A stretch of 64,000 nt of DNA. Origin: Bugula neritina (taxonomy: Eukaryota; Animalia; Bryozoa). The notes under the pieces were generated by a model. The model was not told where the DNA came from. It did not search any database and saw only the letters and a program-made list of their open reading frames with translations. The DNA lies in the NCBI GenBank assembly GCA_964035545.1, contig OZ037765.1, positions 33,045,504-33,109,503 on the forward strand, given 5' to 3'. A program made the position numbers and the translations under genes. Positions 1-64,000 of this stretch are shown piece after piece (positions within the stretch are counted from its first letter, which is position 1; each line of letters starts with the position of its first letter).

Positions 1-231
1 ATTCTATTACCCGAGTTCATCTTCAGTGCTCCTAGTGTCTCTCTGTTTTCTCTGACTTGTGTCACTAGCTGGCGGAACTCATATTTACTGTCAAACATGT
101 TGAAACTCAAGAACTAAAAATAACAGAACTTTAGTTTTATAGAAATAATATAATGAAGTATTCTCTCCTATTTCAGCTACTCTCAGCTTTGTTCAGATAT
201 GTTTCATATATACCACGTGTTGTACATTTAG

Positions 232-712
232 GTAGAAGCTCCATACGTCACTCAAACTACGGGACTCCATTCATCAGAGAGCTGGTCAAAACTCTGTACA
301 AACACTCTTCTCACACAGATCTTGCTACTCTGTTTTATCTGGTGAGTGTTTTATACTCTCTTATTGTTCAACTCATCATCACTCCATGAAACTACATAAA
401 GCTCGTCTATACAGCTGTGATACAAATGATTGCTACAACAAACTACACTCTTTGTATCTCAATAAACAGCACAATGTCTCAACAAATAACACTTTCCAAC
501 TTGCTCTGAAATGCTCTGCAGTGACTCATAGCTCTAGTCTGAAAGATATCACATTGCAGGTACAAGACAGAGTCAGAAAAGTGACAAGAAAGCTTGCTGG
601 GACAGAGAGAAATGTTGAGAAGCAGACACCAATGGTATTCAGCACTCTCACTAACATGAGAAAGGTTTTACTGTTTCCCAAATACAAGATCTCTCCTCAG
701 TTTGAGATCTGA
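232..712 (+). CDS. 3' end (last two exons, 232-341 and 560-712) of a caspase-domain gene paralogous to the Roco-caspase gene downstream; encodes the p10 small-subunit region
   Basis: AG/GT-bounded exons translate to GRSSIRHSNYGTPFIRELVKTLYKHSSHTDLATLFYL and VQDRVRKVTRKLAG...KQTPMVFSTLTNMRKVLLFPK. The first has the same size (110 nt) and phase as 61233-61342, and the second aligns to 61832-61981. AATAAA at 858-863. Confidence 0.85.
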
Positions 713-2240
713 TGTATTCTCAGTGAACTGAGCTCTATGTGGTGTAAGCAAGCAGCCCATTTTACAGTGTGTCATACCAGTTTCCTGGTGTCACATCATA
801 TGACACATTGCAGACTGAGAGCACTGTGTGTACATGTCATACAGCCATTATCATGTCAATAAACTGGAGCCCATCAAGTAGTTACTTACCTCTAATAATA
901 TAGTTTTATTCTAATACTGTTGACAATCAATTTAAATCTTTATTCCGCATAGGTTGTGTGTTGTATTTACTATAATAATTACATATCCAACTTAGAGAGA
1001 TCTTGCTTACACTAGCTATACATTTTGATTTTAAAATTGCACCTTGTTGACACTATAACATTTAATTATTATCCCCAAGTAATTGTCAAAATCTGCTAAA
1101 AGTGCTGAGACTGCATTAACTGCTAGTTTATGTGAGTTGCTAATATCTAATTATGTTTATGTTTACATTACACACTACATGAGATATGGACTATGATTTA
1201 GATTTAAAATTTATATCTGCAAGCTCTACGCTATTGTTCACTAGCAAATAGCTTATTTACGAATTTCATGTTATTACTCTCACCGCTTAAAGTAAAACTG
1301 TTGCATTGGATTCGGCTTTTAAATTCAATTTTTTGGTGTGATTCTTTTAGTACCTTATTGCATTGTTTCTGTAATAGTACTTTGCTATACACTTAGTTAT
1401 AGTTTTGAAATATGTTAACATTAGTTCCATGATTTATCTTCCCTAAATAAAACTGTGAGTTGTCTGTCTGTTTTACAATACTTTTCTATTTTGAATTCAT
1501 ACGCATAGCTTTATAGAGATACATGTGACTATATATTTAAGAGCTATAGTTAGGTTAATTTCTTACTTACTCATTGTTATGTTAATTTGGTTTAAATAAC
1601 TTTTTGTGAGCTTCAAAAAGCTATTTAAAAATGCAGCTAGTTGTTTTATAGCTAAGTGATTGAACAAACCAATTCAGGTAAATATAATTTATGATGCTGT
1701 ACGCGTGCCATCTAGTTACTGATTGTAACTATTTGTTATCAACTATCACTTGTCTACTAAAAGCTTTAGAAAAATTAGTTGGATGTTGTATAATATATTT
1801 AAAGGAGTGCATATTGTTGTGCAACGCACAATAGTTATGTGGGCTTTCTAGTGAGTCCAATTAGCATCTATAGTCACTGATAACTCAATAGTAGTTTCAC
1901 TTAGAGTCTTTATTATAACCATATAATACAATGCAAAAATATCTCTATGGATCACTGTAATTGCTACCTTACATAGCTTCTAGTTACGCTCGAACTAACT
2001 ACTCACTGTTCTGCATGGCTTAATACAATCGTTATCTACCAGAGTCTGTGATTGGCAGGAGAGTACGCGTGACGTATAAACCACGCCCCATTACAATATA
2101 TAAAATATATGTATATATAAAATATAAGACATGAAGCTGCGTCATACTAGCATGAAAGATTGTGTAAAATTAGGTGTATGAAGTCTATGTTTTGTGTTTT
2201 AAGTGTATAGAAATATTTATTGCCATGAAGTGATGAGTTT

Positions 2241-2311
2241 ACCCCGTGGTGTAATGGTTAGCACAATTGCTTGCAAGCCGGAGGTCTAGGGTTCGAATCC
2301 CAGTGGGGGCA
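2241..2311 (+). pseudogene. tRNA-derived sequence (pseudo-tRNA or SINE-like head)
   Basis: Pol III A box TGGTGTAATGG and B box GGTTCGAATCC at tRNA spacing. The anticodon stem does not pair. A second, more degenerate copy at ~2752-2805 also ends in GCAATTATTTT. Confidence 0.55.
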
Positions 2312-3239
2312 ATTATTTTTCATGCCGCAGACTAAAAGAAAAATAGCAAGGTGAAATTTGTTACGTTATAAGTTGTAAATTACAAGTGTGAGACGCATAT
2401 GTAGCTAAGTGGAAAAATACTGGGTTTTTATACTTTACCTATATAAGCCAAAGAGGCTAGCTTTTGTGTATTAGCTATAATGAGTGGAGGAAAGCATAAG
2501 CATAGCTGGGATGATATGTGAAAAGCTATTCTGCATTGGGAAAAAGCTTTCGCAGCTTATGTAAAGCCCCAACACCTCTCAACTATCTTAAAGTTCTCCT
2601 AGCTGAACGTTAGCATTCAACTGGCTCCGAGGTTTTGTTGGTCCTCCAGACTTGCCACGATCAGTATTATTAATTATTCATTCATATATGTGAGCATAAT
2701 AAACTAGTATGTTAAGCTTTTGAGGGCTGTTGTTTGGAATCCCGAAGCCCCTGTGCTTGCAAGCCAAAGGTCTGCAGTTCGATTCCATTTGAAGGCAATT
2801 ATTTTACATAAATATAGGCTGGGCTGCATCTGCAACATTTTGGTAAATAGTGGGTTGGGGATGATCCTGTTGTATGTTCTGATAACTTGCAGTAGACTTG
2901 AGACATCACAATATGCTCAAGTGGTTGTTCGCAGTTCGCTGCTTATATCCAGTGCAGTGGACTTTTCAAACACACTTTTTCTCATCTATAATTCTTTTGC
3001 TTTTTGGGTACTAAGTTTTATAAATAAGCTTATTCACATAATAATTCTTGTTCAAATGTTCATTTTTTAGCATCTTCTGTAATATGAATAGAAATCAATG
3101 CCAGAAGTAAGGTCTTGAAATTGCATCTTTTTGAAGATTTACCTCCCCTGTTCAATAGTTAATATTGAGAACAAAACTCTCACTCTCTTGAATACCATAT
3201 ATATATATTCAGTTATTGACTATATTTCACTTTAATAAT

Positions 3240-4307
3240 GAATTTTCTAGGAGTTGCCCTCTTAATTTGAATAATTCTAATGATCACAGAATATAGCTAG
3301 CATTCCTAAATCTATTGCATGGCAGATTGTCAACTCTGAGTCTATAAAACACAGGAATAATATAATTAACATTCCCTACCGTCTTGTGTAAATATAGGAC
3401 ATGGTGTAGATTACATACTGAGCTGGTTACAGATACTGCAGTTTAATTTTCTTTTACCTAGAAATAAGGTGAAATTACATTATAGCTATCACTGCATGGT
3501 GGGACTTTAATAGCTGTTTTAGTATTTCAATTAGATATGTCATGGGTCAATTTCTAACTGTTTTTCTTACTCACTACAGTACACAGAATAATTTTTAAAA
3601 TTATAGTTTGGAGAATTGGAGCTATATGCATACTTGTGAGTGAAAAGTCATTTTAGTGTGATTTCATAACTTTTAGCACATAAAATTATTGATTTTAAAA
3701 ACATTTAGCATGATTGAAATACATAGAATTCATGTTGACCTTTGATTTAACCTGCCATCATCAGTGTCAATGTAACAGTTCTTCATTGATTTATTACTAT
3801 TTTATGTTTATAAAAATCTATATTTATGCAGTTGTTGTACTTATAATTTCTTCTGTCCTTTTGTCTTATGGAATATAATATAAAGCTGGGAGAATAGAAA
3901 GTGTATATAGTTGATATTACTCTACTGTGTTGCTGAGGAAGTAGTGAAATTAGAAATTGATTAATAAGAAGTCAGTAACCTACCAACTGCTAGTCAAATT
4001 ATTGATAAAATAAATATTTACTAGCTGGTGAATTCTAAGGTCCTGCTTTAGATCTTTAAGAACTTTTATCTCAATAAACATGAGAGAGTATTTGACCAGC
4101 AGTATTTTATAGATAATGTGATTAATAATTAGTTTTATAATCTGGTCTATTTAACCCCGTTTATTTATAAGAATTGTAAATTCAAATTTAGTTACAGTTT
4201 CACCCATACATCATGTATAATTATACATAGCAACTTTTAACTATATATACATGTTAATTTTCTATTTTAAAAAGGACTGCTTACTATATAGTAACACAAA
4301 GGCATAA
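3240..4307 (+). repeat. ~1.06 kb non-coding segment duplicated at 62946-64000
   Basis: Colinear near-identity by eye from AATTTTCT.GGAGTTGCCCTC to GTAACACAAAGGCATAA. Both copies lie downstream of a caspase 3' end. Confidence 0.9.
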
Positions 4308-4890
4308 TATAATAAACCACAATTATAATACCTATAATAAATCCACTCTTTGCCAAATTCTTTTTGTGATTTCTTCATAATCTATCAGTGCATTAGTGCA
4401 TTAAATTCCTAAACACACTTTCAAAATTTATATTCAATTTTATTTTGTGTAAATCAGCATATTAATTTCATAAGAAATGAACCAGCAAAAGCCATGATGA
4501 CGTGAAAGTATATTCAACGGCCATATCTATGAGTACCATTACTCAAGACTAGCTAAATAGGGAAGAAAATATCATGTGGTTAGTTGAATCAATATCACAG
4601 ATACAGGAGAATTTAGTGACTAAACAATAATGGACTGTGAAATAACACAAATATAAAAAAGTAAATTAATTCATATGCATAAAAATAAATGTCATCATAT
4701 ATTATATTATAAACAGCACAATTAAATAAAAATTTTGCATAAGAAAATAAACTGCATTTAAAAATGACTACAAAATTGTATTAGTTATAATATCAATAAT
4801 ATCACAAATATTTGGAAGAATGTATCACTAATGAGACACAAAGTAATGTTGGGGGCTCTAAGATGCACACCTCTGGTTTAGGTTCTCAGT

Positions 4891-7800
4891 CTAACTATGA
4901 ATAATGGTTCCTTCACTTACAGCTTTCTGTTTCTTTTTCTTTCTGAAGCTGAGATAAGACAAAATGCTTCTTTTACCAGAAACACTCTTTTTATCTCTGT
5001 TTCCATTTCTGGTTGATCCAAACGCCCAAACTTCTACCTTCCAGCTGTTGTTCTCATGACACTTTCTAATGACCAAGTCAAATATATGTTTACACTGAGC
5101 ATTACTGGAGAGGTCTATGATTAGATGTTGACAAGTGTTTTCACTAGAAATACCAGGTGGTAGCTGGTACTTTGTAATGTTCTCTTCTACTCCCCATAAG
5201 TTTCCTATTACTATTACAGGTACTCCATCACATTCTGGTAAAATATACAAAAACTGAAATAGTAAACCACGGTAACAATAATAGTAACAGTAAGAAAAAT
5301 AGACAATACATGCAAAGATAATAAAAATAACAATTTAAATTACATTGCGTTACAAATATTGCCGCCTAACTATCGCTATGCAATTATTACCTCCACTAAT
5401 TTAGACAAGCCTAGCACAAAATAATTTTGCCATAATTTATATCAATTATACAGTATTGTTTTTTTAATAGCTAAAAATCGAAGCAAATTGAATTGAATTG
5501 AATCGAATTGAAGCAAATAGAATCATGTAATTAGATCGTGGTAAGTTACAAGCACGAGCTAATAAATCAGCAAGTTTCATTACAAGAAAGTTATTATTAG
5601 ATAAGAGTAATAAACAAATATATTATAATAATATGTTTACAATTATTGAAATTTGGACATAAGTTCCTAACCACTAATATATACAATTATATAATATTAT
5701 TATATATATCACATAATCCCCTGGTAATATGAGTTTATAAGTCATCAGTTCTATATATATTATATCATCACTAATTTTAACTACATGGGCCTTGCTATAA
5801 TCTCAATGCTGTCTATTTTTATCTCATGTTATTTTTACACACTGCCCTAATTACTAGGAGAAACTATTGATCTTCTAATCAGAGATAAATTCTAAAATAA
5901 TACCATGAAAACACCTCAGGTAGCTTCAGCATTATGTGGCTTTAAAAACTTTTGTTGGATCTGTTACATGTAAGTCAAATGTAAGTTGCTATACAGAAAG
6001 GATATAAAAGATGTATATCTTTCCTATAATGACTCACAGTGACTTACATCAAACATGTTAATCACTGCTGAATATTGTTTACAGTCATACTTGGTCTAAT
6101 CTTCTCATTGATTATTATTTTGACATTAAACAAAAGCCAATGAAAAACCTTCCAATAAAATGGTGGCCATGCAATGATGATTCCATTAGCTTGAGAAGAA
6201 GTTTAACTAGATGTTCATGTAAGAAGGAAGGGGGTCAACACGTACCTCTCATCTGCTGGACTTGTTTCATGAGGCTACTAGCTTTGACTATACTGCTAGC
6301 ATTGCTCACATTATACACAATAATGATGGCAGTTGCTGAACGAATCCTCAACTCCTTCATAGCCGGGAAGTCCATGGCACCCGCTGTATCCACCAGGTTG
6401 ACAGTTTTATATTTACTATCTGCAACATACAACCAGTGCTTATAATATACATGACAATATAGCTATAATACATGTAACAATATACGTTTAATATGTATGA
6501 CAGTGTAACTATAGTATGTGATAATATATCTATAATATATATCTGAAATGTGTCAATATAGCTATAATATATGACAGTGTAACTGTAATATATGATAATA
6601 TATGTACTTCTAATACGTGGCATTATAAATATAATACAAGACAGTTTATTTATAATATATATATTCTATATATATATATATATAATATATTATAGTTGTA
6701 ATATATGATAATACATCAATAGTGGATGGCATTAAAGTCATAATATATTACAATACTATTATAGCATGTGACAATATCACTATATTACTATATTATAATA
6801 TATGCCAGCTAAACTCTCACAGTACATGGTATCATATAGCTATTAGATGTCACTGCTTGTTGGTATTCATATATTATATATACTTGTGCTGTCTCTGTGA
6901 TAAATACACAAATTCAGTGAACATGTAATCTTGTTGATTTGGTTCAGCTTTGTATTATATCTTATCTGAAGACTTCCACAAACACTAGTAGTGATAACAT
7001 TATCTCCACACAGCTAACAGTAATGGTTTAGGACCACCACTGTATACTCTAATCTCTACAACCACTGAATGACGCAGAGTTTTCACTTATCACTTTACTG
7101 AGTGTTTCCAAGTACATGTAAGTTATGTGGAGTAACACTTGAGCAGTAAACCAGTCACTTGAACTTCAGAATATCCAAATCTAATTACTTTATACTTTCA
7201 AGAGTTGCAGGTTACAGTAGACAGGAAATATTTCCAAATAATTAATTATAGAGAGTAGAACTGCAATGACTGGGCGACAGAAATTAACCAATTAAGTCAA
7301 TTATGAGCCCAGAAAAGCACTGATTAGAAAAAAAGCTGTCAAATAAAAAGCAAAGCTATTATTTCTAGCTTGACTCCAAGTATAAGTACAGCTTTTCTTT
7401 GCTGTAAAACCTTGCCCTCTAACAAAGACATTTCTATGTTTCAGTTGTGGCGCTAGTTATAGCATTTCTTTTTGGCATTTCTATTTTTTTCAAGCCTTGG
7501 AGTAACCTAGCCTAAAATTCTTTGTAATTGTGATTGAGCAGGGCACGTGTGTTCACTAACTCAATATTGTTGACAGTTTGATTTGACTACAACCAGAATA
7601 AGCTACATACTAGTAACTGATAGTTTAGAGATGTCACCATCACCTGGTAACTCACTCAGCACTAATATGTGTTGAATATTTACAGTCTGAACCTGGTATC
7701 TGATGTCTACTAAATAATATATAGTTTAATATCTACTCACCAGGTAGTCTGGTCAGAGTGGAGTAACAATCTTCTATTGTAGGTTTGTAACTGCTTTTTA

Positions 7801-7915
7801 GAATGTTGAAGATGCATTGAGATACAAAGACAGTCTTTCCAACCTTAGCATCTCCCAAGACTACGATGTTGTACTGAGACTGCTGCCTGATGCCGTTTCG
7901 TGAGTCTATTCTCAT
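4891..7915 (-). CDS. atypical Ras-family small GTPase (DIRAS/RASD-like), 3 coding exons: 7915-7741, 6419-6246, 5234-4891; 230 aa
   Basis: G1 GDAKVGKT, G2 YKPTIED, G3 DTAG followed by FPAM (typical of DIRAS/RASD). Both introns are GT-AG and phase 1, and the joined CDS is 693 nt without internal stops. G4 reads GNLW instead of NKxD; polybasic tail but no CAAX. Confidence 0.85.
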
Positions 7916-7926
7916 CTCCAGAAGAC

Positions 7927-8188
7927 TAGTGTACTGTAGTTAGTATACTGTAGTTAGTGTAGTGTAGTTAGTGTACTGTAGTTAGTGTACTGTAGTTAGT
8001 ATACTGTAGTTAGTGTAGTGTAGTTAGTGTACTGTAGTTAGTGTACTGTAGTTAATTAGTATACTGTAGTTAGTGTACTGTAGTTAGTGTACTGTAGTTA
8101 GTGTACTGTAGTTAGTGTACTGTAGTTAGTGTACTGTAGTTAGTGTACTGTAGTTAGTGTAGTGTAGTTACTGTACTGTAGTTAGTAT
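7927..8188. repeat. 14-bp minisatellite (TAGTGTACTGTAGT)n
   Basis: Direct tandem copies just upstream of the GTPase start codon. Confidence 0.95.
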
Positions 8189-8668
8189 AACACTATGAAG
8201 TAGGTTACACTGTATACTCACTATATAGTAACAGGTAGTGTATATACACTGTCAGTATGTTGTATTGTGTGTACATGTATGTGATAGTACTCTATATTAT
8301 ACTCTACATACTACTACGTCACTGATACTATCTGTAAACCATTGTCTCATATTACTCTATTCAATGTCATGCCTCTCTCACCCAATCAACTGGCTTCTTG
8401 CTTTCATTCAACTGTCAGGAAGTGATGTAGAGATTGTTGAAGCTCTGAATGAAATTCATTGCCTCCGATTGATGTCTTCATCTAACTCATTAACATGAAC
8501 TTTCGCTCCATTTGCTTATTCTAAAAATAGCAGAGATTCAACTAATGAGATGCTCTGTCACTTGTGAATTTAGAGATTTGGAGGTTTCTCAGTGGTGATT
8601 ACAGTTTACTTCAAGTCTGTTTTTATAATATAAAGTATATTCAGCATCCATAATGGCTTCTGCATGTC

Positions 8669-8819
<151 letters not shown>

Positions 8820-9003
8820 GCTATATATTATGCTGTTTTACCATACACTGTTATATACATAAGTATATGTTATACTATTCATTGTTATACATATGCACTG
8901 CTTACTTATATCCATTATTATGCACACACTGTTAAAATATATATACTGATATACTATACACTGTTGAATATATTAAAAACTGTTATGCTTCACACCCTTA
9001 TAC

Positions 9004-9780
9004 TAGATATACACTGTTACACTAACTATAATATTATATACTGTAGATATACACTGTTATACTAACTATAATATTATATACTGTAGATATACACTGTTAC
9101 ACTAACTATAATATTATATACTGTAGATATACACTGTTACACTAACTATAATATTATATACTGTAGATATACACTGTTACACTAACTATAATATTATATA
9201 CTGTAGATATACACTGTTACACTAACTATAATATTATATACTGTAGATATACACTGTTACACTAACTATAATATTATATACTGTAGATATACACTGTTAT
9301 ACTAACTATAATATTATATACTGTAGATATACACTGTTACACTAACTATAATATTATATATACTGTAGATATATATACTGTTATACTAACTATATTATAT
9401 ACTGTAGATATACACTGTTATACTAACTATAATATTATATACTGTAGATATACACTGTTATACTAAATATAATATTATTATATACTGTATAAGATATACA
9501 CTGTTATACTAACTATAATATTATATACTGTAGATATACACTGTTATACTAACTATAATATTATATAATGTAGATATACACTGTTATACTAACTATAATA
9601 TTATATACTGTAGATGTACATTGTTATACTAAATATAATATTATATACTGTAGATATACACTGTTATACTAACTGTAATATTATATACTGTAGATATACA
9701 CTGTTATACTAACTATAATATTATATACTGTAGATATACACTGTTATACTAACTATATTAATTACTATAATATACTGTAG
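9004..9780. repeat. 40-bp minisatellite (TAGATATACACTGTTAYACTAACTATAATATTATATACTG)n
   Basis: Period of 40 visible (lines repeat every 120 nt). Confidence 0.95.
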
Positions 9781-11270
9781 ACTTATATACTATAGTTTAG
9801 CTTTCCATAATTGATACAAGCATTAAACACTCCTACTTATACACAGTATATAGTAGCACTAAATATATATTACATGTGTAACATATATACTTGTCTGTAA
9901 ATGCATTTTGAGTTAAAAATTAAAATGAGTTTTTATGTTAGATAAATATTGTTATGCAAAATATTTATTTTCTTATTTTTATTTATGGTTCTCATAGCAT
10001 TACTCTAAGGAAACTTTTTAGCATTCAAGACAAAATATAGGAGATATTAGAGAGTCTTTAAAGTGACATAATCCTATAATATAATCTGTCATGTAGGCAC
10101 ACATTATAAGAGTTAGGTAGTGACATGCTGTTAAACTGAGTATATAATTAATACTTTTCTGCTAATAAGGACTCTGTATACTCATATTATGAAAAGTGTT
10201 TTTATTCCTATGCACATCTAACAGGGCTTTGAAATATCTGAAAACATAAACTCAGTCACTTAAGGTAAGTAAAACCTACAAAAACAAAAATTAGCCATGC
10301 AACTATTGAAATTAGAATAATGTGTAAAATACGCGTAACAATAGAGTCTTGTTTACAATATAAAATGTATAATCACCTAGCAAGCACCATTCATGACGTT
10401 GAAATGTGCCTAAAAAAATAATATTGCTCTTTGAAATAGCTTTCATGTAGCTTAGCAACTGCAAACTACTTTCAATACCAATAGACCCCCCACTTTAGGC
10501 ATGTATACGCATTGATTTATTATATTATTAGTCTCCCAGCAGTGAAGATGGAGACTGTTACTCCATTTTCTCTTCATCTCAGAACAAGATCTCTCTTTCA
10601 GGTTATCTCCACATACTGACACTATATCAGGGGGTAATACGGAACATGCAGGTATGTCTTATTCTAGTAGTACTGTGAAGCTATTTGAACTCAGTAAGTA
10701 GTTTAGGTGAGCTGAAGTATAAAATGACGGTTTATTAAGAGTAATAGTTGAGTATTCCGCGCAACTTCACTATTTCTGTGGGAAACAGAATGAATGGGGC
10801 AGAGTAGATGTTATACAGTTGAATGGAAAACCACATTTAGCAAATATTCCAAAACATGCTGGCAAGAGGGGAAGTGAATGTTGACCTAATCACAGTTGCT
10901 AACATTACATACTAAAATCTGATTAGTTACTCTGTTTACCCAGATTTAGTGTGTGCATATGTATAAATTGGATTGATAACGTAACAATTAGAAGAGATTT
11001 GATATACTCTGTAGTTGCCCGAGATATTTATGGAATATAGTATTATTTCCTATGCGTTTAGTTGTCAAGTTGTTGTATATTACATTTAATGTCAAATCAT
11101 AGCAACATCAGCTGCATGGTAACAGCTGTATACAACATATCAGTGACAGCATTGCACACGCCTAATCTTATGATATACAGTCTGCCTATTTTTATTTTTG
11201 GGTTTACATAGTTCTTCAAATTTGCTAAGTAAATTATAACTATTTAGTTAATGTAAGCACCGACAGTTAT

Positions 11271-12228
11271 ACTACTTACTGTAGACACACAGACAGACTA
11301 CTTACTGTAGACACACAGACATACTACTTACTATAGACACATAGACAGACTAATTACTGTAGACACACAGGCAGAATACTTACTGTAGACATACATACAG
11401 ACTACTTACTGTAGACACAGAGACAGACTACTTACTGTAGACATACAGACAGACTACTTACTGTAGACATACATACAGACTACTTACTGTAGACACACAG
11501 ACAGACTGCTTACTGTAGACACACAGACATACTACTTACTGTAGACACACAGACAGACTACTTACTGTAGACACAGAGACAGACTACTTACTGTAGACAA
11601 ACAGACAGACTAATTACTGTAGACACACAGACAGACTGCTTACTGTAGACACACAGACAGACTACTTACTGTAGACACACAGACAGACTACTTACTGTAG
11701 ACACACAGACAAACTACTTACTGTAGACACACAGGCAGAATACTTACTGTAGACATACATACAGACTACTTACTGTAGACACATAGACAGACTGCTTACT
11801 GTAGACACAGAGACAGACTACTTACTGTAGACACACAGGCAGAATACTTACTGTAGACATACATACAGACTACTTACTGTAGACACACAGACAGACTGCT
11901 TACTGCAGACACAGAGACAGACTACTTACTGTAGACACACAGACAGACTACTTACTGTAGACACACAGAGAGACTACTTACTGTAGACACACAGACAGAC
12001 TACTTACTGTAGACAAACAGACAGACTAATTACTGTAGACACACAGACAGACTGCTTACTGTAGACACACAGACAGACTACTTACTGTAGACACACAGAC
12101 AGACTACTTACTGTAGACACACAGGCAGACTACTCACTGTAGACACACAGACAGACTACTTACTGTACACACACAGACAGACTACTTACTGTAGACACAC
12201 AGACTGGCTACTTACTGTAGACACTACT
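11271..12228. repeat. 26-bp minisatellite (ACTACTTACTGTAGACACACAGACAG)n
   Basis: Direct tandem copies with minor variants. Confidence 0.95.
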
Positions 12229-12354
12229 TGTTGTATAGCAGTCATTGTTGTCAAATTATTGAGTATAAGATAGTTTACATATATAAGTGGGGTACTATAA
12301 TACAGGTTGAGACAAATTGCATAATCCATGCACTAGCAACACTTTGGTACATAA

Positions 12355-15300
12355 TGTATTGAATTTACAGTTCACTATAAATTGTGAGTCTTCTTATGCA
12401 AAGCCACTTCAAGAGATTTTGTACAAATTGAATAGACTTTATTGTGGCGAATAATACAAGAAATAAAACTGTTAACACTAGTACACACCACACGATTACA
12501 TAATACAGAGTGATTTGCACACAACTTTACATTATTAGAACTCCATCCACTCTGCTGGCTACGCTGCCTAACTAGCTTCCACTACACATTTGCAGCTTCG
12601 CCTACTAATTAATTGTTAGTCACATCCTGTTGGTCGACATGGTGGTGCCATCCTAACGACATGATGCTGGCTGCATCATATAACTGTCCGAGATAGAGTT
12701 ATCCTTTCGATATAAACTAACTACTTGGGAACACAATACTAAACTTTTTACATCCTCCCCTCCAATCGAAAAGTACACTCGTCAACTAATACATTAATAA
12801 TAAAAAGAAATATAAAAAAACATAAGAATAAAACAGATCAAATATAAAAGCCATACTAATTTAAAATGCGAGAAAGAAACAGTCACGTCAACATGTTTTG
12901 ATGTACACCCCCACCAGATCGTGTAAGGAAGCATGAATATAAGGAAAAAGCGTCGTTCTCCCGCACAGTCCTGTCATGTGATCTGTCTCACCACAAGGTC
13001 GAATGCTTGTGGATAATTTCTTTGATACAGCCACACAAGGGGGGGGGGGTAAGAGCACACCCGTCTAGACAGAGCCAAACGTCAGTTTTGGTGGCGTCGA
13101 CATGCCACCGAAGAATCAAGCGTGGCAAAAGAATAATGTCTTTTAATATTGTCATGCAGTTATATGAGTTCCTGAATTATTAATATTATTACGATTATTA
13201 CTATCCGTCCTTTTCTGGTAGGCCAAGACAACGAGACAAAGTGACAGGCGAAAGAAGAGAAGAACTCCTATGATGTCTTTTACTTGGCTTGGTTATTAGT
13301 CATTATTTACTTCATGCAGGTATCTTTATTATTGTAGGCATCTTTATCGTCACCCGCTCATTGAGATTTTAGCTCCTTGCTGGAATCGAAGGGCATCATC
13401 CGCCATGGCAGCCACCTGGTCTGCTGTGCTGACCCTCCAAGAATTCAATGAAGCAATCGTAGCACGAGTCCAGTGCAAGAGTACAGCAAAGCGAATGCAG
13501 AAAGAGAACGATAGGTGACTGCGTGACGGTGGTGCCAGGAAAAAGAAGTGCCCGCTCCTCTATTAAAATCTCACCTGCAACAGAATACCAGAATTTGTTG
13601 TAGGAGTTTCCACCTGGTCAGTACAACACCGACAACTGAGTCACGCAATCTAGCAGCCCACTGATTATTAAAATCACACGGGCGGCTGCCTCACTCTAAG
13701 TCGTCAGTGAAATCATCTGACTTAGAAAACCAACTTTATCGTTATGATAAAGCGAGACTAATTTTTATGCTACCAGATTGAATTCCATCTAAATAATAAA
13801 ATTATGCTATGTAGACTTACCATAAGACAGTCACGGCATCAGTCTACTGCCCACTTAGGCTTTGTAGCTTATCAGCCTGCCGAGTACGTGCTCGCACGCT
13901 GACAGTCAAAATTGAAGAAAGCGCTCTTCACAGTGAAAGTGATTAGATAACACCCCCTTTCACTAGCGAGCTGGCTTTGCTCTTTTCTATACCCCCGGTG
14001 GTGTTATTATGGTATATATTTACACCATTGGGTAGGCAACTCACAGTTGTGTCTCCTTGTATTTAGGAAATGCAACTCTCAATTGCTTGTCTCCTAGATT
14101 TCTTTTGTGATAGCTGATGGATGTTTTTCCACTGCATCACACAAGAAATCTTTCAAATAAGATAGTGACGCACTAGTGCATTGGCTACGCTCCAACTGCA
14201 CTGGGGTTGCTGCTACTACTGGTGACTGTACCACCACAGGTGGTGTCACCAGTATGGGAGGGGGTCCACCAGTACGGGTGGTTCCTTCTCAGCTGCCTCT
14301 TCCTTATGAATTTGAGCAAATTCCATCTCATCCGGCGCGACAGGTGTGTCGGCCGGCTCCACTGGTGGTGTGGCCGGCTCAAACCGGTCTTCCGGTGTGT
14401 TGGCCGCCTCCTCCTGAGGTGGGGGCGGCTGGGGCGGGTCGGTCGGCATGTCGGCCGCTCCCTCCTGATCTAGCAGTACCTCCTCTATTTCTCTGTATGC
14501 CATGCCTCGCCCCCTCATGAGAGGGTGTCGAGCAGGCTCTAAGAGTGGAGGTGCTTGTACTGCCGCGTCAGGGCTCGCCCAGTGTGATTTCAACCGTGCT
14601 TCGTTCTAGATCGGCACCTGTCCGGAACGTTCCATTTTATAGGTGTGATTTGGCATCACCTCAATCACGCAATAAGGACCCACGAACTTCGGCTGCAACT
14701 TAGCCGCCTGTCCACACCGCCGGCGATAACTAGTCATCCAGACCCAGTCTCCCACCTAGTACAACGAGGGGGGTCATCAGGGTCACCACTCCTGACCTGC
14801 CACTGTTGTTCATGTAGCACCTCGTGAAATGTTCTCATGCGTTTCACAAGCTCGTCCACATAATCATGGACGCTGATCTCTGGAGCCGGAACATGATAAG
14901 TTACGTGCTTAGGAACCCTGCTTTCTCTCCACAGCATGAGAAAATTAAGGGTCTCCAGTGTACTGGAGTGAGGGGCACTACGGTAAGCTCGTATGATTTG
15001 CGGCAACAGCAAGTCCCACTCTTCCTGGCTCTTACCGATAAGCAGGCTTCTCAGTGAGTCAACTAGCATTCGGTTGTTCCTCTCCACAACCATATTTCCT
15101 TGCGGTTGATACGCATTTGGAATAGCCAGTGCATCAGCCTACCGCGTGAAATGGTCAGTTAAGACCAGTATCCAGTTATTACCTCTCACTGTCGTGGGCA
15201 TGGGGCCTACCAGATCTACAGCAACTACCTGCCACGAATGACCAGCATGAAGGCGGCACCTCTCTGTGGTCTCAGTGGAGTGGCTTACTGGCTTGGCATA

Positions 15301-18300
15301 CCTCACACTTCCGCACCCGGAGTTGGACATCCCGGGCCAATACCACTGAAGTTGAAGACACCTAGTCACCCGCCCAGCTCCTGCATGAGCCTGCTTATGG
15401 TGTCCCAGAACAAGTCCCGCCTCAGAGCAAACGGACAGACTACCCTCTCTCATTCCCGGTGATTTGCGCCGGTTTATAACGTTATCGTTAACAACCCATC
15501 ACCATTAAACCGGAGAGAGTCTTAGCGGTCGCAGAAATACTTAAACTCTGCACACCTAACCCGCTGTTCGGCCTCACTAGGCCGCCATATCTCCTTCTTG
15601 GCCCGGACTAGGTCAGTTACTACCCCTGGTAGTGTAGCTTGGAGCCGACACAGCTTCTTGACGTTCCTGAGCAGCGTGGGGTTTGCATGAAGATTTTGAA
15701 CAGCTTCACTATGGGCTTCGGACCGAAGTTGTCCTTTCTCCCAGCTGTATATACCTGCTTTCTCCACCTGTTCTTCAACGTCTAAGCGAAGGGGTCCATC
15801 ATCCCTACGCTCGATTTTTTGGCATTGCTTACGCCCATCTGCCTGGCGGCGGCTCAGTCCGTCGGCAATACCGCGTTTCTCACCGGGTCGATGTTCGATC
15901 CGATAAGAAAACTCTGCCAGGATTTTAAGCCGGCGCGCTACTTGGCTAGATGACTCAGCCCGTCGACACAGCTATGTCAAAGATGAATGGTCCGTTTATA
16001 ATCTGAATGTACGTCCGTACAGGTATGGTCTGCAGTGTTTCACCGCCTTGACTACTGCCAGGAGCTCTCTCCTGGTGGTACAGTAGTTCTTCTCAGGCGC
16101 CGACAGAGCCTTACTATAGTAAGCTACCACCACCTCACGGCCATCTTGGACCTGAGACAGCACAGCCCCCACATTATGGTTACTGGCATCAGTATCCAAA
16201 ATGTACTCTTTCGCCAGATCAGGATACGCCAAGATGGGCGCCTCTACCAAGGGATCCTTGAGGTGGTCAAATGCCTGCTGTTCTGTCTGTGTGCACTGCC
16301 ATCGCACCCCTTTTGCTGTCAGCCGGTTTAGTGGCTGTGAAATTCCTGCAAAGTTCGGTATGTACTGACGATAGTACCCTACCGCAATTCAGGGAGGTCG
16401 ACAGGGACAGCTCAGTCCGTCACAGCCCGTACCTTCTCGGGTCGGTGGCGACCCCGTCTTGACCAACCGCATGGCCCAGGTACTTAATCTCTTGCTGCAA
16501 CAATGTGCACTCAAAAGGCTTGAGCTTCAGACCAGCAGCTCGAAGTCTGTCAAACACCTCTCTGAGCCGACTGACATGAGTGTCGAAGTCGGGGGAGATG
16601 GCAATGACATCATCGAAATAGATGAGCAAGGTCTTCCAGTGTAACCCACTCAGGACCTGCTCCATGAGTTGCTGGAAAGTGGCCGGCATTGACGTAAGTC
16701 CGAACGGCAACACTTTCCATTTCCAGAGCCCATCCCGCGTAATGAACGCGGCCTTGTCCTGTGCATCAGAACTTAGGAGCACCTGCCAATACCCGCTTAG
16801 CAAATCCAACGTACTGAAAAACTTGCTACCAGCTAAGGCATCTAGCAACTCATCGATCTTAGGAAGAGGGTAAGCGTCCTGGATGGTCACGCTATTCAGT
16901 TTGCGATAATTCACGCAAAATCTCCAGCCCCTATCATTTTCCCGAACCAGGCCAACTGGAGAGCTCCAAGCACCATGAGCTGGCTCAATCCGGTCCCGTT
17001 TCGAAAGGTTTTGCACCTGTCGGCTCACTTTCCTTTTCCTTTGAAGTACCTAATCGGCGAGTCCGCTACCTGATACTCACCGTCCCAGCCGTCAGGTGTA
17101 TCTCATGACAGACAGCCTTCGCGGGGCCCATGTCATGATCGCTGCGACTGAACACATCCTTGTACTCAAAAAGTAGCTGCGCCACTACCAGGCGTTCCCA
17201 CTTACTCTCACAACCATCACAGGCATCCTCGTACAAATTTACTAGCTGTTCAGGCACCGGCCCCCTGCCGTCCCTAGTGAGTACCCGTCGAGCCTCGTTC
17301 GCTGTTTCCAGGGCCGGTCCGACATCCTCCTTCTGCATGGAGTAGAATTTCCCTACTAGTGACCCAGCCGGTAATTCTACCGGTTCCGTGAAAGGATTCA
17401 ACTCCCCCCGCTCATCCAGTCTATTCAAAGTGTTAGCGAGCTGGACGCCCCCCAGTGCACCCTCCACCACTCCTAAGTCGGAGACTTCCCTACAGTTCAC
17501 TCTGCAACGAATTGTAGCCCGAGAGCGCCCAGGTACAGTACAGCGCTGTACCACCTGCACTCCTCCTACCGACGTTTTGTGGGCAAGCAGGTTACATCTC
17601 GGTCTTGCTCACACACGGGCGGCCGAGTAAATTCTCGGTCTTAGGCTCGTGTGGGCAACTGAGGGAAATCCCTGTCTCGATCCCACTTGTCGTACATCCC
17701 CTTATTAGGCAAACTTTCAAAGCGGCTTTTTGAGTGCCCCCGCCAAAGGTTTTGACAGGCTTTGCGGCCTACTGACTCTCCTTGGGGCTTGACACTTTGG
17801 CGAAGGCGGCCTCCTCACTCGATTGGGTTTGGGCGTTGGCCTTGGCCTTGGAGGGTTTAACCGAGGCCCACGGTCGGCGGAGTCTTAGGTAGTCTTAGGA
17901 CTTCTCCTAAGTCTCTGGAGCTGCACACGGGCATCTCGAGCAGTCAGCCCAAACCAGGCTCTCAACGCCTCGAAAATGTCGCCGACGTTTTGGCCTATTC
18001 CGTAGGGTTTAGCAGGCCCTTTCAGACACAACCGTAGCTGGATCAGAGTAACCCTGGCAGACCATTGACAGATGGCCGCCACATCACTGAACTTAGTACT
18101 AAATTTCTCCACATCCTCTTCTCCTGGGAAGAGGAGAGCACGTAAATGTTACTTGTCCATAGGCAGCGCTGGGCCGGCTATATCTTCCTCCACCGCTACC
18201 GGTTCCTGACGGGGTATGTCCTCATCGTCGGCCATTTTTTACTCCCTGGCTAGGAGCATTTGCAGTAAAAGAAATCCCAATGCTGCTACCACTGTATTGA

Positions 18301-18690
18301 ATTTACAATTCACTATAAATTGTGGGTATACTTATGCAAAGCCAAATCACCAGATTTCGTACAAATTGAATGGACTTTATTATGGCGAATAATACAAGAA
18401 AGAAAACTGTTTACACTAGTACACACCACACGATTACATAATACAGAGTGATTTGCACACAACTTTTTATTATTAGAACTCGATCCACTCTGCCGGCTAC
18501 GCTGCCTAACTAGCTTCCACTACACATTTGCAGCTCCACCTACTATTTAATTGTTAATCACATTCCATTGGTCAACACGGTAGTGCCATCCGAACAACAT
18601 GATGCTGACTGCATCATGTAACTGTTCGAGATAGAGTTATTCTTTCGATATAAACTAACTGCTTGGGAACACCATACTAAACTCTTTACA
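12355..18690 (-). mobile_element. Ty3/Gypsy LTR retrotransposon with both LTRs, decayed and internally deleted
   Basis: 398-bp TG..CA LTRs at 12355-12752 and 18293-18690, flanked by the TSD ATAA (12351-12354, 18691-18694). PBS TGGTAGCAGCATTGGGAT follows the 5' LTR, and PPT GGAGGGGAGGA precedes the 3' LTR. Fragments of gag, RT (LPFGL, YFDD), RNase H (DTDAS) and integrase lie in Gypsy order. Confidence 0.95.
14246..18235 (-). pseudogene. disrupted gag-pol of the Gypsy element
   Basis: ORF fragments 17885-18112 (gag), 16420-17028 (RT), 15996-16307 (RNase H), 15139-15453 and 14734-15093 (integrase), with multiple frameshifts, stops and deletions. Confidence 0.9.
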
Positions 18691-18957
18691 ATAAATAGAT
18701 TCTATGTTCTCCATTTAACATTTCTTTAGACTTTATTTACCAATTCATTTTTTGTAAGTGATAACACAATAGTATGGATAAAAGTTTCAATATTGAGAGT
18801 TAGAGTAAGAATAATTATTATAAACAATTTAGAATAGCTGATGCCATCTTGAGTATACACTGTTGTTTCCTATCTATTCACACTCTTGGTATATTATTGT
18901 GATAGCTATCTTTGATATGAAAATACTAAACAATATTCAATTTATGTTCTCTTGTAG

Positions 18958-19087
18958 CCTGGAGGTCATTTAGGAGCTCAAACACACCAATAGTTACAAA
19001 GAAGAGATTCAACTGCTATAATGTAGATGAAACTCAACACTTAGTAAAGTGTATATAGGTCAGACATGGAGGAAGACACTTCTGAAG
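18958..19087 (+). other. candidate upstream exon carrying the start codon of the Roco-caspase gene (ATG 19066, MEEDTSE)
   Basis: Acceptor TTCTCTTGTAG at 18957, ATG in GACATGG context and a phase-1 donor (GAAG|GTACTC). The phase matches the phase-1 acceptor at 23347. The donor is weak and this is unverified. Confidence 0.35.
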
Positions 19088-19864
19088 GTACTCTACCATT
19101 ATTCTAATGTATTCAATGTAGTGCATTACTTTCTATATCATGTTGGGTGCCTGTGTACTTTATGATATGACAGCTCTATAGCTAGCTTGATGATACGTTT
19201 GAAATTACTTCAATGACATCTTTAGATAAAGTGCTAGTTTTAGAAATTAGGTTCGTTTCCCAGACTAGTGAAATTCTCTCTTTTTTACTGTGGTAAATTG
19301 TATTATGACCTAAAGTACACAATTATGCATAACACAGATCCTTAGGTCACAATTTTTGGTCTATATGCTGGCTTTTTTCTGTCATGAGTATAACTATTTA
19401 CGTTAAATAATTGACAATACAAATGGAGATTATATCAAATAGAAGCAAATGTCTCTATAACAGCTATGTTGTTGTGTTAATCTGCTTCCATCATATTATA
19501 TGCCATATAATAGCCAACAGCTCCATACTCTTGCCAAGCTCATAAACAGTGTAGTTAGGCTGTATTTCTTGGCGATAAGTTGACCCATGCTTTTCTTAGA
19601 ATTACCCCACACCTCTCTCCAGAAAGTTTGGAACACAGCTTCTACATTGGGTGTCTTTTACTGTTTTTGAGAAACTCTCCTAGGTAAAAAACGCTGAATG
19701 GACTTCAAGGTATCATTGGTTATCTTATGCTGAAACTACAAACTCTATGTAGCTTTAGTTCCCAAATCTCCATTTCCACCAAACTGTGATGTCAATTGTG
19801 AGAATTAGTTCTCCTGATTTTTGTGCTTGGGCTAACTGTTCAGTTATTTGTTCCTAAAACTCTA

Positions 19865-21222
19865 TAGAGGTAAGGGGACACAACGGTCACAAAAGTAGAA
19901 AAGCCTGTCAGCCTGTGAGAGAACTTATTGATTTGGAGTTGTGATTTGTTTAATAAAAAGGTAGTGACATAAATATTTGGTCATTGTAGTTTCAACACTT
20001 GTAGAGCATACGTGTTGAAAAGGCGTGTCAAAAACTCTTTTCCCTACTTTTTTTAATTTTTTAAAGATGTTTCAAAACTTTTTACACTCAAAGGTAACAA
20101 GCCTAGATTTCACTGATAATGTTGCCATTGCTTGTCTCTATACATCACTTAACTAGTGTAATAACAAATTATTCTAAAATAAATTTTCTTTGAGCCACCA
20201 TTTATTTTCAATTTAGCCACATGCATGGACATAATGGGCCAAGCTGATTAAAGCACAATGTGGCACAATGGGCCACGCTGATTGGGGCACAATGGGCCAC
20301 CTGATCATTGCACCTTGAGCACTGTTATTAATTTGTTTGCCCAAAAAGTTATTTGAACTGTTAATAAAATCTATAGATATAGCCATTTCTGACCTTTTTG
20401 TGAAATATCAAAAGCATCATGCTAAGACTACCAAGTTACAAGGTTAAGCTGCCCTAAAATATACATCTATAGTGAGCCATTTTACACATCATACACAACA
20501 CTCTGCTGTTACTGTTAACGGATAGTCCTGCATGGTATCTATTATACATTATATCATTGAGGCCTTTGAGGGAATATATATGTATATGATTAAAACAAAT
20601 TGTGATTTGCTCATTCCCCCCTCTTCCTAACTCTAGCCATAAACTTCAGCCACCTTCAAGCTACCATCCATAGAAAAAAGTCCACTCGGAATTATGTAAC
20701 ACATGTTACTAAAGTTTTTTCTGGTGAAAGTTCTCCGTGAAGTGGAAATAGAAAAAACATGTTTAGTTCTAAACAGTACTGGTATAATGGCACCATAAAA
20801 ATGAGTGATGTGCGTTTAATTTTGCCTCCCACTGCTATATCTGTGGTGGCACAAACTGTACAGCTGAAACACAATTTTTACTATAGATCTGAAGGAGTAT
20901 TTTTAATTACTTGTGCATTGTAATAAATAAACAAAGATTAGATGCAACCAAATCAGCCTAATTTTAATATATTTTTTGTGTCCCCTCCCAGTGGCCTATT
21001 GTACTCAATACTGGGCCACAATGGGACAGTTTTTTTGCCATGGAAATTTCGTTATTCTGAAGCTTGTGAAAAAGATAGAAACAACAAACTGATATACTCA
21101 TTTTAGACAGCTGGTGTAACATTTAGACTAAAGATTATTGAACTAGTTACTTAAAAAACAGATGAATAAGAACAAAAATCTCTAAATTCGGCCCATTGTG
21201 ACCCCCTCCTCCTTACCCCTAC
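19865..21222. mobile_element. putative non-autonomous DNA transposon remnant
   Basis: Imperfect terminal inverted repeats (TAGAGGTAAGGGG...GGTCACA vs TGTGACC...CCTTACCCCTA) and repeated internal CACAATGGGCC-like motifs at 20230-20300, 21015 and (inverted) 21190. Confidence 0.35.
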
Positions 21223-23347
21223 TAGTTGAGTATTGACCAATTTGCTGAGATTACCTTGTCTCACCGAGGTCAAATAAGTCCAAATTATTTTTTTTTGCTT
21301 TTCTTACTGAGCCATTACTTCAATAATCTACATAGCAGTGTTAGTACAGAAAATAATTGTATGAAGTGTAAAAAATGTGTCATGAAACACATACTAATAT
21401 TGGTTTGTAAGGGGACAAATATAACGCTTTATGCGAGTGTATTATAAATAGTTCAACAACTCACAGACTTATAAACAATTTCATTGTTTTGTGGCAATGC
21501 TAATATTATAAGCATTTTAGGAAAAAGCTATAGAAAGGTTTTAGATAAATAGCAAATGATATCTTGTGAACTATAAACTCACTTTATCTCTACTATACTT
21601 GACTATATATATAACTGTATGAACTATATAACTTATACTTAATATAACATATTTTGTAATCAATAATGAGTATTATATACTTATGAGATATTCAATTTAA
21701 ATCCTATAAATTCTATTCCACCCTATAGACCTAAGAAACAAGTATATATAATAATATAATTGTATCTCTTATAACAACTGTATATACTATAATATAAATG
21801 TTGCTTCATCATCTCCAGTATAGACAATATCACTAGAGCAAGGTATAGTTTGGTGTCATATAAGCAGCTACAGTTTGGATATCTTCAGAGACACTGCCAG
21901 CTCACTAAGCTAGAAATCAACTTCAATCACATCTAAATATAATTAATAAAACTAAAAGTACCAGAAAAGTACCTGCATTGGGCCTTTACTTTTCCTAGTT
22001 TTATTTAGTGTAATGTCATATCATGCTTTCTTACAGTATATATTATGACTCAGAAACAGTCTGCAGTTGTTATTTCTTGTATGATAGTCTCTTTGGCCTT
22101 GGGTTCCTAAAGTTCCAGACCATGTCTTTGCAGGTAGACTACATGTTTGTAGGTCTTATTTTACTGACGATGTAGCTTTATTTTCATTTAGTGAGCCAGT
22201 CTAGCTTACAGCGACCATTAACTTACTTTGCTAGCTCTGCACTTAGTGTTGAAGTGAGCCTGAGAATATACTGAAGTTCTATGTCAGTCAGCTTCACAAT
22301 AACTTTGTGACCAATTTCAATACGTTTCTATTGAAGACACAGCAATAAATACATCTTTAATCAGTGCTTATATATATTTTGGTTGCATAACTTCTTCTTA
22401 TGTGAAGTTCATATATAAAAAGAGATAGATTATTATAGACTTTTAGCCGCAAACATAGAAACTGTTAGATTTCACAAAAGGATGTATAAAAAACTTAGGG
22501 AGGGGTATTAAAATAAGCCTTTACAGACCTGTAGATTCATACCTTAATTAAGCTATATATATAGGTTTGAATTCTGGATTACTTAAAAACATCGGAAGAG
22601 TTTCAGATTGACTCCATCAATATGGTTGTTGATCTACTATGCATGATAGGATATCAATGAAAATGTTAAAACATGGTAAGATTGAAGCTCTGTTGGTAAA
22701 AGTATCAACTGTTCTGGGTGAATCATACCTTTAAGTTGCAAAATGTAACAAAATACGAACTGCTTGGTAAATTGTGTGGCAGTCAACCAAGCTTTGTTTA
22801 CAGACCAACTCGAATGCTCTCTTTTCAATATGTTTACTTTCTCTACCAGATCCCTTGATGGTTACAAATGGCTGCTAATTAAAAATAATAATTAAATTAT
22901 TACATAATTTTAAAAATAATTGCACTATAGATAGAGTAAAATAATCATCCTTGCAATTAAAAACATTCACAATAGTACTGCCTGATTAAAATGCTTGTCG
23001 TGGGTACAGAGCTGATCGTTATGAGTTTATCATATATACTGGAAGGTATACTTTGTACATAACTGACTTCAAATACATACTCTATCAGATCATAAATTCT
23101 TTCAACTAATTACAAGAAATGATTGGTAACTACTGCTGCACCCAACCAAATGGGTTTGACAACTATTTAGATATCTAAGATGATGAATATACATGAAGTA
23201 GACGGCACTGTATCCCATCATTTCTTATTATTCAACCTGCATTAACTGTCTGCAATAACACTGTGTTGAAAAGAAATGGCATAACCACAAATTAAGCTAC
23301 AGCATCTGTATGATATTATAAATGCTATCTATAATTTCTTGATCCAG

Positions 23348-23579
23348 AGAGTCTCAGAATCTGGTTTAGACATTCTGGAGAGAATCCTGTAGACATGGAA
23401 GATGTTTGCTGGGCTGCAACCAAATCATATACTTTGAGTGAAGTGAAGACTCAAGTTGGGAGTTATCAACTCACTCACCTCAAGTTAGAGAAGAAAATTC
23501 CTAAGAATATAGGAGAGATTGCTTCACATGCTGTTTGTTTGGTATTCCGTAATATGACTGACAAGGAGAGTCTGAATAA
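23348..23579 (+). CDS. N-terminal coding exon of the Roco-caspase gene
   Basis: Open frame from acceptor CCAG (23347) to donor AA|GTGAGT, ending in phase 2 as the LRR cassettes require. Confidence 0.65.
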
Positions 23580-26500
23580 GTGAGTATTTAGTTGAGTATA
23601 TCTGAGTCAGACAACTCACACATATTGTATGATTTCAAGATGAATATGTTGATGACTCCTAAAAAGTTGTACTGTACATTATGTAATGCGATATTAAGAG
23701 TTGAATACACAGCAATGATATGATGTATATATTGTAACAATAACTTATATTCTTCTCTGATTGTATGTCTTTATATTGTATTTTTATATTACAGTATTAG
23801 TCAGCTGACTCAGTTAGAGGAACTAGACATAGGATACAATCCTCTCAACACAGTACCAGATGTTGTGTCATCACTCACATCACTCAAACAGTTGTATATG
23901 AGTGGATGTAGAATATCCAGTCTACCTGAGAGGTTTGTGTGTCACATGTTTATTATTTCTTCTTAACATCATACCCATCTCCCTTTAAAATATATTTATA
24001 CATAACTATTAGTATATAAGATATGTACAGGTTATAAATGTGTAGGTAAAAATTTGTATACCCACCTTAAGGTTTTGATAAAATACAATGAGATGGAAAA
24101 GGTGGAGTGCATCATGAATTGAAAAGCCACCCTCTCTCATGAAAAAGTGAATTATAATTTCGTTTTACTACTGTATTGAAATACCACAGTACTCCCTAGC
24201 TATAATGTAAAATAATATTGCTAAGCATTTTGCTAAAGGTTTCATCTGGAAAGAATACTTATAGATATAGAATATTATTGAAGAAAACAATGGTCTATAG
24301 GGGTTTGAGCTCGACAAAGGCTATTGATGATGTTAGGAAGACTATACCCAGTCATAATTGCTCCTGTGCCTCATGTGAATAAGTCCATAGCCCCATTTAA
24401 CAAAAACTCCTTTCATCAGGGATTTTCTCACAGGGATGATGATTAAATTTGCATCAGTTTTATTTTTAAATAAAATAATAGAATTATTTGTTATATAAAG
24501 CGATAACAGCTACTAGTGATATAATTTGTTACTGATCACTATCAAATCAAATGGTATTCATTATTAAATGAAACAAGTTAAGGTAAAATATCATGAGGAT
24601 TGCAAAAATATTTTTGTTTTATTGTTAGAATTTTTCAGGACTGTAAACTGCTGCATGATATTTTATTCTCTTCCTGTTGTAAATTTTTATATCATATTTT
24701 TATATTACAGTCTCTCCCAGCTGACTCAGTTAGAGGAACTAGACATAGGATACAATCCTCTCAACACAGTACCAGATGTTGTGTCATCACTGACATCACT
24801 TAAACAGTTGGATATGAGTCACTGTAGAATATCCAGTCTACCTAGGAGGTTTCTGTGTCACATGTTTATTATTTCTTCTTAACATCATTACCATCTCCCT
24901 TTAAATTATATTTATACATAACTATTAGTATATAAGATATGTACAGGTTATAAATGTGTATGTAGGTAGAATTTTGTACCCACCTTAAGGTTTTGATAAA
25001 ATACAATGAGATGGAAAAGGTGGAGTGCATCATGAATTGAAAAGCCACCCTCTCTCATGAAAAAGTGAATTATAATTTTGTTTTACTACTGTATTGAAAT
25101 ACCACAGTACTCTCCGGCTATGATGTAAAATTTTATTGCCACTAAGTATTTTGCTAAAGTTTTCATGTTGAACGAAGACTAGATATAGGATAATATTAAA
25201 GAAAACAGTGGTCTAGAAGCGTTAACCCTGACAAAGGCCATTGGTGATGTTAGGAAGACTACTCAGTCATAATTGCTCTTGTGCGTCATTTAAATAATTC
25301 CTTAGCCCAATTTAACAAATATCCTTCCCACCGGGTTTTTCACAGGGATAGTGACTATAAAGTTGCATGCATTTTACTTCATAAAAAAACAATGAAATCA
25401 CTTGTAATATGAAGTACTAATATCTACTGGTGATATAATTTGTTATTGATCAAATCGCATTCATTTTATTACATGAAACAATTTAAGGTAAAATATCACA
25501 AGGATTGGAAAAAACATTTTTGTTTTGTTGATAGAGTTTTTCAGAACTATAAACTGCTGCATGATATTTCATTATTTTCCTGATGTAAATTTTTATATCA
25601 TATTTTTGTATTACAGTCTTTCCCAGCTGACTCAGTTAGAGATACTATACATACAACGGAATCATCTCAACACAGTACCAGATGTTGTGTCATCACTCAC
25701 ATCACTTAAACAGCTGGATATGAGTTACTGTAGTAGAGTTGGTCTACCTGAGAGGTTTGTGTGTCACATGTTTATTACTACTTCACAACATCACTATTAC
25801 TACTCTGTAACCTATATTTATACACAACTTATATAGTATATATAATATAACATACAGGATACAGAGTATAGCTATAGTTTTTGTACTTAGCCTGAGTTCC
25901 CTGTGTTAGATAAGGAGCTGGTAAAGGTGCAGTGTAAAAATTGGAAAAACTTTAAACCTCTTCAAATGACTATGTGCAGGATGATGAAAGGAGTTGTATT
26001 ACTTATATATGAATATGTAAGATAGTTTACAATAATGTGTAAAGTTTGGAAAAGATACCCTCTTTCTATATGACCAGAAGCTGAATTATAAATTAGGAGT
26101 TGTATTATTTACATACGAATATTTTGTGTAGTTTAGAATAATTGTATGCATTATATGTTATTAGGAATTAAATATACAGCAATAATGTGGTTTATATTTT
26201 ATATATTACCATTAAATTGTCTGTATGCGTAGGGTCACACAACGCGGGTTTTCTGCATGGGGGTCCAAATTTTAGGGCACCTGTTCTGGGAACAACTTGC
26301 CACACAATGCATGGATTGTGGGTGCGGGAGCTCATTGGCTAACGAACTTGGAGTTTAACATTACTGCTCGCCTACAGACATTTGTTTTTTAAATTTACAT
26401 CATCGGCAAAGTGACTTTCCATATTATAAAAGTGGAAATGAAAACTATATGAAACTGTTTTAATTTAGTTCGATAAAAATTAAACCTCGAATTGAAATTA

Positions 26501-29500
26501 AAAAAGTGTGCTTGCTAAATGGTAATTAGCCAATTACATCAAACCTACACAAGCTTTCTGCACTTCCGTCTCAGCATGTTATCTGCATGGGCACCCACAC
26601 ACAACAGCCCATTTTTGAGCTAGATGGGTTAATTCTCCCTGCATGTTGCCAGCAGGGGTCACCCGCGCCGTGTGGCTCTATGCTAAGCTGACTAAGTAGT
26701 TAGTAATAACTATGTCATAACTCATTATTCTTAGCAGTGAATAGAAAAAAGCTGCCTAAAACCAACCAGCAGCTCTGTGCAAAAACTCTTAAAACTTTCA
26801 TAAATTATACTATGCAGACCTGTTTACTCTGAATACTTTGAAACAAAACAGCATCCTAGGTTAAACACGAATATATATTGAAAACATAGTTTAGCATGTA
26901 TTGAACCAGAACTAGTAACATTCAGTCATGACAATATTGTGTGAAAATTTTACAATCTGAAGTGAATCTGTATTATATTTATGGCATTATATCAAGTACT
27001 ATTATCCTGCTTTATTCAGGATGTTATTTTGACTGATACTCAATATTTCCCGAAAATAAAAACATGTGATATTTGACTCATACTCATATAAGTACTGCAT
27101 GTTATACTTATATTGTATGCAACTTTGTTCTCTTCTTATATTCTGTATATCTTTATGTTCTAGTGTGGATCAGCTGACTCAGTTAGAGACACCAGACATA
27201 GTAGACAATAGCCTCAAGACAGCACCAGATGTTGTGTCATCACTTAAACAGTTGAACATGAATAGATGTGGAATATCCAGTCTACCTGAAAGGTTTGTGG
27301 TCGCATGTGTATCACTACTTCACAACGTAATTATTACCTTCCTTTATAATGTATTTATACACAACTTATAGAATATAGAATAAGTACAGGATACAGGATA
27401 TAGCTTTTTATTCAAACTTTTCAGGCTTAGTCTGAGATTCCTGTATTCTACAATGAAACGATAAGGGTGCAGTGTAAATATTTATAGAGCCACCCTCTTT
27501 CTCGACTCTGAATAGAAATATTGTAGTGAATTTTAGTATTGCATTAGTTAGTTATGTTATATTGAAAGGGTAACTCTATGTCGGACTGCCGCCATTCGGC
27601 CGACAGCTTCATGTCGACAGTATCATGTCATCAGGATGGCCTGATCGTGTTGGCCAATGAAACAGGACTGACAATTGATGAGTAGGCGGAGTTTCAAACG
27701 CGTAGTGGAAGCATGTTAGACAGCTTCATCGGCAGAGTGGATCGAGTTCTAGTAATGTGAAGTTGTATGCAAATCACTCTATATTATGTAATCGTGTGTG
27801 TTAATGTTAGTAGTTTTATTTTTGTATAGTTTGTAACAATAAAGTCTATTGTAATTGTGAGAAACCTGGTGAAGTAGCTTTATATAAGTAGACCCACTAA
27901 TTATATAGTGAATCAGAAATTCACTACGGTGGTGGCAGCGGTGGGATCTTTCTTATAATAAGTGCTCCTAGCCAGGGAGTAAAACAATGGCCGACGACGA
28001 GGACGTGCCCGATCAGGAACCAGTAGTGATGGAGGAGGATGACATAGGCGGCCCAGCACTGCCTATGGACAGGTATCACTTACGTGCTCCCATCATTTCA
28101 GGAGAAGAGGATGTGGAGCAATTTATTACTGAGTTTAGTAATGTGGCAGCCATCTGTCGATGGCCTGCCAGGGTGACTCTGATCTAGCTACGGTTGTGTC
28201 TGACAGGGCCGGCTAAACCCTATGGGATAGGCCAAGATGCTGGTGACATATTTGAAGCATTGAGAGCTCGGTTTAGGTTAACCGCTCGAGATGCTCGCGT
28301 GCAGCTTCAAGGACTTAGGAGAAACCCTAAGACTAACTTGCGAGAGCACGCATCCGTAGTCGAACGACTGACACAAGTCGCGTATGGCGACTTGCCTGCT
28401 GATAGTCGACAGAGCTTGGCACTGGATGCATTCCTCCAGTCTAATAATAACCTCGTGCTAAAGTAACACCTGCTGGTAGGCGAGGTTGATACAATGGAGC
28501 GAGCTCTCAGGCTTGAAAATGCCTATTTCCAAGTCGACAGTACATGCTGTACATGTCGCCACGGTGGCAGCCGACGAGCCGACTAGCTTGACCACAAGCT
28601 TGGTTCGCGAGTTGTTAGCCGAAATCAGGGAACTACGCCAGCAGTCGACAGCTGAACGACCTACCAGGCCGCCATTAGTGGTCGACGGCAAGGGGAACCC
28701 CATATGCTGAGGTTATAGTAGTGTTGAGCACTTCATACAAAGTTGCCCCCATGGTAGAGGAAGGCAGTTAAATGGAAACGGCCAATGGTAGACTCCGCCA
28801 ACCGTGGGCCTCGGTTTAACCCTCCGAGGCCAAGGCCCGAACCCAATGGGGTGAGGAGGCCTCCTTCGCCAGAATGGCAAGCCCCCGGGAGAGTTAGCAG
28901 GCCGCAAAGCCCGCCAAAACCTCCGGCTTGGGCACTCAAAAATTGCTTTGAAGGTTTGCCTGATGAGGGGATGTATGACGCGTGGGAGCATGACAGGGAT
29001 TTTCTTCGGTTGCCCACACGAGCGCAGGTCCGAGCATTCACTCGGCCGCCCGTGTTTGAGCAAGTCTGAGATGTAGCCCACTTGCCCACGCGATGTCGAC
29101 GACTCTCTCGCAAACGGAAAGCACAGGTGCATCCCCAACTCCATGCACATGAGGTGTCACCTCAAGAGACGAACCGCTCAGTGAGCGCCCAGCCATATGA
29201 GACCAGCTATTTCCTCCCCGGTAAACTTGCCGAAAAAGCGGCAACTGTTCTATTAGACACTGGGTATACCAGAAATCTTCTGAGCCGGCGTCTGTTAGAC
29301 ACACTCAGTGCCAGGGACAGGGCTAGCCTGGAACCACATGACGGGGAACACGGCACGTTGGCGGACAGGTCGTGTTTTCTTTTCTATGAGGTAGTAGAGT
29401 TTACTGGTAGAGTTCGTGATCAGGTGATCAGTGAGACCTGTATCGTCAGTCAACTCAAGGAGGATGCCATCTTAGGCATGCCATTTCTGAAGCGACACAG

Positions 29501-32500
29501 GTGCCACATTGACTTCAATAAGTCGGCGGTGGTGGTGGCCGGGCGTGAGCTGGCCTGTGTCGACCGATTTTGCCGGCCCTTGGTGGGGGGAGTGCAAGTG
29601 GTACAGCGCTGCGCTGTACCTGGGCACTCTTGGGCTACAGTTTGTTGCAGAGTGAACTGTAGGGAAATCTCCAAGTTGGAAGTGGTGGAAAGTGCACTGG
29701 GGGGCGTCCAGCTTGCTAAGAGTCTGAATAGACTGGATGAGCGGGGGGAGTTCCTAGTCCAGGGTGTGAATCTTTTCACGGAGCCGGTAGACTTGCTGGC
29801 TGAGTCCCTAGTGGGGAAGTTCCACTCTGTAGAGGAGGAGGATGTCGGCCCGGCTCTGGAAACAGCAGACAGAGGCTGGCGGGTTCCCACTAGGGACGGC
29901 AGAGGGCCGGTACCTGAACATGTAGCAGAGTTGTACAGGGATGCCTGTGAAGGCTGTGAGAGTAAGCGGTAACGCCTAGTAATGGCGCAGTTACTTTCTG
30001 AGTACAAGGACGTGTTCAGCTGCGGCGACCATGACATGGGCCGAGCGAAGGCTGTCTGTCATGAGATACCCCTGGCGGCGGGAACGGTGCCCATCCGGCA
30101 GCCGACCCGCCAGTTAGGTCCTGAGAAGGAAAGGGAAGTGAGCCGACAGGTGCAAGACTTTCTGAATCGGGACCTGATTGAACCAGGCCAGCGGGCCTGG
30201 AGTCTTCCAGTTGACCTGGTTTGGAAAAAGGATGGGAGCTGGAGGTTTTGCGTTGACTCTCACAGGCTGAACAGCACGACCATCAAGGACGCTTACCCTC
30301 TTCCTAGGATCGACGAGTCGCTAGATGCCTTAGCTGGTAGCAAGTTCTTTAGTACGTTGGACTTGTTAAGCGGGTATTGGCAGGTGCCCCTGAGTCCTGA
30401 AGCACAAGACAAGGCCGCGTTTATTACGCGGGATGGGCTCTGGAAATGGAAGGTGTTGCCGTTCGGACTTACGTCCGCACCGGCCACCTTCCAGCGACTC
30501 ATGGAGCAGATCCTGAGTGGGCTGCTCTGGAAGACCTTGTTCATCTATCTCGATGACGTCATTGTCACCTCCCCCGACTTCGACACTCATGTCAGTCGGC
30601 TCAGAGAGGTGTTTGACAGACTTCGAGCTGCTGGTCTGAAGCTCAAGCCCTCAAAGTTTGCGTTACTGCAACAAGAGGTTAAGTACCTGGGCCATGTAGT
30701 TGGTCGAGACGGGATCGCCATCGACCCCGAGAAGGTACGGGCTGTGAGGGACTGGGAGATTCCTGGCGACCTCCCTGAATTGCGGGCATTCCTGGGGCTG
30801 GTAGGGTACTATCGTCAGTACATACCGGGTTTTGCAGGAATTCGGCAGCCACTAAACTGGCTGACAGCAAAGGGAGTGCGATGGCATGGAAGCATACAGA
30901 ACAGCAGGCATTTAACCACCTCAAGGATCGCTTGGTATAGGCGCCCATCTTGGCGTACCCTGACCCGGCGAAAGAATACATTTTGGATACTGATGCCAGT
31001 AACCACAATGTGGTGGCTGTGCTGTCTCAGGTCCAAGATGGTCGCGAGGTGGTGGTAGCTTACTATAGTAAGGCCCTGTTGGCGCCTGAGATGAACTACT
31101 GTACAACCAGGAGAGGACCCCTGGCGGTAGTCAAGGCGGTTAAACACTTTAGACCGTATCTGTATGGGTGTACGTTCAGATTACAAACGGATCATGCGTC
31201 TTTGATATGGCTGTGTCGACGGGTTGAATCATCAAGCCAAGTGGCGCGCTGGCTGGAAATCCTGGCAGAGTTTTCTCATCGGATAGATCACCGACCCGGT
31301 AAGAAACACGGCAATGCCGACGGACTCAGCCGCCACCAGGCAAATGGGTGTAAGCAATGCCAAAATATCGAGCGTAAGGATGGTGGACCCCCCCGCTCGG
31401 ACGTTGAGGAACAGTTGGGGAAAGCAGGTGCATATAGCTGGGAAGAAGGACAACTTCGGTCCGAATCCCCTAAGGAGGCTGTTACCAACCTTCACGCAAA
31501 CCCCACGCTGCTCAGGAACGTCAAAGAGCTGTGTCGGCTCCAAGCTACACTACCAGGGGTGGTAGCCGACCTAGTCTGGGCCAAGAAGGAGGGACGGCAG
31601 ACTAGTAAGACCGAGCAGCAGGTGAAGAGTGAAGAGTTTAGGTATTTCTGCAATTGCTGGGACTACCTCTGGCTTAACGGCGAGGGGCTGTTAACGATAA
31701 CGTTAGCAGCCGGCACCAATCGCCGTGAATGAGAGAGGGTAGTCTGTCCGTCTGCTCTGAGGCGGGAGTTGATCATTTACACCCATAGGCAAGCTCATGC
31801 AGGAGCCAGGCGTGTTACTCAGTGTCTTCAACTCCAATGATTTTGGCCCGGTATTACCCGGGATGTCCGACTCCGGGTGCGGAAGTGTGAGGTATGCCAA
31901 GCTAGTCAGCATGGCCGCTCTACTGATACTGCCGGGAGGCGCTGCCACCATGCCGGTCGTCCGTGGCAGGTAGTTGCTGTAGATCTGCTGGGCCCCATGC
32001 CCACGACAGTCAGAGGTAATAACTGGATATTGGTGTTAACTGACCATTTCACGCAGTGGGCTGATGCACTGGCTATTTCAGATGCGTCGGCACCGACGGT
32101 GGCCAGAGCTTTTGATCAGCAGGTGTTTTGCTATTTCGGCTTGTTAGAACAGATCTACTCTGATCAAAGCGCCCAGTTTCAGTCGCAACTCATGAGCAAT
32201 CTTTGTAAAACGTGGGGGTAAACCAGAGTCGGACGACCCCGTACCACCCGCAAGGGAATGGGGTTGTGGAGCGGAACAACCGGATGCTAATTTACTCACG
32301 GAGAAGCCTGCTTATCGGTAACAGTCAGGAAGAGTGGGACTCGGTGTTGCCGCAAATCATGCGAGCTTACCGTAGTACCCCTCACTCCAGTACGCTGGAG
32401 ACCCCTAATTTTCTCAGAGAAACCAGGGTTCCTGAACTTACCATATTCCGGCTCCAGAGAGCAGCGTCTATGATTACGTTAATGAGCTCGTGAAATGCAT

Positions 32501-35500
32501 GAGGACAGCTCACGAGGTGCTACGTGAGCAGCAGTGACAGGTCAGGAGTGGTGACTCTGACGACCCCCCTTTGTATAAGGTGGGAGACTTGGTCTGGATG
32601 ACCAGTCATTGCCGGCGGCGCGAACAGGCGGCTAAGTTACAGCAAAAGTTTGTGGGTCCACAAGGTGAAACGGTCTGGACAAGTGTCGATCCAGAACGAG
32701 GCACGGCCAAAACTGTACTGGGCGAGCCCTGACGCAGCAGGACAGGCCCCTCCGCTCTAAAAAGCTTGCACGACTCCCTCCTATGAGAGGGCGAGGCATG
32801 GCATATAGAGAAATAGAGGAGGTGCTGCCAGATCAGGAGGGAGAGGCCGACGTGCCGACCGATCCGCCCCGGCCGCCTACACTCCAGGAGGAGGCGACCG
32901 ACACACCGGAAGACCGGTCTGAGCCGGCCCCACCACCAGTGGAGCCAGCCGACATGCCTGTCGCTCCGGATGAGATGGTAATTTCTCAGATTCACGAGGA
33001 AGAGGCAACTAGGGAGGAGCCACCCGTATTAGTTAAATCCCCCCCCCCGTACTGGCGACACCACCGGTGGTGGTATAATCACCAGTACCAGCAAATCCTC
33101 CAGTACAGTTGGAACATAGTCAGCGTACTAGGACGCCACCATCTGATTTAAGAGACTTCTGGTGTGACATGGTCGACATGCTCCGTATTTTATAGCCTGT
33201 CGACTTGTACAAAAAAAGTCTGGGGGCAAGGTAATTGATAGTGGCGGATAGAATAGGTCAGCCGAGGGGTCAGCAGAGCAAAGCCAACTCAATAGCGCAT
33301 GGGGTGGTACATAACCACTCTAGCTGTGAGCGCTCTTTTCAGTTACAACCAGCAAACAGGCAGCACTTCTTTTTGCAGTAAATAAATTTGGCTACTACGA
33401 GCCCTATATAAACAGACAGCGAACATTATGTCTAATGCAGCAACTGTTTTGGAGGGTGAGACTGAAGCTGTGTCTGCTGAGATACAGGCACTACTCGATA
33501 CACCGACAGCAGCATGGGACAACATGTGTCAGAGGAGAGGATTGACATGTTGTCCGACATTCACTTATCAACAGTGTCGGACCAATCGACTACAACGACT
33601 AACCAGACTGTTAAACAAGTTGACATTACTGAACTAACTGGCGGACCGCTTGAATTGCCACAAGCTTTGTTACGGCGTACTACCTGGACAACTAGACAGA
33701 CGAAAACTCTAATACAGGCACTGATAGGGACTGATGACAATAGGCGGTGTGATGAATGCAGACGAACTTTCTCGACTATGAAACAACTCAAAATACACAT
33801 GCCACAACATTTTACTGTAACCTTCTGTCCCTGTGGAGTCCACCACTTCTACAGGGGCGCTATACTGTGACACCAAAGGAATCAGAACTGTTACATCGGA
33901 CACCTATACAAAATTGACGCCGACTCATACACTGAATTTAGAGAGATGATACTGCTTCATGTGACCGACCCAGATCGACGCCAGACGCCACTAGACCAGT
34001 TCCCCGCGACCCGAACAACGGTGGAAAGCGATTCAGACGCAGGCCCCCAGCCTCTGGAGACCACGAGGACAACACCAGCCCCTGAGGTGACGACTCAGCC
34101 TCTCCAAATTCTTGTGTCCCGTGCCGGACGCACAATAGAAGTAGACTCCCCACCCCTGACCACAACTACCTCCTTCTTCCCTAGTCGCCGACAGAAGAAG
34201 AGAAAGAGCCCTAGTGACCGGACTAACAAAAATACTATCCCCGACCAGTCTCTATTGACAGATGTAAAGAAGTTACAGAGGCGTATGGCGTATGTACATA
34301 TATGGAGTGGGTCCTTTCATACGACATCAGAGAATTTACAGTATGGTTGAGCATAACCAACTTTTTAGAGGACTATTTGAAGGCTCTCAACTGAAAACTA
34401 GATGACTTCCGCTGCTGCTTTGCTTCACCGTATTTATTGCTATAGTCAAGCTTTCCTAATCTGTTTCCCTGTGCACTGTTTTCAGTATGAAATTTTGCAT
34501 CATTCTGAAAATGTTTGCATACTAGTTTAATTACACTGTTGGCTTACATTATCGTTTGGTCTTGGATTAAATGTATGTTTCTTTTATAAATTGATGGCAG
34601 ACAGATTTTAACTAAAAAAAATACAAACTTAAGTCTAAAACCTGGTGTGCCCTGTTATAATTAACATATGAAAATAATTGGTGGGGCAAGTTGTACCTGG
34701 TTCAACTTGCCCCACTTCCTGTGTGGTTCAACTGACCTCACACTATCACGGGCTACATATTATTGTCAATATCTGCTGTGAATGAAATATTTCTGCAAGT
34801 TTATGTCATTGTACAGCTTTGAAAGCATGTTGACAATACATGCCTAAATTTATTTGACTGTGCTCTTAAAATTTGAGAAGCCATGTAACTGTTTATGAAA
34901 AATATAAAGTTTTAGTTTGCTCATTTTTCATGCAAAATTGTGAAAAATACTCGCTTGAACCTGAAAACTTCTGCTTGGAGTTTATTTGTTTCTATATATT
35001 TTTATATATTTATATATTTTCTATATTGAAAATATAATCTGACATGTATTAAATTAAAACTGGTAATATTCAGTCTATGAGATAGTGCGTGTAAATTGTA
35101 CAATGTGGAGTATATATGTATTATATTTACTGAATTCATTATATGAGGTACTATTATCCTGCTTTATTCAGGATGTTATTTTGACTGATACTAAATAGTT
35201 TATGAAATACAGAGATGTGATATTTGACTCATACACATGCCAGTATTGCATATTATCCTCATACTTTGCTTTGTTTTAATGCATGTCTTTATATTACAGT
35301 TTCTCCCAGCTGACTCAGTTAGAGATACTAAACATAGGAGACAATACTCTCAACACAGTACCAGATGTTGTGTCATCACTCACATCACTTAAACAGTTGA
35401 AGATGAATAGATGTGGTATATCCAGTCTACCTGAAAGGTTTGTGTGTCACATGTTTATTTTGTTATTTCTTCTTAACATCATAACCATCTCCCTTTAATT

Positions 35501-38500
35501 TATATTTATACATAACTATTAGTATATAAGATATGTACAGGTTATAAATGTGTATGTAGAAATTTGTACCCACTGTAAGGTTTTGGTAGAGTACAATGAG
35601 ATAGAAAAGGTGGAGTGCATCATGAAGTGAAAAGCCACCCTTTCTCATGAAAAAGTGAATTATAATTTTGTTTCACTACTGTATTGAAATACCACAGTAC
35701 TCCCCAGCTATAATGTAAAATTTTATTGCTACCAAGCATTTTGCTAAAGATTTCATGTGGAACGAAGACTAGATATAGGATGTTATTAAAGAAAACAGTG
35801 GTCTAGGGGCTTGAACCCTGACAAAGGCCATTGATGATGTTAGGAAGACTATACCCAGTCATAATTGCTCTTGTGCGCCATTTAAATAATTCCTTAGCCC
35901 GATTTACCAAAAATCCTTTCCACCGGGTTTTTCAAAGGGATGGTGACTATAAAGTTGCATGCATTTTACTCTATAAGAAAACAATGAAATCACTCGTAAT
36001 ATGAAGTACTAATATCTACTATAGTGACATAATTTGTTACTGATCAAATTGCCTTCATTTTATTACATGAAACAATTTAAAGTAAAATATCATAAGGATT
36101 GGAAAAACATTTTTGTTTTGTTGATAGAATTTTTCAGAACTATAAACTGCTGCATGATATTTTATTATTTTCCTGATGTAAATTTTTATATCATTTTTTT
36201 GTATCACAGTTTTTCCCAGCTGACTCAGTTAGAGATACTATACATACAACAGAATCATCTCAACACAGTACCAGATGTTGTGTTATTACTCACATCACTT
36301 GAACAGCTGGATATGAGTTACTGTAGTAGAGTTGGTCTACCTGAGAGGTTTGTGTGCCACATGTGGCACACAAACCTCTCAGGTAGTAATAAACATGGAA
36401 CGGTCTAGACAAGTGTCGATCCAGAATGAGGCACGGCCAAAACTGTACTGGGCGAGCCCTGACGCAGCAGGACAGGCCCCTCCGCTCTAAAAAGCTCGCA
36501 CGACTCCCTCCTATGAGAGGGCGAGGCATGGCATATAGAGAAATAGAGGAGGTGCTGCCAGATCAGGAGGGAGAGGCCGACGTGCCGACCAATCCGCCCC
36601 GGCCGCCTACACTCCAGGAGGAGGCGGCCGACACACCGGAAGACCGGTCTGAGCCGGCCCCACCACCGGTGGAGCCAGCCGACATGCCTGTCGCTCCGGA
36701 TGAGATGGTAATTCCTCAAATTCACGAGGAAGAGGCAACTAGGGAGGAGCCACCCGTATTAGTTAAATCCCCCCCCGTACTGGCGACACCACCGGTGGTG
36801 GTAGAGTCACCAGTATCAGCAAATCCTCCAGTACAGTTGGATTGTAGTCAGCGTACTAGGGCGCCACCATCTGATTTAAGAGACTTCTGGTGTGACATGG
36901 TCGACATGCTCAGTATTTTATAGCCTGTCGACTTGTACAAAAAAAGTCTGGGGGCAAGGTAATTGATAGTGGCGGATAGAATAGGTCAGCCGAGGGGTCA
37001 GCAGAGCAAAGCCAACTCAATAGCGCATGGGGTGTTACATAACCACTCTAGCTGTGATCGCTCTTTTCAATTACAACCAGCAAACAGGCAGCACGTGTTT
37101 TTGCAGTAAATAAATTTGGCTACTACGAGCCTTATATAAACAGACAGCGAACATTATGTCTAATGCAGCAACTGTTTTGGAGGGTAAGACTGAAGCTGTG
37201 TCTGCTGATACAGGCACTACTCGATACACCGACAGCAGCATGGGACAACATGTGTCAGAGGAGAGGATTGACATGTTGTCCGACATTCACTTATCAACAG
37301 TGTCGGACCAATCGACTACAACGACTAACCAGACTGTTAGACAAGTTGACATTACTGAACTAACTGGCGGACCGCTTGAATTGCCACAAGCTTTGTTACG
37401 GCGTACTACCTGGACAACTAGACAGACGAAAACTCTAATACAGGCACTGATAGGGACTGATGACAATAGACGGTGTGATGAATGCAGACGAACTTTCTCG
37501 ACTATGAAACAACTCAAAATACACATGCCACAACATTTTACTGTAACCTTCTGTCCCTGTGGAGTCCACCACTTCTACAGGGGCGCTATACTGCGACACC
37601 AAAGAAATCAGAACTGTTACATCGGACACCTATACAAAATTGACGCCGACTCCTACACTGAATTTAGAGATATGATACTGCTTCATGTGACCGACCCAGA
37701 TCGACGCCAGACGCCACTAAACCAGTTCCCCGCGACCCGAACAACGGTGGAAAGCGTTTCAGACGCAGACCCCCAGCCTCTGGAGACCACGAGGACAACA
37801 CTAGCCCCTGAGGTGACGACTCAGCCTCTCCGTATTCTCATGTCCCGTGCCGGACGCACAATAGAAGTAGACTCCCCACCCCTGACCACAACTACCTCCT
37901 TCTTCCCTAGTCGCCGACAGAAGAAGAGAAAGAGCCCTAGTGACCGGACTAACAAAAATACTATCCCCGACCAGTCTCTATTGACAGATGTAAAGAAGTT
38001 ACAGAGGCGTATGGCGTATGTACATATATGGAGTGGGTCCTTTCATACGACATCAGAGAATTTACAGTATGGTTGAGCATAACCAACTTTTTAGAGGACT
38101 ATTTGAAGGCTCTCAACTGAAAACTAGATGACTTCCGCTGCTGCTTTGCTTCACCGTATTTATTGCTATAGTCAAGCTTTCCTAATCTGTTTCCCTGTGT
38201 GTTTTCAGTATGAAATTTTGCATCATTCTGAAAATGTTTGTTTCTATATTTTTATATATTTGTATACTTTCTATATTGAAAATATAATCTGACATGTATT
38301 AAATTAGAACTGGTAATATTCAGTCTATGAGATAGTGTGTGTAAATTGTACAATGTGGAGTATATATGTATTATATTTACTGCATTCATTATATGAGGTA
38401 CTATTATCCTGCTTTATTCAGGATGTTATTTTGACTGATACTCAATAGTTTATGAAATACAGAGATGTGATATTTGACTCATACACATGTCAGTATTGCA

Positions 38501-41500
38501 TATTATCCTCATACTTTGCTTTGTTTTAATGCATGTCTTTATATTACAGTCTCTCTCGGCTGACTCAGTTAGAGAAACTAGACATAGGATCCAATACTCT
38601 CAACACAGTACCAGATGTTGTGTCATCACTCACATCACTTAAACAGTTGGACATGAATAGTTGTGGTATATCCAGTCTACCTGAGAGGTTTGTGTGTCAC
38701 ATGTTTATTATTTCTTCTTAACATCATAACCATCTCCCATTTAAATTATATTTATACAAAACTATTAGTATATAAGATATGTACAGGTTATAAATGTGTA
38801 TATATAGGTAGAATTTTGTACCCACTTTAAGGTTTTGGTAAAATCCAATGAGATGGAAAAGGTGGAGTGCATCATGAATTGAAAAGCCACCCTCTCTCAT
38901 GAAAAAGTGAATTACAAATTTGATCTACTGCTGTATTAAAATACTCCAGTACTCCCTAGCTATAATGTAAAACTCTATAGCTAAGCATTTTGCTAAAGTT
39001 TCCATGTGGAAAGAATACTAGATATAGAATATCAATGAAGAAAACAATGGTCTAGGGGTTTGAGCCCCGACAAAGGCTATTGATGATGTTAGGAAGACTA
39101 CCCAGTCATAATTGCTCCTGTGCATCATCTGAATAAGTCCATAGCCCCAGTTAACAAAAATCCTTTCATCAGGGATTTTCTCACAGGGATGGTGATTATA
39201 AATTTGCTTCAGTTTTATTTTTAAATTAAATAAAAAAATCATTTTTTATATAAAGCGATAACAGCTACTAGTGATGTAATTTGTTACTCATCACTATCAA
39301 ATCAAATGGTATTCATTATTAGATGAAACAAGTTAAGGTAAAATATCATGAGGACTGCAAAAATACTTTTGTTTTGTTGTTAGAATTTTTCAGAACTGTA
39401 AACTGCTGCATGATACTTTATTCTCTTCCTGTTGTAATTTTTTATATTATATTTTTATATTACAGTTTCTCCCAGCTGACTCAGTTAGAGAAACTAGACA
39501 TAGGAAACAATACTCTCAACACAGTACCAGATGTTGTGTCATCACTCACATCACTTAAACAGTTGAAGATGAATAGATGTGGTATATTTAGTCTACCTGA
39601 AAGGTTTGTGTGTCACATGTTTATTATTTCTTCTTAACATCATAACCATCTCCCTTTAAATTATATTTATACATAACTATTAGTATATAAGATATGTACA
39701 GGTTATAAATGTGTATATAGGTAGAAATTTGTATCCACCTTAAGGTTTTGATAAAATACAATGAGATGGAAAAGATTGAGTGCATCATGAATTGAAAAGC
39801 CACCCTCTCTCATGAGAAAGTGAATTATAATTTTGTTTCACTACTGTATTGAAATACCACAGTACTCCCCAGCTATAATGTAAAATTTTATTGCTACCAA
39901 GCATTTTGCTAAAGATTTCATGTGGAACGAAGACTAGATATAGGATGTTATTAAAGAAAACAGTGGTCTAGGGGCTTGAACCCTGACAAAGGCCATTGAT
40001 GATGTTAGGAAGACTATACCCAGTCATAATTGCTCCTGTGCGTCATTTAAATAATTCCTTAGCCCGATTTAACAAAAATCCTTTCCACCGGGTTTTTCAA
40101 AGGGATGGTGACTATAAAGTTGCATGCATTTTACTCTATAAGAAAACAATGAAATCACTCGTAATATGAAGTACTAATATCTACTATAGTGACATAATTT
40201 GTTACTGATCAAATTGCCTTCATTTTATTACATGAAACAATTTAAAGTAAAATATCATAAGGATTGGAAAAACATTTTTGTTTTGTTGATAGAATTTTTC
40301 AGAACTATAAACTGCTGCATGATATTTTATTATTTTCCTGATGTAAATTTTTATATCATATTTTTGTATCACAGTCTCTCCCAGCTGACTCAGTTAGAGA
40401 TACTAGACATACAATGGAATCATCTCAACACAGTACCAGATGTTGTGTTATTACTCACATCACTTAAACAGCTGAATATGAGTGACTGCAATGTTAGTAG
40501 AGTTGGTGTACCTGAGAGGTTTGTGTGTCACATGTTTATTACTACTTCACAACATCACTATTACTACTCTGTAACTTATATTTATACACAACTTATATAG
40601 TATATATAATATAACATACAGGATACAGAGTATAGCTATAGTTTCTGTACTTAGCCTGAGTTCCCTGTGTTAGACAAGGAGCTGGTAAGGGTACAGTGCA
40701 AAAATTGGAAAAGCTATAAACCTCTTCAAATGACTATGTGCAGGATGATGAAAGGAGTTGTATTACTTATATATGAATATGTAAGATAGTTTACAATAAT
40801 GTGTAAAGTTTGGAAAAGATACCCTCTTTCTATATGACCAGAAGCTGAATTATAAATTAGGAGTTGTATTTTTTGCATACGGATATTTTGTGTAGTTTAG
40901 AATAATTGTATGCATTATATGTTATTAGGAATTAAATATACAGCAATAATGTGGTTTATATTTTATATATTACCATTAAATTTTCTGTATGCGTAGGGTC
41001 ACACAACGCGGGTTTTCTGCATGCGGGTCCAAATTTTAGGAAACCTGTTCTGGGAACAACTTGCCACGCACAATGCATGAATTGTGGGTGCGGGAGCTCA
41101 TTGGCTAACGATCTCGGAGTTTAACATTACCGCTCGCCTATAACAGACATTTGTTTTTTAAATTTACATCATCGGCAAAGTGACTTTCCATATTATAAAA
41201 GCGGAAATGGAAACTATATGAAACTGTTTTAATTTAGTTCGATAAAAATTAAACCTCGAATTGAAATTTAAAAAGTGTGCTTGCTAAATGGTAATTAGCC
41301 AATTACATCAAACCTACACAAGCTTTCTGCACTTCCGTCTCAGCTTGGTATCAGCATGGAAACCCGCACACAACAGCCCATTTCTGGGCTAAATGGATTT
41401 CTCCGCATGTTGCCAGCAGGGGTCACCCGCGCCGTGTGGCCCTATGCTAAGCTGACTAAGTAATTAGTAATAACTATGTCATAACTCATTATTCTTAGCA

Positions 41501-44500
41501 GTGAATAGAAAAAAGCTGCCTAAAACCAACCAGCAGCTTTGTGCAAAAACTCTTAAAACTTTCATAAATTACATTATGCAGACCTGTTTACTCTGAATAC
41601 TTTGAAACAAAACAGCATACCAGGTTAAACACGAAGATATTGAAAACATAGTTTAGCATGTATTGAACCAGAACTAGTAACATTCAGACATATCACAATA
41701 TTGTGTGAAAATTTTACAATCTGAAGTGAATCTGTATTGTATTTATTGCATTCATTATATGAAGTACTATTATCTTGCTTTATTCAGGATGTTATTTTGA
41801 CTGATACTTGATAATATTTCCTAAAATAAAAAGATGTGATATTTGACTCATACTCATATAAGTACTGCATGTTATACTTATATTGTATGCAACTTTGTTC
41901 TCTTCTTATATTCTGTATATCTTTATGTTCTAGTGTGGATCAGCTGACTCAGTTAGAGACACCAGAAATAGTAGACAATAGCCTCAAGACAGCACCAGAT
42001 GTTGTGTCATCACTTAAACAGTTGAACATGAATAGATGTGGAATATCCAGTCTACCTGAAAGGTTTGTGTGTCACATGTGTATCACTACTTCACAACGTA
42101 ATTATTACCTTCCTTTATAATGTATTTATACACAACTTATAGAATAAAAAATAAGTACAGGATACAGGGTATAGCTTTATATTCAAACTTTTCAGGCTTA
42201 GTCTGAGATTCCTGTATTATACAATGAAAAGATAAGGGTGCAGTTTAAATATTTATAGAGCCACCCTCTCTCTTGACTCTGAATAGAAATATTGTAGTGA
42301 ATTTTAGTATTGTATTAGTTAGTTATGTTATATTGAAAGGGTAACTCTATGTCAGACTGCCGCATTGGGCCGACAGCTTCATGTTGACAGTATCATGTCG
42401 TCAGGATGGCCTGATCGTGTTGGCCAATGAAACAGGACTGACAATTGATGAGTAGGCGGAGTTACAAACGCGTAGTGGAAGCATGTTAGACAGCTTCACC
42501 GGCAGAGTGGATCGAGTTCTAGTAATGTAAAGTTGTATGCAAATCACTCTATATTATGTAATCGTGTGTGTTAATGTTAGTAGTTTTATTTCTGTATAGT
42601 TTGTAACAATAAAGTCTATTGTAATTGTGAGAAACCTGGTGAAGTAGCTTTATATAAGTAGACCCACTAATTATATAGTGAATCAGAAATTTACTACGGT
42701 GGTGGCAGCGGTGGGATCTTTCTTATAATAAGTGCTCCTAGCCAGGGAGTAAAACAATGGCCGACGACGAGGACGTGCCCCATCAGGAACCAGTAGTGAT
42801 GGAGGAGGATGACATAGGCGGCCCAGCACTGCCTATGGACAGGTATCACTTACGTGCTCCCATCATCTCAGGAGAAGAGGATGTGGAGCAACTTATTACT
42901 GAGTTTAGTAATGTGGCAGCCATCTGTCGATGGCCTGCCAGGGTGACTCTGATCCAGCTATGGTTGTGTCTGACAGGGCCGGCTAAACCCTATGGGATAA
43001 GCCAAGATGCTGGTGACATATTTGAAGCATTGAGAGCTCGGTTTAGGTTAACCGCTCGAGATGCTCGCGTGCAGCTTCAAGGACTTAGGAGAAATCCTAA
43101 GACTAACTTGCGAGAGCATGCAACCGCAGTCGAACGACTGACACAAGTCGCGTATGGCGACTTGCCTGCTGATATTAGACAGAGCTTGGCACTGGAGGCA
43201 TTCCTCCACTCTATTAATAACCTCGTACTAAAGTAACACCTGCTGGTTGACGAGGTTGATACAATGGAGCGAGCTCTCAGGCTTGGAAATGCCTATTTCC
43301 AAGCCGACAGTACATGCTGTACATGTCGCAACGGTGGCAGCCGACGAGCCGACTAGCTTGACCACAAGCTTGGTACGCGAGTTGTTAGCCGAAATCAAGG
43401 AACTACGCCAGCAGTCGACAGCTGAACGACCTACCAGGCCGCCATCAGTGGTCGACGGCAGGCGGAACCCCATATGCTGAGGTTGTGGTAGTGGTGAGCA
43501 CTTCATACAAAGTTGCCCCCATGGTAGAGGGAGCCAGTTAAATGGAAACGGCCAATGGTAGACTCCGCCAACCGTGGGCCTCGATTTAACCCTCCGAGGC
43601 CAAGGACCAAACCCAATGGGGTGAAGAGGCCTCCTCCGCCAGAATGGCAAGCCCCCGGGAGAGTTAGCAGGACGCAAAGCCCACCAAAACCTCCGGCTTG
43701 GGCACTCAAAAACCGCTTTGAAGGGTTGTCTGATGAGGGAATGTATGACGCGTGGGAGCATGACAGGGATTTTCTTCGGTTGCCCACACGAGCGCAGGTC
43801 CACCCGCAAAGGATTGGGGTTGTGGAGCGGAACAACCGGATGCTAAGGAACTCACGGAGAAGCCTGCTTATCGGTAACAGTCAGGAAGAGTGGGACTCGG
43901 TGTTGCCGCAAATCATGCGAGCTTACCGTAGTACCCCTCAATCCATTACGCTGGAGACCCCTAATTTTCTCAGAGAAACCACGGTTCCTGAACTTACCAT
44001 ATTCCGGCTCCAGAGAGCAGCGTCTATGATTACGTTAATGAGCTCGTGAAATGTATGAGGACAGCTCACTAGGTGCTACGTGAGCAGCAGTGGCAGGTCA
44101 GGAGTGGTGACTCTGATGACCCTCTTTTGTATAAGGTGGGAGACTGGGTCTGGATGACCAGTCATTGCCGGCGGCGCGAACAGGCGGCTAAGTTACAGCC
44201 AAAGTTCGTGGGTCCTTATTGCGTGATTGAGGTGATGTTAAATCACACGTATAAGGTGGAATTGTCTAGACAAGTGTCGACCCAGAACGAGGCACGGCCA
44301 AAACTGTACTGAGCGAGCCCTGACGCAGCAGGACAGGCCCCTCCTCTCTAAAAAGCTTGCACGACTCCCTCCTACGAGAGGGCGAGGCATGGCATATAGA
44401 GAAATAGAGGAAGTGCTGCCAGATCATGAGGGAGAGGTCGACGTGCCGACCCACCCGCCTCGGCCGCCTACACTCCTACATGCCTACACTCCGGTCTGAG

Positions 44501-47500
44501 CCGGCCCCACCACCAGTGGAGCCGGCCCCACCACCAGTGGAGCCAGCCGACATGCCTGTCGCTCCGGATGAGATGGTAATTCCTCAGATTCACGAGGAAG
44601 AGGCAACTAGGGAGGAGCCTCCCGTATTAGTTAAATCCCTCCCCGTACTGGGGACACCACCCGTGGTGGTATAATCACCAGTACCAGCAAATCCTCCAGT
44701 ACAGTTGGAACGTAGTCAGCGTACTAGGACGCCACCATCTGATTTGAGAGATTTCTGGTGTGACATGGTGGATATGCTCAGTATTTTATAGCCTGTCGAT
44801 TTGTACAAAAGAAGTTCGGGGGCGAGGTAATTGATAGTATGCTACCCAGTGGCGGATAGAATAGGTCAGCCGAGGGGTCAGCAGAGCAAAGCCAACTCAA
44901 TATCGCATGGGGTGTTACATAACCACTCTAGCTGTGAGCACTCTTTTCAACTACAACCAGCAAACAGGCAGCACTTCTTTTTGCAGTAAATAAATTTGGC
45001 TACTACGAGCCCTATATAAACAGACAGCAAACATTATGTCTAATGCAGCAAATGTTTTAGAGGGTGAGACTGAAGCTGTGTCTGTTGAGATACAGGCACT
45101 ACTCGATACACTGACAGCAGCATAAGACAACCTGTCAGAGGAGAAGATGGACATGTTGTCCGACATTCACTTATCAACAGTGTCGGACCAACCGACTACA
45201 ACGACTAACCAGACTGTTAAACAAGTTGACATTACTGAAATAACTGACGGACCGCTTGAATTGCCACAAGCTTTGTTACGGCGTACTACCTGGACAACTA
45301 GACGGACGGAGACTGTAATACAAGCACTGAAAGGGACTGATGACAATAGACGGTGTGATGAATGCAGACTGACTTTCTCGATTATGAAACAACTCAAAAT
45401 ACACATACCACAACATTTTACTGTAACTTCCTATCCCTGTGGAGTCCACCACTTCTACAGGGACGCTATACTGCGACACCAAAGGAATCAGAACTGTTAC
45501 ATCGGACACCTATACAAAGTTGACGCCGACTCCTACACTGAATTTAGAGATCTGATACTGCCTCATGTGACCGACCCAGATCGACGCCAAACCCTACTAG
45601 ACCAGTTCCCCGCGACCCGACTGACGGTGGAAAGTGATTCAGACGCAGACTCCCAGCCTCTGGAGACCACGAGGACAACACCAGCCCCTGAGGTGACGAC
45701 TCAGCTTCTCCGTATTCTCATGTCCCGTGCCGGGCGCACAATAGAAGTAGACTCCCCACCCCTGACCACAACTACCTCCTTCTTCCCTAGTCGCCGACAG
45801 AAGAAGAGAAAGAGCCCTAGTGACCCGACTAACAAAAATACCATCCCCGACCAGTCCCTATTGACAGATGTGAAGAAGTTACAGAGGCGTATGGCGTATG
45901 TACGTAATTGGAGTGGGTCCTCTCATACGACATCAGAGAATACACGGTATGGTTGAGCATAACCAACTTTTTAGAGGACTGTTTGAAGGCTCTCAACTGA
46001 AAACTAGATGACTTCCGCTACTGCTTTGCTTCACAGTATTTATTGCTATAGTCAAGCTTTCCTAATCTGTTTCCCTGTGTGTTTTCAGTATGAAATTTTG
46101 CATCATTCTGAAAATGTTTGCATACTAGTTTATTTACACTGTTGGCTTACATTTTTGTTTAGTCTAGGATTAAATGTATGTTTCTTTTATAGATTGATGG
46201 CAGACATATTTTAACCAAGAAAAATACAAGCTTAAGTCTAAAGCCTGGTGTGCCCTGTTATAATTAACATATGAAAATAATTGGTGGGGCAAGTTGTACC
46301 GGTTCAACTTGCCCCACTTCCTGTGTGGTTCAACTAACCCCACACTGTCACGGCTACAAATTATCGTCGATATCTGCTGTGAATGAAATATTTCTGCAAG
46401 TTTATGTCATTGTACAGCTTTGAAAGCATGTTGACAATACATGCCTAAATTTATTTGACTGTGCTCTTAAAATTTGAGAAGCCATGTAACTGTTTATGAA
46501 AAATATAAAGTTTTAGTTTGCTCATTTTTTATGCAAAATTGTGAGAAATACTCGCTTGAACCTGAAAATTTCTGCTTGGAGTTTATTTGTTTCTATATAT
46601 TTTTATATATTTATATATTTTCTATATTGAAAATATAATCTGACATGTATTAAATTAAAACTGGTAATATTCAGTCTATGAGATAGTGCGTGTAAATTGT
46701 ACAATGTGGAGTATATATGTATTATATTTACTGAATTCATTATATGAGGTACTATTATCCTGCTTTATTCAGGATGTTATTTTGACTGATACTAAATAGT
46801 TTATGAAATACAGAGATGTGATATTTAACTCATACACATGTCAGTATACTGCATATTATCCTCATACTTTGCTTTGTTTTAATGCATATCTTTATATTAC
46901 AGTCTCTCTCGGCTGACTCAGTTAGAGAAACTAGACATAGGAGACAATACTCTCAACACAGTACCAGATGTTGTGTCATCACTCACATCACTTAAACAGT
47001 TGAAGATGAATAGATGTGGTATATCCAGTCTACCTGAAAGGTTTGTGTGTCACATGTTTATTATTTCTTCTTAACATCATAACCATCTCCCTTTAAATTA
47101 TATTTATACATAACTATCAGTATAGAAGATATGTACAGGTTATAAATGTGTATGTAGGTAGAATTTTGTACCCACTTTAAGGTTTTGGTAAAATACAATG
47201 AGATGGAAAAGGTGGACTGCATCATAAATTGAAAAGCCACCTTCTCTCATGAAAAAGTGAATTACAATTTTGTTCTACTGCTGTATTAAAATACTCCAGT
47301 ACTCCCTAGCTATAATGTAAAACTCTATAGCTAAGCATTTTGCTAAAGTTTTCATGTGGAAAGAATACTAAATATAGAATATTAATGAAGAAAACAATAT
47401 GGTCTAGGGGTTTGAGCCCCGACAAAGGCTATTGATGATGTTAGGAAGACTACCCAGTCATAATTGCTCCTGTGCCTCATCTGAATAAGTCCATAGCCCC

Positions 47501-50500
47501 ATTTAACAAAAACTCCTTTCATCAGGGGTTTTCTCACAGGGATGGTGATTATAAACTTGCGTCAGTTTTATCTTTAAATAAAATAAAAAAAATCATTTGG
47601 TATATAAAGCAATAACAGCTACTAGTGATATAATTTGTTACTGATCACTATCAAATCAAATGGTATTCATTATTAGATGAAACAAGTTAAGGTAAAATAT
47701 CATGAGGATTGCAAAAATATTTTTGTTTTGTTGTTAGAATTTTTCAGAACTGTAAACTGCTGCATGATACTTTATCCTCTTCCTGTTGTAAATGTTTATA
47801 TTATATTTTTATATTACAGTTTCTCCCAGCTGACTCAGTTAGAGGAACTAGACATAGGAGACAATACCCTCAACACAGTACCAGATGTTGTGTCATCACT
47901 CACATCACTTAAACAGTTGGATATGAATAGCTGTGGTATATCCAGTCTACCTGAAAGGTTTGTGTGTCACATGTTTATTATTTCTTCTTAACATCATAAC
48001 CATCTCCCTTTAAATTATATTTATACATAACTATTAGTATATAAGATATGTACAGGTTATAAATGTGTATATAGGTAGAATTTTGTACCCACTTTAAGGT
48101 TTTGGTAAAGTACAATGAGATGGAAAAAGTGGAGTGCATCATGAAGTGAAAAGCCACCCTCTCTCATAAAAAAGTGAATTATAATTTTGTTCTACTGCTG
48201 TATTAAAATACTCCAGTACTCCTTAGCTATAATGTAAAATTCTATTGCTAAGCATTTTGCTAAAGTTTTCATGTGGAAAGAATACTAGATATAGGATATT
48301 AATGAAGAAAACAATGGTCTAGGGGTTTGAGCCCCGACAAAGGCTATTGATGATGTTAGGAAGACTATACCCAGTCATAATTGCTCCTGTGCCTCATCTG
48401 AATAAGTCCATAGCCCCATTTAACAAAAACTCCTTTCATCAGGGGTTTTCTCACAGGGATGGTGATTATAAACTTGCGTCAGTTTTATCTTTAAATAAAA
48501 TAAAAAAAATCATTTGTTATATAAAGCAATAACAGCTACTAGTGATATAATTTGTTACTCATCACTATCAAATCAAATGGTATTCATTATTAGATGAAAC
48601 AAGTTAAGGTAAAATATCATGAGGATTGCAAAAATATTTTTGTTTTGTTGTTAGAATTTTTCAGAACTGTAAACTGCTGCATGATACTTTATCCTCTTCC
48701 TGTTGTAAATGTTTATATTATATTTTTATATTACAGTTTCTCCCAGCTGACTCAGTTAGAGGAACTAGACATAGGAGACAATACCCTCAACACAGTACCA
48801 GATGTTGTGTCATCACTCACATCACTTAAACAGTTGGATATGAATAGCTGTGGTATATCCAGTCTACCTGAAAGGTTTGTGTGTCACATGTTTATTATTT
48901 CTTCTTAACATCATAACTATCTCCCTTTAAATTATATTTATACATAACTATTAGTATATAAGATATGTACAGGTTATAAATGTGTATATAGGTAGAATTT
49001 TGTACCCACTTTAAGGTTTTGGTAAAGTACAATGAGATGGAAAAAGTGGAGTGCATCATGAAGTGAAAAGCCACCCTCTCTCATAAAAAAGTGAATTATA
49101 ATTTTGTTCTACTGCTGTATTAAAATACTCCAGTACTCCTTAGCTATAATGTAAAATTCTATTGCTAAGCATTTTGCTAAAGTTTTCATGTGGAAAGAAT
49201 ACTAGATATAGGATATTAATGAAGAAAACAATGGTCTAGGGGTTTGAGCCCCGACAAAGGCTATTGATGATGTTAGGAAGACTATACCCAGTCATAATTG
49301 CTCCTGTGCATCATCTGAATAAGTCCATAGCCCCATTTAACAAAAACTCCTTTCATCAGGGGTTTTCTCACAGGGATGGTGATTATAAACTTGCGTCAGT
49401 TTTATCTTTAAATAAAATAAAAAAAATCATTTGTTATATAAAGCAATAACAGCTACTAGTGATATAATTTGTTACTCATCACTATCAAATCAAATGGTAT
49501 TCATTATTAGATGAAACAAGTTAAGGTAAAATATCATGAGGATTGCAAAAATATTTTTGTTTTGTTGTTAGAATTTTTCAGAACTGGATTAGGTATAGCT
49601 TTTAGTTCGTCTAGCATATTTTTATCACATATTTCGTTTCTAGTTTTAGTATCTTTATTAAGTGCGTAACATATGTCGTGTTTCATAGCTATAGCGTCGT
49701 CTCGATCTACCGGTTTACTTCATTTTTTAGGAGTCATATCGTCATTCATACGCTTATCTAATTTAGTACCGGGACCTAAAAAATTATGATTGGGGTAATG
49801 CAATTCAACGGGTAAATTGTTTATTAAATTATTCATTAAACCCGACCCTTTTTTAATAAATGTATTCTTTTTACATCCGCATTGACTGCAATTACCGTAA
49901 CCCATTAGTCTTTTATTTTTACTTTCTCTTTCTCCATAATTGAGAGCTTTTGTTTTAATTTTACACTTACAACAATACATTTATTATAATAAATGGAAAT
50001 AGAAAATCTTTTGTGGAAAAATGAATTTAATCGTAATAATAATCCTTTACTTCCTAAAAGCAAAAGAGGACTTATCGTTGGAAAGTCTGGATGCGGTAAA
50101 ACTACGTTACTTTGTAACTTACTATTACAACCTAATTGGCTCGATTATGATAAACTTATGATTTACGGTAAAAGTCTTTCTAAACCCGAATATATAAATA
50201 TGAAAAAAGCTTTCGAGCTCGGAATAACTAAAAAAGAAATTTTAAATTTCTTTAAAAATAGTGAAACGATAGTAAATTCGGGTATAAACGTAAATCGTAT
50301 TTTAAAAAATTACACTACGGGTAACGGTAATATAAACGCTGAATTTATCGAATCTAGTGACGACGTTTATGACCCTTGTGATAAAGATTTAATAATATTC
50401 GATGATTTAATGTTGGAAAAACAAAAAAAAGGGGCGAAAGTTATTGTACGCGTGGTCGTCATAGCAATGTCGTTTGCTTTTATTTATCGCAAAACTATTT

Positions 50501-53500
50501 TAAGCTACCTAAACACACTAATCGAGAAAACGCTAATTTTATTTGCTTATTTCCTCAAGATGGAAAAAACTTAAATCATATATATCAAGATCACGTAACT
50601 GGAGATATAACATTAAACGAATTTAAAGACTTTTGTTATAAAGGATAGCAAAAACCTCACGGATTTATTACTTTAGATCTTTCTTCCTCAAAAAATAATG
50701 GAAAGTATAGGCACGGCCTAGACGAGTTTAATATTCTTCAATAAATGAGTGTTTATAAGTTTGGTGAACCATTAGCAAAAGCTAAAAAAGAAAACTATAT
50801 CGAAAGAGTCGTAACTAAAAATGATAACGTTCTTATTCAATCTTTTAGTACAACGATTAATATAGGAATGTTATTGGGATATATAGTAAATAAACCGATA
50901 GAACTAAAATACGCTTTATTAGAATTTCAACATCTTCCAGCTAATAATAATAATCCTTTGTATTGGAAAGATAAAAAATTAACTTTAATTATCGGCGATG
51001 TTAATAACCCTCTCGAACACGATACTATAAAGAATATATAATTCAAGGAGGCGTCGCGCGCGTAAAAATACCTATGTTAGAATATATTGAAGCTGATAAA
51101 AATATTGGATTAGTATTACACTGCTCAAGCGATTATACTAGTCGTAAACCCGATGACGTTACGGTTAATGACGTCCCGCCTATAACTTTACCGTTTGAAT
51201 TAGTGTCGCTGAAACTTTTTTACGTTCATAAATGAGTGTTTATAAATTCGGAGGAAGCGGAAAAACGCAAATAGATACAAAAAAATTCGTTTTAATAAAC
51301 AGTAGTAGTACTCTTACGGGTACGCTAGATATGGGAAAAAATAAAATATCTAGAGTCATCGATCCGGCTGACGATCAAGACGCGGCTACAAAAACATACG
51401 TTAATAATACGAGTATGCCTAAAACATTACACCCCAATAATCAATTAACTATATCAACTGATGACGGACGCGTTATAGATAGCGATTTAAAAGTTGATAA
51501 CGTTGTTACGAAAACTAATGTATCTAATTACGCCGTACCTCTTATACAAAATCCAACCAAAAAATTAACTGTTTCAACTACTTCGGGTAGCGTTGAAGAT
51601 AGTAATTTAAGCGTTACCGATGTTGTTACGACTAATAATATAAATAATTTTGCTATACCAAAAATACACCCGTCGAATGAAAAACTAACCGTTTCAACTA
51701 CTTTAGGTAATATTGCTGATAGTAATTTAAGCGTTAACGATGTTATTACGACTAGTAATATAAATAATTTTGCTATGCCTAAAATACAACCGTCAATCGG
51801 AGGTAAATTATCAATGCTTTCGAGCGAAGGTAATATCGTAGAAACCGGTATAAGCATCGCAGATATTATTACTACTTATAATATAAATAATCACGCTATT
51901 CCTAAATTACAAGGAGCGGTTGGTAATAAATTAGTAATATCAACGAGCAATGGTAATATAATAGAATCTACAGAATCTCAACCCACATTTCCAAGTTATA
52001 ACGTTTAAACACTGTTGCATATTAAATTATTATATTCTCAGCGTATAATAATTTATTACATCAACTCTAAAATTATATTTATCTTCTTTAAAAAACTAGT
52101 AAAATAATTATACTAGTAGTAGGAAGTGGTTGCGTTCTGGGACAACACCCTGACACCGGAGAGTCGAAGACTCGGCGGGGGAAGGGGGTTGTCCCAGAAC
52201 CAACTACTTCCTACTACTACTACTTCACAACGTAATTATTACCTTCCTTTATAATGTATTTATACACAACTTATAGAATATAAAATAATATACAGAATAC
52301 AGAGTAGCTATAGCTTAATATTTAAACTTTTCAGGCTTAGCCTTAGATTCCTGTATTATACAATGAAATGATAAGGGTGCAGTGTAAATATTTATGGAGC
52401 CACCCTCTCTCTTGACTCTGAATAGAAATATGAATGAACTTGCACTTTCCTACAAGATAACCATAAGGAAAAGATTTATTAAATGAGTTTCAATGAGAAT
52501 AAATTGTAACATAGAAGATATGATTATCCATGTGAATTTATTCTATAGCATGGATAGTTCAAATTAATCTGTAGCAACTATTACTTGGTAAGTCGTGAGA
52601 ATGAAACTAATCGTGTTAATTTACTTCATATATAGTACACTTACATTTATATTTTGGGTTTAGTATGTAAACACTTCATAGACACTAGCCTTTAGGGGAG
52701 GGTGAATAATATAAACGCACTACATACTTAAGGATAGCATAACACAACCAATCTAATTAGATGCCACTATCCAGCTGCACTTATCCAATTGCTCTCTCAA
52801 TCCACTATAATTAGTTAGTCTCCTCCTTTGTTCACAGCGTACCTTGGTAGTATAGCAATGTAAACACTAGTAGGCCGAGTGTATTAGAGACGCTAAGCAT
52901 TAGGATAACAGAATAAGGACAAGAGAGTTGTTCTTTCGATATACACAGGAGCACAACTCCTTACAATATTACTGACTCTAAGCATTACTATTGGTTAACA
53001 TTAGCTGTAATGCTTTTGTTACAAGTTGTTCTTGTTTTATAGCAGTTGTAGGTGTTATTACAGTTATACTCTTTTATTAGAGATTAAATATTATCAAGTT
53101 GAGCTATATTATGTTCCTGTAAAATCTGTTTGTAATAAAAACTTGTGTACAAGTGCCTCTCATTATAAAAAGATAATTTCATTGTTTGAAAAGTTTCACT
53201 TTTTTATTTTTTAAAGGCTTACTTTAAAAAATTCAACTTTTTCCAAAAAATCTTTCGAGAATAATTTTTTATATTAAATTCTCTATCTAACAAAAATTAA
53301 AAAGATAATTGAGCTTGAAAATGTTCTATTTACTCAAAAAAAACTCCGTTAAAGCTTCATGAATGCATGTTAGTCCACATCTTTCAAATATATATAATTT
53401 CAAACTTCCCATGGTATTTCTAAAAATTGCAAGAAACTGGACAAGTTGTTTTGGCTGAGTTGTTTTGCCTTTTAGTTTAAGTAAGCCAGGAAAAGAATAC

Positions 53501-56500
53501 ATTTTGTAATTAAGGTTTAATTGTTCAAAATATTTGTAAGCTTCAAATAGAAATTGGTATTTCAATAATTTTTTATTTTGCTTTTCGTTCCAATTTTCTA
53601 TTTCAACAAATATGATGCGATGTAGGTCAAATAAATTTATACGTTAAAAATTACATGCAATAGCTGATACATCTTAAAACATGCAGTTGTGACTTCCTGC
53701 CTATATCTGTATTGCATAAAATACTTTTATTGCATTTAATTTTAGTCTCTTCTCACTATGCATATCTTTATATTACAGTCTCTGTCAGCTGACTCAGTTA
53801 GAGATACTAGACATAGGAGGGAATCCTCTCAACACAGTACCAGATGTGGTGTCATCACTCACATCACTTAAGCAGTTGGATATGAATAGTTGTGATATAT
53901 CCAGTCTACCTGAGAGGTTTCTGTTTATTACTATTTTACAACATTGTTATTGCCTTCTTTTAACATATATTTATACACAGCTTATAATATATAACATAAG
54001 ATGCAGTATATAAAAGTTTAGCTCAAACTTTAGACTCAGTCTAAGTTTGTGGAAAAATGCAATGAGATGTGAAGGGCCGAGTGTAATATGATATAAAAAG
54101 TTATCCTATATCGCTAGATAAAGGTGGATTATTATTTTGTGTCTACTGCACTATTGAAATACTACAGGATCTCAGCTATGTAAAATTCTATACTAGGTAT
54201 TCTGCTAAAGATTTCATGAAGAAAGAATATTAGTTATAGAATATTATTAAGGAAAGCAATGACTTATATGAAGTACTGGTACCATCTCACAACTGTATTT
54301 TGTTACTCACTATTATACATCGAGGGATGGTATTTGTATTACTAAAAGAAAGAATTAGGGATGACAATATATCCTGACAATTTAAAATCCATTTACTGTT
54401 TCATTGATAATTTTTTTACAAACTAGGAATCATTGTTATATAATTCTTTATTCTTTTGCTGTTGTATGCTTTGTATTACAGTCTCTCCCAGCTGACTCAG
54501 TTAGAGAAACTAGACATAGGAAACAATCCTCTTAACACAGTACCAGATGTTGTGTCATCACTCACATCACTTAAAGAGCTGAAGATGAATAGTTGTGGTA
54601 TATTCAGTCTACTTGAAAGGTTTGTGTGTCGCATGTTTATTACTACTTCACAATATCATTATTACCTCACCTAGCAGTATTTATATTCAACTTGTTGTAT
54701 CTAAAATATAATATACAGAACACATAGAGTAGCCATATTCTGACTGTCCTGTGTTATACAATGAAATAGTTAAAAGAGTAGAGTGTAATATAGAAATCCA
54801 CCCTTAAGCATGGTCATGGATTAGAGCCAATGCCAGGATATTATAGTGATAAAATATTCAGTCATTTATAAAAAACACAACATATTTATTCTTGAAGTAT
54901 CACGGTGCCGTATATAAAAGTTTATATTTATGCAAGTATTTTGTTAAGCATTTGATAAACATATATATTCCCTAGAGTTAGGGGTACATGACTATGACTG
55001 TTGGTCACAGGTTAATAAATGATGAAATAGTCATAAGAAGAAGTGTGAAATTAATACCTGCAGTAACAAATAGTTATAGCATCAACTAGCTTTATTTGTC
55101 ACCCATTTTAAAAATAAAAATAACAGCCGACTCCCTAATGTATATACTATGTATAGTAATGTGGACTATATATAGTAATGTATACTATGTATAGTAATGT
55201 ATACTATGTATAGTAATGTATACTATGTATAGTAATGTATACTATGTATAGTAATGTATACTATGTATAGTAATGTATACTATGTATAGTAATGTATACT
55301 ATGTATAGTAATGTATACTATGTATAGTAATGTATACTATGTATAGTGCTGTATAATATGTATAGTAATGTATACTATATATAGTAATGTATACTATGTA
55401 TAGTAATGTATACTATGTATAGTAATGTATACTAAGTATAGTAATGTATACTATGTATAGTAATGTATACTATGTATAGTAATGTATACTATGTATAGTA
55501 ATGTATACTATGTATAGTTATGTATATTATGTATAGTAATGTATACTATGTATAGTAATGTATAATATGTATAGTAATGTATACTAAGTATAGTAATGTA
55601 TACTATGTATAGTAATGTATACATAGTATAGTGATGTATACTATGTATAGTAATGTATAATATGTATAGTAATGTATACTATGTATAGTAATGTATAATA
55701 TGTATAGTAATGTATACTATGTATAGTAATGTATACTATGTATAGTAATGTATACTATGTATAGTAATGTATACTATGTATAGTAATGTATACTATGTAT
55801 AGTAATGTATACTATGTATAGTAATGTATACTATGTATAGTAATGTATACTATGTATAGTAATGTATACTATGTATAGTAATGTATACTATGTATAGTAA
55901 TGTATACTATGTATAGTAATGTATACTATGTATAGTAATGTATACTATGTATAGTAATGTATACTATGTATAGTAATGTATACTATGTATAGTAATGTAT
56001 ACTATGTATAGTAATGTATACTATGTATAGTAATGTATACTATGTATAGCAATGTATACTATGTATAGTAATGTATGTATGATATGTAAAGTGACAAAAT
56101 GATCTACTAAGTCAGTAAACTATTTTATAAACTATGTGTATTTATATAAAGCTTTAACATTGCCTTTTTCTTAAGTAGTATAATTGGCTGAATTGCAAGA
56201 TTAGTTACTGGTGATTAGTTTACTGGCGTATTTGTATTTATATTTATATAGTATTCTGAGCCTCTCAAACCTCCAACATCTGGATATCTCTAATGAAACC
56301 TTTCAGGACAATCAGGAAACTTCACACCAGATCACATGTTTACCAGATAACTTCAGCCAATTATCTAGCTTGATATATCTTAACCTCAGTGGAAATGATA
56401 CCCTAAAAGCTCTAACACCAGAGATAGCTGACATGCCTCTATTAATGTTAATAACTACTCAGGGTTGTGAGTCATTGACTTCACCACCATATGAAGTTTG

Positions 56501-59500
56501 TCAACAAGGAGCAGGTGCCATCAAGCAATACTACACAGACATTAGGAATCATGACAGTGTAGAGGTTTCCATGGTAACTGTTGCTGTCATTGGTCAGACT
56601 ATGTCTGGCAAGACTAGTCTGATTAAGACACTACAGAGTACAGATAGAACCAGAGTTCTTACTCACAGAGTAGATGGTGGACTTGATGATGATACAACTC
56701 CTGTATTCAAAATGGAAGATGTTTGTGTAGATAATGATGTTCTGAGATTCATTGACTTTGGAGGTCATGAAATCTATCAGTCAACATATCGTTTTACGTT
56801 GAAGCCAAATTGTATCCCAGTAGTTGTTGTGAGTCTGGAGCAGTATGAAGACCTGCAGCATGATATTCATGGTAATGAAGCAGTGAGACGACTGTATTTT
56901 GATTGGCTGTCGCATCTCTACCTGACCTATCCTAACCTTGGACCTCCTAAACTGGTTTTGACCCATTTGGATAAAATTGATGAAAGCGAGCTTAAAGAGA
57001 TTGAAGCTAGTTTTTTTTACCACACAAATCATGTTTTTGAAACTATCAGCCACAAAGAAACTGAGAAGTGGAAAGATAACGGTGCCTTTGCAAAAATCAA
57101 GCAATTCAAAAGGGAAACCATCTTCCAAGATGCAGATATTTATAAAGTTGGAAATGTTTACTGTGAAGCTTTCATACAGCTAAAAGAAAGATTGCTGAGA
57201 GAGAGTAAGCAGTTTGTGAAAGCAATACCAACAACCTGGGTAGAAGTTGAACAAACTTTGAAAAAGTTTAACAAAGGTTACATGCCATTCCAAGACATCT
57301 TCAGCCAGTTTTCCAACAGCATTCCGTTAACCGAAAAGCAGCTTGACATCATCCTGACATACATGCACAACTGTGGCATGTTGCTCTGGTACAAAGATGA
57401 TAAGGATTTGCGTCCTTACATATTCTATCACATCCCCACAGTCACTTCACTCCTCCAAGTTCTGTTTACTCATGATGACACAGTTTGGCAGCAGCGTCTG
57501 TCAGCTTTTAGCGGTTCCACTTCAGCTTTTCAGCAACTTCTTACTCTGGATGAATACAAGTCGTTTTCTGAAGAATTTGCTTCAACAGGAATCATGCATG
57601 GTAAGCTGTTCAAACATTTGCTAAGAACTGAAACTGATTTTGTGAAGAGTCCAGCAATGAAAATTGCTGCTAAACTTTTGGAGTCATTCAGAATAATTTA
57701 TTGCTCCACGCTGCAGAATAGAGAGAAGGTTTTTATTGTGCCATACTTCTGTAAAAAGTACCTTAGTGATAGCTTACCTAGCACAGGGAGTTTTGTCACC
57801 TTTCACGCTCAACTACGTTTTGATGGTCTTTCACTACCACAGTATGCCTACCACCAACTTGCTGTGGACATGCTTAATTCTTTTTCTCAAGACTCAGACT
57901 CCATAACAGCCAGAAATAATGGAGCTCGTGTGATGGAAAAAGATCTAAAATATCAGCTGGTACATGACTACAAGTCAGGAATAGTAAACATCCGTGTTTC
58001 CTTTGACCCCAGTCAAGTCTGCAGAGCATGGAAAGTTCTGGTTGACATCACCAACTCTTCTATTAAATACGTTGAGACCAAATGGTGTGCATGTAAAATA
58101 GGATGCAAGTTCTTCTGCCCTCACTGTGGTCTCCAGGAAGACGCCCACCCTTCCAGACGCATGAATCCTTCTTGGGTCCAGTACCATGACAAGAGGTTGA
58201 TGTCTTCTCTTCTTCCATCCGAAGCTAAACACTTCACATGCAAGAAAGATTCTTCTGTACCTGAGTGTCTCCTCAACCCTAGTGAGTATATCATATTATA
58301 ATCAATACTAAAATGATTTTATTATGAATAATTATACTTACGGTTTATATTATGTATGGTTTTATATTTATAATTATCAAAATTTTGAGTATCTTATACT
58401 ACATATTCCTTTTCTGATTGACTATATTCACATTTTTATGCTCATGTATGCCACTAATGTTATACTAATTGAATAAGGTTTTGTTTAGTTTATAATATTC
58501 TATTATGTAATTGTACGTTTCTCCATTATTTCATCTCATTCCTTGCAGTCTCTAGCTTGTCTGAAGAACAGAAAGAAGATCTTTCAAAATTCCTTAGCAA
58601 ATATGAAAAGGCTATTCCTGAAGGTAGACAATCAACTATTCTAATACTATGTTTGTACTTGGTGTTTCCTAGAAGCTAGTTATTTATAATGTGGTGCAAT
58701 TCAAAATTATCTTTAAATGATTGCTATCATTGTTATCATGCTATTTTGTGATAACTAATAGCATTTGATAACTTTAGCGTCCTTATAGTGCTATCTATCC
58801 TATAGTACATTACTGAGCAACATTTTTAGAAAAGACTCAAGTTGAATCTGATGTCGACAGTGATCACTCTGATCATGAAGATTTCTATCTTCCTGGAGAA
58901 GACCACCATGTCAAGATGGAGGTTTCTGCAACCAGAAAAGCAGCAATCAAACGCTTATTCTATTCTAACCAGGTAACCTTGTACAATTTTTTAGTTTATG
59001 TACAATTTAGCCAGCACTAAATCTGTTTTTGCTGATAAAATGGGAGCAATCATTGCATTTACATAAAGGACGTCTTCTAAAATTTCTCAACTGATAATTT
59101 AGAATAAGCATATTAAACTCACGTGTTAATATGCTCAAGAAGTAGAACTGCACAACTGAGACATTTTATGCACTGTGGTCAATAGTTTAACCCTCATTTT
59201 GAGGTAATATTTTAAATGCACATATCTGTGTTTCCCCTAGTAGTGGTTGTTACATAACTCAAAATTGGAGTGGGGAGTTATCCCTATATCATACAACACT
59301 CTGTATTTGGGTCATTTTACTTAATTTAGTACACACTGGAAATCTCCAGTTTTTAGCTATTTTTTGCAATATAGCTCCTAATGAACAAGGGATTTTGCCG
59401 AAAAGTAGTTAAATGTCAATCAACACCCATATATTATCAAGGTTCTTTTCAATTTTAATTGATTTTCCATGTTTTTTCCTAGTTACTCAGTTAATTTTGA

Positions 59501-61981
59501 TTGCAGACTGTTAGGTTTTTTTTGTCACGGTCTGCCATTAAAAGTAGCTGAAAAGTTAAAAAAAACATGGAAAATCAATTGAAATTAAAAAGAACCTTGA
59601 TAATATATGGGTGTTAATTGACATTTAACTAGTTTTGGGCAAAATCCCTTGTTTATTAGCAGCTATATTGCAAAAAAAAGCTAAAAACTGGAGATTTCCA
59701 GTGTATACTAAATTAAGTAAAATGACCCATTTACAAAATATCCAACAGCGAGTGCAAGTGGTTATGTTAGTGCCACAGAAACTAAACTTGTTGAAATACA
59801 ATGGCTATGTCCTCTCAGGTGTACAGAATGAGTGAGACTGTGCGAGGAAGAGCTCTGATTATCAACAACAACCTTTTCCCTGGTTATCCTCAACTCGAAA
59901 GAACAGGTTCTGCGGTGGATGTAGCAAATACTCTAGCAGTACTGAGAGAGCTGGACTTTGAAGTTGATGTGAAACAAGACAGAACTGCTGAGGTGACTAA
60001 ATACCTTTATTATTTTATTTCCTGTAATTGACAGATCTACGAATAGAATTATATTATATGGAATATTATGTGTTGTTCACAGGAAATGCTGAACGATATC
60101 AAAGATGAAACTCAACGCCCTGACCATGAAGACTATGGTATGCATATCACTGTACTCATGTCTCATGGTGCCACCTATGGAGCTTACGGAATGTTATACG
60201 GAGCTGACCTGAAACTTGTAAAACTTCTCGATGTCTTTGATTTGCTTTCATCTGACAACTTCAAGCACATGGCTGGGAAACCTAAAGTGGTGATTTTGCT
60301 GGCTTGTAGAGAAGGTATATTTTGTATTTTATTATATAAGCATGGGCTTTTTTCCATGTTGACTGTTTAAATATCTTGATGTATACATTTTTACATCTAC
60401 ACAAAAAGTAAAAAAATCAATATTTCGATGCTCTTTAGCCTTTAAAATGACTACTAAGTGTATAAGCTAACCTGATGTATTTATGTTTTTTTTAAAAGTG
60501 GTTGCTTGCCAAATACAAATAACTTTGAAATAGTTTACAATTTATGTAACAGAAAGTTTATTAAAACAAAGTAAAGGAGAAACAGCATGATTCTAGAAAA
60601 TATAGTGTAGCCTATACATACATTATTATTTAGAAAAGAGCAAAAATTGGCTTGCAATGAAGTTGCAGCTCTTACAGCACCAACTGCTATATTATGTTAT
60701 GTTATGTAGACAACATTTTGAAGGAAATAGCGATAACAGTGTAAAGTAAGCTATTATCCATCAAACAAACAATAGATCAGCTTCTAAATGAGTTAAAGCT
60801 GTAAGGGTCTGGCCACACACTTGTGAGAATCACACGAAATCGTCTATTTTACCAAGCCTTAAGGGTTCAAACTTTACTAATAATATAAATTCCTTTGTCT
60901 TATGACATATGCAGATATATTTCATGTACCTGTAGAGAAAGTAGACACCAAACCAGAGGAAAGTTCCAATGCACAAAAGGAACGAAAAAACTTTAACATT
61001 GATGATATGTTGATTCTGCAGTCATGTTTTGATGGTAAGTTGATCATTCCATGACTTATTAGGAGGTTCAAAATTGGCAGATGCGCTGCATGATTAGTTT
61101 AGTTACCAAACCTTGTTTGTTCAGAGTGCTTTCTTAAGCGTTTATGCAAGACTATTATTAGTTGTTCCTCTATTTTTATATAGCTGTTCTTCATACTACT
61201 TATATTATAGGTTACATGCCACATTTTTTCAGGTCGTAAATCTATAAGAAGTGTAAACTATGGAAGTCCATTCATCAGAGAGCTGGTTAAAACTCTGTAC
61301 AAACATTCTTCTCATAGAGATCTTGTTTCTCTGTTTGACATCGTGAGTCTCATATTTTAATTTAAATGTGGTGTGTGTCATGTGATGTGTGTCACGTGAT
61401 GTGTGTCATGTGATGTATGTCATGTGATATGTTTCATGTGATGTGTGTGATGTGATGTATGTCACGTGATATGTGTCATGTGATGTGTGTCATGTGGTGT
61501 GTGTCATGTGGTGTGTGTCATGTGATGTGTGTGATGTGATGTGTGTCATGTGATGTGTGTCACGTGATATGTGATGTGATGTGTGTCATATAATGTAAGC
61601 CATGTGCAAGTGAATTTTTTGGATCTTTATTTATATATAAAAGTATCATGAAAATAAATTTTTGTTTAGATAATATACATATAACGTTATTCAACCCTCA
61701 TATACAGCCAATATAAATTATTCAAATTTCCCAGCTGATTGAACTAATGCCTTTCCAACAACTTTTTAAAATTAGAAACAAAGCTATGTATAATCATGGT
61801 GTGTCTATATAAACCATGTTGATCTTTACAGGTACAGGAAAGAGTTAAAAAGGTCACTAAAAAGTTGGCTGAGAAACATAGTCACATTGCACAGCAGGTT
61901 CCAGTTGTAACAAAGACTCTCACTGGCTTGAGAAAGGTTTTATTATTTCCTAAATGCAAAGTCTGTCCAGATACTAAGTAG
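23348..61981 (+). CDS. LRR-ROC-COR-caspase (Roco GTPase-caspase fusion), ~1750 aa if all exons are included
   Basis: Exons: 23348 (first in-exon ATG 23395)-23579; 15 LRR cassettes between 23795 and 54619; 56252-58281; 58549-58623; 58830-58972; 59819-59992; 60083-60314; 60936-61034; 61233-61342; 61832-61981. All are GT-AG with compatible phases. From ATG 23395 the total is 5256 nt, ending in TAG. AATAAA at 62468-62473. Confidence 0.85.
23795..23932 (+). CDS. LRR cassette exon 1 (138 nt)
   Basis: ISQLTQLEELDIGYNPLNTVPDVVSSLTSLKQLYMSGCRISSLPE; TTACAG|...AG|GTTTGT, phase 2-2. Confidence 0.9.
24711..24848 (+). CDS. LRR cassette exon 2 (138 nt)
   Basis: LSQLTQLEELDIGYNPLNTVPDVVSSLTSLKQLDMSHCRISSLPR; phase 2-2. 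Confidence 0.88.
25617..25754 (+). CDS. LRR cassette exon 3 (138 nt)
   Basis: LSQLTQLEILYIQRNHLNTVPDVVSSLTSLKQLDMSYCSRVGLPE; phase 2-2. Confidence 0.85.
26227..26683. mobile_element. MITE-like element in an LRR intron (duplicated at 40991-41447)
   Basis: ~22-bp imperfect TIRs GCGTAGGGTCACACAACGCGGG / CCCGCGCCGTGTGGCTCTATGC; no coding capacity. Confidence 0.6.
27164..27292 (+). CDS. LRR cassette exon 4 (129 nt, degenerate)
   Basis: VDQLTQLETPDIVDNSLKTAPDVVSSLKQLNMNRCGISSLPE; in-frame 9-nt deletion and an L->P change in the LxxLxL core. Confidence 0.65.
27522..34400 (+). mobile_element. Ty3/Gypsy retrotransposon copy 1 (5' LTR, gag-pol pseudogene, extra zinc-finger ORF; no 3' LTR seen)
   Basis: LTR 27522-27928 with terminal inverted repeat TGTAGTGAATTT/AAATTCACTAC. 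tRNA-Leu-type PBS TGGTGGCAGCGGTGGGAT at 27930-27947. gag from 27987, protease LLDTG, RT YLDD, RNase H DTDAS, then integrase. The 3' boundary is approximate. Confidence 0.92.
27987..33195 (+). pseudogene. disrupted gag-pol (PR-RT-RH-IN)
   Basis: ORF fragments 29082-29972, 29982-31058, 30950-31732, 31877-32221 and 32212-32493, separated by stops and frameshifts. Confidence 0.9.
35300..35437 (+). CDS. LRR cassette exon 5 (138 nt)
   Basis: FSQLTQLEILNIGDNTLNTVPDVVSSLTSLKQLKMNRCGISSLPE; phase 2-2. Confidence 0.88.
36210..36347 (+). CDS. LRR cassette exon 6 (138 nt)
   Basis: FSQLTQLEILYIQQNHLNTVPDVVLLLTSLEQLDMSYCSRVGLPE; the donor lies inside a 50-bp palindrome. Confidence 0.75.
36337..36386. repeat. 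perfect 50-bp palindrome at the exon 6 donor / Gypsy-fragment junction
   Basis: CTACCTGAGAGGTTTGTGTGCCACA followed immediately by its exact reverse complement. Confidence 0.95.
36398..38130 (+). mobile_element. Gypsy copy 2, 3' fragment only (duplicate of ~32670-34400)
   Basis: Near-identical to the 3' part of copy 1, including downstream flank; begins abruptly after the palindrome. Confidence 0.9.
37156..38076 (+). CDS. Gypsy-associated extra ORF with C2H2-like zinc fingers (306 aa; copies at 33428-34350 disrupted and 45147-45956)
   Basis: CDECRRTFSTMKQLKIHMPQH and CPCGVHHFYRGAILRHQRNQNC motifs, basic RRQKKRK NLS-like patch, TATATAAA just upstream. Confidence 0.55.
   Translation: MSNAATVLEGKTEAVSADTGTTRYTDSSMGQHVSEERIDMLSDIHLSTVSDQSTTTTNQTVRQVDITELTGGPLELPQALLRRTTWTTRQTKTLIQALIGTDDNRRCDECRRTFSTMKQLKIHMPQHFTVTFCPCGVHHFYRGAILRHQRNQNCYIGHLYKIDADSYTEFRDMILLHVTDPDRRQTPLNQFPATRTTVESVSDADPQPLETTRTTLAPEVTTQPLRILMSRAGRTIEVDSPPLTTTTSFFPSRRQKKRKSPSDRTNKNTIPDQSLLTDVKKLQRRMAYVHIWSGSFHTTSENLQYG
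38550..38687 (+). CDS. LRR cassette exon 7 (138 nt)
   Basis: LSRLTQLEKLDIGSNTLNTVPDVVSSLTSLKQLDMNSCGISSLPE; phase 2-2. Confidence 0.88.
39466..39603 (+). CDS. LRR cassette exon 8 (138 nt)
   Basis: FSQLTQLEKLDIGNNTLNTVPDVVSSLTSLKQLKMNRCGIFSLPE; phase 2-2. Confidence 0.88.
40375..40518 (+). CDS. LRR cassette exon 9 (144 nt)
   Basis: LSQLTQLEILDIQWNHLNTVPDVVLLLTSLKQLNMSDCNVSRVGVPE; in-frame 6-nt insertion. Confidence 0.8.
41934..42062 (+). CDS. LRR cassette exon 10 (129 nt, degenerate; duplicate of exon 4)
   Basis: VDQLTQLETPEIVDNSLKTAPDVVSSLKQLNMNRCGISSLPE. Confidence 0.65.
42293..46010 (+). mobile_element. Gypsy copy 3 (5' LTR, gag, ~3.2 kb pol deletion, integrase 3' end, zinc-finger ORF)
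   Basis: LTR 42293-42698 and PBS 42700-42717, with the same host flank as copy 1. The junction at ~43800 joins the equivalents of 29030 and 32245. Retains the GPY/F motif (PKFVGPY). Confidence 0.92.
46903..47040 (+). CDS. LRR cassette exon 11 (138 nt)
   Basis: LSRLTQLEKLDIGDNTLNTVPDVVSSLTSLKQLKMNRCGISSLPE; not in the ORF track; phase 2-2. Confidence 0.88.
47820..47957 (+). CDS. LRR cassette exon 12 (138 nt)
   Basis: FSQLTQLEELDIGDNTLNTVPDVVSSLTSLKQLDMNSCGISSLPE. Confidence 0.88.
48737..48874 (+). CDS. LRR cassette exon 13 (138 nt, same translation as exon 12)
   Basis: 917-bp tandem duplicate of the exon 12 unit. Confidence 0.85.
49587..49980 (-). pseudogene. viral phospholipase A2 (parvovirus-type / adintovirus PLA2X-like) with N-terminal CxxC..CxxC zinc ribbon; truncated
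   Basis: ELHYPNHNFLGPGT Ca-loop motif. After an in-frame TGA (probable TGG) the frame continues SKPVDRDDAIAMKHDICYALNKD, containing the catalytic HDxxY. Confidence 0.8.
49993..50744 (+). pseudogene. A32/FtsK-like DNA packaging ATPase, frameshifted
   Basis: Walker A GKSGCGKT and Walker B LIIFDD. After a frameshift at the A/G run ~50423-50434 it continues TRGRHSNVVCFYLSQNYF (GRH and Q motifs of A32 ATPases), with one in-frame TAG. Confidence 0.85.
50745..51235 (+). pseudogene. viral hypothetical protein (MSVYKFG start), frameshifted near 51040
   Basis: ORF 50745-51041 continues in another frame (IIQGGVARVKIPML...) to a TGA overlapping the next ATG. Confidence 0.55.
51232..52008 (+). CDS. viral fibre-like repeat protein (258 aa)
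   Basis: LDMGKNKISRVIDPADDQDAATKTYV motif typical of viral tail-fibre/adhesin stalks, followed by ~4.5 tandem 40-41-aa repeats. Confidence 0.6.
   Translation: MSVYKFGGSGKTQIDTKKFVLINSSSTLTGTLDMGKNKISRVIDPADDQDAATKTYVNNTSMPKTLHPNNQLTISTDDGRVIDSDLKVDNVVTKTNVSNYAVPLIQNPTKKLTVSTTSGSVEDSNLSVTDVVTTNNINNFAIPKIHPSNEKLTVSTTLGNIADSNLSVNDVITTSNINNFAMPKIQPSIGGKLSMLSSEGNIVETGISIADIITTYNINNHAIPKLQGAVGNKLVISTSNGNIIESTESQPTFPSYNV
53779..53916 (+). CDS. LRR cassette exon 14 (138 nt)
   Basis: LCQLTQLEILDIGGNPLNTVPDVVSSLTSLKQLDMNSCDISSLPE; not in the ORF track; phase 2-2. Confidence 0.88.
54482..54619 (+). CDS. LRR cassette exon 15 (138 nt)
   Basis: LSQLTQLEKLDIGNNPLNTVPDVVSSLTSLKELKMNSCGIFSLLE; phase 2-2. 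Confidence 0.88.
55138..56076. repeat. 19-bp minisatellite (TATAGTAATGTATACTATG)n
   Basis: Direct tandem copies in the intron before the ROC exon. Confidence 0.96.
56252..58281 (+). CDS. large exon: terminal LRRs + LRR cap + ROC GTPase + COR domain
   Basis: LTSPPYEVCQQGAGAIKQY cap, G1 GQTMSGKTS, G3 DFGGHEIY and G4 VLTHLD (THxD is Roco-typical). COR motifs IPTTW and LTYMHNCGMLLWY, and a C-terminal CPHC motif. Confidence 0.93.
58549..58972 (+). CDS. linker exons 58549-58623 and 58830-58972 joining COR to the caspase
   Basis: ISSLSEEQKEDLSKFLSKYEKAIPE / EKTQVESDVDSDHSDHEDFYLPG...LFYSNQ. Phases 1-1 and 1-0 bridge exactly between the ROC-COR exon and the caspase exons. Confidence 0.78.
59302..59735. 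mobile_element. fold-back / MITE-like element with ~175-bp inverted arms in the intron before the caspase domain
   Basis: 59302-59477 is the near-perfect reverse complement of 59560-59735. Confidence 0.85.
59819..61981 (+). CDS. caspase (peptidase C14A) domain exons: 59819-59992, 60083-60314, 60936-61034, 61233-61342, 61832-61981
   Basis: YRM...RGRALIINN, ERTGSAVD, VLMSHG (catalytic His), GKPKVVILLACRE (catalytic Cys), and p10 motifs DMLILQS, SIRS..GSPFIREL, QVP...TL..RKVLLF. Confidence 0.92.
61366..61590. repeat. 14-bp minisatellite (TGTGATGTGTGTCA)n
   Basis: Tandem copies in the last intron. Confidence 0.92.
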
Positions 61982-62945
61982 ATTGTCTAGACATCAGAAG
62001 ACTATCTGATTACTTGACTTATATAACTCTGAAAAGTTCCTAACTTCAGCTGATGTGTCAGTCACTGAGTATCAGTACTTAGTGTCAACTTGTAGCTGTA
62101 AAGTAGAGTACACTATAGCTGATAATCTGATATACTATACACAGTATCTATACTTTATCATTACACAGTTTCATACTATTTCTTAATATTCTATGGCAAT
62201 GAGTAGAGTACTGATTATATATCCCGCTTATTATCTGCTACTTAATCAAATCAAATTGACACTTTTTCTATGCAATTGCTACTGATTTTTCTGGAAAATT
62301 ATGGAATAGACTTCATGACATGTTTTTATACTTTGTGTGTTTTAATTAACATTTATATGTGTGTTTTACATCCTTTCATACTATTTAGAGCTAACTAGTA
62401 TTATAATATACTTTAGATCACCAATTTGATTCACTGAAGCTTTGTTTTACATCTGCACTTTTACTTCAATAAAGTTTGTTTGAAAATTAAGGCTTGAATA
62501 CCTATTTTTGCTCATTATAGTTTTTACAAACAAGAGTAGAAAATAAGTATTTAAAATATAGAGTTGTCTACTTTTTCTATTAAATTTTCAAATTCGTGGT
62601 CTTTAATGTCACAGTTTTATTGCTAGGCCGCCAGTAAAGGAGATTTCAAACAAAGCAGACTAGTAGTAGTTGTGGTTAGTAATATATTCTGCACAAGGTT
62701 TTGGTAGAAGTAAAAGTGAGTATAATATTAATTTTATGCATGCAAGTCTATATTTTGGTACGGTAGGATCAAACACTGCTTAATTCAAATAAGTTACGGC
62801 GGACTCAATGTTTTTATAAATATATTATTATATTACCAATAAAACTAAAACTCTTGTATTTATTTTGCATGACAGATTGTTGCTTTCAGCTTCTTGTTAT
62901 CATGTGAATTGTTTCTAAATATTTATTTTTATTGGCAAAGCAGTG

Positions 62946-64000
62946 AATTTTCTTGGAGTTGCCCTCCTAATTTCAATGTTTCCACATACTGACAAGCTGG
63001 AATTCCTGTATCTACTACATGACAGATTGTCAATTCTCTATAAAATACAAAAATATAATTAACATTCCCACTGTCTTGCGTAAATATAGGACATGGTGTA
63101 AATTACATTGAGCTGGTTACAGATACTGAAATTTAATTTTCTTTTACCTAGAAATTAGGTGGAAGTACATTATAGCTGTTACTGCAGGGTTATATAGAAA
63201 TTTAATAGCAGTCTTAGTATTTTAATTATATAACTATGTTATGGGTCAATTTCTAACTGTTATTCTTCTTCACTACAGTAGGCCTACATAGAATAAGTTT
63301 TAAAATAGTTTGAAAAAGAAGCTATATGCATAATTTTGAGCAAAGACATTATTTTGGTGTGACTCCGTAATTCTTAGCGCATAAACATATTGATTTTAAA
63401 AACATTTAGCATGATTGAAATACATAGAATTCATGCTGACCTTTGATTTAACCTGCCAACACCAGTGTCAATGTAACAGTTCTTCATTACATTAATACTA
63501 TTTTATATTTATAAAAATCTATATTTATGCAGTCCTTATATACTTATAATTCTTCTGTCCTTTTGTCTCATGGAATAGAATATAAAGCTGAGAGAATAGA
63601 AAGTGTATATAGTTGATATTACTCTACTGTGTTGCTGAGGAAAAAGTGAAATTAGAAATTGACTAGTGAGAAGTCAGTAACCTACCAACTGCTAGTCAAA
63701 TTATTGATAAAATAAATATTTACTAGCTGGTGAATTCTAAGGTCCTGCTTTAGATATTTAAGAACTTTTATCTCAATAAACATGGCATAGTATTTGACCA
63801 GCAGTATTTTATAGATAATGTGATTATTAATTAGTTATATAATCTGGTCCACTTAACCCTGTCTATTAATAGTAATGATAAACCTCAGTTAACATTTCAC
63901 CCATATAACTTGTAAAATTATACAGTAACTTTTGACAATATATACATGTTTATTTTCTATTTTTAAAAAAATTGCTTGCTAGGGTAACACAAAGGCATAA
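62946..64000 (+). repeat. second copy of the 3240-4307 segment
   Basis: Colinear near-identity up to the window end. Confidence 0.9.

Follow-up and report, generated by a model that had tools for sequence, protein, structure and literature searches.

In bacteria, proteins composed of LRRs, an AP-GTPase and a COR domain are coupled to at least 24 types of effector, including a caspase (Kaur et al. 2021, PMC8195603), and the supplement of that study lists the exact LRR+AP-GTPase(Roc)+COR+caspase architecture in 36-38 entries. Zhang et al. (2008, PMC2575513) reported 'LRRs-caspase' hybrids in amphioxus and suggested that they couple pathogen recognition directly to apoptosis; Roc and COR go unmentioned in that paper. 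Teng et al. (2024, PMC11378527) proposed brown-algal ROCO proteins as immune receptors and demonstrated alternative splicing for them; Figure 2 of that study presents some forty ROCO architectures from animals. Here, a gene joining LRRs, Roc, COR and a caspase was analysed in a 64-kb window of the bryozoan Bugula neritina (GCA_964035545.1, OZ037765.1), the window being the whole stretch of DNA under study, which is AT-rich and of animal type.

The window gene has the architecture of the bacterial AP-GTPase conflict systems, namely LRR+AP-GTPase+COR followed by a variable effector. With the bacterial counter-invader proteins (PMC8195603) it shares the domain order, fast-evolving LRRs, the variable C-terminal position of the effector and a predicted immune role; these proteins are known by prediction only, whereas the window gene is spliced and encodes an animal-type caspase with large and small subunits. 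With the brown-algal ROCO genes (PMC11378527) it shares tandem phase-2 cassette LRR exons, shuffling and diversifying selection, but the algal genes have one LRR per 72-nt exon and no caspase, whereas the window gene has two LRRs per 138-nt exon. Vertebrate MFHAS1/MASL1 has an LRR-Roc-COR core without a kinase as well, but carries no effector domain, is single-copy and is linked to TLR signalling. NLR inflammasome and apoptosome receptors follow the same logic of LRR sensor, nucleotide switch and proximity-activated caspase; these receptors, however, are STAND ATPases with an N-terminal effector, and their caspase is usually recruited via death-fold adaptors instead of being fused. The sponge Amphimedon protein XP_019855546.1 (PMC8195603 supplement) combines APGTPase, COR, DED, TRADD-N and caspase in one predicted chain, but differs in its death-fold adaptors between COR and caspase and in having no LRRs listed.

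The novelty of the architecture, which the first-pass annotation had offered as potentially new, is in part refuted: it is listed for bacteria (PMC8195603), was approached by the 2008 amphioxus proposal (PMC2575513), and the same fusion was found in Watersipora and Branchiostoma gene models in RefSeq and UniProt. In the literature covered, mostly open-access text without figures, neither an experimentally characterised LRR-Roc-COR-caspase protein, nor a described animal Roco-caspase family, nor a paper on the bryozoan family or its expansion was found, in line with the narrower statement of that annotation that it knew of no characterised animal protein of this kind. Branchiostoma models C3XQ16, C3YRK1 and C3ZI91 have the LRR-Roc-COR-caspase architecture of the window gene. 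Since such models exist in the JGI amphioxus set, the hybrids of 2008 are probably identical to the Branchiostoma models, their Roc-COR having gone unrecognised. Unlike the bryozoan gene, the amphioxus members have QACRG, a short linker without an acidic tether and a Roc-COR outside the bryozoan clade. Bryozoan and amphioxus models are named 'MFHAS1 homolog' in the databases, and the family has been hidden because its members are so labelled or are split into two genes. Known already are the architecture and the hypothesis leading from recognition to death; added here are the bryozoan expansion, the diversification of the LRR face, the selection on the caspase, the tether motif and the tree.

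Exon structure and splicing of the window gene

The window gene lies on the plus strand and consists of 24 exons and 23 introns, all GT-AG, with every phase matching and no internal stop. Its coding total of 5,324 nt in this 24-exon model gives a protein of ~1,775 aa, and its exons are ordered as a cap, 15 two-LRR cassettes, one Roc-COR exon, two linkers and five caspase exons (Table 1). Homology searches were run on single exons or natural database proteins. The in-frame joining from LRRs through Roc and COR into a complete caspase, as proposed by the first-pass annotation, is thus borne out, together with the two small linker exons said to bridge the phases. The span 23348-61981 also stands as the extent of the coding exons, but 23348 is a splice acceptor needing one upstream base and not the gene start, and the first exon ends at 23579. 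The donor of a tentative upstream exon is in phase 1 and compatible with this acceptor, and an in-frame ATG at 23395 is an alternative start.

Table 1. Coordinates of the window gene and its upstream paralogue (positions in the window)
Feature	Position	Strand	Basis or remark
Upstream paralogue, last two caspase exons	~234-341, 560-712	+	tblastn, 79% and 57% identity
Candidate upstream exon (tentative): 5' UTR, ATG 19066, seven codons	18958..19087	+	sequence inspection only
N-terminal cap exon, W-F-R-H-S-G motif	23348..23579	+	blastp, phases
LRR cassettes 1-4, two LRRs each	23795-23932, 24711-24848, 25617-25754, 27164-27292	+	phase 2-2; Pfam LRR
LRR cassettes 5-10	35300-35437, 36210-36347, 38550-38687, 39466-39603, 40375-40518, 41934-42062	+	
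LRR cassettes 11-15	46903-47040, 47820-47957, 48737-48874, 53779-53916, 54482-54619	+	
Roc-COR exon, 2,030 nt: last LRRs + cap, Roc, COR-A, COR-B with CxxC	56252..58281	+	
Linker exon 1, probable final helix after COR	58549..58623	+	phase 1-1; RNA joints, paralogues, helix in Watersipora model
Linker exon 2, acidic tether DHSD (58862-58873) and start of caspase domain	58830..58972	+	phase 1-0
Caspase large subunit exon a, first S1 arginine (RTGS 59900)	59819..59992	+	Pfam Peptidase_C14
Caspase large subunit exon b, SHG His and LACRE Cys	60083..60314	+	Pfam; alignment to caspase-2/-1 structures
Inter-subunit linker, candidate site KVD 60938, start of small subunit	60915..61034	+	
Caspase small subunit exon, second S1 arginine (SIR 61241)	61233..61342	+	matches to full-length homologues
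Last coding exon and stop	61832..61981	+	AATAAA at 62468

The cap exon is homologous to Watersipora caps (P0190, P0194, P0192 and P0021; blastp E 1e-6 to 5e-4). Three cap-bearing proteins with complete-looking N-termini (P0021, P0190 and P0192) start with M-G-x-x-x-S, one of them also with Cys3, which makes N-myristoylation/palmitoylation probable for these three and suggests membrane targeting of part of the family. For the window gene, candidates for a Met-Gly upstream exon were found only inside a Gypsy element, and myristoylation thus has support in the three family members but not in the window gene.

Four runs, each from a different study (one with an RNA-Seq label, three guessed to be RNA), supplied the contigs that were mapped to 56150-62100. 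Contig depth tracks the exons and falls to zero over 58339-58537, within the first intron after COR. Among the joints listed, ~58280>58557 was found in three runs, 58614>58833 in two, 58969>59816 and 59990>60081 in four each and 61340>61832 in two; joints 60314>60915 and 61034>61233 were absent from this list for the mapped region. One contig of run X2 (depth 149.3) apparently occurs at four successive joints from 58129 to 60086 and apparently reaches from COR to the second caspase exon. Most transcript contigs are 85-95% alike to the window gene and therefore derive mainly from paralogues or alleles; some are at least 99% alike, part of these maybe as intronic repeats. Splicing across the COR-linker-caspase fusion is observed for the gene family, not for this exact copy.

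These joints bear on whether the locus holds two genes, with the Roco gene terminating at the stop codon 58299-58301 and a stand-alone caspase being translated from an ATG at ~59801. The open reading frame does run on to that stop, an in-frame ATG lies just 5' of the 59819 acceptor, some annotations split such loci and Watersipora stand-alone models are nested among fused ones. In the Bugula neritina assembly copy L001 (12354-13110), single-base frameshifts in the caspase exons, from sequencing error or decay, led the public annotation to split the gene. The stop, however, sits within the intron starting at 58282, the spliced joints 58281-58549-58830-59819 that the first-pass annotation had named for a check were seen in family contigs, and the X2 contig and the gap in depth after COR point the same way. 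Both linker exons and the whole exon layout are moreover kept at two paralogous loci, and the Watersipora models are full-length. The two-gene reading, already largely refuted, was rejected on the RNA joints and the conserved linker exons, and its probability is now close to nil. With independent boundaries, the seven phase matches on the 3' side would arise by chance in about one of 2,000 cases, a rough figure as the boundaries were picked with the frame in view; the RNA joints and the exon layout of the paralogues are the stronger evidence for one gene.

The LRR array and its mobile DNA

Each 138-nt cassette exon encodes two 23-residue LRRs in phase 2-2, so that the gain, loss or skipping of any cassette leaves the reading frame intact. 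The cassette copies are 66-100% identical to one another, the exons at 47820 and 48737 being identical, and the array has grown by duplication of a single exon unit (~0.9 kb) and of blocks of up to 5.3 kb that include Gypsy DNA. Twelve exposed concave-face positions were compared with the other 33 codons in the twelve full-length cassettes, giving at least 30 nonsynonymous to 3 synonymous changes on the concave face against 15:9 elsewhere (Fisher p=0.019, for copies that share history). Variability was enriched on the concave face even among non-consensus positions (p=0.0003). The concave-face dN/dS is ~2, a value that is by itself not significantly above 1 (binomial p=0.13) and comes from non-independent exon copies. 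The pattern suggests a ligand-binding surface under pressure to vary, and a similar diversifying pattern of LRR cassettes is described in the brown-algal ROCO study (PMC11378527).

The make-up of the array also raises the question of whether, within a genuine family, this particular copy is decaying or yields only shorter isoforms, its LRRs having multiplied by unstable segmental duplication. Large Gypsy and Polinton-like inserts split the array, ~15 kb of mobile DNA lies in the introns, blocks of 2-5 kb are 88-98% identical, two LRR exons lack three codons and the consensus asparagine, and read mapping was confined to 56150-62100, with the cassette LRR exons outside. However, no stop or frameshift occurs in the 24 exons, the splice sites are all canonical, and some contigs are at least 99% alike to the region, although intronic repeats may account for part of these. 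Decay of this copy is thus considered improbable; as judged from its sequence, the gene is real and intact.

Ty3/Gypsy-type copies lie at ~13300-18700 on the minus strand and at 27550-34500, 36390-38240 and 42330-46120 on the plus strand. They are broken by stops and frameshifts and encode protease, reverse transcriptase, RNase H, integrase and an extra C2H2 zinc-finger ORF. Those Gypsy copies that lie in introns were duplicated along with LRR exons and may have promoted unequal crossing-over. A Polinton/adintovirus-like fragment within an LRR intron (49590-53600) contains a truncated A32-type packaging ATPase (49993-50574), a small DUF5679/PLA2-like ORF (49720-49980, minus strand) and a fibre-like ORF (51232-52008) with 120-nt repeats; terminal inverted repeats were looked for in this insert and not found. 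A 19-nt tandem repeat occupies 55136-56070, just 5' of the Roc-COR exon, and is found in the same place in the paralogous locus L002. The intron 5' of the first caspase exon holds a MITE-like inverted repeat (59300-59720), which is absent from L001 and very abundant in RNA-type runs.

The Roc-COR module, the tether and the caspase

Searched exon by exon, Pfam recognised Roc (E=2e-4) and COR-A (1e-9), and the Roc-COR exon matches Chlorobium Roco (CtRoco), Methanosarcina Roco and LRRK2 by sequence (PDB sequences). The G1 (GQTMSGKTS, 56592-56618), G3 (DFGG, 56754-56765) and G4 (THLD, 56961-56972) motifs are intact at the places first assigned to them and near-invariant in the family alignment. 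The AlphaFold model of the Roc-COR exon as a monomer has a pLDDT of 87.5 and a pTM of 0.88, and in a Foldseek search it gave a whole-length match, with LRRK1 (E 9e-22) and CtRoco LRR-Roc-COR (3e-19) as hits. Roc is immediately followed by COR according to both Pfam and Foldseek, which places the protein among the Roco proteins, with a predicted GTP-binding function. Relative to the paralogue at L002, dN/dS is 0.33 for Roc and 0.39 for COR. The central module is therefore a Roc-COR GTPase in place of the NACHT/NB-ARC domain of NLR/STAND receptors, as the first-pass annotation had stated; the protein may be NLR-like in its working, yet it is not an NLR.

Pfam Peptidase_C14 was found on separate caspase exons (3e-8 and 2e-12); the small-subunit exons were unrecognised by Pfam one by one and were confirmed through matches to full-length homologues. 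The caspase announced as complete, with p20 and p10, SHG and ACR, does contain all of these, including the His-Cys dyad and both subunits (SHG at 60161-60169), but its pentapeptide is LACRE (60299-60313), not QACxG; the fold was modelled for the Watersipora homologue P0033. Both S1-pocket arginines are kept and are equivalent by motif to the caspase-3 positions. The S1 glutamine is replaced in both Bugula-type paralogues examined too, by L or V, L002 having VACRS, and the corresponding pentapeptide is QACSG or QACGG in Watersipora and QACRG in amphioxus. The protein is thus a Roco member and a caspase-family member with a deviant pentapeptide. Compared with L002, the large subunit has a dN/dS of 0.28 (p=8e-7 for a deficit of nonsynonymous relative to synonymous differences per site), and by this comparison the caspase is under purifying selection despite LACRE for QACRG. 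The nearest structure was uninformative as to caspase class: one exon gave caspase-2/1, whole domains of homologues caspase-3 and a word-based search a caspase-4-like result.

The change from the QACSG of Watersipora and the QACRG of amphioxus to LACRE and VACRS could also mean that the caspase of the Bugula subfamily is weak or non-catalytic, serving as a scaffold or as a cFLIP-like regulator of other caspases. Little probability is given to this, as purifying selection has preserved the His, the Cys and both arginines, Drosophila Dronc is active without the glutamine (PFCRG) and cuts after Asp and Glu, and E at the fifth pentapeptide position lies within the stated consensus (PMC2180229). 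Because Dronc without the glutamine cuts after Glu and Asp, altered specificity would be likelier than a dead enzyme.

In the P0033 model, a helix after COR is followed by ~30 disordered residues and by the caspase with a disordered inter-subunit linker. The tether carries the motif D/E-[VLIH]-S-D across the family, and D/E-x-S-D is present in the tether of all 11 Watersipora fused models that properly include it (11/11); P0011 is without the motif. This D/E-x-S-D is a plausible self-cleavage site, or equally a putative CK2 site. In L002 (4263-4418, 5216-5250), VACRS goes together with a tether motif that ends in Glu (ISE), not Asp, a single case that would fit a shift toward Glu cleavage upon loss of the S1 glutamine. 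Some Watersipora members are altered, P0046 having a degenerate P-loop and others lacking the second S1 arginine motif (set P0046, P0192, P0049 and P0194), suggesting that they are sensor/helper or decoy subtypes.

Proposed working and origin of the fusion

The best reading, in which we have moderate confidence, is that of an intracellular immune receptor which works without an adaptor and whose own caspase is activated by proximity, cleaves itself and is released. The concave face of the ~30-LRR horseshoe would bind a ligand that is foreign or signals damage, as the selection pattern suggests, and binding, probably with receptor clustering on a repetitive ligand or membrane, would shift the nucleotide or oligomer state of Roc-COR as in other Roco proteins. 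Since the caspase would sit on a flexible acidic tether of ~35 residues, two caspase domains could dimerise in the manner of an initiator caspase. The dimerised caspases would then cut the inter-subunit linker and the D/E-x-S-D tether, and the freed protease would trigger cell death or an immune signal, with GTP turnover as a possible threshold or timer. Lineage-specific expansion with tandem copies speaks for such a receptor, as does, by analogy, the amphioxus Roc-COR scaffold, which swaps effectors like the bacterial counter-invader systems. Against it stand the replacement of the S1 glutamine by leucine, a concave-face ratio that is not above 1 alone and the largely paralogous contigs.

The single-chain, adaptor-free receptor of the first-pass annotation keeps the support of one gene, a Roco fold, a selected caspase and a receptor-like LRR surface, but its switch, in which a ligand drives COR dimerisation and thereby turns the caspase on, is unsupported as stated. 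CtRoco, the best-studied Roco protein, is a dimer without nucleotide or with GDP and a monomer with GTP (PMC5714945), and because GTP monomerises CtRoco, this step is uncertain. The same behaviour would suit a release of inhibition, in which the resting COR dimer parts the caspases or the LRRs clamp them until the caspase is freed by GTP-driven monomerisation or by a host or pathogen protease that cuts the exposed acidic tether; the retention of D/E-x-S-D in a disordered tether is also in keeping with this. However, a freed monomeric caspase must still dimerise, as is established for initiator caspases, and a CK2 phosphorylation site might explain the motif just as well; release of inhibition is regarded as unlikely.

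Bryozoans live in colonies, and a bacterial symbiont is present in Bugula. The same machine could therefore serve colony self/non-self recognition or symbiont control, with polymorphic LRRs reading an allele-specific partner and the caspase killing at the contact zone. Rapid cassette turnover fits either role, and run X2 is labelled as a symbiont metagenome. However, the model has no signal peptide or membrane helix, so that allorecognition would need an intracellular ligand, and comparable expansions occur in the solitary amphioxus. Such a use of the protein is accorded a small but appreciable probability.

Among named proteins, Bugula neritina KAF6026298 is the nearest (82%) and is encoded by a locus with an identical exon layout, and the whole fusion is found in Watersipora subatra RefSeq models. 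With the Roc-COR exon, 84 clusters were found at E <1e-30 among 50%-identity representatives. A same-strand paralogue ends at window position 712, so the genes are in tandem; its dN/dS against the window gene is 0.41. The DNA 3' of this paralogue (3239-4307) matches the DNA 3' of the window gene (62944-64000) at 85%. Between the two paralogues lie exons of a Ras-family small GTPase (4894-6462, minus strand; Pfam Ras E=2e-9 for 6238-6462).

A Roc-COR tree was inferred under LG+G4 from 35 rows, long-branch rows being left out; rows P0003, P0004 and P0022 were taken as bryozoan and P0120 as amphioxus from their placement. The bryozoan Roc-COR sequences fall into one clade (100/100), separate from the expanded amphioxus clade, and a single clade of bryozoan and amphioxus Roc-COR was rejected (AU p=0.014). 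In the caspase tree, which was poorly sampled and without caspase-2, -3, -8 and -9 references, the constraint to a common clade gave p=0.18, a value compatible with one fusion or with two. The nearest Roc-COR relatives of known origin are animal (with one bacterial-like row, in one tree), and the caspase-bearing amphioxus members are interspersed with members that bear a death, GT4 or OTU effector. For this limited sampling, independent fusion in bryozoans and amphioxus would be the simpler reading.

Taken further, and only tentatively, cheilostome bryozoans may have evolved on their own, and multiplied greatly, a GTPase-gated, single-chain, inflammasome-like receptor, with a variable repertoire from duplicated and perhaps alternatively spliced two-LRR cassettes, an N-terminal myristoyl anchor and a self-cleaving caspase of altered specificity as output. 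If the origins are independent, the same solution was reached separately in bacteria, amphioxus and bryozoans. The protein would then be the simplest system for asking how Roc-COR controls its C-terminal enzyme, which is an open question for LRRK2, as a Roco protein with a caspase output would offer a sharp and easily assayed readout of dimer versus monomer and of GDP versus GTP. For comparative immunology, it would represent a class of intracellular receptors in which a GTPase takes the place of the NLR ATPase and which has expanded in a phylum with an almost unstudied immune system.

Other animal Roco proteins vary in their effectors. In Branchiostoma, one Roc-COR clade (P0101, P0124 and P0156-P0187) swaps caspase, death domain, GT4 glycosyltransferase and OTU, and the Lingula Roco protein P0117 has a weak CARD match.

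What the first reader, a model, noticed from the sequence alone, without database searches (positions are those of the whole stretch)
23795..54619. Array of 15 interchangeable phase-2 LRR cassette exons: a combinatorial receptor-diversification module
Seen: every cassette encodes two LRRs, is a multiple of 3 (138, 129 or 144 nt), starts and ends in phase 2 and has near-identical splice sites (mostly TTACAG|T ... AG|GTTTGT). The flanking constant exons (ending 23579, starting 56252) are also phase 2. Any subset, order or copy number therefore stays in frame, and no cassette has a stop or frameshift although the neighbouring mobile-element ORFs are full of them. Established parallels: Dscam alternative exons, lamprey VLR LRR cassettes and exon-shuffled LRR-Roco genes in the brown alga Ectocarpus. 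Inference: a variable recognition domain generated by exon skipping and/or unequal recombination, wired to a caspase.
Basis: partly seen in the sequence, partly recalled or inferred. Interest (0 to 1): 0.9.

Follow-up and report, generated by a model that had tools for sequence, protein, structure and literature searches.

The report
LRR exon array of ROCO-caspase gene
Fifteen near-identical exons, each encoding two leucine-rich repeats, form the fast-evolving sensor arm of one bryozoan LRR-Roc-COR-caspase gene; the variety was demonstrably made in the germline by duplication and exchange between sister genes, and whether cells also mix the exons by splicing could not be tested.

Summary
There are 15 plus-strand cassette exons: twelve of 138 nt, two of 129 and one of 144. 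Each encodes two 23-residue LRRs, and all are phase 2-2 with near-identical splice sites. They lie between a phase-2 constant exon (ends 23579) and the LRR-Roc-COR exon (starts 56252), and caspase exons follow. Exon lengths sum to an intact 1,781-codon frame.

The gene belongs to a family of at least 65 Roc-COR genes in a Bugula-like bryozoan genome. The cassette motif occurs about 360 times genome-wide. Neighbouring paralogs carry 6, 6-7, 7 and 21 cassettes.

Amino-acid variation sits on the LRR concave-face positions (pN/pS about 1.4, against 0.45-0.5 elsewhere).

The array, including its introns and embedded retroelement pieces, is 93-99% identical to the array of a paralog 240 kb away. The Roc-COR exons of the same two genes differ at a quarter of synonymous sites. 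So blocks of cassettes were recently duplicated and exchanged in the germline.

The nearest precedents are brown-algal ROCO LRR exon shuffling and the modular LRR exons of NLR genes. This scan had already noted the same family on two other pieces of this genome.

The parts
19067..19088 (+). Putative first coding exon (ATG, seven codons plus one base; donor gtactc; phase 1)
   Evidence: Read from the sequence. The stretch is 90% conserved in this frame with the paralog upstream region, and its phase fits the next exon. Inferred; no RNA support.
23348..23579 (+). Constant N-terminal exon, ending in phase 2 (AA|gtgagt). No known domain.
   Evidence: It is conserved just upstream of the first cassette in four paralogs. 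No Pfam hit and no Atlas hit.
23795..27292 (+). Cassettes 1-4: 23795-23932, 24711-24848, 25617-25754 and 27164-27292 (129 nt). This is the block A-A-C-D.
   Evidence: The block 23783-29031 is repeated at 38538-43801 with 94.3% identity.
27600..34950 (+). Decayed LTR-type retroelement inside the intron after cassette 4. Its protease, RT and RNase H ORFs are split over different frames.
   Evidence: Pfam RVT_1 3e-32 and RT_RNaseH 1e-29; GC 0.51-0.55. Partial copies lie at 36396-38240 and about 42100-46500.
35300..36347 (+). Cassettes 5-6 (35300-35437, 36210-36347)
38550..42062 (+). Cassettes 7-10: 38550-38687, 39466-39603, 40375-40518 (144 nt) and 41934-42062 (129 nt). This is the second copy of the A-A-C-D block.
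46903..48874 (+). Cassettes 11-13 (46903-47040, 47820-47957, 48737-48874), in three 917-bp units that are 96-99.8% identical.
49586..52218 (+). Mobile-element insertion in the intron after cassette 13. It carries a P-loop ORF at 49993-50574, a 120-bp tandem repeat, and a hairpin/TIR at about 52115-52215. It sits where a 129-nt cassette is expected: the intron start that normally follows that cassette survives at 52219-52431.
   Evidence: family D11; 63 matches, about 35 separate loci, on many contigs, many with 252-aa open frames. The same insertion is present in paralog P-a.
53779..54619 (+). Cassettes 14-15 (53779-53916, 54482-54619)
55143..56076 (.). 19-bp minisatellite (49 copies) in the last intron of the array
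   Evidence: It is conserved in paralog P-a and in a Bugula neritina contig at 95%.
56252..58281 (+). Large exon with about four further LRRs, the Roc GTPase (P-loop GQTMSGKT, DFGG) and COR. It starts in phase 2 and ends in phase 1.
   Evidence: Pfam COR-A 38.3 bits (cut-off 35.3) and Roc 21.9 bits; motifs; boundaries.
58549..58972 (+). Two short linker exons (58549-58623, 58830-58972)
   Evidence: tblastn with Bugula neritina proteins; splice sites read.
59819..61981 (+). Caspase exons 59819-59992, 60083-60314 (SHG His and ACRE Cys), 60915-61034, 61233-61342 and 61832-61981 (TAG stop)
   Evidence: Pfam Peptidase_C14 at 34.3 and 47.9 bits (cut-off 21.4); boundaries read; homologs with Roc+COR+caspase are P0007, P0022 and P0031.

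Best explanation
The array is the germline-encoded LRR sensor domain of one large intracellular gene of about 43 kb. If every exon is included it has 24 coding exons and 1,781 codons.

The predicted protein has four parts: a short N-terminus of unknown fold, about 34 LRRs (30 of them from the 15 cassettes), a Roc-COR GTPase switch, and a C-terminal caspase.

The gene is one of at least 65 such genes in a Bugula-like bryozoan genome.

The array grew and keeps changing in the germline in three ways:
- tandem duplication of 0.9-kb exon-plus-intron units;
- duplication of a block about 14.7 kb long (repeat offset 14,755 bp) with four or more cassettes, which carried an intronic retroelement along;
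- unequal crossing-over or gene conversion with the arrays of neighbouring paralogs.

The symmetric phase is what lets these events survive. Selection favours amino-acid change on the concave beta-strand face and conserves the scaffold.

Inferred mechanism of the protein: the LRR solenoid binds a ligand, or guards a host target. This releases the Roc-COR switch to dimerise or oligomerise, and the fused caspase is activated by proximity. That would make it a one-chain sensor-plus-executioner for immunity, cell death or allorecognition.

Shown here: gene anatomy, family size, cassette-number variation, the pattern of variation, and the recent exchange. Inferred only: expression, inclusion of all exons, ligand binding and caspase activation.
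For: - Cassette anatomy and symmetric phase.
- Consistent splice phases across all 24 exons. Lengths sum to 5,346 nt, a multiple of 3.
- LRR, Roc, COR and caspase domains on one strand. Annotated bryozoan homologs combine LRR, Roc, COR and caspase (P0007, P0031).
- At least 65 scored Roc-COR exons from 134 candidates. The cassette motif gives 360 hits against 4 for the control.
- Cassettes per neighbouring paralog are 21, 7, 6 and 6-7 against 15 here.
- The a priori concave positions have pN/pS 1.46 and 1.36, against 0.45 and 0.51 for the rest. None of 10,000 random codon sets reached the observed pN.
- Higher-order duplications include transposable-element sequence.
- Array non-coding DNA is 93-99% identical to paralog P-a, but the Roc-COR exons of the two genes have pS 0.25, and P-a's Roc-COR exon is closer to P-b's.
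- For 11 of the 15 window cassette units, the nearest neighbour lies in P-a.
Against: - No transcript evidence of any kind was obtained, so it is not shown that the gene is expressed or that all 15 exons are included.
- The pN/pS figures are crude pairwise counts on short, non-independent repeats.
- All 15 cassette donors (gttt[g/c]t) lack the +3 purine that all 9 other donors of the gene have. This would fit regulated inclusion.
- Two cassettes (129 nt) are degenerate LRRs with no Pfam hit.
- Copy number within the three 917-bp units that are 96-99.8% identical (the last two 99.8%) could be an assembly error.
Confidence: 0.75

Rival explanations
1. The cassettes are alternatively or stochastically included, so one gene yields many receptor isoforms with different LRR number and composition.
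For: - Any subset stays in frame and stop-free.
- All cassette donors are non-consensus (T at +3 and +4), while all 9 other donors of the gene have a purine at +3.
- There is precedent for alternative splicing of modular LRR exons in NLRP3 (PMC6642158) and brown-algal ROCO genes (PMC11378527).
Against: - No RNA data could be obtained, and no cDNA-like product was found in the protein collection.
- No docking/selector-type complementarity was found.
- The weak donor is one inherited feature that every copy and every paralog shares, so it counts once.
- Germline processes already account for the diversity seen.
Confidence: 0.15
2. Somatic DNA rearrangement (VLR-like copy choice, or unequal mitotic recombination) reshapes the array within a colony and gives clonal receptor diversity.
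For: The array is clearly recombination-prone on evolutionary time. Bryozoans are colonial and clonal. The brown-algal ROCO literature raised the same idea (PMC3341825).
Against: - The germline gene is complete. Every cassette has canonical splice sites, and all lie in one orientation inside the gene.
- VLR loci, in contrast, have an incomplete gene with flanking cassettes that lack splice sites (established knowledge).
- There is no somatic data.
Confidence: 0.03
3. The array is not a working receptor domain. Either it is a decaying gene riddled with mobile elements, or its copy number is an assembly artefact.
For: - Four introns hold 2-8 kb of retroelement or other mobile DNA, and one expected cassette has been replaced by an insertion.
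- Cassettes 12 and 13 are 99.8% identical.
- The neighbouring paralog P-d has a stop in its Roc exon, and some paralog cassettes are broken.
Against: - All 24 exons of this gene are open with consistent phases.
- Scaffold codons have pN/pS 0.45, and the Roc-COR exon 0.33-0.39.
- Most copies differ by 4-15%, so they are separable in an assembly.
- Cassette arrays also occur in an independent Bugula neritina assembly and on JGI contigs.
Confidence: 0.07

Closest known systems
Brown-algal LRR-ROCO genes with LRR exon shuffling (Ectocarpus, Saccharina; PMC3341825, PMC11378527)
   Same: - An LRR domain N-terminal to Roc-COR, built from short symmetric-phase exons.
- A variable number of LRR exons between recent paralogs.
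- Positive selection on concave-face positions.
- A large lineage-specific family proposed as immune receptors.
   Different: - This is an animal, not an alga.
- There are two LRRs per 138-nt exon, rather than one per 72-nt exon.
- The C-terminal effector is a caspase.
- No orphan or antisense LRR exons occur in this window.
- Alternative splicing has been reported in the algae but is untested here.
Modular LRR exons of vertebrate NLR genes, e.g. NLRP3 (PMC6642158)
   Same: Each exon encodes a whole number of LRRs in a symmetric phase, so skipping an exon keeps both frame and fold. The protein is an intracellular sensor coupled to caspase activation.
   Different: - NLRs use a NACHT ATPase and recruit caspase through adaptors. 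Here a Roc-COR GTPase is fused directly to the caspase.
- The repeats here are 23-residue LRRs, not RI-like 28/29-residue repeats.
- The exon copies here are far more numerous and much younger.
MFHAS1/MASL1-type animal ROCO proteins (LRR-Roc-COR)
   Same: The domain order LRR-Roc-COR, with no kinase. RefSeq names the Watersipora homologs 'MFHAS1 homolog'.
   Different: - An added C-terminal caspase.
- Expansion to at least 65 genes.
- A cassette-built, hypervariable LRR arm.
- Only about 35% identity to the Watersipora proteins.
Lamprey VLR assembly and arthropod Dscam mutually exclusive splicing
   Same: Arrays of near-identical cassettes encode units of a recognition domain (LRR in VLR, Ig in Dscam).
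   Different: - VLR is an incomplete germline gene completed somatically from flanking cassettes that have no splice sites.
- Dscam chooses one exon per cluster, guided by docking/selector RNA pairing.
- Neither anatomy is present here.
Prokaryotic AP-GTPase (Roc-COR) conflict systems with N-terminal LRRs and variable C-terminal effectors (PMC8195603)
   Same: Fast-evolving LRR sensor, then a Roc-COR switch, then an effector domain, all in one polypeptide.
   Different: This is a eukaryotic, intron-rich gene, and its diversification operates through exon duplication.

Membership tests
ROCO (Roc-COR) proteins | Ras-like Roc GTPase domain with P-loop and switch motifs | tested here: met
   The exon carries GQTMSGKT and DFGG. 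Pfam Roc scores 21.9 bits, below its 27-bit cut-off, but close homologs carry PF08477.
ROCO (Roc-COR) proteins | COR domain directly C-terminal to Roc | tested here: met
   Pfam COR-A scores 38.3 bits against a cut-off of 35.3, at residues 340-405 of the same exon.
Caspase (peptidase C14) | p20/p10 fold with the catalytic His and Cys | tested here: met
   Peptidase_C14 scores 34.3 and 47.9 bits on two exons (cut-off 21.4), with a weak p10 match. SHG and ACRE motifs are present in exon 60083-60314. Catalytic activity was not tested.
Exon-shuffled LRR-ROCO receptors (brown-alga type) | Symmetric-phase LRR exons whose number differs between recent paralogs | tested here: met
   There are 15 cassettes here, against 21, 7, 6 and 6-7 in the four upstream paralogs.
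Exon-shuffled LRR-ROCO receptors (brown-alga type) | Diversifying selection on concave-face residues | tested here: met
   The 12 a priori positions have pN/pS 1.36-1.46, against 0.45-0.51 for the rest. This is a crude pairwise count, not a site model.
Exon-shuffled LRR-ROCO receptors (brown-alga type) | Orphan or antisense LRR exons in introns that serve as a reservoir | tested here: not met
   tblastn at E<=1 finds nothing beyond the 15 cassettes, on either strand.
Alternatively spliced cassette arrays (Dscam-like, or NLRP3-like skipping) | Several mRNA isoforms that differ in cassette content | not testable with these tools
The protein collection holds only single-cassette-sized proteins; the seven read were all genomic read-throughs.
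Alternatively spliced cassette arrays (Dscam-like) | Docking and selector RNA complementarity between a constant intron and each cassette intron | tested here: not met
   No 12-mer reverse-complement match shared by three or more cassette introns was found, apart from AT-only strings. This is a weak test.
VLR-type somatic assembly | Incomplete germline gene, with donor cassettes outside it that lack splice sites | tested here: not met
   The gene is complete, and every cassette has AG/GT sites and lies in one orientation between the gene's other exons.

The most novel reading that the evidence does not exclude
In a colonial animal, a family of about 100 LRR-Roc-COR-caspase genes uses its arrays of symmetric two-LRR exons as a combinatorial module as well as an evolutionary substrate. 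Regulated or stochastic exon inclusion, or mitotic unequal recombination, would give individual cells or zooids different receptors coupled directly to a death protease. That would be an invertebrate analogue of Dscam/VLR-style diversification, used for immunity or allorecognition.
Probability: 0.12. Interest if true: 0.9.

Novelty: new variant of a known kind. Interest (0 to 1): 0.6.

Why it matters
Bryozoans have no described immune receptor repertoire, and no paper in the searched library describes LRR-Roc-COR-caspase genes. Here a sensor, a GTPase switch and a death protease sit in one chain. The sensor arm is visibly remodelled by exon-block duplication and by exchange between paralogs, with selection on the binding face.

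This gives an animal counterpart to the brown-algal ROCO story. It also provides a concrete candidate family for innate immunity or colony allorecognition.

The open question, whether diversity is germline only or is also generated at the RNA or somatic level, is directly testable with one long-read cDNA amplicon.

Tried and rejected
- **RNA evidence.** I did not try again, and read laying was never usable.
- **Representative-protein search.** A search with one cassette against the representative proteins returned only generic LRR proteins of at most 48% identity. It was uninformative.
- **Cassette search with length-matched candidates.** This search returned 38 single-cassette-sized JGI proteins (61-174 aa); the seven read, including the longest, were all exon-plus-intron read-throughs, so there are no spliced products.
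- **Further paralog DNA.** The three minus-strand paralogs at 33.57-33.67 Mb were therefore counted only from motif hits.
- **N-terminal exon.** It has no Pfam or Atlas match.
- **Dscam-like pairing.** A k-mer test found none.
- **Bugula neritina counterpart.** The contig ends inside the array, so arrays could not be compared between species.
- **Joined spliced model.** The product length is arithmetic on exon coordinates, and no structure of the LRR arm was predicted.
Full report
**1. Checking the observation**

A blastn search with one cassette finds exactly 15 copies in the window. All are on the + strand, between 23.8 and 54.6 kb. A permissive protein-level search finds no further remnants on either strand.

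- **Lengths.** Reading the splice sites gives twelve exons of 138 nt, two of 129 nt (27164-27292 and 41934-42062) and one of 144 nt (40375-40518).
- **Frame.** In every exon only the frame offset by one base is open. Each exon therefore begins with the last base of a split codon and ends with two bases, which makes both flanking introns phase 2.
- **Splice sites.** Acceptors are ttacag (11), tcacag (2) and ttctag (2). Donors are gtttgt (13) and gtttct (2). AGGTTTGT occurs 15 times in the window against 3.6 expected.
- **Junctions.** All cassettes end in AG and start with T or G, and the upstream constant exon ends in AA, so no junction between any pair can make a stop codon.
- **Flanking exons.** The constant exon ends at 23579 (AA|gtgagt) and the Roc exon starts at 56252. 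Both are phase 2.
- **Content.** Each cassette encodes two 23-residue LRRs. Pfam LRR_4 ('2 copies') scores 33 bits against a cut-off of 27 on an A-type cassette. The two 129-nt cassettes match no LRR model and look degenerate.

**2. The gene around the array**

Splice sites read from the sequence give a coherent 24-exon model:
- 19067-19088, which carries the ATG and is conserved with a paralog;
- 23348-23579;
- the 15 cassettes;
- 56252-58281;
- 58549-58623 and 58830-58972;
- 59819-59992, 60083-60314, 60915-61034, 61233-61342 and 61832-61981, which ends in TAG.

All intron phases agree. The exon lengths sum to 5,346 nt, which is 1,781 codons plus the stop. This is arithmetic on coordinates.

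The large exon holds about four more LRRs, a Roc GTPase (GQTMSGKT, DFGG) and COR-A above Pfam's cut-off. The 3' exons are a caspase that keeps the His (SHG) and Cys (ACRE) motifs. The N-terminal 85 residues match nothing.

**3. Organism and family**

The closest public proteins are uncharacterised Bugula neritina proteins, at 76-90% identity over the part aligned. RefSeq 'MFHAS1 homolog' proteins of Watersipora subatra follow at about 35%, and some of these combine LRR, Roc, COR and caspase. The window therefore comes from a Bugula-like cheilostome bryozoan.

In its own 216-Mb assembly the Roc-COR exon has at least 65 scored matches out of 134 candidates. Eight of them form a close subfamily (80-83% identity at the amino-acid level) on the same chromosome, between 32.86 and 33.66 Mb. 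An 18-nt cassette motif occurs 360 times against 4 for the reversed control, in arrays on several chromosomes.

The array in this window is therefore one instance of a genome-wide architecture. The scan already holds two notes on the same family from other pieces of this genome. Their readings agree with mine, but I did not use them as evidence.

**4. How the array evolved**

The repeat unit is exon plus intron, about 916 bp, and the introns are conserved too.

There is a higher-order structure:
- 23783-29031 (cassettes 1-4 plus the start of an intronic LTR retroelement) recurs at 38538-43801 with 94.3% identity.
- 32662-36364 recurs at 44253-47974 with 91% identity.
- 46886-48669 recurs at 47803-49586 with 98% identity.

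Blocks of cassettes were therefore duplicated together with the mobile DNA in their introns.

I fetched about 195 kb upstream and counted cassettes in the neighbouring paralogs, anchoring each array by the conserved constant exon:

| Gene | Cassettes |
|---|---|
| P-a | 21 |
| P-b | 7 |
| P-c | 6 |
| P-d | 6-7 |
| this window | 15 |

Nearly all of these cassettes are intact. A few are broken: one lost its acceptor, one has a stop and one has a frameshift.

The most informative result concerns P-a, which lies 240 kb away:
- From about cassette 2 to the last array intron, the window's array is 93-99% identical to P-a's array. This includes the introns, the retroelement pieces and a second mobile element.
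- The 5' region is only 80-87% identical, the Roc-COR exon 88.6% and the caspase region 79%.
- The Roc-COR exons of the two genes differ at pS 0.25, and P-a's Roc-COR exon is closest to P-b's (pS 0.13), not to this gene's.
- For 11 of the 15 window cassette units, the nearest neighbour lies in P-a rather than in the same gene.

Neutral array sequence cannot be younger than the flanking coding exons under a single duplication history. The arrays must therefore have exchanged sequence recently, by unequal crossing-over or gene conversion limited to the array.

**5. Selection**

Amino-acid variation is concentrated in columns 9, 11, 13, 14 and 16, and in columns 34, 36, 37 and 39. These are the x positions of LxxLxLxxNxL, which by established LRR structural knowledge line the concave beta-sheet.

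I defined the 12 concave positions a priori. For them pN/pS is 1.46 (12 window cassettes) and 1.36 (45 cassettes including paralogs). For the other 33 codons it is 0.45 and 0.51. None of 10,000 random 12-codon sets reached the observed pN.

Exons are on average 88% identical, against 78% for their flanking introns. The cassettes are thus constrained as LRR scaffolds and diversified on the binding face. These are crude pairwise counts on non-independent repeats, and a site model is still needed.

**6.

Formal interchangeability is real, and germline unequal recombination is now well supported. Exon skipping or somatic change is neither supported nor excluded.
- All 38 proteins in the large collection that carry a cassette were single-cassette-sized (61-174 aa); the seven read, including the longest, were all genomic read-throughs into intron.
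- A search of the representative library gave only generic LRR proteins.
- A k-mer test found no Dscam-like docking/selector complementarity.
- The anatomy is unlike a VLR locus: the gene is complete, and the cassettes have splice sites and lie in one orientation.

One feature would fit regulated inclusion. All 15 cassette donors have T at +3 and +4, whereas all nine other donors of the gene have a purine at +3. This is one inherited trait shared by every copy and paralog, so it counts once.

**7. What is known**

Symmetric-phase LRR exons are an established architecture. Human NLR genes show 'strict exonic modularity' with alternative splicing in NLRP3 (PMC6642158). Brown-algal LRR-ROCO genes show one LRR per 72-nt exon, exon shuffling, concave-face positive selection and alternative splicing (PMC3341825, PMC11378527). 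Prokaryotic Roc-COR conflict systems combine fast-evolving LRRs with variable effectors (PMC8195603).

My literature searches found no description of bryozoan LRR-Roc-COR-caspase genes.

I therefore rate this a new variant of a known kind: an animal ROCO family with a fused caspase, and a cassette-built LRR arm that exchanges between paralogs.

**8. Verdict**

| Reading | Probability |
|---|---|
| Germline-built LRR sensor arm of a one-chain sensor-switch-caspase receptor | about 0.75 |
| Combinatorial splicing | about 0.15 |
| Somatic rearrangement | about 0.03 |
| Dead gene or assembly artefact | about 0.07 |

Long-read cDNA across the array is the decisive experiment.

Noticed in passing
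window 49586-52218: A mobile element carries a P-loop ORF (49993-50574) that gives 63 matches (about 35 separate loci) across many contigs of the genome, many with 252-aa open frames. It ends in a hairpin/TIR at about 52115-52215. It sits where a 129-nt cassette is expected. The same insertion, minus about 1.5 kb, is present in paralog P-a.
   Followed up: partly
window 8 cassette donors vs 19089, 23580, 58282, 58624, 58973, 59993, 60315, 61035, 61343: All 15 cassette donors are gttt(g/c)t, with T at +3 and +4. All nine other donors of the same gene have a purine at +3. The paralog cassettes share the odd donor.
   Followed up: partly
window 55143-56076: A 19-bp minisatellite (49 copies) lies in the intron before the Roc exon. 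It is conserved at 95% in a Bugula neritina contig (L021 7904-8839) and is also present in paralog P-a.
   Followed up: partly
window 135-709 and about 3239-8490; 62944-64000: The window starts with the last caspase exons of the upstream paralog. Next comes a stretch that maps onto a small Ras/Roc-like gene on the opposite strand in the B. neritina annotation (L021 17222-20124). The beginning of that stretch recurs after this gene at 62944-64000 (85% identity). The tandem unit therefore seems to be the big gene plus a small GTPase gene.
   Followed up: partly
window 11263-12224: A 26-bp minisatellite lies upstream of the gene and is also found upstream of paralog P-a (C1:32786251-32787141, about 91%). 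In the window, a minus-strand retroelement copy (14137-18607) separates it from the conserved 5' region at 18785-19112.
   Followed up: no
window 47820-47957 and 48737-48874: Cassettes 12 and 13 encode identical peptides, and their 638-nt units are 99.8% identical. This is either a very recent tandem duplication or the place where an assembly error in copy number is most likely.
   Followed up: no
G000:C1:33040336-33042318: The immediately upstream paralog (P-d) has an in-frame TAG in its Roc-COR exon and one frameshifted cassette (33038471-33038606). It is probably a pseudogene, which fits birth-and-death evolution in the cluster.
   Followed up: no

Follow-up and report, generated by a model that had tools for sequence, protein, structure and literature searches.

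How can the LRR cassettes of a single array be nearly identical in their scaffold, even at synonymous sites, and differ strongly at the positions of a putative binding face, and what kind of gene carries them? We analysed this question in a window of 64,000 nucleotides from the bryozoan Bugula neritina (contig OZ037765.1; all positions are those of the window). The answer that we consider very likely is that the window holds one LRR-Roc-COR-caspase gene, in which homogenisation limited to the exons is combined with diversifying selection at nine codons of each cassette.

An earlier note, made from the DNA letters, had placed the array between 23795 and 54619, and these bounds coincide exactly with the ends of the first and last cassette exons. 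Both scaffold strings occur in 15 copies each on the + strand, at the places where they had been reported (0-2 and 0-3 mismatches; ~0.01 by chance). All 15 cassette exons (Table 1) are preceded by AG, followed by GT and translated into two LRRs, and share the same phase, with 1 nt of a split codon at the start and 2 nt at the end. The exon measures 138 bp, with 129-bp and 144-bp variants also present, and its two LRRs are unequal (24 + 22 residues). Upstream of the array lies an exon with a GTGAGT donor, whose 2-nt codon end is completed in frame by the first nt of cassette E1. In Pfam, one cassette exon matched LRR_4 (33 bits) and LRR_8 (32.4 bits), and the 23-residue LRRs of SHOC2 and of Leptospira LIC proteins (including LIC11098) can be aligned to the cassette in the same register. 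With its LxxLxLxxN/CxL core and Pfam LRR profile, it belongs to the 'typical' 23/24-residue LRR class. The 0.9-Mb cluster that includes the window contains 73 cassettes, 63 of them being intact 138-bp exons.

Table 1. Location of exons, predicted domains and retroelement sequences in the window.
Feature	Position	Strand	Evidence or remark
Exon upstream of array	23413..23580	+	RNA-like contigs X1 and X3 cover the exon, not the flanking intron; contig loose end at 23413
LRR cassette exon E1 (138 bp, two LRRs)	23795..23932	+	RNA-like contig cover; joint at 23929/23932
LRR cassette exon E2	24711..24848	+	Scaffold, splice sites, RNA-like contigs; Pfam LRR_4 and LRR_8
LRR cassette exon E3 (QxNHL / CSRVG type)	25617..25754	+	Scaffold, splice sites, RNA-like contigs
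LRR cassette exon E4 (129-bp variant, three codons fewer)	27164..27292	+	Scaffold, splice sites
LRR cassette exon E5	35300..35437	+	Scaffold, splice sites
LRR cassette exon E6	36210..36347	+	Scaffold, splice sites
LRR cassette exon E7	38550..38687	+	Scaffold, splice sites; start of block 38538-43801
LRR cassette exon E8	39466..39603	+	Scaffold, splice sites
LRR cassette exon E9 (144-bp variant, two extra codons past Cys)	40375..40518	+	Scaffold, splice sites
LRR cassette exon E10 (129-bp variant, E4 counterpart)	41934..42062	+	Scaffold, splice sites
LRR cassette exon E11	46903..47040	+	Scaffold, splice sites
LRR cassette exon E12	47820..47957	+	Scaffold, splice sites
LRR cassette exon E13 (identical to E12; youngest duplication)	48737..48874	+	Scaffold, splice sites
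LRR cassette exon E14	53779..53916	+	Scaffold, splice sites
LRR cassette exon E15	54482..54619	+	Scaffold, splice sites
Large exon: ~3 more LRRs, Roc GTPase and COR (predicted)	56252..58281	+	Pfam, alignment, homologues
Caspase large subunit (predicted), two ORF pieces	59801-60031, 60068-60370	+	Pfam Peptidase_C14, alignment
Ty3/gypsy-like LTR retroelement remnant, intron after E4	27618..34517	+	GC-rich; protease-like, RT and RNase H ORFs
Retroelement fragment	36396-38240		Directly past E6 donor site
Retroelement copy	42388-46120		After E10

Downstream of the array, the acceptor of the large exon agrees in phase with the cassettes, and its donor is probably the GTGAGT at 58282. The Pfam COR-A profile (PF16095) matched residues 340-405 of this exon with 38.3 bits against a cut-off of 35.3; Roc reached 21.9 bits, under its cut-off of 27. 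The exon aligns to the C. tepidum Roco protein (3dpu, 6hlu) and to the Roc of LRRK2 with the GxxxxGKT and DFGG motifs matched (GQTMSGKTS to GDGMAGKTS and DFGGHE to DFGGQE), and its homologues carry PF08477. A Roc with P-loop and switch II motifs and a COR directly after it define the exon as ROCO, and a GTPase is predicted. The following two ORF pieces matched Peptidase_C14 (PF00656) with 34.4 and 47.9 bits (cut-off 21.4), and in alignment with caspase-2 p18 their SHG and ACR fall on its catalytic His and Cys (SHG, QACR). They have the caspase (peptidase C14A) fold with an intact His-Cys catalytic dyad, and are predicted to encode a protease. A further ORF (60902-61054), a candidate for the small (p10) caspase subunit, resembles by eye the C-terminus of the annotated homologue P0007, with no Pfam match. 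No NACHT or NB-ARC domain was found by Pfam in the ORFs of the gene, which places it outside the NLR and STAND proteins. The nearest named database relatives are annotated as 'MFHAS1 homolog' and the Atlas neighbours are MFHAS1-like clusters, while the annotated homologues P0001-P0007 are fragmentary and have no cassette array.

The 15 cassettes are most likely consecutive same-phase exons of one large gene that spans ~23.4-61 kb of the window. We infer a single transcript, its junction between cassettes and Roc-COR exon being placed solely by phase and adjacency, and a protein with an LRR solenoid of 30 or more repeats followed by a Roc-COR GTPase and a caspase. In the part examined (22600-27500), RNA-like contigs cover exons and not introns; these contigs are short assemblies, presumed rather than known to derive from RNA, and sequences of near-identical paralogues can map to the same place. 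One of them has a 30-nt loose end upstream of 23413 that is absent from the window, and this contig may belong to a paralogue. One RNA-like joint skips E2 and is attributed to a paralogue, because 7 letters fail to match E3. Two independent DNA runs cover the region and show the germline arrangement. The gene is not isolated: it has eight close paralogues, Roc-COR candidates were found at no fewer than 134 loci of the genome, and among those listed at least 25 have a caspase match 1-4 kb downstream on the same strand.

Variation within the cassettes is concentrated in the LxxLxLxxN/C segment, which in solved LRR proteins forms the concave beta-sheet face. Among the 63 intact cassettes, amino acid entropy exceeds 1.5 bits solely at codons 9, 11, 13, 14, 16, 34, 36, 37 and 39, corresponding to LRR positions 3/5/7/8/10 and 5/7/8/10, and 59 different nine-residue signatures are present among them. 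The residue lists of the earlier note were exact for the 15 exons: Y/R/D/Q/S/N/W/G before N, G/H/Y/R/S/D before C, Y/D/N/K in LxM and E/I/T/K in LExL. Many of the codon changes are multi-base, as it had said (before N: TAC, CGG, GAC, CAG, TCC, AAC, TGG and GGG). Among the variable concave residues, G, D, N, S, R, Y and W are frequent. Variation extends to the first two codons of the exon (1 and 2), which are not part of the LxxLxLxxN segment. When a single cassette was modelled by AlphaFold from the 63-cassette alignment, residues 9-11 and 32-34 formed strands and residues 17-25 a helix, at low confidence (pLDDT 64); the result agrees with an LRR but is too weak to serve as evidence.

We compared rates in 12 independent recent duplicate pairs, X denoting the concave-face codons. 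There, dN of the X codons was 0.206 and dS 0.056 (ratio 3.7; Fisher p = 0.0013), the scaffold had dS 0.054 and dN 0.029, and K of the flanking introns was 0.058, which X dN surpassed ~3.5x (p = 1e-19). X dS did not differ from intron K (p = 1.0). A mutation hot spot is therefore not the cause, since synonymous sites in the X codons diverge at the intron rate. The same absence of a local mutation excess bears on somatic diversification, where cassettes would serve as templates or as targets of hypermutation or copy-choice, as in lamprey VLRs. The layout and LRR type resemble superficially VLR donor cassettes, the changes are multi-base and sharply localised, and lamprey and hagfish VLRs also combine an invariant LRR scaffold with variable concave residues. 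However, in VLRs the cassettes are non-spliced donors whose sequence is copied into an incomplete gene in somatic cells, whereas the bryozoan cassettes are in-frame germline exons with no sign of somatic assembly. Their canonical splice sites and matching phase in 15 exons make ordinary splicing sufficient, and the germline assembly already contains their differences, as do independent DNA runs. We consider this explanation highly improbable.

Family-wide comparisons also point to selection. For 12 concave codons chosen a priori, piN/piS was 1.52 (bootstrap 1.29-1.83), rising to 1.96 for the nine hypervariable codons and falling to 0.56 for the scaffold. In site models, M2a was favoured over M1a (2dlnL = 178.7, w2 = 5.6) and picked exactly the nine hypervariable codons plus codons 1 and 2, whose signal is partly an AGT/TCC serine codon switch. 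With the exon halves on separate trees 2dlnL was 102 and 40, and with the window exons alone 34. These values come from our own implementation of the codon model on a fixed tree, rather than from PAML or HyPhy with GARD, and recombination inflates such tree-based tests; it can also bring ready-made differences into recent duplicates. The earlier note had proposed diversifying selection on a recognition surface, to be abandoned if dN/dS at these positions were not above 1 or if variation in the flanking intron repeats were at least as clustered. Neither was the case, as seen in piN/piS and in X dN against X dS and intron K, and its interpretation is supported by these ratios, the recent pairs and M2a. 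Positive diversifying selection at nine concave codons per cassette is thus supported, as far as sequence comparison can tell.

The scaffold had been described as almost invariant, synonymous sites included. This holds, but not strictly, with ~16 synonymous variants among the 15 exons. In 62 cassettes, pairwise identity at third codon positions of the scaffold is 0.94, and intron identity at -100..-31 is 0.32 against a random baseline of 0.31. Even where two genes are separated by 0.5 Mb, identity at scaffold third positions is 0.95, with the upstream introns at the random baseline. As intron K climbs to saturation, scaffold dS holds at 0.05-0.12. Constraint on synonymous sites was rejected as the source of this invariance, since in recent pairs the dS of the scaffold matches the K of the introns. 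It is best explained by exon-limited homogenisation, that is, concerted evolution, and part of the differences between recent duplicates were probably imported by short gene-conversion tracts.

Such exchange opens the question of whether relaxed constraint plus concerted evolution could account for the pattern with no positive selection, the x positions drifting and conversion shuffling old neutral variants. Several observations would fit. The four-gamete test fails in 35% of informative site pairs. A PHI-like test for distance-dependent incompatibility within the exon was not significant (p = 0.25) and is no evidence for or against recombination inside 135 nt. The LRR-A signature is common to E1 and E2, whereas their introns pair them with E7 and E8, which points to local conversion; the signature sharing of E1/E2 and E7/E8 runs counter to the intron genealogy. 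E6 and E9 present 10 exon differences and 4 in ~535 bp of adjoining intron, with a clear recombination break adjacent. At depth, X-codon dN (0.35) is not above the saturated intron divergence (0.39 raw). However, drift predicts piN = piS in the x codons, and the observed values of 1.5-2.0 have a bootstrap interval that lies above 1; in recent pairs, X dN is 3.7 times X dS. If conversion alone had operated, ~10 synonymous imports would be expected in X and ~27 in the scaffold, and 4.1 and 17 were seen (our own arithmetic, each p ~0.03). Conversion can shuffle a nonsynonymous excess and cannot create one. We regard relaxed constraint as an improbable account, and homogenisation together with diversifying selection as the preferred one.

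The array has probably grown by two routes: ~915-bp units of exon plus intron duplicated in tandem, and a multi-unit block duplicated with a retroelement already inside. The block 38538-43801 is 94.3% identical to 23783-29031, and the E12 unit is 98.2% identical to the E13 unit. GC-rich blocks considered as coding exons of the gene were rejected, being retroelement remnants. A P-loop ORF at 49993-50574 with faint nSTAND3/AAA matches was also discarded as part of the gene, being a dispersed multicopy element. A 19-bp tandem repeat occupies 55143-56076, between E15 and the Roc-COR exon.

The large retroelement insertions between cassettes, the identity of E12 and E13 and a few broken paralogous cassettes (one with a stop codon, two that lost the AG) could suggest a decaying or artefactual array, in which dead exon copies spread with a retroelement or the assembly was expanded. 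Against this, AG/GT is kept in 71 of the 73 cluster cassettes and the open frame in 72, scaffold omega is 0.5 with dN under the intron rate (p = 1e-4), RNA-like contigs lie on exons only, and both DNA runs cover the region. There is hardly any likelihood left for decay or artefact, and a maintained gene under homogenisation and selection is the reading that we follow.

The closest known parallel is found in the exon-shuffled LRR-ROCO genes of brown algae. In Ectocarpus and Saccharina these genes are clustered and expanded, show alternative splicing and positive selection at a handful of concave-face positions, and have been put forward as putative immune receptors (PMC3341825, PMC11378527). 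Both systems have clustered genes in an expanded family, an N-terminal LRR array followed by Roc-COR, short single-phase LRR exons that undergo tandem duplication and shuffling, and positive selection on the concave face. Unlike the algal exon of 72 bp with one LRR, the bryozoan exon has 138 bp and two LRRs and lies outside that exon class, and the algal proteins are LRR-Roc-COR only, whereas the bryozoan gene runs on into a caspase. The shared arrangement is probably convergent, because the bryozoan host is an animal.

Among animal LRR-Roc-COR proteins, MFHAS1/MASL1 has the same domain order with no kinase, and the 23-residue LRR type of the cassettes is common to SHOC2, LRRK2 and LRRD1. MFHAS1 is a single-copy vertebrate gene, and we know of no report of a hypervariable LRR face in it; the bryozoan family differs by its many candidate loci (at least 134), its cassette exons and its C-terminal caspase. 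With plant NLR/RLP and animal NLR genes it shares the hypervariable solvent-exposed x of xxLxLxx with dN/dS >1, clusters with birth and death and gene conversion or unequal crossing-over, and the NLR logic of sensor, nucleotide switch and death effector. In contrast, its switch is a Roc-COR GTPase and not a NACHT/NB-ARC STAND ATPase, and its caspase is fused and not recruited via CARD or death-fold adaptors.

In the mechanism that we propose, gene conversion in short tracts, or the shuffling of exons, among cassettes and paralogous genes would keep the scaffold nearly identical, synonymous sites included, and positive diversifying selection would drive fast amino acid turnover at the nine codons of the LxxLxLxxN/C segment. 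The concave face may bind variable non-self or altered-self ligands, and binding may be relayed through the Roc-COR, as a switch or dimeriser, to the fused caspase. If so, the family would therefore consist of one-piece cytosolic immune, cell-death or allorecognition sensors. Regulated skipping of same-phase cassettes, or ongoing germline or somatic exon exchange, might further give a colony-specific Roco-caspase repertoire acting as the long-sought bryozoan determinants of self and non-self (colony fusion/rejection) or as a quasi-adaptive pathogen sensor. Each would be a nucleotide-switch receptor that carries its own executioner protease, an extension that we consider unlikely.

Receptors engaged in arms races, such as plant R genes and VLRs, are characterised by diversifying selection on their concave LRR face. 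To our knowledge, among ROCO proteins such selection has been reported in brown algae only, and our search of a limited library found no paper on a bryozoan Roco-caspase family, though one may exist. The same signature is now seen in an animal ROCO gene with unusually high contrast, as nine hot codons in a frozen 138-bp exon. If true, this would reveal a large family, so far undescribed, of receptors outside the NLR paradigm that sense, switch and kill in one piece. It would also provide a clean natural system for studying how a single exon can be subject to both concerted evolution and diversifying selection, and what ROCO LRR domains bind, a question that LRRK2 and MFHAS1 raise as well.

Each of the two scaffold strings of the LRR cassettes was found 15 times in the window, on the + strand between 23.8 and 54.6 kb, against a chance expectation of ~0.01, and all 15 exon-like units carrying them (E1-E15) are bounded by AG and GT. 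The observation of the earlier note is real and very strong, and its coordinates and residue lists were exact when checked on the window exons. Cassette length is 138 bp in 12 of the 15, 129 bp in two (E4 and E10) and 144 bp in one (E9). The first nucleotide of each cassette completes a split codon and the last two nucleotides open the one that follows; this uniform phase makes in-frame joining possible for any cassette order. The translated cassette comprises two LRRs (consensus LSQLTQLExLDIGxNTLNTVPDVVSSLTSLKQLxMxxCGISSLPE), and Pfam LRR_4 and LRR_8 match every unit.

A search of the 216-Mb genome found the scaffold motif clustered at 32.79-33.67 Mb of one contig (C1) of the Bugula neritina assembly. 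A profile search in 16 stretches of this cluster yielded 73 cassettes, 71 of them with AG/GT, 72 with an open frame and 63 with an intact 138-bp exon. The inactivated-looking paralogous cassettes (Table) indicate cassette birth and death. Cassettes lie ~915 bp apart in the window and ~620 bp apart in other paralogues, and one stretch (L038, C1:32933216-32934016) holds three at only ~330-bp spacing, so that the intron length of the repeat unit varies greatly between genes with the exon unchanged. Among the 63 intact cassettes, amino-acid entropy is above 1.5 bits at exactly nine codons and below 1 bit at every other one. Five of these (9, 11, 13, 14 and 16) correspond to positions 3, 5, 7, 8 and 10 of the first LxxLxLxxNxL, and four (34, 36, 37 and 39) to positions 5, 7, 8 and 10 of the second LRR segment. 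Codon 14 admits 13 kinds of residue and codon 37 admits 11; the nine-residue signatures, rich in G, D, N, S, R, T, K, Y, H and W, are distinct in 59 of the 63. On the concave face of solved LRR proteins of this type, the beta strand and its ascending loop are formed by LxxLxLxxN. The 23-residue repeats of SHOC2 and of Leptospira LIC proteins align with the cassette without a shift in register, and a single-cassette model of low confidence (pLDDT 64) has strands at residues 9-11 and 32-34. We infer that the variable codons are placed on the concave face of the solenoid.

By an all-pairs diversity measure, which is tree-independent, the 12 a-priori concave codons gave piN 0.318 and piS 0.209, a ratio of 1.52 (bootstrap 1.29-1.83); the ratio was 1.96 at the nine hypervariable codons and 0.56 at the scaffold. 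We also compared 12 independent pairs of recent duplicates, both 250-nt flanks of each being <15% diverged. In these pairs, K of the flanking introns was 0.058 (344/5892), scaffold dS 0.054 and dN 0.029, and concave-codon dS 0.056 and dN 0.206. Fisher tests separated concave-codon dN from dS at the same codons (p = 0.0013) and from introns (p = 1e-19), and found no difference from introns for scaffold dS (p = 0.9) or concave-codon dS (p = 1.0). Both the dN/dS above 1 that the earlier note had set as a test and the comparison with flanking introns thus favour its proposal. Since concave-codon dN is well above intron K, amino-acid-changing sites evolve ~3.5 times faster than the adjoining neutral DNA. 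A mutation hot spot at the concave codons is excluded, because their silent sites run at the intron rate and are not accelerated. In codon site models (our own GY94 implementation, fixed IQ-TREE topology), M2a was preferred over M1a (2dlnL = 178.7; omega2 = 5.6 for 23% of sites), with a posterior near 1 at the nine hypervariable codons and at codons 1 and 2. Neutrality was still rejected with a separate tree per exon half (2dlnL 102 and 40) and for the window's own exons alone (2dlnL 34.3; sites 1, 2, 9, 14 and 37). All-pairs diversity, recent duplicates, site models and robustness runs agree on selection.

Scaffold synonymous sites, which diverge at the intron rate in recent pairs, level off at a dS of 0.05-0.12 with growing intron divergence, while introns climb to the random-alignment level of 0.39-0.41. 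The near-invariance of the scaffold, synonymous sites included, holds between genes 0.5 Mb apart on opposite strands: third positions are 0.95 identical to the window gene, and upstream introns stand at 0.32 against a random baseline of 0.31. Changes build up neutrally at first and later reach a ceiling, a pattern that points to concerted evolution and not to constraint on each silent site. The homogenising mechanism is likely to be short conversion tracts or exon shuffling, which would act only where homology persists, in the exon and directly beside it. Direct signs hint at cassette exchange: E1 and E2 have a whole LRR-A signature in common and introns pair them instead with E7 and E8; E6 and E9 differ at 10 exon sites and by a 6-bp indel, adjoining a visible recombination break, against 4 differences in ~535 bp of adjoining intron; and 35% of informative site pairs fail the four-gamete test. 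Some of the differences between recent duplicates must therefore come from conversion. However, conversion alone does not explain the concave-codon data, as it only shuffles variation and cannot produce piN > piS; by our own arithmetic from the piN/piS and recent-pair data, it predicts ~10 imported synonymous differences at the concave codons and ~27 in the scaffold, against 4.1 and 17 seen. The data are best explained by diversifying selection at the binding face of the LRRs, as the earlier note had proposed for a recognition surface, together with exon-limited concerted evolution.

The introns between cassettes are also repeated, and the array consists of ~915-bp exon-plus-intron units plus larger blocks (23783-29031 vs 38538-43801, 94.3% identity; 46886-48669 vs 47803-49586, 98.2%). 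GC-rich stretches among the cassettes derive from a Ty3/gypsy-like LTR retroelement, whose remnants show RT, RNase H and protease-like ORFs; its parts 32666-34517 and 36396-38240 are 97.6% identical. Since duplication of the cassette block also carried along the copies behind E4 and E10, the retroelement is older than the E1-E4 block duplication. A short intronic repeat (24240-24403 and 25224-25387), at whose edges many contigs stop, reaches a word depth of tens of thousands to ~120,000 in two DNA runs and of several hundred to ~1,250 in two RNA-like runs; it probably represents a SINE- or MITE-like element of very high copy number in cassette introns. The E13-E14 intron contains ORFs 49993-50574 and 51232-52008. 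The former has a P-loop, faint AAA/nSTAND3 matches and dozens of copies (82-92% identity) across many contigs, and we discarded it as a gene part since this dispersal marks it as part of an unclassified, P-loop NTPase-bearing mobile element. The 19-bp minisatellite (49 copies) takes up most of the intron from E15 to the Roc-COR exon, and a direct repeat of ~1.07 kb (85% identical; 3239-4307 and 62944-64000) flanks the whole locus at both window ends.

Features of the locus and of paralogous cassettes (L035, L038 and L042 are stretches of the cassette cluster)
Feature	Position	Strand	Description
Upstream exon	23413-23580	+	in frame with cassettes
Roc-COR exon	opened by acceptor 56251/56252		~2 kb; further LRRs, Roc GTPase, COR
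Inactivated-looking cassettes	L038:4876-5016; L035:475-612; L042:469-606; L038:1985-2125		one with in-frame stop, two without AG acceptor, one strongly diverged
Ty3/gypsy-like retroelement, four copies/fragments	27618-34517; 36396-38240; 42388-46120; 14137-18607	- (last)	52-55% GC in 32% GC genome
Minisatellite	55143-56076		19-bp unit
Minisatellite	7927-8186		14-bp unit
Minisatellite	9004-9757		40-bp unit
Minisatellite	11271-12224		26-bp unit
Minisatellite	61366-61589		14-bp unit

The acceptor downstream of the array keeps the reading phase of the cassettes, and the exons after the Roc-COR exon encode the large subunit of a caspase, in which SHG and ACR match the catalytic His and Cys in an alignment with caspase-2. 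Closest in the database are hypothetical proteins of Bugula neritina, one carrying caspase, Roc and COR annotation, and Watersipora 'MFHAS1 homolog' entries are also among the matches. As leads only, the annotated Bugula protein has MFHAS1-like and bacterial Roco clusters as its Atlas neighbours, with caspase listed for none of them. Two runs behaving as DNA cover introns and exons alike; coverage by two RNA-like runs (short assembled contigs of guessed RNA status, with possible cross-mapping of paralogues) is limited to the upstream exon, E1-E4 and one high-copy intronic repeat. Joints of the RNA-like contigs coincide with the predicted donor (23929/23932) and with acceptors that lie 7 nt upstream of the CAGCTGAC motif; this supports the exon boundaries but does not extend to a full transcript. 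Candidate Roc-COR loci number at least 134 in the genome (all 64 scored ones at E < 1e-140), and caspase-domain matches are similarly numerous; at least 25 of the Roc-COR loci listed have a same-strand caspase match 1-4 kb downstream. Eight Roc-COR loci, all in the same cluster, are ≥80% identical to that of the window, and two of them (C1:32864993-32866990 and C1:33040333-33042318), with one in-frame TAG each, are possibly pseudogenes or contain an intron.

No paper on Roco-caspase genes of bryozoans turned up in the library searched. Among described systems, the exon-shuffled LRR-ROCO genes of brown algae come nearest: each LRR is on a 72-bp exon, exons share one reading phase and are alternatively spliced, positive selection acts on four concave sites and an immune role was proposed (PMC3341825, PMC11378527). 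The bryozoan genes work like these, but they have two LRRs per exon and a fused caspase and belong to another lineage. The architecture and evolutionary pattern of the gene suggest that it may have an immune, cell-death or allorecognition role in Bugula neritina.
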